Shown: piece by piece, positions 1 through 64,000 of the stretch | How positions within the stretch are numbered: the stretch's first letter is position 1 | Layout: each line of letters starts with the position of its first letter | Origin: Ylistrum balloti | Lineage: Eukaryota | Assembly: GCF_031769215.1 (NCBI RefSeq) | Contig: NW_026782081.1 | Coordinates: 682,001 to 746,000, forward strand | Direction: 5' to 3' | Length of the DNA: 64,000 bases | The notes under the pieces: generated by a model | What the model was told of the DNA's origin: nothing | What the model saw: only the letters and a program-made list of their open reading frames with translations | Databases searched by the model: none | Translations under genes and position numbers: made by a program

Positions 1-87
1 CGACATATCTAAGTAGCATGCAGTTTTTTCCATTATAGTGTAAATATTGTATCTATTACTAAAAACATATCTAAATGCACTGAAACT

Positions 88-150
88 GGGATACGAGAGA
101 GAGAGAGGGGGGGGAGGGAGGGGGAGACAGAGACTGAGACAGAGACAGAG
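88..150. repeat. (GA)n / G-rich microsatellite
   Basis: gagagagagagagagggggggagggagggggagacagagactgagacagagacagag seen directly. Confidence 0.8.
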
Positions 151-229
151 CGACAAGGAGAAATTATGATGTATGCTGGTGGTTAATACACAAAAAGCTA
201 TTATGCATGTTAGTCATTAATAAACAAAT

Positions 230-620
230 ACTAAAATATATGTTAGTGTTTAGTACACAAAAAACTATTATATATGTTAGGTTAATACACAAAACTAATA
301 TGTAAGTAAGTTGGTAATGCACAACAACTCATATATATGTTTGTGGTTCATACCCAAACACTGGTAGATATATAAGTGTTTATTAGACAAAACTAGTATA
401 TATGTTAGTGGTTAATACACAAAAACTAGTATATATGTCAGTGGTTAATACACAAAACTAGTATATATGTCAGTGGTTAATACACAAAACTAGTATATAT
501 GTTAGTGGTTAATACACAAAATTATTTTATATGTTTGTGGTTAATACACAAAACTAATATATATGTTAGTGGTTAATACACAAAAAATGGCATATATGTT
601 AGTGGTTAATACACAAAAGC
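230..620. repeat. Degenerate ~33-bp minisatellite
   Basis: Repeated unit approximately actagtatatatgttagtggttaatacacaaaa; cleanest between 390 and 615. Confidence 0.85.
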
Positions 621-3600
621 GGTAACTGTATTACCATGCAGTTGAATCAACAAAATAGAGACCACCTTGGTTACCATACTTTAGTTTGTATATTTCCCGT
701 GTTAACACTCGTTGGAGAGAAGAAATCAAAATGCATTCTTAATTTAGAAAATGAATAAGTTAGAGACTACGTTAATCTAAATAAAACTAGGTTTATGTTT
801 CTGCTTAACATCAGGCGAGTCTCGGAAATGACTAATTAATGATAAATGAATACAAATATAAACAGATGTGAGTGATAGGTATGTTATTATACTTTCTGGC
901 ACAAATAGGCACAGGCCGTTACTTTCTGACACTGACACCTATTCCACACATACCTGACCTCCCTGCAGGATCCAGCATGGCGGGCCTCGACGAATGTCAT
1001 TCCATACTGATCTTTTGTATAATTCGACATTTAGTTTTGATTGTTTTTGCGGAAAACGAAGTGCGCTATAAAAACACTTTATTTAGCGCAATCAAATTTT
1101 AGCTCATTATCTCATCTCGGCATATAAGCGCATGATAAATTACCGTGTCGATAACAAATGTTATCAATAAACCATATTTAGACGATTAACGGAATATTAA
1201 TGGAATGGAATATTTATTGAAACAGAGAAAAAAATTGGTTAGTATTCCCACTTGCAAAAAAGAAAAAGGTACTTAAATTTATTGAATAAATAATGCAAAC
1301 ACAAATTTAAAACATTTCATACTGTAATTGATTCGCAGAATCATTTGTTTTATTTTGAGGGTTCGTGCTTTTATTGTCTCACTTTTTGAATGTTAATTTA
1401 TTTAATATATAAATTAATTTTAATTGAAGATCAATTGCTTGTTATCACATACAATTTAAAACAAACAAGGAGAAAACGCAAACAAAACTGAAATTTATTG
1501 TTTGTTGGTGTTAGGCAAAACAACTTTTGGTGTCTTGTGACAATAATTAAATAACACTATTGGCATTATATTTATTTGCATGCCAATTCCCTAGTGCGTT
1601 TCAGACTGAATAATACTGTTTTCTTGATGTCAAATCCATTACATAGAACAAACCACAGGCACTTTTTCTAGCTCATATAATAGAATTAGACGGCAGTAGA
1701 CGTCACAGTAACTTGACCCTACTCTAGTTTTATACGTGACAAGCTGATGACCTCAGATTTCAAAGCCAGACCTTAGACACATTTTGTCCTTTGGTCTTTT
1801 TGTGACCTCATACAGTCACTCCTTCACTACTCCCCTTTTCATGCAATCCCCCTCCATGGTATCTCTTCAAAGAACACGGGATACCCGCCTATTGTGCGAT
1901 AGTGTCTTTCTAATGGGTTAATTGGAAGCTGAGTCAGAAACAAACCATGTTGCTGTAGAACAGTCATAAGATAGGTTTCAGTAGTATTATCATTTCAACC
2001 TGACTGCTTTTCGCCATCATATTTCGCCGCTCTGTCGACAATTGGCCATTTACGAAAATATAGTATTTAATATCTTTCGGCGTGACTGAGTCCATCTGAC
2101 ACTGATCACAGAATAAGCCAGGCGCGAGATCGATCATTGATTACTGCCGGACAGCAGTGGTACATGCATGTGTTATGTACATTTACAGACTTTGTTTTAT
2201 ACAGAAAAACACAAAACAAATACATGTTAAAAATGCTCATATTTGACTTTAAAAGAAGCACATTATTTTTTACTTATTCAGTTATGTCGGCCTCATGATA
2301 TCTGAAATTTCAAATAATTCATTTAATGTTATCGACACATAATATATCTGGAAATATGTTCGTAAAATAAAATAAGACTATCCCAGTCTTGTACCTATGT
2401 AGCCCTATATATCACTGCATGGGAGAGCAGTATTGTTTAAACTGTATTTTTAGAACATTAAGAGTATTCCGTTACTTCTCATTGTTTTTTTTACATTAGG
2501 TTTAGTGTAAATATGGATACTTATGTAATTTAATGTAATTTGGGATGAAAAGCTAGGTTTAAGTAAAAGGTAGCCATCTTAAAATTAATCATGATTGAAG
2601 AGAAAACCAATTCCCTTTGTCTAAAAGCTGTCGTTATGTAAGTAATTTCTGGTCTAAATTAGACATGGAATCTTTTTCCATAACAAAGTTGTCTCTATTT
2701 GTCTATATGAATGACTTTAGAATATTACCTTGTTAACAAATACCCGCACTTCTATTTTAGACTTATTTAGATTTTTTGAAAATTAACCTAGTCTCGTATC
2801 AGTAGAAACAAATTGCAAAGTTTGTTTTTTTTCTCTATTTTTCGTTGGAGAAATTATTTTCTTGGCATTTTTATGGAACATGATTATAGTATTTTTACAG
2901 AAAAAAGGAAACTGTCAATGTTGATTCATCAATCATTTAATGGCTCTAGTAAACGGTAATGGATGTCAGAAACAAGCCACGCAATGGACGAGAGATGAAT
3001 CAACCGAATAAAATCGAGAAATTATCTTGGCAAATCTCTCCCATATGATTCTCAAAGAGGATCCAATGTGGCTGCCAAGATAGGTGCTGAGGAAACAGAT
3101 CCGATTAGCCAGTATGTCATGTTTCTCGTAAATGTCAAATTATCAGCCAACATCTTCCACAGGAGAGTTCCTCGCAAGGGAGAGCATAAATAGGCTGCAG
3201 CAATTACGGATGTGTCAGAGTTTTTTTTCTAATCTCTAATTACTAACAAATTATTTAGCTTTCCGGCGCTTTCAGCATGTATTCGTATAATACAGCTATC
3301 CAGAAGTCTTCAAAGAATGAGGACATTCACAGGTTTGTACTAAAGGCCCAAGAACAAGTGATGTATGTGCAGCTGTATTTAATGTGCGGCAAAAACTGCA
3401 TTGGTGTTACACAAACTGCCTGAAAGCTTCAAAGGATTTTATCCAATGGAACTAAAACAGGGTCTAAAGATGAACGAAATTGTTGGGAGCTTTATATTTA
3501 TTGCTAAAACATTAAATGTGAGGTTATGTTGGTTGAGTATCAGGTAGCATATAGAGTCCTGTAGGCTGAACTACATGGAGACAGTCGTGTACAAATTTGA

Positions 3601-4619
3601 TTGATTCTTGAAGCGTCAAACGTTTTAAATGTTTACGTTTTAGTGCTTATATCTAATATATACTGAATATGTCGTCTGAATGCATTGCGTTTCTCTTCAG
3701 ATATCACCCACGTATTGGACGTGATAAGAATGATAATTTTCATCTCGTTTTTTAAAGAAACTATAGGCGATATCGGAACTTGATCACGTTGAAATCGCGT
3801 CTGATGGTGAAAATCAGTATTAGAATTACATTTTTCTTATCGAAAACATGATAATTTTAGTTATCTTTGTCCAACGTACACCGATGTTGGTCTCCTGATA
3901 TTTTCTCCTTGCGACGCCTCATTTTTTTTTTTTTTTTAGAGAAAACCATTTTAAACAGATACATAAATATTCTAAGAGCATAGACAAGGATATATACTGC
4001 AGTCTCACCATGATTCACACATACAGATACACGTTCTCTCACACACACGTACATACAAACACACACATATGCACACAGTTTTTGAAATCCCTATAAATCT
4101 TTCTGTTTTTCATGTTTGTCTTTCATCGGTTTTGTTATTTTTCTTAGTATTTTCTCTGTTGTTCTTATACATTTATATACGTGTATTTATGCTCTGATTC
4201 TATCGCTGTATTTTTTGCATAACTTTGCATAAAAGCGATCTTATTACGCAGTTTTTGTATTTAATATAGCATGATAACTTCTATTTTACATGTATGTCTC
4301 ATGAAAGCATTCATGATTCATAAACCATGGACATGGAACAATAAAAAATCGATATAAGCAATTATAAAAAAATACAGGAGTTGCTTTAACCCTTTTGACC
4401 CAATCAAACATAGATACATCACGTGTATTTATCTTAAGCAGATGTCATTGTTGTTGAAAGATTAAAGAAATTTTATTTGTCATTCAGACTGCATGTCGCT
4501 AGATAAGCTGCAACGTCATCTAAGAATCCTGCAGAAGACGGTATGAACTTATGTAGGAAGACTATTATCCTGGGCACCTACATGTATATATTATTTCGTA
4601 AAAATTCTGTTTATTGCAG

Positions 4620-7600
4620 ACATGGACACGTGACCTCTGCATGATGGACTCTGATGGGGATGGATTGACCAATGGAGAAGAGTTAGGTGACCCAGACTGT
4701 GGTTGGACTCCGGGAAATCCCCCTATGAAGACCACAGGGCTATCACACCCAGGTAACGTGGATTGTTAGGTATCCTAAGTATTTTTATTAATGGTTCAGA
4801 TCACTTAAGATACTGTGATCATTAAAAAGCAGTTTTTTTTTCGCGTGTGTGCCTAAAAAAAATAATGTACAGGATGGTTAAGTATGAAATGAAAAAAAGA
4901 AAACTTTTATTTGAAAGCAAACAATTAAAATTAAACGAGCAAATACGAAAGACCGGAAGTAGGAGACATAAAACTACATATCAGATGAATCAATGTCAGG
5001 ACATAACATGAATGTGTCTGTTTATACTTTTTATAAAATCTTGAAATTGATGGATCACGTTTCTTTCTTGTTGGTCAGTATTAAATGGGACGCACAACAC
5101 TTGTCAGTAAAATGTAATTGGATTGGGGTATGTGGGTATATCATGATACTCTATATTGAACTGTGGATCGTGCTACTCTATATTGGATTGTGGTGCAAGG
5201 GTGGATCACGATACATTATATTGGATTGAGAGACATAGGTTTATTGTACTAATCTTTATTGGATTGAGAGACATAGGTTTATTGTACTAATCTTTATTGG
5301 ATTGAGAGACATAGGTGGATTGTACTAATCTTTATTGGATTGAGAGACATAGGTGGATTGTGCTAATCTATATTGGATTGAGAGACATAGGTTTATTGTA
5401 CTAATCTTTATTGGATTGAGAGACATAGGTGGATTGTGCTAATCTATATTGGATTGAGAGACATAGGTGGATTGTGCTACTCTATATTGGATTGAGAGAC
5501 ATAGGTTTATTGTACTAATCTTTATTGGATTGAGAGACATAGGTGGATTGTGCTACTCTATATTGGATTGAGAGACATAGGTGGATTGTGCTACTCTATA
5601 TTGGATTGAGAGACATAGGTGGATTGTGCTAATCTTTATTGGATTGAGAGACATAGGTGGATTGTGCTAATCTTTATTGGATTGAGAGACATAGGTGGAT
5701 TGTGCTAATCTTTATTGGATTGAGAGACATAGGTGGATTGTGCTACTCTATATTGGATTGAGAGACATAGGTGGATTGTGCTAATCTTTATTGGATTGAG
5801 AGACATAGGTGGATTGTGCTACTCTATATTGGATTGAGAGACATAGGTGGATTGTGCTACTCTATATTGGATTGAGAGACATAGGTGAATTGTGCTACTC
5901 TATATTGGATTGAGAGACATAGGTGGATTGTGCTAATCTTTATTTGATTGGGAGACATTGGTTGATCACGCTACTCCCTATTGGTTTGGGGTGTGTGGCT
6001 ACATCATGATTCTCTATATTGGATTGTGGTGCATGGATGAATCATGCTATTCTATATTGGATTTGGAGACATAGTTAGCTTATGCTACTCTGTATTAGAT
6101 TTAGGTTAATTGGTGGACCATTCTACTGTATATTAGATTTTGGTGCATGGGTGGATCATGCTACACTACGTTAGATTGGGAGACATAGGTGGATTGTGTT
6201 TCCCTATATTGAATGATTGTGGTGCATGGGTGGATTACGCTACTCTCTTTTGGCTTGGGATGCGTGGCTACATCATGATTCACTAAATTGGATTGTGGTG
6301 CATGGATGGATCATGCAGCTCTATACTGGATTGGGAGACAGGAAATGCATCCTTGCTAGATAGTTCTATGAAAAAATGAAGTCAGTGCCTCCATGATATT
6401 CCCCAGGCAAACATTTTACTTTACTTCGTTGGCATCCTTTCTTACTAATGAGACAGCGGATAATCGTCAAAATATTGGACCACCTTCAAATATTTTATTA
6501 ACAATTGCAACAGAAGAAAAAAGTACAAAGGAATAATGATATTTGTATATCACTGTTAACCTTACTTACTGTTGTAGACAAGCATTTGTACCCTTAGGTG
6601 ATTCATCTATGTCACCTATTTCGCAAACATCGTAATGTTGATTTGTTAAAATTGACAAACCCGATTGGCCTTCAAAGGATTAACAAAATCTCAAACAAAA
6701 ATCAGAGACAGTCAACGCTCATTGGATGTGTAATGCTCAGAGGGTATTAAGTAACAAGGTATAAAATGTCATTTAAAGTGAAAAGGAATGTTCTTCTCCA
6801 GAATATAACCAACACAATCATTGCTTTAGATTTTCAAATACCCATTAAACTTGTCGAATTAAAAATTAACTGTCAAGCTTGCGTGTTCTGAACACATTTG
6901 TTTACACTGATGGACGTCAGTGAGTCAAGATGAAGAAGCCCCTGTGGAAACTGACGTACACGCGTGTATACAATTTAATTTACAGTGTTGAACATCGAGG
7001 CTTGTCAAGACAAGATTAATCATTTCCGCTTACAATTCCATTAATCATTTGAAAAGAACACTAGAACTTTAATCTAAATATAACTGCACAACTTGACACC
7101 ATTATTAAGGAAAAGACTGGTAATTCGACTGTGTATGTGCTAATCTGCAGATTTATTTTAATCTTAACAGATTTATATATAATGTTCAGTTGACTTGAAA
7201 TGTACAGTGAAACTTTCACATTGTTATACGTTGTAACGACTGGCCTTCACCTTCACTGAGTGTTTTATTTTACATTCACCTTGACCGACTGTGACGTGTG
7301 AAGACCTAGAAGTCTCCTGACATTTTGACATGTTGATTGGTGAATTACAGGTCTCCGATAATGGGAATTCTATTGCAGAAATGTGTTTAGGTGGTTCCAA
7401 GAGACGGCTACTTCACACGATAACGCCTGAGTATGACAAACATCTTGTTAGATCTAAGTCACTTAAATGTATAAATCTAATCAAATTCACACAGACGCTT
7501 TATTGAAAATGACACCCTTCAATTGATGGTATGTATGTTGCCGTGGTGAACCTACCTGTTCTTTGTATGACGTAATTATCCTTAATATCAGGGCATTTGT

Positions 7601-10600
7601 TTGTTGATTTTCAGAGCGATTCACACATGACAGAATGAATATGTCAATCAAACACCACGAGTGTCTAATAAAATTATAATAAAAGAACCAATTATTTTCA
7701 AAATAATATTATTATACTGGTGTATTGATCCAATATCTTACTTTACTTTCTATCTTCTATTTAAATAATAAACGTTTGCTATAGAATAAATAAGTTAGTA
7801 AGTTAGAATCTGGCACTCCGTTTTTTGCCGACGTTGTGTTGGAATGTTTTCATTTCAAAGTTGAAAATAAAACATAGACACCTTCCATTACATCACCGAA
7901 CATGCAGCGCACATGCTTAAAGAACATTAAGTTTATAATTATAGCGGGATATAAAGGCCTTTATATTTACGAATTGAAAGAAACTCCGTTGTCTGTTATA
8001 GTGTTGATTTATTGCTGATGTGTAAGCGTTAATCATTATCAGGAAACATTTAATTGAAGAACGACGTTAAAAGTTCTGCATTAATTTGTATTTTTTGTAC
8101 CGATGTATCTTGCTTATCATTCGTACGATTTATATTTGTAAATATGAAACTACACGCCTCACTGACGTTATCTAGTCGTTACGTGTCTGATGCAAAGTAA
8201 TGATTATATCAACTCGAAAACTTGGGCAACTTACCCCCTTAATAAGTCGTATTGGTTATGATGAAGATCCATGCTCTTATCATTGTACAGCGATCTGTCT
8301 AATATTGCCTCGAATGCGTGTGTAGGAGGCTTAGCCTTGTAACAAGCAGTTGATTAATGCATCTTAAGCGGATTATCCATTCATGTATATTTTTATTATA
8401 TCACACAAAACGGTAATGCATTCAGCACATGCCTAATGCTTAGAGAAAAAGACGATGATTTGTATACTTCCTTTCATAAATGACTAGTTTTGCTGTCTGG
8501 GTCGTTCAATTCTCAAACAATTGAGAACATGCAATTCTTTCTTCTGGATACCTTCAGAGTATAGGAAAGGTCAGGTTCTGCAGAGTATCCCAAGCAGCTA
8601 TTGATAAAACCTCCATTATACACAAATTATCATATCGGAGCCAACTCTAACGAACATTTATTTCATTGTATATTGTTCTTTAACGTAACAAATAAGTATG
8701 GACAATTAGATCAGAAACGTTAAAGAGTTCCTACAATTAACAATAACTGCTAATTCCAAAGTCTCATGAAAAATGGTGTAGCTACAGATGCTTGTTCGTA
8801 GATTTATTTTTGAATGACTTCTCGTTTTTCTCGTCACGTATTTTCTTATTTTTGTGATCAGTGTATGTTTTCCTATAGTTGAAATGTTGCTTCTTGATGA
8901 TATCATTTTATACAGATACATTGGCAGTATAACGAATCCTAGTTTTCACGAATTTTGTTCCCAGATGCCTTTTTTTATTTATTTTTCTATTACATTTGGT
9001 TTTCTTTTCCAATTAGCTTTGAGTTTCGGTTTTTCCGTTTCTTAAAATAAAATTTCGTAATTTTGCGAGTTATCTGCAAAATTAGATTGATTTGCTAGAA
9101 GCACGACAGATTTTGTTTTACATTTAGTTAAGAGAAGAATCAAGCCTGTTTCATGTCTTTTCACGTTAACATGTGAACATCTGTATTAGACCATATGTTG
9201 TTTAAATGTTGTGTAAATGCCTTGTCGTAACAGACAACCCCGCATTTCTCCGGTTTTCCAGAACAACGTGTGTCTTTGTACATTCTTACAATATAACGAT
9301 ACACTTGGGGAAAAACTTTGAACGTATGACAACAGACTGTAAATATGTTGCAATATAAATCGACATGTCAAGTGCTCCTATGATACAAAAGGAAGAAAAA
9401 GATTACTTTTAGTAGGTTATGTAATCCATCTAGGATGGCGACACCACACGCCTGAATACCAGCAGGCCTACATTTACTATGACAGCTCATTGATTCCTTG
9501 ATACATTTTATTTGATATAAAACCACCTTTGATTCAACAGCTGGTGAAACATCCCTGCTTCAGTTCTATTCATGTTTTGGCGTGCTTTAAATAATACATT
9601 ATGTAACATTGGCCTTTCCATCGATTTGAGTAGGACTAGCTGAGAAATTGCGACAGATATGGTTGGGATTAAATCCTTTAGGACTGACTCGTCTGATCAT
9701 CTAGGATAGGAGATACATACACGGAATCCACTCGTTTTAATGTAATCCTCGATCGAGTGCCTAAAACATGGCATCGGTCACGTAGGCCATCATCCAGATT
9801 CATGTTTCAGTTACTAGATCATTAGACCAGACCTAAACAAAGGTTAAAATTATATCGTTTCTATTTATACATCTTTTTATAAACAATGCAAGGACGCGAA
9901 CCGAATGTAAATAATGTATAAAAATATTTACAAGAATGCATTGGTCCATATGTTGCCATGATAAAGCGGTTTACAGAATCCGTGTAAATTTCGTGTAAAC
10001 CGGGCATTCATTCATTAGATTTACGCAATGGTGTTTAGGTGTGTATTTAAAGCAACTTAGTCTTAGGGACTTTGAAAAAAGAATATGATCGGAAGGGCTG
10101 ATTTTAATATCTATTTCATATAATGCCATTCTTTCCACATTTCGTTGTATTTTACTTTTTATTAAGACAGAAGCTTTGTAACAAAATATCGCTGTATGCA
10201 TCAAATGAATACATTATCAATTTTGTCATCTCCAAGAGTATGTTTCGAGCATACGTAGAGAGGGGAATCACAACATTCGAGGTATCCATTTTTAGGGAAA
10301 ATATTTCTTTGATTCGCGTTAGAACGAAAAGAAGGCTGTTTTCATTTACTTACAACACGCAACTTTTTCTGTGATAATATATATTTCACTTTCTTGTTTG
10401 GCATAAGGAGTATCAGTAATATATCGTCACATCGCCAATGCAGTAAGACACTTCCACAACACGTTAACTCTGTAGCGCCATCTTTATATAGTTCTATATG
10501 AGAATGACGACAAACGACAGAAGAGAATAACTGACCATATTTGAAAGTGATACGACTTGATATAATCATTGTGTTCTTTTGTTGTCAAACACTTAGTACA

Positions 10601-13600
10601 TCCATTGGTTCATTCTCACTCAGCCAACATATTAAAAAACATTATCTGTAGTGACGAGTATTTAACTAGACAAAAATAAGTATAGTCTATTTCAGTTCTT
10701 ACAAACATAATTTACCTTGTCAACTAAGCATGGTGTTGGGAACTTGTGAGCAAAAAGTAAAGGCAAAGAAATAAAAAATTCTTGAATGAACATTTTCTTT
10801 TATATATATATATACATACCGTCCGAGGAACTTGGGAATTTGTATGACAAAAATTTTGATGCCGATGTTGAGGAGATGATACAGAAAATTCCAACCTTCA
10901 TCAGCTGTATATCATCCCTGTACAGAAGGTGGTCAAAGGTCCACAGAAAATTACCAGCAACCCAAGGCGATATTAATCTGCAAGGAAGATTGAAGGAGAG
11001 ATCGACTGGGAAATGTTTTCTTCTTTGTGACGATATTAATGCTATTATATGGTATTTGGGACGGACAACAACCAACAAAGATTAGCTGATTCATCACCAC
11101 CTTTGGAGATGGGACATTCTATTCCTGCCTGGGACTATTCTGTCAACTGTACTCCATCTATGGGCATGTAGAGAGCAGTGTTTGCTCGTCAGTGTTTGCC
11201 CTTCTTCAGACATTTGTCAGATTGTTCGCCCTCCTCCAGGATGTCACGATACATAGATCTGTGATTCCATCCATGCTTTTAGATTTTGAAGTGAAAGCGA
11301 AGAGTACTTTGTGGAGAGTTTTCCTAGCAGTTTCAATTAAAGGGATATTTTTCCACTACTCACAATGTAGTTGGAGGAAGACCCAAGTCTGTGGACTTGC
11401 CATCCGATACAGAGAAGAGGAAAACATCCCACAACTAGTTCGCATGGCAGCAGTTTTGCTTATGGGTCCTCTTGACAAATTTACAGATGTGTGGTTCAAG
11501 GCCTTAGAGGACAATAGCGACATCAGCCAGAATGTTACCAACTTCACAGACTACGTGGCAGAGACTTTGGTTGGAGTTGACCGACAGAACTGGAATCATT
11601 TTTATCACAATTGAGCGCGTACAACAAATAACGTCGAAGGCTGGTACAGCCAACTTAACCAGATATGCAAGCGTCCACATCCAAACATTTTCCATGATGA
11701 AACTGCTGAAGGTAAAATGGAAGGTATAATGTTGAAAGTCAATATTTTTATCATGATTTACATAGATACATCTTAATATTGGTATAATAAAAATTATTCT
11801 AAGGTAAGTTGTTACCTGAAAACGTTCATAAAACAGATTTCAGCTTTACATGTAATTAGTACCCATTGTTCTCCCTCTGTCACAACATTACCTGTACGCT
11901 ATACTAACGTAGGATAAGTTGGCTGAGTGGGAATACACCCATCCATGGTACGAGATCTGTACATGTGACATTAATCCTTCTCTTTCAAAACAGGCGATTC
12001 GGATCAAATCGACAAAAATGATGATTGTCAGAATACTTATATCCAGGTGTTCTTACGTTTTTTTAAACATACAAACATTGAGAAGTTATGCCTTAGACTT
12101 AGATAAACCACTTGCTGTAAGACTTCTATTTTGGGATCTGGCACAAATCCTTACCTACCGTGCCACTGGCATTCATATCACATGAGACACTCTATATTAA
12201 TTTGACAGTGTTTTTTTTTTCTTTTCTTTACAGGTGTCTGTGAACCACTAAACAGTGAAATATGTCGGGAGAAGAACAAGTGGCTTGACTGTTCAGCGAC
12301 AGGAAACAGTGACTGTCCAGCGTTTAGAGAGCCAGGTAAATTTTATTGCATGCATGCCTAAAAAAACGTCTTCCGTACTAGAAGCAAGCCTTATCTTAAA
12401 AAAAGAGGAGTGCCCGGAATATGAATTATCAATTACTTATATGATAGCTTATAGTTCAACTGCTTTTGATAACACTTATGTAATCCACGTAGTTAGAATA
12501 GCAAGGTTTCGTAACTTCCTGATACTGCAGTTAGTCAGCATGGCGTGGTGATAGGACAGATGGAAGTATGACCCAAACAGCTTATTGATATTTTGGCTCG
12601 TTGTATGTATTTTTGTTAAATTTAATGAAATAAGAAGTTTTGTCCTTCAGTATAAAAAAATTAAACCTTGACTGGAATGAGCTTAACTTTTTTCTTATTT
12701 GTTTAAAAATAGGCGTACAAAATGTGACCATAAGATTTCCAAGGACAGATGTCCCTCCCCACGTTACCAACTACTACTGTCAGATATTTGACCTGCCTGA
12801 CGGCGATTTTCATCTCGTTGGGTCTCGCCCAATCATCGACAATCTGGAACTTACACACCATATTCTCCTCTTCGGCTGTGACGAGCGAGGTAAGGTTAAA
12901 ACAAAGGGGTCAGGAATTACATATATGTCAAGTGATATATTAAAGTACTTACTCACTTTTATCAATAAGTCTCGAAGTTAATCGGTTCCTTAGCTGTTAT
13001 TGTGGCACATCATTTTAAAATCAATAGCCTGAAGAAAGTAAGATTGTGTTCTCAGAACTAAAATGCTTTCTCAAAGCTCCATTTACATTTTATGTTTTAC
13101 TGAAGTATAGAATCAATAGAAAATGATCGACAACCAAGCCTCTAACAGTAAAAAAAAATAATAATAATAGTCTACATGTATATATACCACTATCGTTTTT
13201 CAAACCTATAGTTACGTCATTAAGGCTATCTTAACAATTACTCACCAACATTATTATCAAGCACTACAAATTCATACATTGTTAATGAATTGATATTAGA
13301 GTTATGATCTTAATCCATACAATGATGAAGTGATGCATTGAAAGACTTGCATTTAATATATATATACTTTATGTACGTGTTAATGTACAGTATACTTTTC
13401 CTTTGCATTCTAATGCTGGATTTAGTTTGTGAAAATGTATGATGTTGAGGAGAGAACTTTGATATACATGTAGGCTTATGCCTGATGTTTAATTCAATTG
13501 TTCATCAATAAAAAAATACTGAAATGAAAGTTCATCCTACTGTAAATCTTAAATAAATACTGTATCTTAACCGATATAACTAATATAGGTAAACTCCTTT

Positions 13601-16600
13601 TAAGTATTATTATATAATAATTCCCTTCAGGTAAACTGATTTATTCCTCTCTATAACCACTATCTGATTACCTGCTTTTATATACAGTTTCCCTAACTCG
13701 TAAATTGAAATAATACCTTTAAAGGTAAAACTTTAATTGCGTGTTTCTAAAACGACATTTAAACATTTCGATAGCTTTTTGAAATATTTACATCATTTCA
13801 TTGTTAAAAGTAAAATGTTATATTCAGACGTCAGTAGTTTCTTTTTTCAAAAATATTTCCTTGACTTATAAACATCATAAAAACACTGGTCATTTAAAAG
13901 AATGGTGTGGATATAGTAAATTACTGTTGGGTGGTGCGCTTAGGTTGGCTGTTATTTCCATCGCTCTTAATGTATGGGTGCACAGATATGATCACTACGA
14001 CAAGTTCGCTTCATGTGTGTTTACTAATGACTTTATAGGCGAATCAAAAGGGACCAGAACTACATCTGATAAACCTCAGAACACAGAGTGGAGCAAACAA
14101 CTTCTTAATCTATTTTTAATTTTTACTTACATAACCCTTCCTACTGCAGGGATCAACGGATATAGATACTTGTCTATAACAGGCGGCGTAAACAATATAG
14201 AATGAACAGGCATTCTGTGTGGGAGCCGTGTCTGGAAAACATTATCTATTGAAGAGAAGGATTCATTAAAGTTAAACATGTTAAAAGAAATTGTCTGCAT
14301 GCTCTTAAATTCAGATCATTCTTTTTGAAAACGACTAATTGGTCTGCACTTTATTAGTTCAAACCTGTCCACAAAAATTATGTGTAACTCTATATAGCCA
14401 TTTCCGGTCAATGTGAGATGATTCACCGATAACATTCGAACATGCGGTTTCAGTATCTCTGGTCCAACAGAATAGATGAGTTCTGGTCTATAGTGTTTGT
14501 CTTCCTGTTTGTACTGACATTACGGAAAACTGAAAGATTTCTGCTTTGTTGCTCTGCTCGGCATTCACATTAGAAACAAATCGATCACAAATCATAATTG
14601 TCTGTAAAATACGATGCCGGAGTTCAAAAAGGCTACTCTGTATGCAAGTGTAAACATATGTAAGTCAGAGTATACAAGTTTACGGAATTTGTTCCGTGTT
14701 GGTATGGATTTGTTGAGAATAAACCAACTTAAACCAATGAAAAGTACCTATATCCTAAATAACCACCAAATGCCCGTGTTGTGTTACAGACACTGTGTGC
14801 TACACATATTTTGTATAGCTTGTCACACCATTTCGACTTTTTATCGGCTTTTCTCGAACGTTAGTAAGGTATAAACGTGGTATTCTTAATCAATCACACA
14901 GTCAAATAACCCCCTGAAGTGCATTGCAATCATCGAGAGCTTACATGAGCCGTTGTCGATCGATGCCAGTGCATACATACAGTAATTCACTGAAGAAAGA
15001 TCGGCTCCTATAATAATTTTCCCCTTTTTTTATTTGTTGTGTAATGTTGGTCTGGTCATCTGCACAAATGACTAACACACATGTGTTACAATCTTACATC
15101 AGCATGATAAAAGAATCTTTTTATTGCTATACAATTTTGGTATCATTCGAACTTAAGATGGAAGCCATTTTCATTTTTTTCTATTATGAGAAACAGTTCA
15201 AAGATTCGCTAATTGTTACCTTTGTAAAGAAGATGTTTATTGGTGTAAACTGTTTTGTGTATACAGAAGAAGAGGTGCCAGCTACACCCAATGCCTCCCA
15301 ATGTGGCATGTTGGCCCATCCCAAATGTATTAACATCATAGGGACTTGGACTGTTGGGAGTTCCGGGGACTGTCTTCATGTCAATACCGGCTTCCGAATT
15401 GGAACAAGGGGATTCCGAAGAGCAGCGATGCAGGTAATTCCTTTGTGTGAATGAAATGTGCGTTAAAACGACTAGGGATTGATAAAATGTAAGTAAATTG
15501 AAATCTGATCGGCTTTATACGTCATTGTCGAATTCTTGTTGGCAAAATTTTGATATTAATGATCGATACGATTTGCTTTATTTCCGTTATTTATCATTGA
15601 AGATTCATTGGAATAATCAGAGGAGACAAGATGGCCATACCGATAGCTCTGGCTTGGTACTGTACTACACAGACAATCGCCGAACGTACGACGCCGCCAT
15701 GTTTGCCGTTGGACAGGAATTCATTGAAATTCCTCCTCGTCAACCGGAAGTTGACTTTCATTCTTCCTGTTCTAGTGATTGTACAACGGCCATGTTCCCG
15801 ACGCCTATTTATATCACCCGGGCTGTCAATCACATGCACTATATGGGCAAGTATCCAAAAGCATACACTAAAATGATACTTCACTTTCAAAAGAGTCATA
15901 TATCACTTAAATTTTCAACAAAGGTCCATTATTAATTCTGCTGTCATGACTCTGTTACAGATAGCGTTATTCAATTTGTGACCAAAAAGATATTGCGCAA
16001 ATGTTCACTAAAGCAATATTTAAAACGTCCAGTTTTTCTATCCTTCTTATGTTATCATGATTCATACAGTTGTAACTGTGAAAGTTTATAGTGTTGATTG
16101 CTGATATGATGCACCTTTTACATTTCAATCAATCTAGGTATAAAACAGAGAATTACACTGCACAGGAATGGTACGAAGATCCGGGACATCACATTTGATA
16201 ATCCCTACCGATACGACAGTCCTGTCTTCTACAAGTATGTGCACAATCCGCTTAGTCGCAAATTCGTAATAAATTTTTGAAATGTTAGACCTGATTTATA
16301 CAAAACAGTTACAGAAAAAATCAAAATTGGTTTATAGTCGTCAAACAACAATGTTTATTCCTTACATGTGATTTATGAATAAAATTGTTTGATGTCATGA
16401 AGTCTTGTGTTAATTTTGCAGGTACGACCCACCAATAGAAGTCCTTCCTGGAGATGAGATTCGGACTACTTGCACTTATTCATCTATCGACAAACAGAAG
16501 ACGGTGTATTTCGGAGACGGAACTTCCGATGAAATGTGTTTCGGGTTTATGACTTATTATCCGAGACAAAATATCCCAATGCCATATTGTACGACATGGA

Positions 16601-16983
16601 AAAGTGTAGAAAAATGCAAGCGATATCTACCCCAATTTGGAGGAATTGTCAATGAATGTCCATGGAGGACATTTTTGAGTTCGAAAAATCCGGACACAAA
16701 ACGTATTGTAGGGAATGTGCTCACACTATGCAACAATGAGTCACGTGACACGAAATGCTCCGATATCTGTACGGAAACCGTGGAGAAAAGCCGAGAGCAC
16801 GTGTGTTTAAAGGGGGATTTAGGAGAACTGCTTATGTATAAATTCAGGATTAAATATCCAGAAGTTGTCAATTATTTTTTTAAGTGTAGACGAGAAGCAG
16901 AAATGAACGGCAGCAAAAATCTAATATCATTGTCATCATTGTATGTATTATCTGTTATTTTGTCATATCACGTGTATGTCTGA
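4620..16983 (+). CDS. Temptin-domain + copper type II ascorbate-dependent monooxygenase (DBH/MOXD1-like), 5' exons not found in window
   Basis: Spliced by hand: exons 4620-4752, 12234-12335, 12713-12889, 15267-15433, 15603-15846, 16138-16234, 16422-16983 (1482 nt, frame continuous). Temptin C-terminal motif WTRDLCMMDSDGDGLTNGEELGDPDCGW...SHPG. CuH ligands THHILLFGC and IHWNN; CuM ligands NHMHYMG and DEMCFGF. All introns GT-AG except one GC-AG. Confidence 0.92.
5215..6340. repeat. 38-bp minisatellite in monooxygenase intron
   Basis: Unit ggattgagagacataggtggattgtgctaatctttatt (starts at 5223 and 5261). About 19 near-perfect copies to ~5960, then increasingly degenerate copies to ~6340. Confidence 0.95.
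10786..11730 (+). pseudogene. Decayed MULE (Mutator-like) transposase
   Basis: Fragments SSLYRRWSKVHRKLPATQGDINL...FLLCDD, GDGTFYSCLGLFCQLYSIYG and FTDYVAETL...WNHFYHN*ARTTNNVEGWYSQLN..HPNIF match MULE transposase motifs. Stops and frameshifts present. Confidence 0.85.
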
Positions 16984-18583
16984 GGAGTATTGGAGAAAAT
17001 AGTTATGTTTGTATTATGTGTACAAGTAGTTGATCTATTGAAAGAGTGGACGTGATTGTATGCAGAAGTCTGTGGATGTAATAGGTTTTTTGTTCGCGAA
17101 ATTATATCACTTCTTAAAATGCAAATTCTTATTTTGGATTATTTCTTTTGTACTGGGAAATATAAACGTCCGTCAGTAGATAGTTTACATTATGGAACCT
17201 GACTTTACCGATATTGGACTTTAAGAACACCCTTAAATACATTGTCTTTGATGATCGACAACTAACAGATTTCTAACCCTGAGTTTTCTTGTGAGCAATT
17301 TCTTGCAAACAATTGAATGGTAAGATCAGGTTCATTGAAGTGTAGAAGGCAATATTATATGGTAGTTGTTTTTTTCCTATAGTTTACATCTATACAATTA
17401 TACATTTTTTGAAATGATAAACCGAATATTGTAGGCAATGTGTATACAGAATATAACAGGGACAATATATCTTTAAGGAATATATTAAATTAACAGTATA
17501 CATATAGTATAAAGACTTCTAGTTAGATGTTTGTTGTTAATGTGTTTGTCGTTCCACTTTTACACGTACTTATATACAATTTTGTCCAAAGATTTATATA
17601 CACATGATCATAAGACAAAGCAATGACAAAATTTAAAAAAAAAACGGACTTGCAAAAGGCAAAAATGTGCAATTAAGAGTTCCAATATGATTCACGCAGG
17701 CAGTGGTTAAATTGGGCATCAACACATAAAACTGACAGGGAGTTGATAAAGATTGGATCAAGGTACACAAATTAACCGAATCTAAATACATGATGCAAAT
17801 GACACAGGAAGTGAATAAAACATTGACTTTGGTAGGAATATTAACTAAATTAATACATTATACAGTTGACATTTTGTGAAAATCATACTTGAACAAGTGT
17901 TAACAAAGGAAGTTGATGTTATACGTGACGGAGGGAGTTGGTAAAAATTGTACGTCGGTACCACGTTTCATATTTTACACAGTCAACATAACACAGATAA
18001 TTGGTATAAGTATAAGCTGGAGACTGACGTGGGAGATATGCATTATTGGGAGTAATATTATATGTTTCCTTGCACTATGGATGACCATGGAAGAAACACG
18101 AGAAGAGGTAGATAAAATACTTGAGGTAGATGACTGAAGTGTTAACGTTTAGTGAAGGTTTCCACGTGTAGTTGGATCGGCGAATGAGAAACACCACTTA
18201 AAGGTTGCCTCCGCTAACTTAATAAAATAAAGGTGAACTTTCAATTTTCATGCATAAATAGATAATGCTCTTAGATGTCAGTCCCTGTTTTTTTTATCCG
18301 TTTTGGACGATCATTGGACGAATGAGTGTCCTGTTTGAGCAGGATAATACTTTCCTAAATGCTTTACTTACCAAAACGAGACTACATTGACAAAACGAGT
18401 GTACCAACCTGTGAGAGAGCAGTGACAAAGTCGATTCAAAATGATCGTGATTGTCAACCATTATAGCGAGATAGTGAGACGACTCTTTTAATTATAAGTC
18501 TGCATATACTTTAACTATGGTACAAGACTCGGCTGACATCTTCTTCCACGGTGACCACATTTTATGGTGGGACATCACATTAC

Positions 18584-18586
<3 letters not shown>

Positions 18587-18621
<35 letters not shown>
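18587..18621. repeat. (AT)n microsatellite
   Basis: Uninterrupted atatat run. Confidence 0.95.
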
Positions 18622-18624
<3 letters not shown>

Positions 18625-21090
18625 GCTTAGGTTTCTCTAAACATTTGTTACGATAATAAATATATCATATGAGTATAAGTGTTGTTAGCATTGTAATAGT
18701 GTTTTAAGATTGCAATTTAAAATGAGAAACTTCTTAGAAATTATCTTTCCTAATGATATGATATCTTTTTAAACGGAGAGGTTACAAAAGGACATTATTT
18801 CATCCACCTTCAAATATTTGATAATATCAAAGAGATAAGTCACGAGTCGGTGACAATGATGGCACTACAGTTATTACAATACACCTATCTGAGATGTACA
18901 TAAAAGTTAACTTTGTGCCCTCAGATAATAACAAATATTATTTTACGTGTCCGTTTATTTATTTGTAGATACCTATTTCTAATGTATTTTAGTGTAAACT
19001 TCATTAGATCTGCGTTTGTTGGTTTTTATATACCGCGATATAAATGGATTTTCTTCATTTTTTATATTTAGATGTATTTATTTCTTGTAATTTTTTCTAT
19101 AGTCGTGATGAGCCGGAGGCGGAGTTTGTTATTACACACATTGTTGCGACACTCGCAGTAATAGAGATAAGTCCTCGTTTATGTCATGTTCAGCTAATAA
19201 ACCAAATGAATGACATAGAGAGAAAACAACAATGAATAAAATGGTGTAAGGAAATTATTCTTCATATTCAAATGCGATAGATCTTCGATTGATAATTAAA
19301 AAAAAAGAAAATCCTGTGAATTGTGTGGTGTTTACAACCTTAATACATCGCCGTGTACTTAAAGTGATGATGAATTGCTTTGATCAGCTGTCATAGCAAG
19401 ATTTTTAATTGCTCTCATGATCTAATATGGGTTTGATAATAACGGAAAGTTTTACTTTGATAAATGTACATTTATAATCAGTCCTTTTATATCGATGATT
19501 GAATTTTTTTTAAGAAACTGAATTGTAATGTATAGTAAGTAGACATTCCAATACTAAAACAATGATACAATGAGCTTTTTGTGTTGTGTTAATGTAAGGC
19601 ATGGTATCTAATTTTAAATGTAAGATATTTACGCAGAGATCAGTGTTTGTTGTTTTTCCCCGTCACAGTGTATAATAGAGGATGTGTCGCATCGTGTGAG
19701 ACAAAACATTTTCTGTCACTGAAAGTACAATATTCAAGTTATACTACAATGTTCAAAGCGGAGGATATTTTTGGACGATAATGGAGAAGACGGCATTCTT
19801 ACCCCTAGTTGGATACCATTTACCAAATTAACATATATCAAATTATTTGCTTTTCAAAGATATTATTCATCTTCTTGTAGATATGTCATGGTATATAAAA
19901 TCAACTTTGACAGAAAAAATGATTAGAAATTAAGGCAGCACCGATTGAGAAAATTCATTTCTGGTGAAGGAGGCAAAATTCTACAGGTGTGGCCCCTTGT
20001 TACCACCACCAATCCCCGATAACTATTCCCCAGACTGATAGAATGACGGATGTTGTGACATTCAATAAGCTGCAGATGCTGGAGTAGTTTAAAGTTGGCG
20101 GGAGAGTGAGTGTATGATATGTATCCCGGACATGTAGTTGGCAACAATCTCTATGGTAATAGCTATGAAGAAAGCTATATATATGTTTCTTTTACCGAAA
20201 CACAAACCAACTCTACAGGGTACAGTTTTATTAGTGTGAGAAGTTATGTTTTGTTGCAAGGAATAACATTTTATTGGAAAACACATTCTTGGTAGATTTA
20301 ATCACTTTGTCGAGGGAAATTGTTTGTAAATTGTTGTAGTTGAGAGATATAATTTCGTGATATCTTTCCTTGGTGAGGTATAATTTCGTTGTACCTAGCT
20401 ACAAACGTTTTGTTTTAATGAATAGGTTTTCTTTATGATATTTAATTTGTGGTTTGTATTTTTGAAGTGAATCTTTTGCTGAATCAGGCATGTTACATTG
20501 TTTGTAGAGATGTGCATTATTATGTATTATGGAGAAATAGGCGGGTGATGATGGTCTCCTGTAGTTAACAAGGACATATTACCTTTTTACTGCCACCTTA
20601 GCTACTCTTAGCTACTATATTGTATGTACTTTAATGTTGTACAATAATCCACATTGTTCTCAACTTGCAGGAACTTAATATAAGTATTAGTGCATTGATC
20701 ACAGAAATGATAACGAAATTATTATCAACAGAAACCATCAACAATGAGAACAAAGAACGCCTTCCGAGAGTCAAGGAACATTTTTATAGATTTAGTAGAA
20801 TGATATCATTAGAATGACAAAGTCACTGAAAACTCTTTAAAATGCATACAAGTATTCACACACAACGTCTAAGAAAAACACATTAAAAGTGTAATTTCAG
20901 GTTAAATGTAAAATATTTATTAAAAAGAAAACTTTTTAGAAAGAATATAATTTTTTTAATAATAAGACTATCATCTATAGACATGTTAACACGCTTGATA
21001 TGTGTCATTAGCAACGAAAATAGCATAGAAGCTAGATGACTTCGAAAAATATGTGCATGTAGAGGCGTGCACCAAACACGTCCACAAACA

Positions 21091-21575
21091 ATGTCCACAA
21101 ACATAATTTACAGACGTACACCAAATATGTCCACAAACATAATTTACAGACGTACACCAAAAATGTCCACAAACATAATTTACAGACGTACACCAAAAAT
21201 GTCCACAAACATAATTTACAGACGTACACCAAAAATGTCCACAAACATAATTTACAGACGTACACCAAAAATGTCCACAAACATAATTTACAGACGTACA
21301 CCAAAAATGTCCACAAACATAATTTACAGACGTACACCAAAAATGTCCACAAACATAATTTACAGACGTACACCAAAAATGTCCACAAACTTAATTTACA
21401 GACGTACACCAAAAATGTCCACAAACGTAATTTACAGACGTACACCAAAAATGTCCACAAACATAATTTACAGACGTACACCAAAAATGTCCACACACAT
21501 AATTTACAGACGTACACCAAAATTATACACACACATAATTTACAGACGTACATCAAAAATGTCCACAAACATCAT
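21091..21575. repeat. 36-bp minisatellite (~13 copies)
   Basis: Unit atgtccacaaacataatttacagacgtacaccaaaa; explains the 12-aa periodic ORFs on both strands. Confidence 0.97.
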
Positions 21576-24506
21576 TTAAAAAATATGGCAATTAATTTTT
21601 GCGACTGAATTAATATATGAATAGGAATGGCAAATTCACAATTTACGTACATACCTTAAATGTTTATAGGAGACCTATATTACACCAACAAAATACGATT
21701 TTGCCTCTGGGTTGAACAATAAACTAAATAATATGCTTTATACTGATAACTGATATAAATAAAATATACAAATGATGTAATATTAATTTATTTCCATTCT
21801 TCATGGAGTTTAAGATGTATTAGCCAATTTATCGTTGGTAAAATCTGCAACACATCCGAAGGGAGATAACTCTATATTATTTGCAGTTAAAACAAAGTTT
21901 GTCTGTTGGCATGATTTATCGCCCCGCAATCTTTTTGATATGGAGTCTTCTTACAGTAGCTGGTGGCTACTACCCTGAACAACATAAGGAAGATCCATCT
22001 CATGCAATATAATAATCACAACAAATAGGACAAAACCACAACTGCACAGAGTGCAGTTTTAATGTCACATGATCAAGGCTTGGCGACACATAGAAGCACA
22101 GTGTAGTTAACTGCAAGTTTTCTTCGATTCCGTTACCTCTTTGTATATTTAGCCGATCTGAAACGTTATTTTCTTATCGTATAAAACATCACATCTTTAA
22201 CCAAGACCTATGTCTGAGTGCTATATACTGGTTATATATGGGATTTCCAGTTAAATGTTTTAAGAAATCTGGAGAAAAATACCTGTAAACTTTGGAATTT
22301 CGACTCATTGTCTTTTCTTATTTCAATATCATCAAAGATCGCATAGAGCTTTTTTTTTTTTTTACACCAAACAGTCTTGATCAATTCGTTTTAGCTAAAG
22401 ATCTTTTAAATGACTCATCAGTACTTGCTGTGATTGAATAATACAATTAAAATGTCAAATCAATATGAAATATGTCCTGCCAACTATTCTGTCCTATAAT
22501 TACAAGGGATCAAAGATGCTGATACTGTGTGCAGTTTCTAGGAAAATCCACTTTTTTATTGTGGATTTATTGTCGATAGAGGTACATTAACATCTACATT
22601 ACTGTACATGTTTCCATGAGGAAAAAGTATCATATGTTTTTTGCAGGATGAAAATATGATATTGACAAAATTCAACAAAGCCTTTTGTTCCATGATGCTT
22701 TCTATCTCATCACTACCGAAAATGTGTAAAGGAAGTCTACAAGAAGCATCCCTTTTTATCAATATGTAACAAATCATTAGTACATTGTAAATGTAAATTG
22801 AGGATTACTGATACAGGAACTTGATAAGACTTTACTTCTATATATTCCGAAGAGCGTTCAGAAATAATTCTATCAATACATTTGCCTGACAACAGATAAC
22901 CGACATTAAACATAACAAGAAATTTGTGTCTTTTGACAAGTCTGTATTTTCTATGTTGTATTCAACTCGTGATATTTACTAATCTTATTTGTGAGGTTAT
23001 TCACGTTTTCACTCTTTCATTTGAAATGTTTTGGCTAATAAACCTTAAATCAACAAAATACACGGATATCAATTATAATAGATAAACGGAAAATAACTAT
23101 ACATGTATACTATCTTCCGATGTTAACAGGTAAAATATTGTTGGTGGAACAAATAGCAATATAAGGGTCTCTTTTTACAGATTTTATCTTCCGATTTTGA
23201 GCGAATTTTTTTTTTCATTGCCGGTGACTTTTAAATTGCTCGAAAAAAGGATACATATCGTATAGTAAATACAAACTGGTATCAAATAAACATGTTTCTG
23301 ATACATTAAAAAAACTTTGTGAAGTTCCACGTTAGATGATAACTTCAAAATTTTCAACTGTCTATATATGCAGTGTCAACGAAACGAATCTATAGTGAAA
23401 TACATCTTTTGTAGATTTGTAGAGTCCAATGGTGTTGATGTTGTTGATTTTAGTGTAGTGATGCCACTGAAATCCAACTTGTAGTTTTCATGTTTACTTT
23501 CGAATGTATAAACACGTATATTTACAAAGTGCATACACCGATTTACAAATTACATTCTAACAGGCAAGGCCCGAGTGAGCGGGCGTCCCGCCAGTGGATA
23601 CTTGCCTCTCTCCTCCGTCTCTCCCGTGGGCATCCCCTATTCTAGCAGATCAAGAGGGCTCTATTTATACCAAACGTTTAACATAACATCTGGTTGTAAG
23701 ATGACATAAGTACTGTTTTTTTATTGACCTTGCATGATCCATGTATATCAACTTAGAACATACGACCAGACTTACGACGGTTACCTGATCGACCATGTGA
23801 ATGTAATGTTTAAAATTTCGAAGAATATTTTAAGTAGAATAAAACATATAAAAATACAGTTCAACGTTATAGTTACAGGACAAAGACATTTATCGAAATT
23901 TCTGCTAAATATTACTAGAGAACATTACCACAGCTTACTGAGAAGAAAGGACCAGCGAAAGAGAAGGGAAAAGACTGCAAGAATATGAACGTCTGAATGG
24001 AATTCACAGGCATTGAGAAAGATGATGACGTGAATGGAATTTAAATGTAAAAAGATACAGAGATATGTGAAACAATTGCGATAAAAAGATATATATATAT
24101 AGTATCATTCATTATATATGTAAGTGGATGTTGGAGTATGTCCTCCTGTCTTTTCTTTCGTTCTTTCTTTACTTTACTTTAAAATATTCAAACAGTCTAA
24201 CTTTCAACCAAGAACATTATTCAAACCTGCAGAACTCAGGTTTTCTTTTAGTTCCAATATGTCTGTGAAAATGTCTAATGTCTTGTGTAAGATGCAAGGG
24301 AAACTCGGGTTAACAATATTTAAATATGCAGGAATATGTGTTAAACATATCAATTATCTATTGTAAAGATCACCGGCTGAATCATGTGTTTTGAAATATC
24401 TTCCAGCCGATTTTACTAACATGGAATGGTAACAAATGTTAAATACAATACACAGGTGTATGAACCGAAACCTAAGTATCTGATGAACCATGCCCAAAAT
24501 CATCTG

Positions 24507-24703
24507 NNNNNNNNNNNNNNNNNNNNNNNNNNNNNNNNNNNNNNNNNNNNNNNNNNNNNNNNNNNNNNNNNNNNNNNNNNNNNNNNNNNNNNNNNNNNNN
24601 NNNNNNNNNNNNNNNNNNNNNNNNNNNNNNNNNNNNNNNNNNNNNNNNNNNNNNNNNNNNNNNNNNNNNNNNNNNNNNNNNNNNNNNNNNNNNNNNNNNN
24701 NNN
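24507..24703. other. Assembly gap (197 N)
   Basis: Run of n. Confidence 1.
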
Positions 24704-25588
24704 CTCTCATTTCATTTATGCTGCTTTTATCACAATATTTCTGGTCCGTGTACTAGTCTGTCACATGTTTTAGCAGTCCCTATACTTAAAGTACTCGAAC
24801 CTCGCCGGAAGGACCACTTTGTGACTTTGTTTCATTCCTAGGAATACGGCATGGGAATTCAGTTTGATATCATTGCTACTTGTTTGATGGTGAAACTCGT
24901 CTTGTTACCCGCAACGCTTTGACGGTTTGAAATCATGATTAGTGGTCAAGCCGACGTGGGCGAATCGCACGAATCGTAGTTGTAATATATATGGATATTT
25001 CGTGACTTTATGAAACATTGATGTACAAACATTTTTCCAAAACAATTTTCTGATTGATTTTTAACGTTATCAGGTAACCCATATTTGGAAAAAACGGAAG
25101 AAAAACGGTACAAATTCCGACGTGAACTCAGTGGTCGTGACCCTGTACGTACATGTACACTGTATGCCTCATGGCAATGTCAGAAAACTTAACATGGTTA
25201 CAGTTTCATCAAAGTGTTAGATTCAAGAAAGAAAATAAAGCAAGATTTAATTTGAAAAGAAGTCAGAGGGTATTGATAATTTCGATCTCAAGAAGATAAT
25301 TATTATATCCATTGTAGTCTGGGAACAAGTAACAAGCTGAGGTCAGGGGTCACTATTGCAGTAATAAGCACGCATCATTCTGATTGGTCAGATGCGAGAT
25401 ATTTTATGATTGAAATTTTATGAATGAAAGTAGTAGTTCAAAAATTTCTCCTAGATTTTTTCTTATTTGACGTAGAAAATTTTAAAGATATATGCGACAT
25501 TACATTGAGAACGTTTTCATGTTCTATTTTATGAAGTGAAAGACACTACATGCATATAAGGAGATACTACAGTTAATAAACATTGAAC

Positions 25589-26584
25589 CTAACACCGACA
25601 TTTAAAAAATACGGATACAAATATCTGTCTAAATTTCTTTCCTACTGCAACGTATATGACAAAGTTGATGCTAGAATTTACCACATACAAGAAGTTGATA
25701 ACCAGACCTATTTTAGAACCCCTTGTTATCAAATATTCCAAATGGCTTATAAATCCTAGTGTTTGTACAACAGTGAATACAACAACGATTACAACAATTG
25801 TTTTAGTAACGTTAACCTTCTCGCTCATTCTTCCATCTGTCTCGACACCCATGCGTTTACGATGAATCTGCATTCTCTTCAGTTCTTTAATTATCAGTAT
25901 GTTAAAGGTCAATAATATACTTAATGGGACTGCAAAGTAAAACAAAGTGTACATCCAAACCGAGTATACTTCGACGTAAAACGAACTTTCTCCAAAGTCT
26001 GTCCATAAACAATATGTAGTTGAATTCATGCCATCACACAGTGTTTTATCTACTTCAGTGGCAAAGAAATGGGGTATGTTGTATAATACCGAACACAAGG
26101 CGTTAACGAATATGGAGACCAGCACGTTTCTCCTGCTATGTAAACAAGAATATTTAAAAGGATGACATATTGCTAAATATCTCTCAGCTGAAACGAACAC
26201 GATTATATATACATTAAACATCTGTGACGTCAACATGGCGAATTTTGATGTGGCCAATCCCTGATGCCAGACAGCATTTCCCTCCAAATCTTGCAGTATC
26301 AACCCAGGTACTAATAATACAGCAGTGGTGATGAGTACAATATCGGACACAACCAAAGCACGAAGGAGCAGATTAGTCGTGGATGCCATGCCTTTACTCC
26401 AAAGAACAATGGCCGTCACAATGTTTCCGACGTAGCCAAGGAACACGGCAATAGGGATTGATATTCCATACATAGCGAAGATGTAGGAAAATGGTGTACT
26501 CGTTGAAAAAGCGTCAGAACTGTTGTCCTCGGCTATAGATCTGGAAATATTCATGAGTTTTGAAACATTGTGTATTAATCCCAT
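25589..26584 (-). CDS. Class A (rhodopsin-like) GPCR with a single coding exon, FMRFamide/sex-peptide-receptor-like
   Basis: Seven hydrophobic segments: TM1 VGN, TM2 LVVSD, TM3 SAERYLAICHPF, TM4 YNIPHFF, TM5 AVPL, TM7 NSSINFVIY, helix 8 KKFRQIF. N-terminal sequons NVS, NIS, NSS. The ORF track start at 26593 is TTG; the first true ATG is 26584 (331 aa). Confidence 0.93.
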   Translation of the reverse strand: MGLIHNVSKLMNISRSIAEDNSSDAFSTSTPFSYIFAMYGISIPIAVFLGYVGNIVTAIVLWSKGMASTTNLLLRALVVSDIVLITTAVLLVPGLILQDLEGNAVWHQGLATSKFAMLTSQMFNVYIIVFVSAERYLAICHPFKYSCLHSRRNVLVSIFVNALCSVLYNIPHFFATEVDKTLCDGMNSTTYCLWTDFGESSFYVEVYSVWMYTLFYFAVPLSILLTFNILIIKELKRMQIHRKRMGVETDGRMSEKVNVTKTIVVIVVVFTVVQTLGFISHLEYLITRGSKIGLVINFLYVVNSSINFVIYVAVGKKFRQIFVSVFFKCRC

Positions 26585-26601
26585 GATTTTCAAGAGTTAC
26601 T

Positions 26602-26735
26602 CAACAAGTAGATTTACATCCGTGTAACAGCAAGTAGATTTACATCCGGGTAACAACAATTAGATTTACATCCGTGTAACAACAAGTAGATTTACATCCG
26701 GTTTACATCCGTGTAACAAGAAGCAGATTTACACA
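26602..26735. repeat. 26-bp tandem repeat (~5 copies) immediately upstream of the GPCR ATG
   Basis: Unit caagtagatttacatccgtgtaacag at 26605, 26631, 26657, 26683, plus partial copies. Confidence 0.92.
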
Positions 26736-27452
26736 CTGGCATTACAACCACGTATGGTTCGGGAGCTGCGATAATGATATCAATTATTCAGTACAGAATT
26801 ACCAAATGAAAATAACATTTTCGCTTGAATTAGTGAAAAATCATCACAGAAACTACACAGTGTTAAGTAGTTCGCCTATCCAGTGACACCCGTGATAAAT
26901 ACCGATATAAAATATGTTTGTTATTAAACGCGACACTGCCTGGTAACATATGTTAGTTTGACATCCTTGTTGTATATTAACATATAGGATTTCAGGTCTC
27001 CGATATTGTTTCATCATCCATAATTTAGTAATTACACAACTGTTTCCATGGAGTGTTCCCTGTATCAGATCACGTCATCAACGTGTGTGACAAAAAGTGT
27101 GTAACGATAAGCACATACGAGTATATTATAAAACGGATTACGCTGGGTTTGAAATTGAAACCGATCATCTGTGCACATGTACTTACACTAGGGAATGGGG
27201 TGGGTGGGCGTTGGAAGGGGAGAGACGGATTAGAGTCTGCGAGGTCTTAAATGAAAAGGTTGTTGTAAGCATTTTGTAGAAATACTTATGTCATGAGAAC
27301 ATGCACTACATTGTCCTATCCTACTGTACTTATAGACAGGACGAGACAATGCTATTTATCGTACCTATAAGACTGTACAAAAGACACACTTCTGAATTGC
27401 ACCTTTCAATTCATTTAAAAGAAACAGTAGAGACAAATAATGAATAAAACCA

Positions 27453-27495
27453 AATCCTACAGCTGTTTCGTCCTTCTAGGAATCATCAGTGATGA
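27453..27495 (-). ncRNA. Degenerate minimal type I hammerhead ribozyme motif
   Basis: Minus strand reads ucauca CUGAUGA uuccu aga aggac GAAAC AGCU GUA ggauu. Both core boxes, stem II and a palindromic AGCU stem III loop before GUA are present. Position 10.1 is U (canonical G) and stem I is weak. Confidence 0.55.
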
Positions 27496-29750
27496 TGAGG
27501 ATATAAAACTGAAAACTTAGGAGTCAACTGAGGGAAATGAAAATTGATCGACGGCAATGTCAGAATTTAATTAAAAAGCTGTACCAGCCAAATGATCATA
27601 AAAAAAATCGAAATTTCCATATGTCTGTTACTTTCAGGACAACATCAAGTGGATTTTTAACTATGCCATCGTGCGAATGAGTTGAAATGTGCCGTGCAGG
27701 TTGAAACAAACCTCTGGGACTAAATGTCCGCCTATAGTGTATATCATCTGCGAGTTCACGTAAATAAACCCAGAAGTGACATAAGATTGAAAACTGTCCA
27801 TCTGGATATTTAATGATATCAGAGTTATAAGTGTTTAAAAATTTGTCATTCACAGAACGTTTTATATGTATAAAAGAATGAAGTGAATGAATATATGGTC
27901 ACCGTATGGTGACTTTTAATGAATTTCACAAATATGTCTATACTTATTCATAGTGATGACGCACACGAAAGCGTGGCATTATTTTTTTTAAAGGCGAAAA
28001 GCAAATACACAAATTGTTACAAATATTTGAAAGTCTACTTATCACTGATGAGAAGTATGAGTAAGTGTTGCCAAACTCCATCAATAAACTTAGACGTGAA
28101 ACATCGTCTGTTTCCTCTCTCTATATGTATTTATATATCGGAATACAACTACTTATCGTGGAGCGTTACAACGCAGATCTTTCTCAAAAATACTTATACT
28201 TTAAGATTAATTATAGATAAATACATCGATCAATCATGTGTATAATAAATTCCGTTTTTATTTTGACGGTATGCGACGTATTACGATGGCTGGATTCGGG
28301 AGTAGATAATCCGTTATAGCGTGGGACGTCATTAATTTATTAATTTATTAATTTATTATAACGACAGGAAAAATGTTTCATCGAAATATGAAGTAGAGTA
28401 CAATGTTGGTAATCTTTGTGACATTTTATTTCGATTCACTGTTTCTTCGCTTCAGGTGAGCTTGTCGGTAATTTCAGTATGTCGAGAAACACGATAACTG
28501 TTACTGAAAGTGGTATTCTCGATTTTCTTGTTTTAACACTCGACACAAACAAAACTTTCGTGATCCAATCTCTAGCAGACGCATTACACAAGCATACTAT
28601 CCCTTAGATGTAGCTTATACACCCAATTCAACAAAGTACATACTGTGCCAAACTGTTTCATAGTTTTGCGGCAAAAGGAGTTCATCCATACTATTGCCAA
28701 TGGTTCGGCTACAAAACCAACAAAATATATAATAATGACGATGGTTGTTTTGTGAAGAATTATTCAAGTACACCATTAGAAAATGAACAATTTTTAAATA
28801 ATTCAAGTAGCACAGGAAGATATTGTGCACATTAAAGGCTTCCGAAAGTGTATTATCGCGAAATTTCTTCTGCTAATTGGAATGTGAACCACGACTTCTG
28901 TCAGAAACGATGCCAAGGAGCAAGTGAAACGAGATCATGCTGCATTAGAGTCACTTTCAGAGTGGAATAAATTTATACTGTATATCATTCTTTAAAAAGA
29001 GAAAATCTTATTTTATTTTCTTAATTTTGAAGTCAAACATACAACTTATATAATGAATATATTTACTCTTACTGCTAAGGGATGCAATAATTTGCTGCCA
29101 GTCCGCTGACGTAATTACATTTTTGAAAAAGCAAATAATAATTTTTAGTGCTATTAAATTAGGGTTACAGTCTTATTGTGATACTCTTTACTCAAGCAGT
29201 TGAAGTAATGATAAAACAATTTTTGATAGATTTTGAGCCTCTTTTTAAGAACCTTTCTTTAAAATGATAAAAATATCTCGTAGTATCTCTTTGTAAAATA
29301 CCAAAACCCGTTTTAAATTGACGTAACGCCATTTTCTAGTTGTGAGAGCTTTCTTTACGAAGAAAAGTAAACTCGGTGCAAATCTATAGTTGTAAATTCT
29401 GCTGTGCAATATTTAGTAGGATGTAAAAATGAGTCCAAATCAAATGCGATATATATAAGGAGGATGGTATCGTTTTAAATCACTGCATTTCTGTTTAAAA
29501 CATCTTTTGGTGCTGGTTACGTGGCCTTTTTTCATATTTCCTCCGATAATTTGATTTTCTTCAGTCCCTTACTAATCTTCACAATAAGCTATAGCCTCAT
29601 TGTTAAGCCTTGGAAGGACAAACGAAGCAGCTATATTATGCAGTTTAAATCAGTATTCGGTTATAATTTATTTTAATTTAAATCGTTATTGAAACGATGT
29701 ATTTTGTACAATTTTGGTCCATCAGATTATTGGCATACCTATTGGAAAAA

Positions 29751-30563
29751 ACTGCTCCCTTCTCTCGATCTGGAACAAACTGCTCCCTTCTCTCGATCGG
29801 GAACAGACTGCTCCCTTCTCTCGATCGGGGACAGACTGCTCCCTTCTCTCGATCGGGAACAAAATGCTCCCTTCTCTCGATCGGGAACAGACTGCTCCCT
29901 TCTCTCGATCGGGAACAGACTGCTCCCTTCTCTCGATCGGGAACAGACTGCTCCCTTCTCTCGATCGGGAACAGACTGCTCCCTTCTCTCGATCGGGAAC
30001 AAACTGCTCCCTTCTCTCGATCGGGAACAGACTGCTCCCTTCTCTCGATCGGGAACAGACTGCTCCCTTCTCTCGATCGGGAACAGACTGCTCCCTTCTC
30101 TCGATCGGGAACAAACTGCTCCCTTCTCTCGATCGGGAACAAACTGCTCCCTTCTCTCGATCGGGAACAAACTGCTCCCTTCTCTCGATCGGGAACAAAC
30201 TGCTCCCTTCTCTCGATCGGGAACAAAATGCTCCCTTCTCTCGATCGGGAACAGACTGCTCCCTTCTCTCGATCGGGAACAGACTGCTCCCTTCTCTCGA
30301 TCGGGAACAGACTGCTCCCTTCTCTCGATCGGGGACAGACTGCTCCCTTCTCTCGATCGGGAACAGACTGCTCCCTTCTCTCGATCGGGAACAGAACACA
30401 CTGCTCCTTCTCTGCTCCCTTCTCTCGATCGGGAACACTGCTCCTTCTCTCGATCGGGACTGCTCCCTTCTCTCGATCGGGAACAGACTGCTCCCTTCTC
30501 TCGATCGGGAACAGACTGCTCCCTTCTCTCGATCGGGGAAAGACTGCTCCCTTCTCTCGATCG
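29751..30563. repeat. 28-bp CpG-containing minisatellite (~29 copies)
   Basis: Unit actgctcccttctctcgatcgggaacag; stop-free in all six frames. Confidence 0.97.
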
Positions 30564-30724
30564 ACTTGGTTTTGATATGAGGCTGAATTTATCGTAGAGC
30601 TGAACAAACCAGATAAAAAGGTACTTAATTTTTCTTTTAGATAAAATGATTATCTTGTCTTTAACAAGAAATGTATCACTAATGACCATCGAAAAAACAA
30701 ACCAGAATTCTACTTCTATATAAT

Positions 30725-30960
30725 CTAGGATTTCAATTTCCCTGTAACAGATTCTCCATATCTAGAAAGCATTCCTTCGTCTCCACCCTATTCTTGAATT
30801 TGATTCGATTTTAAAAGACTTGCTCTCACTTTTCGCGCAAGATATCGACATTTACAGAAAAACTCATAACACGATGTTTCAGAAGATGCAAGTTGCTGAG
30901 AAATATGGTTGTCATAAAGTTTTCATCAGCAAAAATTATATTTTTTTCCACGATATGGAA
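30725..30960 (+). mobile_element. Decayed Penelope-like retroelement RT C-terminal fragment
   Basis: Translates to DFNFPVTDSPYLESIPSSPPY...LIRF...FTEKLITRCFRRCKLLRN, resembling the DFNFPIVNFPFL..NIPSSPAYG..SQLIRF motif of invertebrate Penelope-like RTs. Confidence 0.6.
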
Positions 30961-31932
30961 ATCGGACGAATTAAATGCTTGGTGGTTCTAATGTTATTCG
31001 TAATTGACTAAGATTTAAGTGTCGAAAAATAAGCGACACTAACCATTCTGAAACACTTGGTTCTATGCTGTTCGTACCTTTTTAGAGGGTATCCGAGTAA
31101 AGTTTCTATTGTTCATATTTGGCATTTTCGCCTTGTGTTTTTCAGTGGCCAAAGCGAAAGGACAAAATGTCAGGTGCAAGCCACCAAAATCATTGGTTGA
31201 TGATGCACCTCAGTATCTGTGACAGCTGTTCAGTTTCTGTGTATCAGATTACAGCTGACACAAACCTGGATTAACTGGAGAATTCATTGTGATATCAAAC
31301 AAAGGATTTTCAAAATTCACTTGTATTTGTTTTTCATACACATATGACAGAAGTTTCTCTCTGTGGTCTTAAACAGAGTTAACAGAATTATAAGTGCGCC
31401 TTGATGCTTCTGTATGTAAATATAGTTTTCATGAATGGATATTTTTCAATGCGACATAAGGGGAGTAGAGCTTCATTGTAAAAAAAGTAAACGTGTGCCC
31501 TCTGCTACGTTTGATGTGATGTGTGAAAAAGCTCACCACCTCGGCTTTTCCTGACATTTTTCAAAGATAAATGTTGTATTCCAAGATACTATCCTTGTAT
31601 TTTCTGTGTTTGAGCAGGGATACAGAGCTGTCATAGACCTACCTGTTGTTCCTGTTGCCGAGGTACATACACATGATTGTTTTGATTACAATTAAGTGCG
31701 CTAGTACAGTCGGATGATCGATTTAATCAGAGTAGACGTTATGACAACTGTCCAGGTATAAGTGTATTGTCACATGTCAACATCATGGCCGATATTCACG
31801 AACTTGGTCATACGGTTTTCAGTTATCCTTGTTGGCAAACGTGGTCATTAGTGCAGCATATATTTTTTCTGAATATTGGCGTATTTAAATCATCATTATC
31901 ATGTCCGACTATAGCCATCTTTTTCTTAAATC

Positions 31933-32700
31933 ATGATTTATCTTTCGTGGGACGACGACATAGATTTAGATACACTACCAGGTGCATACACAGAGAACGA
32001 TCATGATGTAACAGACAGTGAAAGTGACGATTTTTCTGCTAGTGTTGGACACAAATCAAAGGCTAGAAAGCTAGGAAAGGGCAGTTACGTTTATATTTGC
32101 CCTATCTGTGATAAATCTTTAAAGACAATTTCAGGTTTTAGAGGGCACATTTCAAAACAGCATCATAAAGACTTCAAAGCTTCAGAGCATAGATCACTCA
32201 CCAGTAGGCCTAAGTCCTCAGTTCAGTTCAAGCCAAGAAGATAGTAGTAAGTCTTTTCCTGAGACATTCCAAACTGCATTGTCAAAGACATTCAATAATA
32301 TAGAAAACGATCCCTTTGTGTTCCTTGATAATGTAAATTTGTCAGATTTGTGTAACTTTGTGACTGGTTCAAGTGCTGTAAAACTGTTTTCTGCCCTAGA
32401 CAGCAATGAGGATATTAGCACTGAAACTACACGATTTAAGGATTATGTTACAGAAATGCGGGTTGAGGGACAGATTGTAGCTTTGTGGAACCACTATGAC
32501 AACAATGGCCCACGGACAACAAATCATGTTGAGGGATGGCACAGCAAGGTCAACAAATTCTGTCAGCATGCGCACTTGAACATCTTTGCGGCTGTTCAGC
32601 TTCTGAAGAAAATTTAGGCTACCGATGAAGATGATCCAAATTTCGACCGGAGGTAAACCAAGATCAAAGAAGAGGAAATACCGCTGAAGTACTTTGACAT
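31933..32700 (+). pseudogene. C2H2 zinc-finger fragment joined to MULE transposase C-terminal fragment
   Basis: YICPICDKSLKTISGFRGHISKQH, then a stop and frameshift, then RFKDYVTE..LWNHYDNNGPRTTNHVEGWHSKVNK..HLNIF. Confidence 0.75.
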
Positions 32701-33388
32701 TTTGAGAATATTCAATCCTTAAACCACACAAGAAAGTTGTACATGTGTACATTGGTGTGTAAACATTTTAAATGTACAATATTATATCATGCATATAAAC
32801 ATATATCAATCGTGTGTGATATAATGATTATGTACCAGAACATTTAACATATATGTATACAGTCAAACCTTAAAATATGGCACCATTGACCAAGGGACAA
32901 AATGTTCTAATAAGTACATATACATGTAGTGAATTGTACAAGGTTTGATGGACTGGTCATTACATGTAATTTGTAAATGTCCTTTATAACATGTTACAGA
33001 TCTAAATCTCCAGCAGGACGCAGTTTTGCTTTTTAGAAATGAAAATACTGATAGTGTTAATCCAAATGTGGTTACCGATGAAATTCAATCAACTGCAGCA
33101 CTGCTTTATTAATTGTTTGTACGTGTTGTAAGTGAAATATATGGGAGTTATATGGTAAAAAAGGTATTAGTAGTAAATACTGATATAATTTATATGTCAA
33201 GAATAACATCCCCAAAGTTTTTTTTAAAATCATCTCCCAAATTTCTTAACGGACAGGTTTCAGATTGATCATTATATCTAATAATGGGGCATTAAGTACG
33301 ACATATAGGTCAAGTTAAAATTGCCGAATAAAAAAATATACCAGCTTAATCACCATAATTTTTCCTCTATACAGACAATATTATGTAA

Positions 33389-33940
33389 TTAACAAGATAA
33401 CCTACGAATTTTGGTGAAAAGGAATATACTGGCCAAATATAATGATTCTAGGCTTTTCGATATTTCAGAAGAAATTGTTTAAACGTTTTAACACATTTGA
33501 CCTCAGTGACCTTGAATATAGGTCAAGTTCATTTCTTTTAGCAAACTTTGTAGGACACCATAAGAGGAACATAGTAGTAAAATATAAAGATTCTATGCCT
33601 TCCGGTATTTTGAAAGAAGTCGCTTAAATTTTTTAACACATTTGACCTCTATGACTTTGAATATGGGTCAAGGTTATTTTTTTCGCAAACTTTGTTGGGC
33701 TTCATCAAAGAAACTATCCAGCCAAATATAATGATTCTAGGCCTTCCAGTATCTTGGAAGAAGTCGTTGAAAGGTTTTCACACATTTGACCTCTGTGACC
33801 TTGAATATGGGTTAAGGTTATTTCTTTTAGCAAACTTTGTTGGGCTTCATCAAAGGAACATTCCAGCCATATATAACAATTCTAAGCCTTCCGGTATTTT
33901 GGAAGAAGTCGATTAAAGCCTTTGGGCCAAGTGAGCTAAC
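33389..33940 (+). mobile_element. Non-autonomous Helentron/Helitron-like element with internal ~145-bp satellite monomers
   Basis: acatttgacctc(a/t)(g/a)tgac(c/t)ttgaata recurs at 33493, 33638 and 33782. Ends in gcctttgggc stem-loop plus aagtgagctaa, resembling bivalve Helentron-associated satellite elements. The 5' boundary is approximate. Confidence 0.65.
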
Positions 33941-34348
33941 AACCAGTACTACCTGTGTACTTGGCCAGATTGGCCATTTAATATACACAACGTAAACAAG
34001 CTTAACCGCGTTGGTAAATGTTAAGGACATACGTTTACCATATATCTATGCAGGCCATACTTATATACTTATTACACATTAGACAATTGTAAAACAGATT
34101 GATCGAGAACATTTTTCTGATTTTCTTTGAGTATTTACATCCTAAATAAGGTGGTATTCAAAGCGGAAATGAACGCTATTTTCAGCCAAGAAAAGCCGCT
34201 GGTCTCTTGATAAAATATAACGTTTCATCTGTTATGAAATGGATATCTCGCGGTCATTTTTAAGCGTATTATAGCACTTACCTATTCCTCTGTATTATAC
34301 GTCCCTGGTTTGAGGATATTTGTAACAGATAGATGAAGAACTGGAATT

Positions 34349-34382
34349 ACGCATGCGCAGACTTGCCACATATATATATACA
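34349..34382 (+). promoter_or_regulatory. Possible core promoter of aminopeptidase paralog A
   Basis: acgcatgcgc (NRF1-like) followed by catatatatatac, about 80-110 bp upstream of ATG 34459; positional inference only. Confidence 0.25.
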
Positions 34383-34458
34383 ACTCAAACTGGACAGATC
34401 TGACTGCTTCACTTGACCGATGACTCGCTCTGACCTCCGTCCAGGCCTAATACTAACT

Positions 34459-37400
34459 ATGGACACTACTTTGGATATCATGATATCCTTCATCGTGTGG
34501 GCTTGTCTCAGCGCTACAGGTAAAATTCAATAATCCTACCTGTATCATTATTTAGATTACGATTTGTTTACATGTTGATACATGGATAAGAAAAGGGGAT
34601 ATGGTACTTTGGGCTTAGGGAGAGTTTGCAATGTTCTTACTTTGAATACAGAGTGTATTTCATGTATGAGAAAGTGAAATGATATGTTATACCTTGTCAG
34701 ACTGTACATACGCTGTTCCCGATTTTGTATTGCTCTAGGAAATTTATTTTAGTTTTCCGCAATAAATATTGAATGTTTGGATGTGTATGTCTTTGAACGA
34801 TTCAGTGTTGCGCACTCATATTGAATCAAATAAAGAGATAAAAGAATAGGATCATAATCACCAACAAAGAAATGATACATTGAATACCAGGGAAGGTGGA
34901 AACGTTGCATACAATTAAAATTTTGCGCTCGTTATCATTTCATTTCTTCTCTTGCGATTGTTTAATTAACAATAATAAACAACCCGGCAACATTAAAATG
35001 CATGAAAGTGAAAAAGAAAAAATCGTATAGGTAGGTATGTTTGTATCGGAAAAGACGAATACATAGTAGTTGTGCATACCTGCTGTGTAGAGTATATACA
35101 TACCTTAATGGTCCAGGGGATGTGGTCAATGTTTACGAACAACACAGGCGGTCAGTGTTTATATAATGACCTGACCTTGAACTGACCGTTGGTCTTTCAT
35201 CCAGTTACCAAACAGCCATAAGCAAAATTAAATAACATAATAGGCATGTAAATAGCCGAAAACACTACTTTAATATTAACTTTTCTCACATACTCAACAG
35301 AATCATTTCGTGGTCGCTAGATATGGATAATCCTAACTTACACGGATCAGAGAACGGCAGCTAACACGTGCACGCACTTTGAGTTTGTCTGGTCAGCACA
35401 AGGCTTGCCAAACTTGTACAATTAGGCTACGGTATCCATGTCCACAGAACAGACCAGTGTTTGAGTATTCTCGCCTCAGTGATGTCGTGTTTATTTATTG
35501 TTTTTTAGACATTGTTGATTTTTTGTTTGTTTTCAGGAGTGGCTCATAGTTATGGTTCTGACTGTGTACATGATATTCCACACGAGGTCACCTACCTACC
35601 GAGCCGTGATAACTGTACTCTGGTAAGATCTGCCAGTTCATACAATTCTGTTTTTTAATATACATTTGTTTGTGAGGGTGGTAAGTGTTAATATATAACT
35701 GTGTTAAGGTAATTTATTATAGTGTCATGACATTACACAATTGTGTACATGTTATATGTTGTGTTGCCATGACAATAAAAAAACTGTGCATAGGTAATAT
35801 ATTCAGCCAATATACAACTTGGTGTACAACACAAAGAATCCTACACAATGAGCGGGGATACACAAATAAAACGATCGGATGAATAACATTTTTGCAAGCA
35901 TTTATGTATTATGAAATAGCGTTTTGTAAGACTGACGTTAAAACTGAAATGGCTAAATACTTTATGATTTTTTCATTGGTGACGTAACAATAAACTTGAC
36001 AGCTAGAATTTTTTGACCACACAATTTCATAACGAGGGAACTTCTAGTCATAACCTACATTGCTTGGTATTATTACTCAATAAAATCACTATTGCGACAT
36101 AACATTCCCCCCATAATTTTCATCAACCTGCATCTTTTGAACCCCTATGTTGCGAGTTTATCCGTTAGTTGACGACTTCCTACAAGAAAATCGTAATAAT
36201 GGGAACAGGCGCTTAAATATAGGATCAACTGGGATATGTAAATACCATGGAGATGCAGGGATATTGCTGTCCAGAAATGGAAAATTCACCATAGGGAAAT
36301 CCTAGCATACAGCTTGGTGGACAGCTGTCCATGTTGGTTTTGTTGTAGTATCTGAGAGGACAGATATAGCTATAAGAATTGAGAATATTGACCATTGGTG
36401 TTGTATACAATACATGAGAAGGTGTTATACGTTTTGAGGGTTGAAAACAGCTGATGATTGATAGTTGATTCTGTAACAGACATGCTAAAACAAGGTATGA
36501 ATTATTTTTTATAGAATCACGTGACCTCGACAAGATTACAGAATATGCGGCAGTTGTTTCAAGACTATAATTTGGATGCCTACATCGTCACTACACAGGA
36601 TGCTCATCACGTAAGTTGGCATTAGATCACCTAGTATTAAGCAATCAATATTTCCTACCTTATATACATCTTCAAATTGTTAGCAAAATAATCAATATTT
36701 TTTGTTGACGATCAATAATTTGCAAACGGCGCCTTCTTGTGCTTGAATAATGTTTTCTTTTTATATTACAGCAACAAGGAGGGTCCCCACATGATAGGCG
36801 CTTACAAGCCATATCCGGCTTTGATGGAACAATTGGTAATTCTAAAATTAACACGTGGATTCCAGTTTTTTTTCTCTGCATTTGTATGCGTACAAGATCC
36901 TTTCACAAGTTTAATTTTCTGATAGAATACCTTGGCATCTTAAAAGTGAATTAATGGTTTAGTGGGGAGTTTATTGAAGATATACCATCTGTTCACAGCT
37001 AATACCGAGAGGAAAAGGAAACGCAATTAGTAGAAAGTTTATATTGTAAATCAAATCCTTGACGTAGTAGAAAGTTTATATTGTAAATCAAATCCTTGAC
37101 GTACACCCTTTAAACTTGATAATTGTGTGCATTTGAGTTAGGTCCCTATGGTACCGTATTAAAATCACTGATGCATAACTAAACTGCGCACGCCGCTTGT
37201 ACAAAAGAATAAGAGACAAAAGCACGATATCTCGCACCCAGTATAAAGGATTGGTTCAAAATCTGTGTGTGCGAATCTTCAGACATATCCGTCTTGATTT
37301 CCCACATTTTAAGCATAAACAGTTCACCGTATAAAATGCCACGGCTCTCCGAAGTTGACAGGGGTAGTGCCATTGCACTTCTTATGCAAGGTACCCCGCA

Positions 37401-40400
37401 AAATCAGGTCGCTAATCTATTTGGAGTCTATCTATCGAACATTTGCTGTCTCATCCAAAGACTACATGCCACCGGAGGGGTTGCAGACCGTCCCCGAAGC
37501 GCTCGCCCTCGTGTGACGACGCGTCGGCAGGATAGGACAATGCGACTTTCGCACCTACGCAATCGCTTTCTGACGGCTAAGGAAACAACAATGAAAACCA
37601 TTGGGCGTCATCATGTTCCAATTGATCCAAAGACAGTGCGTACTCGACTTCGTGCCTTCGGTCTAAGACCGCGGTGGCCATATGTTGGACCACAGCTTTA
37701 TGCGTGGCGACGTGCCAACCGAATGCAATGGCTGAACGCACATTCCGTAAGACGCTTCCCAATGCAACGTTGGGAAAGGGTCCTGTTCTGAGATGAGTTC
37801 AGGTTTTCGCTTTACGAAGCAGACGGCCGACGTCGTGTCTATAGACGTACCCACGAGCGCTATGCAGATGCTTGCGTGATAGTGAATGACCGCTTTGGAG
37901 GAGGATCGGTCATGGAATGGGGAGGGATTGCGCATGGTATAAAAACTCGTTATTCAGGGAAATCTCACGGCCGTCCGCTATAGAGATCAAGTCCTAGCGC
38001 CGCATGTTGTTCCTCTAGTACAGCAGCGTCAACTGACGTTTCTGCAGGACAACACCCGGCCGCATGTAGCGAGGGTTTGCCGTGGTTATTTCGCAACAAA
38101 CAATTTTCACACCCTAGACTGACCCCCATACAGCCCTGACCTCTCCCCAATAGAACATTTATGGGACGTGTTGAACAGAAGGATAAGACGTAGGCCGAAT
38201 CCTCCAATCAACGTCGCTCAGTTGGCGTTGGCGCTGGATGAGGAATGGAATCGTATACCACCAATGAGGAGGGTTAATACCCCGATCAATTCAATGCACA
38301 AAAGAGTTGGTGCAGTTACTGCAGCTCGCGGAGGGCACACACGATATTGAAAGGTCCAGAATGCACTTCGTTTTGACTGGGGTACTCTTGAATCAACGTC
38401 AGATTTGAAAGGTTTACTTAACGTACACGAATGAAATTCACGTAGATGACAGAGATGTCAACTATCTTCCAGTTACACCGTTACACCATAATTACATTCT
38501 AAAACCCTTCTCTATTTCCCGTAGTTGACCTGGAAATTCCTAATTGCGTTTCTTTTTCCTCTTAGTATATAATATAAATATCAACTTTATTTATTCCACT
38601 TATACTAATCGCTCTTGTTAGCCAGGATGTAAGCGCACAAAGGGTTTTATTGTGGGAGGGAACCGGAGTACCCGGGGAAAACTCACATCCTTTCTGGACG
38701 AATAGGTGAAAGGCGAGTGCTTTACCACTGCCCCATCCGACCACCCTTCATTCACATTATTTAGCTGTAGTCATTGATGTCTTTCTTTTGCTGAAATAGA
38801 TTGAAATGAAATTCAAAACACACAAAAAACAAAACTACTTTCAGGTGCTGCTGTTATCACACGTGAAAAAGCAGTCATTTGGACAGACGGACGTAACGTA
38901 GAGGCAGCCATGAGAATGGATTGTGGTTGGCAGATATACAGAAAAGGTACTCATGAATGCATGTCCGCAAAAATGGCAGCGGTTGTTTCGGAATACAACA
39001 CGAGTTTCTATATCATAAGAAAAATATTGCTGAAGATCGTCTTCCATTCCTCGTGACGTGTGATTGTCGTTGATATGATCGCTATCAGATCTGGCCCCAC
39101 TTGTATAAAACATCTCAATTTAAGATTTCCTCAAGCCCATATTTTCCTCAGCTAATATCTCCTTGAAAATATCTTGTATGAAAATTCCTCAAGGAATTTC
39201 AGAACATCCTAGCCGATGACTTCCTCCTGTTCCTTGAGAAAATTTTATACAAGCCGTTTTCGAGATATCAGCTGAGGAAAATCTCGACTTGAGGAAATCT
39301 CAAGTTGAGATGTTTTATGCAAGTGGGTCCTGCAAGCTTAAACTGAGAAATGATAAGTAAATACTTACATCTCAACATCAACACAATTCAAACTAAAATA
39401 TGTCGATTTCCACAGATCGGTCACCTGTTTTACTAACTTAACGCTCTCTCTACCTTAAAACACCATTACTTATTGCGTTATGGATCGTGGTAAATGCAAT
39501 ATAATCCTCTTAGTCAACTTAATGAAAGTAGAAACTATTAAAAAGGGCAGTAGAAAGAAACAGTATAGTAAATGTGGAATGGCTAACAGATTAGAGGTTT
39601 TCTTCTGTATTATCAAGTACTGACTATGTCGCTGAACGCATAACCGATTTTGTCGTCATTTAATTGTAAGTACGTATTACATATCGTCATCCTAAATCAC
39701 AGCAGGTCTAGTTCCTTAAATATATATTTATAAATGCTAGGTTGATTTTAACAACCTTATAATTAAATTGTGTACATATGTTTCGAAATGGCTGTAAAAC
39801 ATATATCAGCACTTTTATAGACTTTGTTTCTCCCTTTAAATAAACCCCTCCTCTAAAAATCAATTCTTAACTGGTCACATGTCTAATATCATTGTTCTCT
39901 TCAATACAGAAAAGTGGTCGTAAAAACTACTTGTAAAGTTTATAAATAGCCTTTAAAAATCAGTTTACAAAAAGCATTTATAAATGTAAAATAAATCTAG
40001 TTAATTTACCCTGAAGACAAAAGAAAAGAATAGATTTGGAAGTTGACAAAGTGGGCAGGTTTACTCATTCAAAGCATAATCTGGCCGTTAAATCTATGTA
40101 GACCTGACCTGATGTTTGATTTAGCAAGTTAGCAAAACTAGCTTTGGTTTCACCTTATGTTTTAATCATCGTTATCTTATGACAAAAATATTTCGTGAAC
40201 ATGTGGAAATTAAGTCTGACAATAACGTTTACAATATTAAAATTTGAAATAATCAGAACTTTTTTGAAAATATCAATGTATTTACATTTTCAATTCAGGG
40301 GCTAAAGGAATACCCGCACTTACATCGTGGGTCAGAACAGAACTTCGTAACGTTACTAGACCTATCATTGGCGCGTGTCCTAGTCTTATGGCGGCAGGTA

Positions 40401-43400
40401 AAGAAATGAACTACTGACCAAAGTTACTCTTATAATAGAAATATATATATACCTAGTTACTATCAGATCTAACGGGGAGATCAAAATCAATTTTATTTAG
40501 TTACATTTCACGCTAACGCATATAATATAAATGTACATAATATCCCGAAATATTCCATATTCTGACCCGAAGGTTGTCGGTCATTTCCATTGTCTATAGG
40601 TAGTTCTGACTACATTGATATCGATCTACTTTCCAATAGCTACAAATAACTACCACCTGCCTTCAATTGCCATTTTCGGTGAGTGAGTACTTTCCTATAA
40701 GTCTTTTATACAATCTGATTATTTTTTTTGGCACGAGCTTCAATTAGAAAGAAGATTCCGTCATTAAAAAAAATAATGTCTTTATGAAAAGTAACAGATT
40801 TTAAAATCCATTTTGAATTTAGTCTGGTGGAAGAATTTCGAACTGAGTTTTTCGAAGGAAAATATAACTATGCTGGGAATTGAAGACGACCTAGTTGGCC
40901 AGGTATGGAATTATGGCCGTCCCCCACAAATTAACGTCACAATCAACGCCCTACCGACGCGATTTGCAGGTGTGTGTATATGTAGCAACAGACATCCAAA
41001 GAAATTTCGGAAACTGCTTTCGTATCACATTTTGTTGTGAGTCTTTGTAATTTACAATGACTGAAAGGATTTGTCATTAAAATTAATAATTCGGTTGTTA
41101 TTACTTTAAATTCTTTTTAAAAAACATGATCACGAAGAAAATATTTTCAATAAGTTTAATGAAGAAATTTCTATAACATCCTTTCATAATTTTATCAATA
41201 ATAGGTTGCTGGGCTCACGTTCGTTATTGTGGACAATAGAGGAATAATGCAAAAAATGTATCAGCAAAAATTGAAGTAGTCCGTGTATACCTCGTGTTTC
41301 AGGTAGAAGCTGGCAAGATAAATTAAAGGATGTCCATTATGAAATGGCCAAAGCCGGTGTAGACGTATTGATAGTGTCGGACCTTGATGAGAATCCTTGT
41401 ATGTTTATTAATGTAATAACGTACCAAACATTTATCTATTTAATAATTATTGTCTATGATTACATTCTTATTCTACTGAAAAAATCGCGACGGATCGCAT
41501 TAATATATTTTTTATCAAATATATTATATCATATAGTTTATCCTATTATTATTATCATGGTACACATTTCGTATTAATTAGAACTGATTTTGCTCGTTTA
41601 TTTAGGGTTGTTCAACCTAAGAGCCTTTTCGTTTGGATTCGATCCATTCTTCTATTCATTTGCTGTGATAGAAAGACGAACTCGTATTGCAAGGTAAACA
41701 CTGATGCTGCGATGTAGAATTTCATAATGAAAATCATCTCGTGAATGACATCTCACCACACAACAATTAGAAAAAGCATAGCCAAACAATAAATTAAACT
41801 GAATCAACCCTAATTTTGATGGTTGTCTTTATAATCATACAAGGACAGAATGTGTATTGCCAGCAAGTTAACGTAGAAGTACGGACCCGTTTTATCATTC
41901 CTTGATGATAATGCACCGCTGTAAAGTTATAGATGATAAAGCCCGTTACAAAGCACCTGTCTCTATTGAAATAAGATGTTAAGGAACCGAATCAATGTAG
42001 TACAGTTCCTTTTGTAAGTGGAAGGATTAAATACAGTATTTAATATCTAATATCGCTAAGAGATAATTAATGTGTAAAACATCCACCATTGATAAATTTC
42101 TCAGGTGACGTGTCAAAAGTTTTTTAGGAAGAGAGAAGGGGGAGGAGTAGGGGAGAGTTGATTTATTATCATTATTATTTTCTTAATAATCGGAATTAAC
42201 ATTTCATATGTCGTCACTTTCCAGGTTATATATCATTGATCACAAGTCGATGCTTTCCCGGATGCCCTCAGACCCTGATGTTCACATCACTCTAGAACAA
42301 CACCTTGATTTAGGAGAAGGACAATGTTTTATGAGAGTAGTAAGTACATCATTTAATACATGTCTTTCTGGTCGTATCTGGCTTCTTAATTGGACTATCA
42401 TTTGATATAGGGTGTAAATTATTTCATTCATGCTTGAACTATTATTGACATTCATCCATATATTATATATATTCTTTTTGTTTTATAAATATCTTTATAT
42501 TTGTAATATGGATTCACCGTTTAAAGAAACAACTACGACATTAGCCTTAGAAGCAGTTTAAATAAAATTCCCATTTTCCTGATAATATCTCAACGAACAA
42601 ATAACAAAACCGATAACAGAGTAACGAAGTGTTCACTAATTGTTAATTTCCTACTGATAGTGGCCTCTTAAGGCTGATTGGTTACAAGGCGTTTAACCAT
42701 AACAGTGTGTACGATAATTAAGTGTGCGCATGATACAATTTGTTATCATGAATTATAACGACTGAATACACATACTACATCTCAACTTTTTTCGGAATTT
42801 TCTGAAAACCAGTGGTGTTGTAACTTCTTCAATGTCTTACCAATGATCTGTAACAGTTGTTGCTCCGGTAATGACGCGGAATATTCCGAGTTAGGAAAAA
42901 CGCCTGACTGAATATATGTAACACGCAAATGAATATGCCGAGTTATGAATAAAACTGCACCACACACCTGCCCCATCCTTCTAGAAGTCTTCATTTTTGC
43001 TACGACATGAAATTATAGAAATCCAGAAAAAATAAGGATATGGAAATGACATAAAAAAATACATAATCCGAATATATAAGGATACATGAAAGCGAAAGTA
43101 GGACATAATTCAATATAAAATGGATCCTAATGTAACGATTTCATTATCCATAGTTATACTTACAAAGTGTACTGGTTTAAATGGAGTCCTTAGAATCAAT
43201 AGTTTCACCAATTCTGATTATATTAGTGTTAAGTTACCTCTGCTTATAACTCTCGATTTGTTTTTGTTTTTGTTTTTTTTTTATTTTAACAACCTTTGGC
43301 ATGACCTATAACCATGATCACATGAGAATCATTTCCCTGAATTTAACGAGGCGACAATAAAATTTATATTTCAGTTTTGTTTCTAGACACTGGAAAAATC

Positions 43401-46400
43401 GTTTTGGGACAGAAAATGCAAAATACTTAAGCACATGACCCCTTTCTTTCGTAATCGTTTAAAATAACTTCTGAAAGGTCTCAGATATCGAATGATACAA
43501 AACAGAAAGTCAATCTGTAACTTCTGAATCCTTGTAAAACTGGTCAATATGATGTTGCAGAAAAAGGACAGAAAGTCCTATAGCCTTGTGTTTTCTCTTG
43601 TTTTGATTTCAAATTAATCAATTAAACATACGGCAGTTACAGTTAATATAAATACATATGTTGTATCAGATTAAGCTTTTATATTTAATGTCAAGCATTT
43701 GCGTATTTTTGTTTGTTTCTTTATGCAGACTGAAAATGGTTACACAGAAAGTTCCTATTCAGCAGAAGAATGCTCACAGAATTTCAGAGTACAGGTGAGA
43801 ACGTCTACTTTTAAAAGTCTGTTAACAGCATGGTTACGTTATATGCAGTGTGTTGTGCGGTGTCTTGCTAAACATTAAAACTGTGCATTTTTATGAATGT
43901 CTTCATACTCTTATACGTAGCAATGACAGTTGAGCGTTTCTCTAAATGACGCCAATTAAGCTTGCACGACAATTGCAAATATGACGCAAGTCATGAAATC
44001 CGATACATGAGTAGTATGTATAAGTTTTTTCACAAGGCAAGACCAAAGACTCAGTGTTGTATGAAGGCATTTGTTAACTTAACTGTATCAACTACATTAT
44101 GTTGATCAAGGTGTTAAAGGCATGAATAGCTTGCTGTTTCTGTACTGCGAATTATTGAAAAGAAGTTTGGAAATCTTCATTCTTTACTGTAACATTTCAT
44201 ATATATAATGTTTGTGGCTTTTAAATGATTTGTTTAGGTACTGGAGTACAATGTGAAGGAGGTTGTTAAAGTTTTATCAAGACTTGCATCTCTTCCGCAA
44301 ATAAGGAAAGTTTGGCTATCTCCATACTGCAGCTTCGCCCTCTACTCTGCTGTTCCTGAGGTAGGTCATAACAGACATGTGAACATCGTATGTTGAAATT
44401 TAGGTAAGTTACTATCAAGAAATGAAGATAAAATAATCGAGATCATCACTCTTATCACTCCTTTTGTTTTTAAGTAAATGTTGAGGTAAACACTGATGAA
44501 AAGGGTATTTTTACTCAATATCAATTGACTTCGTAATTGTATATTTTTTCAGAATAAGATTTACCAAGACAACACGCCTGTGAGGATTCTGAAATCCATC
44601 AAAAACCCAGTAGAAATCAAAGGCATGGAAGACGCTAACGTATGTTATTCCATCATCTATCTTAAGGGAGGTACATTTATAAAATATTATCGAATTTGAT
44701 ATTCAAGTTTCAAAGCCAGCTTCAAATTCAAAATCGATCAGAACAAAAAGCCGATTTACAGACCGATGAAACTGAACAGGTACAATTAAAGTAGGTATTC
44801 CAGAGGAAAGGGTAAGCGTTTTTGCTTCATCAATGACACCGTGGTTAATCAAAATAATGTCAAAGTATATGCAATAGAACGGAATGGCATAGTAACGAGG
44901 ATCGAGCACTTCTAGCTTCGTTTATCATTTATCAGTGATCAATCCTGATTTGCATTAAAATGCTATTCATTAGTGTTTATTTTAAATAATCGTCAACTTG
45001 CGAGCATGGATGCGTCTATTGCGCTTTAATGACAAAGTGGTGGTATCAAAGATAAATAATATCGAGATAGGTTTGAACAAAATACGTTATCAATATTTTC
45101 TGATATTACGTGTAAAGCTAGAGTTTATCGACAGAGAAAGATGCTGTATCAGATATCAATTTTATTACATATACGTTTCTGTATTTGTGTTGTATCATCA
45201 CTACATATTTTTTTCTAGCTCCTGGATTCTGTTGCTGCCATTCGTTTTTTCGCTAGACTGGAAGCAGAGGTAAGTGAATGAATTCCCTTCCCACCTCTGC
45301 CTATGTAGGATACACATCACATATGGAATACCCGTGGCGGATAACAAAAAGGTACTAACATGTCAACATCATCATGATCCGAACTCAAATCCCTCAAACT
45401 AGAGCAAAATATGAACAAAAGAAAGGTTTCTACGGAAACTCCTAAAAAGTACAAGGAGAATAAGATCGTGTGTTCCGGAAGAGTAAGCGCCTTCTATTTC
45501 ATCGAAAACGCCAGACATGTAAAACCTGGTCAGTCCAAGTAAATGCCATGTTCTCAAATGAGAAAAAGTATACAACGGAATCAACGGAAAAAATAACGAG
45601 CATCAAACATGTCCAGCGTCATGTCGCTCAAAGAAATGGAATATTTCTCAATGAGATCACAATGGTGACCATAGACTTCCTCGTAATTTTTATCAACCTA
45701 CATCTTTTGAAACCTTATGTTACGAGTTTGTACGTCTGTCCGTCAGTTGACAACTTCTTGCAGGGAGCAGGCCCTTGAATTCGAATCAACTGCGACATGT
45801 AAACATTATATGTTGAGAATGTAGGGTATTGCTATCTAGAAATGGAAAATTCACAATAAGGAAATTGAAATCATCACGTTTAGCATACAGTGTTGATGAA
45901 AGCTGTCCAAGTTGGTTTCGTTGTAGGAAAAGATCGATATAAGCAGTTGATGTAGAAGAGTCTGTCGTGTCTTTGATTTTAATGTGTATATATGATGGAC
46001 GTGGTCAATAAAGTTCTTGTTTTTTTTAGAAAGTGAAAATTAAACCATTTTGCAAGGTCTTTTTGACCTATTTTAATAAACTCTTCAATAAATTCAGCCT
46101 CGTATGAAAAATCAAAACGAGTCAGCCAACAGGAGGGCGCTACCAGATATGTTAACCTTTACAGTCACAATATGTGTAGTATTTCTTTTTTATCTCAGCG
46201 TCATATCGTCAGCGAGTTAAACGTGTAAAGAAGTTAAACAATCACTTACGAATGACATCTTTGGACTGTACATCGATGACGGTGCTACATGTTTGTCATC
46301 GCCAAAATGAATGCATGATTAAAATGCAATGCGGATGTAGTAAACTGTCCGTAGGAAATTAAATTGTTTTCAATCTACCGAAATCTCCTGCAATTTTTAT

Positions 46401-49400
46401 TGCAAAGAAATATACATAAATAAAATTACGTGAAAGTTTGAATTTTGATATTGTGAATTTGTTATGTTTTGAATATATACGGATGTATATGTCATACCAT
46501 TACTAGCCTGTTCAAAACGATCTTGTCGTCAGCAACACTTGAATCACTTGAATATGCTTGCAACGTTCTGAAAAAGAGATGGCAGTGTAAAGTAGATCGG
46601 AGATATATCTCAATATCATACAAAACCTTTTATGTATATGACAACATTAAATTTATTTGTTTCTATTTTAGAAGTATTGGATGATGTTCCAGTTTTATTT
46701 TTCATATACAAGTTCATCAAATGACTTTTCAAATGATCAAATTGTTTTCCGAATATTCAAGAACTGTATTATTCATCAGTGGGAAATACAGATATATATT
46801 TGATAAAGAAATATGTTACTTAGCAGTAAAATATTTACCAAATACATTCTTAATTCATTCATATTGATGAAGAGCAAGATGGAGAATTTTGGATCCAATT
46901 CCACTCACAACAACTGCGATATAGAATTACATGTAAGGTTTCTTTGATGTTGAAGGTGAAACAAGGGAAGAATTGGACCGTTTATGATGCTTTTCATGAG
47001 ATTCTTAACTACAGGAAGTAAGTTCATGTTATGACGATCTTCCTTCTTTTTTTATATTTTATAAATCAAACCAAAGAGAATACGTGTGATAGCGATATAT
47101 TTAGATATATAAATATGTCATAAGCGACAACATGTGCGAAACATTCCCTGAGGCCTCTAATAACATATCTGTTCATTGTAAATAAAACCAAAACAGAAAC
47201 TAGAACCAGCTCCTGAGGTCTTTCGATTTGGATATTTTTTTGCAATTTTATTATCGTTTTGAATTGTCTGTTTAAGCAAAATTTCTTCAAGATTTAAAGT
47301 GATTGTTTTATATTGTTTTTTGTTCCTTTCAGACGAATTCCATATTTCCGCGCTCCAGCGTTTAGAACACTTACCGGAAGTGGCCCGACTGCAGCGCCAA
47401 TTTATAATATGCCGACACCAGAAAATTCTCAACCAATTACATCTGAACACATCTTTATGCAAGACTCAGGAGGCCAATACCTGTAAGTAAAGGTTAAATC
47501 AAGGTTTGTAAGTTTGATGTCATTTTCCTAATTAATGCTGCCTTTCTGGTCGTTTTGAAGTCAATAAAACACATCTGTTTTATTCCCTGTTTATTTTTCT
47601 CAAAAAGTTTTGTAAATTTGTTTAAGTGATGTCTATAATTTTTTAACATCATGTTTTATATTCTGTTTTCAATATATTAAAATCATTCTGAAGAAATACA
47701 GGAACTACAGATATGACAAGGTCCTTCCACTTCGGAAAGCCGACGAAATATGAAAAGGTTCGTAGTTCATAACACATTATACCTACATATATTTACACTG
47801 TGTGTTAAGATGAATGTCCAAAGTAAACAAATACAGATATATTTGATTCATACATACATGTTTGTATATAATTACGATAATTACAGGAGATATACACCCG
47901 GGTATTGATAGGCCATATAAACTTAGCAAAACTGATCTGGCCTGAGGGACGAACAGGTATGTGATAGGAAATTTAATACCCTATTTCAACCCAACAAACA
48001 TTATTATTCTTACTTATATATAACAATATATAAAAAAAAACGTATTTTTGCTTCATACAGCTTTTCAAAAGAACGCTTTATAAATGTAACACTTTTCGTG
48101 TTTCTTGTCACATTCTGGATAAGCAACATCAATACGTTTTCTCAAATAGTAAAAGAAACACACATCAAGATCATTTGTTTCAACAATGTGCTTGATTGCA
48201 AACCTTTAAAGAATCACACAGGTCTCAAACTACATCAAGAATCTGGTAAACTTGGAACCATTAAATGAAATAAAAAGACTGCTTGTGCCTTGCCAATGCT
48301 CTGAATTTGAAATGCTATAAAATGACATGACAGAAATAATATTTAATTTATTAATGAGCATTATGGGAATAGTGTCGTGATTTATAAAGGAACTGACGTA
48401 TTGTGTGTTGTGTTTTTGTAATCAGGACATGACATCGACGCTACTGCGAGGGAGCCACTCTGGGAGTTAGGTCTGGACTACTCTCACGAGACAGGCCATG
48501 GCATCGGTGCTTACGGGGGTGTCATAGAAGGTCTGAACTTTAAACACATATGCATCAAGTTACATTCAATTTCAACATGCTTCAGGTTGTGGCCTTTGTT
48601 GATGATCCCTAATAGCATTGATGCTAAATATGAAGAGCTCACCATTTAAAACTACATTTAGAAGCTTATGTAAAAAATGGTTTCAAAACTAAATTTGCTA
48701 TCAATGTCATTATGCTTGGCCTGCTTATTCGAAAAGAACTAAAGCGTATTTGATACAGCTGAGCAATGCTATCTAATGATCTGTAAGAACTAGTTAAAAA
48801 GATATCAGCGATGTTTGAAATGTACTTAGAAGTCAATAACAATTGTCATTATTTGTTTTCACAATACATTTCAATACGTTCCGATCACATTTCTTTTTCA
48901 CAAATGTTTTATGAAAAAGTTTTCATTTTTTGTTTAGGACCTGGGCGGATATCCTCTACGTATGCTGATTTCATCAGCGACGTTCCATTCTTTGCTGCTA
49001 TTTTTACAAAAGGTAACATCTTCTTATAATTTTCCATTTTTTTATTTACATAGTTAAATTTTGCATTGAACTAAGCTTAAGAAGATATATCATCTTCGTT
49101 TTACCATGCCTTAATTTATCTGACGGCGGAATATATCAGTTCAAATTAATTTCAGATGAAAATATATATAAGTTTCCTGATCCAACAGACTACCCTTTGA
49201 AGAAAAACATGTTTTTCACAGTTGGTAAGTTTGAATTATTTCTTGTCTTGTGCAACAACAATAATATTATAATCTTACCGTGTTCATTTGAAGTCCATTA
49301 CATAGTATGTAGAACAATTACGACATATAATGTTTAGCTTGAAAAATAGCGTATCATTTATTATGAAAGCAGCGAGCTAAGGTATACGTATACAACATTC

Positions 49401-51276
49401 AAAGATCAAAGCTCACCCTCATCAATGTACCTAATACAACTGATATCAACTATACAATATCCTCGATAATGTTATTTGAATAGAGCTATAAGATTGAGAA
49501 CTATGTTAAAGCTTGTTGCGAACGTTTGACCGTCGATATTTTTGTGATTTATAGTTAGTTGATATTTAAATCTCTCTGCAAGGCCGATTTTCTTTACCTT
49601 TGACTTTTACCTTTGATCTGTGGGAAATAATGCTATTATGCAGGCAGTAGCTATAATAGATTTTTCGTATCTGCTCCGATATGTAAAGCACGAATGTATT
49701 ATATAAGGGATTATGTCACTTCTATGCTAGATCAACTTATTTTTCCTTTGAATATTTCATAGCAGCTTGTTTCTGTTTTATCATTAACTGTGTTATCAAT
49801 GGAACATATCGCCATAAAGAATGGATGAAGTTGTGCACCCGTCAGAATTCCCCATCGACTATACTATACTATCTTCTCGACTGAATCCTGTCCTGATAAC
49901 TCCTACAGTTGTTATCTCAATTTTGTGATAAAGCTGTGAGGTCGTTAAACATTGAGATGGTGCATTAGTACATTTTTGTACAAATTCGGCTGTTTTTATT
50001 GCAGTTGTGTCCCTTTTACTATGATTGCGCACTGAAACGTGTTCAGACCTTTCAACGCATTAACTTGAATTATCGGTAGGGGAAAAGGGATTGAATATGA
50101 ACGACAGGACGGGGAGATGGTGAGAGTGGTTTAAGCCCAACGTCCTGCAGCTCTAGGTCAATAAAATTTCATCGAAATATTAATTTTGTTTATATTTCCC
50201 TGTGTGTACCAGATATTTGCTGGTTTCTTTGCTTTTTACAGAACCTGGTTTTTACGAAATGAATAACGTGGGTGTACGCATGGAAAACGTAATGTATATA
50301 ACCTCAGCTAACCTGAAACAGGTAACTATATTTCATTATTGTGTTGTCCTTTGTAGTAAAGTAAGGGAAATGTATCCCTGTTATCATCAAATTGTTTAGA
50401 ACACTGAAATAGTTTGGATTAGTACCTATGATTAGGTCAAGTGTATTATAATGACATAGCGTTGGTTATCGTTATGTCAAATTCCTATCTCGATAATAGT
50501 AAGCAACATGTTCATAAATGGTGAAAAAACATTGAATGTCCCAAACAACAAAAGATACAATGTATTGTATTATGATATTTTTCTTCTTACTTATATCAAC
50601 AAAAAGATCATTTCTGTCTGTTTTCTGTTCGCAGCTTTCATCACGTTGTAAATTTCTAAGATTTGAAACGATAACACTGGTACCATACGAGCCTCACCTC
50701 ATCAACTACAATATGCTGAGTCAAACACATGTACGTACTGAAATATCACTGCATTTCCACTTTCTTTACTGTCTTTACCGTTAATTTCATAGATTGAGCA
50801 ATTGACTCGAAACATCAATGCCATGGACAAAAGCCAAATGTGAACTGGTAACTAGTCCGAAAGCATAATGTAGGCTCAATCATCCTTGATTCTGGCTGAT
50901 GCAGTGTGTGATTATGAAAATATGTTGCAATGAAACTTGTCAAGCAATCTCTCAAGATAAACAGTAGTAAAAAAATAATTATTTTTCATATTGATTGTGC
51001 TATTTTAAGGTGACAAAAAACTTTTGATATTTGAGCTGAAATTTCGGTTTACAAATTCTTGATAAACAAGTTAATTTTTAATTCAAAATATATGTAGATA
51101 AATGATTCTATTTTGACGCATTTCTATGTCTCCTCTCACAGTTGGATTGGCTGAATGAGTACAATAGTCGAGTTTTACAGAAGACTGCTCCTATTTTGGA
51201 ACGCTTTGGTGACGAAAACGCACTGGTTTGGCTGATGGCACGAGTAAATAATGTCACTAGGCAATCCATTCTCTAA
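34459..51276 (+). CDS. Secreted Xaa-Pro aminopeptidase (M24B, XPNPEP-like) paralog A, 24 exons, 728 aa
   Basis: Exons: 34459-34519, 35537-35622, 36515-36610, 36772-36835, 38845-38946, 40299-40397, 40823-40969, 41303-41398, 41606-41693, 42225-42339, 43729-43794, 44238-44360, 44553-44639, 45219-45269, 46956-47017, 47333-47482, 47694-47757, 47887-47956, 48426-48530, 48938-49012, 49156-49224, 50242-50321, 50635-50730, 51142-51276 (2187 nt, all GT-AG, continuous frame). Motifs DAYIV..QDAH, ISGFDG, WTDGR, WLFNLR, DSGGQY, GTTDMTRS, HETGHG, EPGFY, GVRMEN, LVPY, DWLNEY. Confidence 0.93.
36225..36375 (-). mobile_element. Penelope-like RT fragment, internally deleted
   Basis: Minus strand encodes FPMVNFPFLDSNIPASP, followed by ggtatttacatatcccagttgatc (GIYISQLI in a shifted frame). 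A related copy lies at 45800-45920. Confidence 0.6.
37005..38565 (+). mobile_element. Full-length but inactive Tc1/mariner (DD34E) DNA transposon in intron 4 of paralog A
   Basis: 26-bp TIRs ccgagaggaaaaggaaacgcaattag / ctaattgcgtttctttttcctcttag (3 mismatches), each flanked by TA (37003-37004, 38566-38567). Confidence 0.92.
37336..38350 (+). pseudogene. Tc1 transposase pseudogene
   Basis: MPRLSEVDRGSAIALL (HTH) ... VLF*DEFRF ... GGGSVMEWGGI, then a frameshift, then FLQDNTRPH...D*PPYSPDLSPIEHLW (34 residues between D and E) ... GGHTRY*. Two in-frame stops. Confidence 0.92.
38570..38746 (-). mobile_element. Internally deleted tRNA-derived SINE with V-domain-like core
   Basis: Minus strand: gggtggtcggatggggcagtggtaaagcactcgcctttcacc (A-box head, B-box missing), then gtgagttttccccgggtactccggttccctcccacaa core, then an AT-rich tail abutting the Tc1 right end. 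Confidence 0.65.
39094..39329. mobile_element. Fold-back MITE, PIF/Harbinger-like
   Basis: ~100-bp imperfect inverted arms (39094-39196 vs 39230-39329, e.g. ccacttgtataaaacatctcaa / ttgagatgttttatgcaagtgg) around a 33-bp spacer. CTG on both sides fits a CWG 3-bp target duplication. Confidence 0.8.
45440..45530 (+). repeat. Short interspersed repeat (ttccggaagagtaagcg family)
   Basis: cctaaaaagtacaaggagaataagatcgtgtgttccggaagagtaagcgccttct matches the inverted copy at 54760-54818; more degenerate copy near 62515-62570. Confidence 0.7.
45800..45920 (-). mobile_element. Penelope-like RT fragment
   Basis: gggtattgctatctagaaatggaaaattcacaataaggaaattgaaatcatc reverse-translates to DDFNFLIVNFPFLDSN; same family as 36225-36375. 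Confidence 0.65.
50946..51033 (+). repeat. 88-bp direct repeat, copy 1 (intron 23 of paralog A)
   Basis: 87/88 identical to 51773-51860. Confidence 0.92.
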
Positions 51277-51772
51277 GAATGAGACCCAACTGTTGTTGTC
51301 ATTCCTATTGATATTGTTTGATAACAATACCAAAATTGAAAATGAGAAATCACCAATTATCGAAGTCATTAATAAAATTGTTAAATCATTGTTTGCCGTG
51401 ATTGATTATATTAAATTTTATTTTTATACTTACGACTTATGATATGCCGAAAGGTCTTGTTTATTGTTATCTATCTTATTCAGAGAAAATAAAAGAAGTT
51501 AATTGATAAAGTTTCGATGCTTCCTTCTTTTATTGTTTCATCTAAAATGTAATTTATCATAAATGTCGACGACAAAAACTGGAATCACGATTGTTTACAA
51601 TATTGAAAATAGGACCTTATAGATCGGGAATCTTAATCTTAAGATTTTTCTATAAATCAATGTAGGAAAGCAGAGACATATTTTATAGAGGATAGAGGAA
51701 TAAGGAGATGCCTCCTGTTTCTCTAGTGAAGGAATTCATGTTAACTATAACATTCCTGTGCTATACATTATT

Positions 51773-51860
51773 AATCTCTCAAGATAAACAGTAGTAAAAA
51801 AATAATTAATTTTCATATTGATTGTGCTATTTTAAGGTGACAAAAAACTTTTGATATTTG
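51773..51860 (+). repeat. 88-bp direct repeat, copy 2 (downstream of paralog A stop)
   Basis: 87/88 identical to 50946-51033. Confidence 0.92.
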
Positions 51861-52082
51861 TAAAACAAAAACTTATGGTTCAACTACTTACAACTGAAAT
51901 ACCATTCTATATTGTATACCACTTTTAGACTAATATATAGAAAATCTTACAATAGATCGAATGGAAAAGATGAGTTATTTCCGATTGCCTCGTGTTAATT
52001 TTGTGATACCCTACATTAATTTATAAATATATTTTTTGTTATGGAAATACGATTCACAACGTGATCAAGTTTATAGTATAGT

Positions 52083-52140
52083 TACAGTTGAATCTCATTA
52101 TCTCGAACTCTTATAACTCGAATATACCCCCGCGGTCCCG
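52083..52140 (+). mobile_element. Truncated pogo/Tigger-like MITE end
   Basis: TA-cagttgaatctcattatctcgaactc...ggtccc resembles pogo-type TIR; no matching right end seen. Confidence 0.4.
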
Positions 52141-52379
52141 CCAACCAGGTTCGAATGACTGTGCGATAATTCTGAAAAAAAAATAACCTATCGATACGTA
52201 TGTCTCACGATACCCGTAGTGACTGGCAATCGTTTAAGTGTTTATGTATACTTAGTTAAGCCCCTTTATTGATATTTGATACCACCTGACCCAAAACCAA
52301 ATACCGACAAACTACCTGTGAAGTACACGACTGTGATTTAAACCTTTATAGGCATACGTTATTATCGTATGCATGAACC

Positions 52380-55300
52380 ATGTTGCAGGAATCGTGTTTC
52401 CTTTCAACAGTACTACTTTACCTGAGTTTCTTTGCTACACAAGGTAAGTGAAATGACAGGCACATTGAGTTGTTATAGGTACGCTAAGGCTGTTATGCAA
52501 ATCCTGTGATACTGAAAGTATTGTATAACTGTACCTTGAGCTAATATGCGGAGGTCACTTTATCGTTACAGATACAGCACAACACCGGGATTACGTTGGG
52601 TTTATAATACGTAACTGGTAGATACACATTGAAGTTTGCTTCATCCTCATATAGTGTCATAAATAAATATCATTCAATATATACGAGTGGACAAATCAAT
52701 GCATGTGCAATTTAACTAGTAACCCATGTGATTTGTGTTGAGAAACAATTTTAACAAAAGTCATAAACTGGCATTGTATCCACCATTCATTATTTAAGTT
52801 TAACTCTAATTCTATTTGTATTCAAAGGAGTTATTCACTTGAGTATCTTTTGTACAATCTTCCAAATATTAGCATTTTACTTTTCAGGAGTCCCGTGTAA
52901 ATCTTTCATTTGTCCACGTTTTTCTCTAATTTTACGGAATTTGAGTTTGAATTATAATTATGCTCCATTGTTGGTAGTTGGTTCAACATAAAAATATCTT
53001 TTACGTTGAATGCATGCAATTTTACATTAGTGTCTCGCATCATAAAACGGCCAATTAAATTGTTCGCGTTCGATAAACAAAGAATGGAAGACGCATGTCA
53101 ACCATACAATCTATTGTGGTAACTCGAGCAAACCATTTGCTATGTATTTGTGAATATGTTGTTTATATTTCAGGTATTCACTTAACCTTTAACCAACTTA
53201 GTGTATAACAAAGTCATGCTCGATACACATCTCTGCTTTTATGATTAATATATTCTCTATGATTTTATTTATGATCATATTTGGATTAGATCTTGATCTT
53301 GATTTTAAAATAATTTCTTTATCATAAAAAGTAGTTCGGGGGCACAATTATGGATCGGAATGCGTTCAGGACATTCCTCATAACATCGGCTTCCTTTCCC
53401 ACCGAGAAAACTGTACAAGCGTATGTATTTAATTATTTTGATGAGAATTAGTTTTTTTCAATTTTCTTACATATTCTAATAAATATCCAATATTTTATCA
53501 TGCTAATCTTCCCTTAAAAAAACTAAAACTTATTATCAACATATCTTGGCAATATTATTGAAAGATGCAAACACACTTAATGAATAAAGAATCCAGTATC
53601 ATTTTTCTTATTTTTTTTTAGATCTGAGTGGTCTTTCATAAAGAAAACCAAAATAATCAATATATACAATTAACCATTGTATTAAATAAGGAAACACAAT
53701 ATTTTTTTTTCAGAACCCAGTGACGTTATCGAGGGTTGGACGACTCCGAGATATCTTTTCAGACAATGGAATCGACGCTTACATTATCAGCACGGAAGAT
53801 GCTCATTTCGTAAGTATGGTCAAAACATTATTGTTTGTAATCGATATTACACTGGTTGTTTCTTTAGGAATATTACGTTTCCATTGTATCAGGTCTATGA
53901 TTTATTCATAGGCTTCGTCCCACATTAAGACCCTTCACAACGGTGTTTTAACATAAGGCCAGAGCCTATTTCGTAATGCATGTAAAATATGTGTATATCG
54001 TCTATATCAATTGATGGTGGAGTCATTGTTATAACAGTGCATGGCGGTATTGTTTCTGTATTGATAATGATATTGTGCACGCATAAAATATTGGTAGCGC
54101 AGAATGAAATGTCGTTATGAATGGAACCAAGGAAGAAAATACGGTTTATATAGTTTTCCTAACGTGAGATACTCAATAACATATTAGTGTATGATTAAAT
54201 TTGCCGTCCACTTTCAGATGTTATACAGAAGATTGTCGCTCCTGATGCTCTTAGGCTGAGGATAGCCATAACCCAGAAATTAAACATTTAAAAGTTACAC
54301 GAAGGTTAAAATATATCTCCCCGCTATAAGAGATCAGTCATACCGATAACATATTTGAAAGTGATTATCATCGAATACTTTTGTTATATCTTATTGTGCA
54401 TGTTTGGTTGACTGCTGAAATTCATCATATGGTTCCAGTAAGTTAAAGCATTAACTGTGAAGTTAAAGAATAACGGAGATACCTATGTGTAAGTCTCAAG
54501 AGCGATTTCTACTATGCTTTGTGATTTACTAAGAGAGTGTTTGAAATAGTGTTGCTTACATTGAAACGTAGCACATATGCATCCTGCTGTTATTTATATA
54601 ACGGGAGTGGTTTCTGTTCGTTGTTATAGTAATAGTGATGCTAAGTGTAACTCACGTGTAATCATGACTAATTTTAGTATAATTGAGATATCAATTCCAT
54701 TTGATAGGATTTACCGATGATTGAAATTATATCATAGTCGTAATCGATGAAGCAGAAGACGCTTACTCTTCCGGAACACATGTTTTATTCTCCTTGCACT
54801 TTTTAAGGTGTCTCCGAGAAATATTGCTTTTGTTCATATTTGCCTAAGTTTTTATATGTGTTTTGATGACGATTAACACGTCGTATTTTCTTGATGATTT
54901 TTATTGAAAAGAATTCACAATTCAAACGACAATATAATGCATTCTCATCGAGAAATGACAATTCCATTTGTCATGATTTAAGTGTGATTCAAAATTCAAA
55001 GGGGATTGCATTTCACTGATGTGTTATTTAGTCTTATACGTACTTGTCTCTTTAGTGCATTAAGCATGAAGTGTATCCATGGCTGTTTAAAAAAGATTTG
55101 GTGTTCAACACCTTTGACATAAATCTTATCATAATATTGAAATAATATAATATAAAAATAATTGAAGCTCCGAGGATTTCTAATGAGTAAATCACACTAA
55201 AAATACATTGTATATGATAATTTGATAGAAAGTACATCTTATAATGTAAATTAAAATGAGAAAAGTATATTACCAAAGTGAGTGATATTTCAGGTTATAG

Positions 55301-58300
55301 ATAATGAAATTATAAATTACCTTCTGCCATAATTAAGAGACATAGTCAACAAATGTATTTTCATTGTTCACATTTGATCACAATGAAATCAAAATACAAA
55401 AAAATAAAGTTTCGTTAAGGAATAAAACAAAATTTATCAAACTGAGACTTATTCCAAAACCTGTACCAGTTATACAAGGAAATCTTAATTTCATTATGTT
55501 ATGTGCAAAGAATTTTCTTTCAGCGACACAGAAGTTCACCACATGACAGTCGTCTGGCAGCAATATCTGGGTTTCCGGGCTCTATTGGTAGTGTGCTATT
55601 GATCCTCATTTATTTCCTAAATTGCTAATACAGCTTTTTTTAATTTTAATTGATTATTATCATTGTAATTAATAATTTTTGATAATTTTAACTATACACT
55701 AATCCTTTTCATATCAGCTAACAGGGGGGGGGGGGGGGTTATGATTCTTAAACAGACATTTATAAAGAATTGCAAACAAAATCTCTGCCTTTCGGCAAAA
55801 TTGAGAAACTTGATCAAGATGTATGTTTGTATTGTTCACATTTGATTAACTTTGTAGTACTTTTAATTTTAATATAAAGTGAACTATGTAAAACAATAGT
55901 ATTTCGGCATATATTCATCGACCGTAATTGAATTGCTTAATGCTCAGACTTAATATATTTTGTACAACTATAAGTATGCATGGTTCTGCTACATGACAGA
56001 ACAAAAATTGATATACCTATATAAGGCTTCTTATTATATCTCATGCAGTATTGAACAATGGTAGAGTGTCTTACAAAAGCGAGAGATAAAAACAAACGAA
56101 TAAAGAAAGCTAACAATTGGATGTAAACCCATTATTTAGTGGTCATAGTAAAAAATAGATCTTGCTTTACTGTAAAGACTTTCTTTAGGTACTTTGAAAT
56201 TTAATTTGTAAAATACAATGTTTGTATTATAATATCTCTAGTAATTTTGTTTTCATTTTCGAAATACTCTACTAGGCATATTTATCTATTTATTTTATTT
56301 GTAAAATATGTATTTTGATGACATTATTATAACACCTATAATGATTTTTTTTATTTTCGAATGAATACTTATTTATTTATTCATTTATTTGTTGTTGTTA
56401 TGTTTATTGCCTTCAGGTGTAGCCATTGTAACGAAGACCAGACTAGTCCTGTGGTCTGATGGACGAGCCTTCCATGCCGCAAGCGAAAGTTTAGACTGTG
56501 AATGGGAACTCTACAGAAAAGGTGAGTAAGAAACATTTTTGAATCATCAACATTGAAATGTGTAAGTTCTAAATTTTGCACAAGATCTGATAGAGATCTT
56601 GGTGTCTAATCTGTTTTAGGTGGACCGGGTGTGCCTACAATGACAACATGGATCAAACAAGAACTCAAAGATTTCGTAATTGGAGCTTGTCCTGCTTTTC
56701 TTTCATCAGGTAAAACGTTCTTTCGGTGGTCGCTAATCATGTTAATAGTTCTATCAATATACCCCAAATCAACAATTAATACAACACTGAACATTTCTGC
56801 TGTGCATGCACCCAAAATATACGATATTTCGATCTTTGTACTAAAGGATATTAATAAAATAGACAAGTTTCAATTTATTGTTCCAAGTTTGGTGGAGAAA
56901 TTTGGAGATGAGCTGCTCTACTGCCGGTATTCAACTAAAGGCTTTCGAATACGACCTAGTAGAACAGGTTTGGACAGATAACCGTCCTCCTGAAAACAGC
57001 GTCACGATCAATGCCTTGCCAACGCAATTTGCAGGTAAGGTTCAGTGGCAAAGGTAACTGCTTAACATTGCTATTGACGCCGAAATAATTTATCATGAAA
57101 TTGTCACGTGTGCAGTGTCTGATAAAAGAATTTCCTACATGGTAACATGCATTTGGTTCTATTCCACGAATAGGATCACGATAGAAAACTGTACAAAAAT
57201 TACACAAGTGAATAAATTAGAAGTAGAAACTAAAATGTCTTTTATTATGATTATCTTCATATTTTATTATTCGCCGTTGTAAGATGATTGTCATTCAAAT
57301 TCCATTTTTACATATTAAAAGGTTCTGCACAATGCTCATTCTTATTCTGATAATCTCTTAATTGAATTTCGGTCATTGATTATAAACTTCTAAAGATTGA
57401 ATTCTTCTCGTCAAGCCGGACAAATAGGCTTAACTACAATGCTCCAAAATCTAGGTTCATTTGATGACATTAAAAACATTAAAGGGTATCCTGTTTACCC
57501 ACATTTAAGACTACAATGCGTTTATTGGTAGCTATCCCGCGTTGCAAAATACTGATATTAATCGCAGTAGGAGAGTGAAAGAGTTCATAGCTAAATAAAT
57601 GGCACTATAAAAAGTTCAACAGATCTCATTATTTGTGAAAGTTTCATACTATTTCCTCGGAAAGTCGAAAGAAAAGTCAATAAAAGCATCCTCTATGATA
57701 TCGTGTAAAACAAAACAGTATCACCCAGAAGCATGTCATGTACTGCAGAAATATATTGCTAACGTTCTGACATTAATTATATTGGACGCTGGTTTTGTAT
57801 ACTTCAGGCAAAACCTGGCAGGACAAACTAAAAGACATGTATGTAGAAATGGAGTCGGTTGGAGTTGATGTTCTCGTTATTAGTGATCTAGACGAATGTC
57901 CATGTAAGTGTAAGATTATAAGATGTTCCGTTTTTCATAGTTGTACCAAAATGCAAATAACAGGAGAAAAATAAAGATAGGTGTAATTACTTTATGAAAT
58001 CTTTTCATGGCAATGTACATATCAATTGCTGATGATAATTCTGAATGTTATGCTTTCAGGGCTGTTCAACATGAGATCATTCGAATTTGGATTTAGACCT
58101 CACTTTTTTGCATATGCCGTAATCGACAGACGATACAATAATGCCAGGTAATATGACACTAATGTGCCATATGAAATTCCGGATCTTCCAACAAATAACT
58201 TTTCAAGCAGTGTTGAACTATACTACACAATGTGTTCATTTTTTAAAGGTTATATCTGCGTGATCATGTCTCGATACTTACTCGGAAACCTTCGGATCCT

Positions 58301-61300
58301 CATGTCAACATAACGATCATGGAACATCTAAATACGGATGTGAACGGAAAGTGTAAACCACAAATTGAAGATGTAAGGATCAATCTTCTTCTGATATACA
58401 CTAATAGAGTTCATTTTTTTTAGAAACTATTACAGTGTAACCATTATTGAGGAGATGCGTTGTTGGCTGTTGTTGGTCAGAACAGTTGTTTCTGTTTTTA
58501 GAAAGACGATGCCGATTCTGGTGCCTGTGCAGCGATAGACGACGGAGTGAAATCCTGTTCAGCAGTTACTAATACATGTCTTTCAGTAAGATTATTCTTT
58601 GCATTTCCATATTTTTTTTCTGCATATTAGAGTTGATCTTACCAATGATTTAAGCTGTCAAGTGTCCTGATTTGAACGTTGTTTTAATATCCACTATCAA
58701 TTATGTTACTGAATGATGTTAAATATTGATTAACAGACTCCTTGTTAACTTTTTGTATTTCCCTTTAAAAATCCAGATTCTTGACATTTGTGTGATATAT
58801 TGATACTTATCAATTCTTGATATGTCCTTTCAAAATTTTCTAGATATTGTTATCATACTATTACTGAACTCTACTATTGATTCGTGCATTGAACAATCAA
58901 ACTGTACAAACATAAGATCTGTTGATGTTGGAGCACAAACTTGAGCTATGTACATATGTAACATCGTCAATTTAATTTTCTGAACAATTGTCTTTGATAC
59001 ATGGTATGTGAAGGCATTGTAAATTGTTTATGGAAGAGAACTGTGTATAGTTTATTGACCCATGCCACTTGAGGAGGGTTGTTTATAAAGTCACGATATC
59101 AAATATCAAATATAACATTAACTGGCGAATTTTAATAGTAAAATTACATAATAGTACAATCAGATATAGTGTTTAGTGCTAAATGTATGTAATTGATGAT
59201 TTTTTTAAATATGTGGTAAAAGCTCTCGTGTTCAGTTGATGGCCCTTTCGATAACTATTGTTTGAGATTTCAACTTCTGAAGAAACAAAATCAGAAAATC
59301 AGAAGTTGATGTATAAGATATGAAGTCGGCATGTTTTAGATTTTTATTGTCTGTCATTTTTCATAACTTTATATCAAATACATAAAGTGTAATTATGCTC
59401 TAAAATAATGAGTAAATAATTGATCTTTGCAATGTAGGTACGAGAGTACAATTTACAGGACGTACTTGAAGACATCCGACATGCATCGTCGGAGCCCAAC
59501 ACAAGGAAAGTTTGGGTGTCAATCTATTGTAATCACGCCGTGTACTCTGCTGTTCCCAAGGTATAATGTCTACCTTTCTTTCAAACATTCACAATTATTC
59601 TAACAACACCCATACATATGACCATACAGGGCACGAAAATTGCTATTCCAGCGTACCGTGTAATAGTTTTATAGAGGTGATGTTACAATATACTATAGAC
59701 ATTAAGATTATTATCATTTTACATTGAAGTCGAAAATATACCAAGATTTGACACCTGTAGCCATGGCTAAGGCCTTGCGAAATCCGGTTGAAGTGAAAGG
59801 AATGATCGACTCCAATGTAAGTAAAATAACCAAAAAATACAGGAAAGAAACGAGAAAACAACATTGTGAAAATTGCACTCATTTTCCTCAGGGTCTGATA
59901 GCATATGTATAGTACATTTTAAGCTCAACAAGATTGCCATATACATTTGGTAGCTAAGTTAGTCTATGGAAATACAGAGGATTCAAATCGAATATCTATT
60001 CTTCACCAAATGAGAAAGAAATATTTGACAAGCCGGGATCCATATATTTGCAACACGAAATGTGAAAAAGAAAAGAAAAATGGACAGCGCATCTTATTTC
60101 GTCATCGCAAAACATCGCACAGTAACATGAAATAACTTGCGAAACTCTGTCTTTAAGAGGTCTTGTAGTCGGGATTGATTTGAACATGTGCCCAGATTTT
60201 ACCCCCGTTTCATGACTCATATTTCGACTATTCGTGCGAGGTGTTTGATAATAGGGTTCACTGTGAAACATTTCTACGAGTGTAATCGTTTGTTTTTTTC
60301 AGTTGGTCGATTCAGCTGCAGCGATCAGATTTTTTGCAAAACTGGAAAAAGAGGTAAGAAGAATCTCTGAATAGGGAAATTATTGTTTCTTGATTCCACC
60401 TTTATTGATAAGCCACTCACAAGTCAGGAAATTAATCAGTTGTGTGTAGTTATGTTCCCGTATCGTTCCTTTCTGCATTTCATATAATTTGTCATTACAT
60501 ACAGATAAAGCAAGGAAAAGATTGGACAGTCTTTCAAGCATTTCACGACATCTCTAATTATAGAAAGTAAGTATACTTGATTAAAACATTTGAAATGACC
60601 AAAAGTAATAAAAACAGTTTTTTTTAAGTAAAGTGAAAGAGAAAGTAAAAATATTTATGAAAATTGAAACAAACTGAATAAATAAACAATAATAAAAATA
60701 ACAAGTGGGTAGAAACTGAAAGTGTAGAAAACTTTACTTAAAACTTATGCAATAATGTATGCAATAATGCAGATGAGCACAACGCAACGTGATATTTACT
60801 ACATACATGCACATTGGGAAAAAAATGGCAATGCTTACTTACAGAGAAAGTCCTTACTTCCGCTCTCCGGCCTTTAGAACCTTGACCGGAAGCGGTCCAT
60901 CTGCAGCCCATTTGTACAATCTGCCAACTCGTGAGAGGTCTCGTCGGATTACGACCTCAGAAATATTTATGCAGGATACCGGCGGACAGTACCTGTAAGA
61001 AATAGCCAACCATTATAAGTAATCTTCTTTAAACATAAATAATTAGGCAACGTTTGTTTTTCATGTCTCCAGAGCTTTTAATCATTAAGCATACAAGTCA
61101 TTTTAACACATGCCTTCTCTCGGTATGTGCGGGTATACATGAATTGATCATTTGATTTCAATTTAAACTATGCGTGTATGAGCATTTGAGTGTTTCGTAT
61201 TAAACTTATAAAAGGAACGGTTCATCCTTGGAAGATGGAGTTATTGTATATTTTAGATCCTTCTTATTTCAGCTCCTTACATTAAGTTAACGAACAGATA

Positions 61301-63733
61301 AATTTATTTCTAGGGCATGATATTTTAACCAATACTACCTCTACTTCACCGCATTTTTACTACACGAATAACCCATTGAAGTGCATTTGTTTCTTACGAC
61401 TCAGTACATACCAAAACTTTTAAAATTTTCTTCGTCTTTCTCACAGAAATAAAAATATCTATTGTTATAGAAATACTGGCACCACTGATCTCACCAGGTC
61501 TTTCCATTATGGTATGCCAACTGAAACAGAGAAGGTACTGTACCGTCAAGAAATGCATTGAAGTTATGGCGTTGTTAAATAACTACTAGTGTATTTAGAT
61601 AACCGTCTAAATGTCTTCCGTAGTGTACCAGTTATTCTACCATCTAGCCATCACTAATCATGTTCTCATACTATTTAGACGCCACTAATCAGACTGGCCT
61701 ATTATTTGCCCGCCACACATCAAGTCCTAGTTGTTCAATTCTTGATTAAATTTCACCAGTTAATAGTGAAAATAAGAATAACTTCAAAGCAAAACCACTC
61801 TCAAAAATATCAATCTAATTAGTTTAAACAACTGTACAGCTCTGCAGTTTTTAAAAATGTTCCAAATTTAGTTTAATTTATATTTGAAAATGTTCACTGG
61901 TTAACGCTAATTATCCTTTGAGCAACTGAAGACAAATGCCTTACAATCTAGCCGCTACTGATCACGTTGGCCTATCTGACCGCCACTGATTAAGTTGTCC
62001 CACTAAATGACCGAAACTGATCAAGTTGTCCCACTAATTGACCGCCGCCACTAATCGAGGAAGAGAGAGAGCTAGTGTTGTCATCCAGGCGTCGGCGTTG
62101 ATTTTTAAATGCTTAGATTTCGAGAGTGTTGCAAGGCATTATCACATCCCTTTAAAGTTATATTAGGTCAGAGTACTAATGTTTGATATCAGTGTCCTTG
62201 TTGGGTTTGACTTAACCAATAAGTATTGCTGGTAGTTCAAGAACATACTTTTCCAACCTATACTTTGATAAAATCCTGTGTTGATATTAATTTTGATCTA
62301 TCTTTGACCTTTCCTGCCTACATCTAGTTGGTTAAAAAACACTTTTGTATGTAAACCATTCTAGAATCAGCTGCTATAGTAACCCCCTTTGACGGCCATT
62401 AAAAATGTAGACATTATCATAATCTAAACTTAAATTCAATAAAACTGGGCCAAAATACATGAACAAATAAAGACTTACACGGAGGCTTTTGAAATGGACA
62501 GGTGAAAAAAGAATAGACGTTCCGGGAAATTAAGCACCTTCTACTTCACCAACGACAACCGCAATGTAAATAATGGTTAATTCAAGGACTTAATATTGTG
62601 TTCTCAAACAAGGTATACAACAACGGAACCAAGAGGCAAACTAACGAAAATCAAACACGTTCAGCTTCATATCGCACAAAGAAATAGATCATTTCACTAT
62701 GACGACCGTAAAATTTTCCCCATATTTTTCGTCAACCTGCCTCCTTAAATAAATTAATTAAAATCACCCTTATCACAGTTTGTTGTAATCGCTTATGTGT
62801 AATCTTGTCAGCATTTTTTGTTTTGTTTTGTTTCTTGTTTTGTCTAAATGCATGATAAACTATATAAAAGCATTTACAAATGTATATATTATATGTATAT
62901 ATATATATATATAATTGCTTTTCGTTTTTGTTATTTTCGATGTAATTTATTTATTTATTTGTCTGTTTTCCAAAATGCTTCTACATGAATGTATACATGT
63001 TACAGGAAATCTACACCAGAGTTTTAATGGCACTTGTGGATATATCTAAAATCGTATGGCCTAAGGGAAGAACAGGTACGGGTTTAAATAATGCTTGGTT
63101 CTGATTACACCATATTACGTCTTTTCGTGATGTAGAATTATCTGCTCAGGTTACGTAAATTTGTTTGTGAGAGTAGGGTGATTAGATGATGACGTAATAT
63201 TATCTAACTAATTACGTACCTAAAAAGCCAGCTAACAAGAGCAGATAACTGCATTACAACAAAAATCTGTTTCTATATTAAAATGTCTCGATTTGGTCCC
63301 TGGAATACAAATTAGTTGGATTTAAATATTTTAACCTATTTTAAATTTGATGTAATAATAAATAATTTGATTCTTACATATGAGTGTCTTCTACGATATT
63401 TCAAGGCCCGGATTCTAAGAAGATATTGGAAGGTTTGGTACGAGTATTACTGTTTACAAAAACTGATAAATGTGTAATCACAAATGCTAATGTTAATGTA
63501 GATAATCAGTTAAAGTATATATTGGATTATGATTATGTTGACATGCTGGTCTTTTCTGGATGTTTGTTGTGTATATATCCAGTTTTATCAATACTTTTCA
63601 CAAGTATGTTTTCATTGTTGACTGATAGGTCACGATATAGATGCCGTTGCTAGGCAGTATCTTTGGGAAATCGGATTAGACTTCTCTCACGAGAGTGGGC
63701 ATTCAATAGGGGCATATGGAGGTGTGACAGAAG
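52380..63733 (+). CDS. Secreted Xaa-Pro aminopeptidase (M24B, XPNPEP-like) paralog B, first 19 exons, 3' end beyond window
   Basis: Exons: 52380-52443, 53335-53420, 53714-53809, 55524-55587, 56417-56521, 56620-56709, 56888-57034, 57808-57903, 58060-58147, 58249-58372, 58502-58585, 59438-59560, 59730-59816, 60303-60353, 60505-60566, 60845-60994, 61471-61534, 63006-63075, 63629-63733. Same intron phases as paralog A; motifs DTGGQY, GTTDLTRS, HESGHS. Confidence 0.92.
54760..54818 (-). repeat. Short interspersed repeat, inverted copy of the 45440 family
   Basis: gcagaagacgcttactcttccggaacacatgttttattctccttgcactttttaagg. Confidence 0.7.
61950..62058. repeat. Degenerate ~31-bp tandem repeat
   Basis: gaccgccactgattaagttgtcccactaaat / gaccgaaactgatcaagttgtcccactaatt; related motifs at 61645-61720. 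Confidence 0.6.
62060..62400. mobile_element. Possible degenerate non-autonomous Helentron-like fragment
   Basis: tgttgtcatccaggcgtcggcgttg followed by ttgacc-containing body and atagtaaccccctttgacggcc end; resemblance only. Confidence 0.35.
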
Positions 63734-64000
63734 GTAATGCTACAATCAGTGATAAACTGTATTCATATTTTTAATCCAGACCTGCACTTAGATGTTGCCA
63801 CATACATAAATAATTTTCTGCTGTCAAAGATAATCAATGATAATTTATCCACATAGGTTATTATAACGAGTACATTTCTTCAAATTATTAATTACTATTG
63901 CAAATGCAGGGCAGTGAAATTAGAACTCTTCTAGATTTATAACTCAAACGTAGAAAGTTACTTAAATAATTGCTTAATTCATTTAGAAGATCTACTGACT

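What the first reader, a model, noticed from the sequence alone, without database searches (positions are those of the whole stretch)
34459..63733. Tandem aminopeptidase-P paralogs that keep the metal site but have both lost two catalytic histidines
Seen by exact-register alignment to human XPNPEP1 (recalled sequence). The metal ligands Asp415, Asp426 and His489 are retained in both paralogs; Glu523 and Glu537 are retained in A (B's are outside the window). His395 (GPNGAIIHY) is Tyr in both (GPTAAPIYN; GPSAAHLYN), and His498 (NVHEG) is Ile in A (GVIEG) and Thr in B (GVTEG). His485 is kept, but the following Gly is Glu in both. Known: the E. coli APP equivalents His243 and His361 are important for substrate positioning and catalysis. 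Both genes are long, intact and multi-exon, so the changes predate the duplication and appear tolerated. Inference: an undescribed secreted M24B subfamily with a different reaction or specificity, or a metal-binding pseudo-enzyme or peptide-binding protein.
Basis: partly seen in the sequence, partly recalled or inferred. Interest (0 to 1): 0.78.

Follow-up and report, generated by a model that had tools for sequence, protein, structure and literature searches.

The report
Scallop aminopeptidase-P paralogs lacking catalytic histidines
Two neighbouring scallop genes belong to an old, well-conserved family in scallops, mussels and oysters: secreted aminopeptidase-P-like proteins that keep the two-metal centre but have replaced both "universally conserved" substrate-positioning histidines, so they probably no longer work as ordinary Xaa-Pro aminopeptidases.

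Summary
The window (Ylistrum balloti contig) holds two intact tandem 24-exon genes. A spans 34459-51276 and equals XP_060067951.1. B starts at 52380 and runs 2.1 kb past the window; its RefSeq model is N-truncated. Against human XPNPEP1 (PDB 3CTZ), both keep Asp415, Asp426, His485, His489, Glu523, Tyr527, Arg535 and Glu537. His395 is Tyr in both, His498 is Ile (A) or Thr (B), and Gly486 is Glu.

These are not private oddities. They mark a clade with 100/100 support in scallops, mussels and oysters, nested in the secreted/membrane APP2-like branch. The clade also shares changes at Glu41, Tyr78, Glu359, Tyr396 and Leu495, plus a 22-27-residue insert. None of 127 other APPs examined lacks either histidine.

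The genes are under strong purifying selection (dN/dS about 0.08-0.10). Relatives are transcribed, and one mussel member was detected in a gill proteome. The scallop genome also keeps canonical APP1 and APP2-like genes.

Function is untested. My favoured reading is a metal-dependent protein with remodelled substrate handling. A non-catalytic binder is nearly as likely. This is a new variant of a known kind, of moderate interest.

The parts
34459..51276 (+). Gene A: 24 coding exons, 728 aa, identical to XP_060067951.1 ('xaa-Pro aminopeptidase ApepP-like', Ylistrum balloti). It has an N-terminal hydrophobic leader and no C-terminal hydrophobic tail.
   Evidence: The exact spliced model reproduces P0018. 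Pfam finds Creatinase_N, Creatinase_N_2, Peptidase_M24 and Peptidase_M24_C. AF2 gives pLDDT 88.7, and Foldseek's top match is 3CTZ with TM 0.93. Termini were inspected.
52380..64000 (+). Gene B: 24 inferred exons, 737 aa. Exons 1-19 lie in the window and exons 20-24 lie beyond it (to window-equivalent 66117, which is C224:748117). The RefSeq model XP_060067952.1 covers only exons 6-24.
   Evidence: Exact model of P0017. Five upstream exons with GT-AG introns and no stop. Candidate exon 1. Downstream exons are in L001.
52380..52443 (+). Candidate exon 1 of gene B. It encodes a signal-peptide-like leader, is followed by the donor GTAAGT, is in phase with exon 2, and resembles the leader of the Mizuhopecten B ortholog.
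   Evidence: Inferred from sequence; there is no transcript evidence in this species.
53332..56709 (+). Gene B exons 2-6 (53332-53420, 53714-53809, 55524-55587, 56417-56521, 56620-56709). These are intact coding exons; exons 2-5 and the first part of exon 6 are absent from the RefSeq model.
47333..47482 (+). Gene A exon 16. It carries Tyr472 (47403-47405, TAT) in place of His395, Asn473 in place of Tyr396, and the retained metal ligand Asp492 (47463-47465, equivalent to Asp415).
48426..48530 (+). Gene A exon 19. The motif His-Glu-Thr-Gly-His (48485-48499) holds His485, Gly486->Glu and His489. Gly573 (48515-48517) replaces Leu495, and Ile576 (48524-48526, ATA) replaces His498.
48976..49187 (+). 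Gene A clade-specific insert of 23 residues (aa 591-613). It spans the end of exon 20, an intron, and the start of exon 21. It lies between the His498 and Glu523 equivalents.
   Evidence: Model pLDDT in this region is 61-71.
50242..50321 (+). Gene A exon 22. It holds Glu626 (Glu523 equivalent; split codon 49224/50242-50243), Tyr630 (Tyr527), Arg638 (Arg535) and Glu640 (Glu537, 50283-50285).
60845..60994 (+). Gene B exon 16. Tyr (60915-60917, TAC) replaces His395, Asn replaces Tyr396, and Asp415 is retained (60975-60977).
63629..63733 (+). Gene B exon 19. It holds His-Glu-Ser-Gly-His (63688-63702), Gly in place of Leu495, and Thr (63727-63729, ACA) in place of His498.

Best explanation
Genes A and B are tandem paralogs of a pteriomorph-bivalve clade (scallops, mussels, oysters). 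The clade arose by duplication of the secreted/membrane APP2-like (XPNPEP2-type) three-domain M24B aminopeptidase P. Shown here: the fold and domain order are those of aminopeptidase P. The five ligands of the two-metal centre, the Arg535/Tyr527 proton-relay residues, His485 and the N-domain Asp-Gly-Arg motif are invariant across the clade. The shell that positions the Xaa-Pro scissile bond has been rebuilt. His395 and His498 are gone. Glu41 (the hydrogen-bond partner of His498), Tyr78, Glu359, Tyr396 and Leu495 are replaced. An invariant Glu has appeared next to His485, and a 22-27-residue insert follows the old His498 strand. The genes are under strong purifying selection, and relatives are expressed as RNA and protein. 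The scallop forms have a leader but no membrane-anchor tail, so they are probably soluble secreted proteins. Inferred: the metal centre still works. The protein still docks a peptide N-terminus on it and still catalyses hydrolysis, but with altered substrate specificity or an altered proton or transition-state route. The new Glu486 is the likeliest stand-in. Canonical APP1 and APP2-like genes elsewhere in the same genome cover the ordinary Xaa-Pro aminopeptidase role.
For: Clade: 14 variant sequences form one branch at 100/100, sister (95/93) to a canonical-site heterodont group, inside the mollusc APP2-like clade (quick tree). Signature: every member of the scallop, mussel and oyster clusters whose model covers these positions has it, and none of 127 other APPs lacks either histidine. 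Clade-wide replacement at nine otherwise at least 90%-conserved columns is shown. Among 16 diverse clade members only 110 of 661 columns are invariant, yet all eight retained active-site residues are among them (hypergeometric P about 5e-7), as are the new Glu486 and Gly495 and the Asp-Gly-Arg motif. dN/dS is 0.10 (A) and 0.08 (B) for Ylistrum versus Pecten, and 0.08 versus a related scallop's transcript. The tandem A-then-B order is conserved in Pecten maximus. An intronless 2367-nt Logan contig encodes a full B ortholog. The Mytilus coruscus member A0A6J8CQU3 carries the signature and was identified by mass spectrometry in gill and followed by RT-qPCR (PMC10097965). Canonical APP2-like and APP1-like genes are present on contigs C248 and C492. 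The Arg535/Tyr527 relay is described as a catalytic device rather than a binding device (PMC5774706).
Against: Replacing the His243 equivalent with Ala abolishes or strongly lowers activity in E. coli and P. aeruginosa PepP (PMC5723419; PMC10377022; PMC4404410). The pig enzyme's equivalents of both histidines are assigned to proton shuttling (PMC5774706). Within the clade, positions 395 (Tyr/Leu/Arg/Val/Ile/Phe, or shifted by a 3-residue deletion in oysters) and 498 (Ile/Thr/Val/Leu) vary. No consistent replacement side chain sits at the old places. I could not obtain model coordinates, so I could not check whether Glu486 points at the metal centre. No activity or metal-content data exist.
Confidence: 0.45

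Rival explanations
1. Metal-binding pseudo-peptidase. The protein keeps the two-metal centre and the proline pocket only to hold an N-terminal Xaa-Pro peptide or another ligand without cutting it. It would act as a secreted binder, sensor, scavenger or structural protein.
For: Both histidines that are conserved in every characterised APP are lost. Mutation of one alone inactivates bacterial enzymes. Glu41, the partner of His498, is lost too. Positions 395 and 498 drift within the clade, as expected for sites that no longer have a job. The C. elegans PID-5 APP-related domain is a precedent for an APP-derived pseudo-enzyme. It also carries His-Glu-Thr-Gly-His and lacks the His243 equivalent.
Against: Known M24 pseudo-enzymes such as PID-5 have lost metal ligands. 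Here all five ligands plus the Arg535/Tyr527 relay are invariant across scallops, mussels and oysters, which is hard to explain by binding alone.
Confidence: 0.35
2. Ordinary Xaa-Pro aminopeptidase. The substitutions are tolerated, and the proteins still remove N-terminal residues before proline with roughly normal kinetics.
For: Metal ligands, His485, Phe381 (except in oysters), Tyr527, Arg535 and the overall fold are kept. Databases name the proteins Xaa-Pro aminopeptidase by similarity.
Against: None of 127 other APPs lacks either histidine. Published mutants lose activity. At least nine invariant positions around the site changed together, and a canonical paralog is retained in the same genome.
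Confidence: 0.12
3. Decaying duplicates or an assembly or annotation artefact.
For: The RefSeq model of B is truncated and named 'uncharacterized'. No RNA run of this species was available.
Against: Both genes have 24 open exons with canonical splice sites. dN/dS is about 0.1. Orthologs exist in at least 15 species, with transcripts and a proteomic identification. Contigs of a separate DNA run agree with the coding letters.
Confidence: 0.02

Closest known systems
Membrane-bound aminopeptidase P (XPNPEP2 / APP2; pig and human enzymes) and its canonical mollusc orthologs
   Same: The secretory leader and three-domain architecture are the same. The five metal ligands, His485, Tyr527 and Arg535 are kept. 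The clade nests inside the APP2-like branch of the tree.
   Different: The equivalents of pig His429 and His532 are absent and Gly486 is Glu. Seven further invariant positions are changed, and there is a 22-27-residue insert. The scallop forms lack the C-terminal hydrophobic (GPI-signal-like) tail that canonical mollusc and vertebrate forms have.
Human cytosolic aminopeptidase P, XPNPEP1 (PDB 3CTZ)
   Same: It is the best solved match by sequence (E 2.5e-102) and by fold (TM 0.93 by target length). The alignment is collinear over all three domains.
   Different: XPNPEP1 is cytosolic and has no leader. It has His395, Tyr396, Gly486, Leu495, His498 and Glu41, and it has no insert.
APP-related domain of C. 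elegans PID-5 (proposed 'pseudo-APP')
   Same: It is derived from aminopeptidase P, lacks the His243/His395 equivalent, and carries His-Glu-Thr-Gly-His instead of His-Gly-Thr-Gly-His (PMC10377022).
   Different: PID-5 has lost several metal ligands and is predicted to hold at most one metal. It is cytosolic and fused to an eTudor domain. The bivalve clade keeps all five ligands and is secreted. The two arose independently, one from APP1 and the other from APP2-like.
Other non-peptidase members of the pita-bread (M24) fold: Ebp1/PA2G4, Spt16 N-domain, creatinase (own knowledge; Ebp1 homolog in PMC3888471)
   Same: They show that this fold has repeatedly been reused for non-peptidase roles.
   Different: Those proteins lack the metal ligands. 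They derive from MetAP-like or creatinase branches, not from three-domain APP.
Drosophila sperm leucyl aminopeptidases (S-LAPs, M17)
   Same: They are an analogy only: a lineage-specific expansion of an aminopeptidase family that has diversified functionally (PMC3078892, title and abstract).
   Different: They belong to a different clan and fold, a different organism, and an intracellular sperm context.

Membership tests
Three-domain aminopeptidase P (M24B, XPNPEP1/2 type) | Domain order Creatinase_N, Creatinase_N_2, Peptidase_M24, Peptidase_M24_C | tested here: met
   Pfam scan of A finds all four domains above their cut-offs. The truncated B model shows the last three.
Three-domain aminopeptidase P (M24B, XPNPEP1/2 type) | Pita-bread catalytic fold and overall structure like solved APPs | tested here: met
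   AF2 model has pLDDT 88.7 and pTM 0.88. Foldseek's top hits are 3CTZ, 4S2R and 5JQK with TM 0.85-0.93 by target length.
Three-domain aminopeptidase P (M24B, XPNPEP1/2 type) | Five ligands of the dinuclear metal centre (Asp415, Asp426, His489, Glu523, Glu537) | tested here: met
   Present in A and B and invariant in 16 clade members.
Three-domain aminopeptidase P (M24B, XPNPEP1/2 type) | [quoted passage not shown] | tested here: not met
   Tyr in A and B. Leu, Arg, Val, Ile or Phe in mussel and oyster members.
Three-domain aminopeptidase P (M24B, XPNPEP1/2 type) | His498 (E. coli His361) with its N-domain acidic partner (Glu41) | tested here: not met
   Ile (A) and Thr (B). Glu41 is Gln (A) and His (B).
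Three-domain aminopeptidase P (M24B, XPNPEP1/2 type) | Xaa-Pro aminopeptidase activity (EC 3.4.11.9) | not testable with these tools
APP2-like (secreted/membrane) subfamily | Phylogenetic position within the APP2-like branch, apart from APP1 | tested here: met
   Careful ML tree: the clade lies inside the mollusc APP2-like group, and APP1 sequences form the outgroup.
APP2-like (secreted/membrane) subfamily | N-terminal signal peptide | tested here: inconclusive
   Hydrophobic leaders are seen by eye in A and in the inferred exon 1 of B. No signal-peptide predictor was available.
APP2-like (secreted/membrane) subfamily | C-terminal hydrophobic GPI-signal-like tail | tested here: not met
   Scallop A and B and the oyster members end in polar residues. 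Canonical mollusc and vertebrate APP2 forms, and Mytilus paralog v1, have a hydrophobic tail.
APP-derived pseudo-enzyme (PID-5 type) | Loss of metal-coordinating residues | tested here: not met
   All five ligands are retained. PID-5 lacks several.

The most novel reading that the evidence does not exclude
A clade probably more than 400 million years old has turned the aminopeptidase-P scaffold into something with a new job while keeping the two-metal centre. One possibility is a hydrolase using a different catalytic route (the acquired Glu486 replacing the histidine pair) on a non-canonical substrate. The other is a secreted metal-dependent receptor for proline-containing peptide N-termini in bivalve gill and other tissues. 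Either would be the first natural M24B protein known to work without the His243/His361 pair. It would also be a ready-made natural experiment on what those histidines are for.
Probability: 0.4. Interest if true: 0.6.

Novelty: new variant of a known kind. Interest (0 to 1): 0.5.

Why it matters
The two histidines are treated in the literature as universal and essential in Xaa-Pro aminopeptidases and prolidases. This clade dispenses with both. It still holds every metal ligand and the proton-relay residues under strong selection in three bivalve orders. That offers a natural test of the proposed catalytic mechanism. It is also a candidate new activity or binding function on the pita-bread fold. 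Practically, automatic annotation calls these proteins 'Xaa-Pro aminopeptidase' in farmed scallops, mussels and oysters. One member is already reported as a starvation-responsive 'PepP' in a mussel gill proteome, so functional conclusions drawn from that name may be wrong.

Tried and rejected
- RNA evidence in Ylistrum itself: the run search returned only one DNA run, so expression in this species is not shown. I used that run only to confirm the coding letters.
- The Pfam PF00557 scan of the whole genome did not list the window's own exons. Exon-sized matches are too weak, so paralog counting was done with exon queries instead.
- The big representative search with one 50-aa exon gave only 14 hits. 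One was a full-length close relative, which served as the entry point. It cannot be read as a census of the family.
- The look-up of encoding contigs had no record for the Mizuhopecten proteins P0015 and P0020. dN/dS therefore uses Pecten maximus and one Logan transcript.
- dS between A and B is saturated, and YN00 failed on some pairs. No omega is given for the A/B split. The ortholog dS values (1.1-1.7) are themselves high, so omega is approximate.
- A first, stricter scan for exon 1 of B found nothing. A relaxed scan found a good candidate.
- Model coordinates are not exposed to scripts. The position of Glu486 and of the insert relative to the metal site could not be measured.
- Pseudogene and artefact readings are rejected (see rival explanations).
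- The idea that the variant residues are common among characterised enzymes is rejected.
- The scan's earlier notes held nothing on this locus.
Full report
**What is in the window**

Translating stop-free stretches of the first half of the region and comparing them with the second half showed two collinear series of about twenty conserved coding blocks. These are two tandem paralogs.

A search with one exon against the representative library and then a word search returned two NCBI proteins from a contig of exactly the window's contig length (3,659,541 bases):
- XP_060067951.1, 'xaa-Pro aminopeptidase ApepP-like'
- XP_060067952.1, 'uncharacterized protein LOC132548146'

Both are from the scallop Ylistrum balloti.

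A splice-aware exact reconstruction shows that gene A is 24 exons from 34459 to 51276. It translates exactly to the 728-residue XP_060067951.1.

Gene B's RefSeq model (591 aa) begins in the middle of the protein. The window holds five further intact upstream exons with canonical splice sites. It also holds a good candidate first exon at 52380-52443, which encodes a hydrophobic leader resembling that of the Mizuhopecten ortholog. B runs past the window. I fetched the next 9 kb of the same contig and found its last five exons. This gives 24 exons and 737 residues without a stop.

Contigs from a public DNA run cover the key exons of A and differ from the window only at intronic positions.

**Register against solved structures**

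| Human XPNPEP1 residue | Gene A | Gene B |
|---|---|---|
| His395 | Tyr | Tyr |
| Tyr396 | Asn | Asn |
| Asp415, Asp426 | kept | kept |
| His485 | kept | kept |
| Gly486 | Glu | Glu |
| His489 | kept | kept |
| Leu495 | Gly | Gly |
| His498 | Ile | Thr |
| Glu523, Tyr527, Arg535, Glu537 | kept | kept |

In the N-terminal domain, Glu41 is Gln in A and His in B. Glu41 is the hydrogen-bond partner of His498 in the human enzyme according to PMC5774706. Tyr78 of the Asp-Gly-Arg-Tyr motif is Asn in A and Ala in B.

Pfam finds the four domains of three-domain APP. An AlphaFold2 model of A built on 74 homologs is confident (pLDDT 88.7, pTM 0.88). The exceptions are the leader, a variable loop near residues 311-330, and the clade-specific insert (pLDDT 61-71). 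Its best structural match is 3CTZ (TM 0.93 by target length).

**It is a clade, not a private oddity**

In an alignment of 138 APPs, 127 had His at both positions; all but one of those (an ant protein with Glu) also had Gly at 486. The 11 exceptions were scallop A-type, scallop B-type, two Mytilus paralogs and oyster proteins. A further search added Ostrea (two genes with consecutive gene numbers), Saccostrea, Crassostrea and Magallana members. Cluster look-ups showed both Mytilus paralogs in five Mytilus species.

Every member whose model covers the region has:
- Glu at 486 and Gly at 495
- a non-His residue at 498 (Ile, Thr, Val or Leu)
- a non-His residue at 395 (Tyr, Leu, Arg, Val, Ile or Phe; oysters also have a 3-residue deletion there)
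- Val, Ile or Thr instead of the invariant Glu359
- Leu instead of Ile384
- a 22-27-residue insert between the His498 and Glu523 equivalents

A careful maximum-likelihood tree (IQ-TREE, LG+C20) puts all 14 sampled variants on one branch with 100/100 support. Their sister (95/93) is a small heterodont-bivalve group that keeps the canonical site. Both sit inside the mollusc APP2-like clade and well apart from APP1 (quick tree).

The scallop A/B split, the Mytilus v1/v2 split and the Ostrea pair are separate, later duplications. The clade spans Pectinida, Mytilida and Ostreida. By my own knowledge of bivalve history, the remodelling is probably older than 400 million years.

**The genome still has the ordinary enzymes**

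Exon searches of the whole assembly found only two other APP loci.
- Contig C248 carries a canonical APP2-like gene with His-Tyr, His-Gly-Thr-Gly-His, Val-His-Glu-Gly and no insert.
- Contig C492 carries an APP1-like gene that is also canonical.

**Constraint and expression**

Nei-Gojobori and YN00 estimates between Ylistrum and Pecten maximus give dN/dS of 0.10 for A and 0.08 for B. B against a related scallop's transcript gives 0.08. dS is above 1, so the ratios are approximate, but dN is ten-fold lower.

The tandem A-then-B arrangement is conserved in Pecten maximus.

Among 16 diverse clade members only 110 of 661 columns are invariant. All eight retained active-site residues are among them (hypergeometric P about 5e-7). 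So are the newly acquired Glu486 and Gly495 and the N-domain Asp-Gly-Arg motif. The Arg of that motif contacts the inhibitor's proline ring in the C. elegans structure (PMC4404410).

Evidence for expression:
- An intronless 2367-nt Logan contig (SRR19746228) encodes a complete B ortholog carrying the Tyr and Thr residues, so it is a spliced transcript. Several Mytilus and oyster members likewise come from 2.3-2.5 kb Logan contigs.
- The Mytilus coruscus protein A0A6J8CQU3 carries the variant signature. It was identified with five unique peptides in a gill proteome, was down-regulated in starvation, and was chosen for RT-qPCR validation under the name 'PepP' (PMC10097965).
- No RNA run of Ylistrum itself was available.

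**Localisation**

A, the inferred B, and most clade members begin with a hydrophobic leader. Canonical mollusc and vertebrate APP2 sequences end in a hydrophobic GPI-signal-like tail. The scallop and oyster variants end in polar residues, while Mytilus v1 keeps a hydrophobic tail. The scallop proteins are thus probably soluble and secreted. This is by inspection only.

**How it probably works**

What the literature says about the lost residues:
- The His243 equivalent hydrogen-bonds the carbonyl of the P1' proline, and the His361 equivalent hydrogen-bonds that of P1 (PMC5723419).
- The pig enzyme's equivalents are assigned to proton shuttling (PMC5774706).
- His243Ala abolishes or strongly lowers activity.

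Losing both histidines together with Glu41, Tyr78, Tyr396 and Leu495 means the canonical way of holding the Xaa-Pro bond is gone. Ordinary activity is therefore unlikely (my estimate is 0.12).

The two remaining readings are hard to separate.
- In favour of retained catalysis: the metal ligands are invariant, and so are Arg535 and Tyr527, which are described as a proton relay for the leaving group. An invariant new carboxylate sits at 486. The known APP-derived pseudo-enzyme PID-5 has lost metal ligands.
- In favour of a non-catalytic binder: the positions of the old histidines drift within the clade. PID-5 shares both the His-Glu-x-x-His motif and the loss of the His243 equivalent.

I put 0.45 on a metal-dependent hydrolase with changed specificity or mechanism, and 0.35 on a metal-dependent binder. 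Neither is shown.

**Novelty**

The proteins are in public databases under automatic names. I found no paper that notes the missing histidines or the clade. The library searched is limited to open-access papers and preprints. I rate this as a new variant of a known kind.

**Limits**

- No enzymology was possible.
- There are no transcripts from this species.
- The signal peptides were judged by eye.
- dS is near saturation.

Noticed in passing
window 52380-56709: The RefSeq model of gene B (XP_060067952.1, 591 aa, 'uncharacterized protein') is N-terminally truncated. Five intact upstream coding exons and a candidate signal-peptide exon lie in the window. They give a 737-aa protein collinear with gene A and with the Mizuhopecten ortholog.
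   Followed up: yes
window 12640-16980 (+): Several open stretches match the N- and C-terminal domains of copper type II ascorbate-dependent monooxygenases (PF01082, PF03712). This suggests a multi-exon DBH/PHM-like gene upstream of gene A.
   Followed up: partly
window 25592-26593 (-): A single 334-codon open reading frame matches rhodopsin-family 7TM receptors over nearly the whole Pfam model (E 6e-26). It is probably an intronless GPCR gene. An assembly gap (N run 24507-24703) lies just beside it.
   Followed up: partly
window 5163-6333; 21078-21578; 29744-30563; 33432-33917: There are large tandem arrays: 38-bp unit x about 30, 36-bp unit x 14 (96% match), 28-bp unit x 29, and 145-bp unit x 3.4. 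The last lies just upstream of gene A's start codon.
   Followed up: no
L005:226-312, L005:384-464, L005:2004-2081 (contig C248, minus strand): The canonical APP2-like gene of the same genome has three similar copies of the exon encoding the helix after Asp426 (human residues about 440-465). They may be mutually exclusive alternative exons or exon duplicates.
   Followed up: no
window 48938-49012 and 49156-49224 (gene A exons 20 and 21): The canonical gene encodes the stretch between the His498 and Glu523 equivalents in one exon. The variant genes use two exons, and each ends in a similar Ser/Thr-Asp-x-Pro ... Phe-Phe pattern. The clade's insert may have arisen by partial tandem duplication of that exon. 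The peptides are too short for a significance test.
   Followed up: partly
window 48040, 48060, 48327, 48381, 48559: Contigs of the only public DNA run that holds this stretch differ from the assembly at five intronic places (two substitutions, three small deletions) and at no coding place. The run therefore represents another haplotype or individual.
   Followed up: partly
P0074 (Nucella lapillus protein): This gastropod canonical APP2-like model carries a tandem repeat of the Gly-Pro-Gly...Phe-Phe-Ser-Asp segment (55 instead of 29 residues between the His498 and Glu523 equivalents). It may be an annotation that joins two alternative exons.
   Followed up: no
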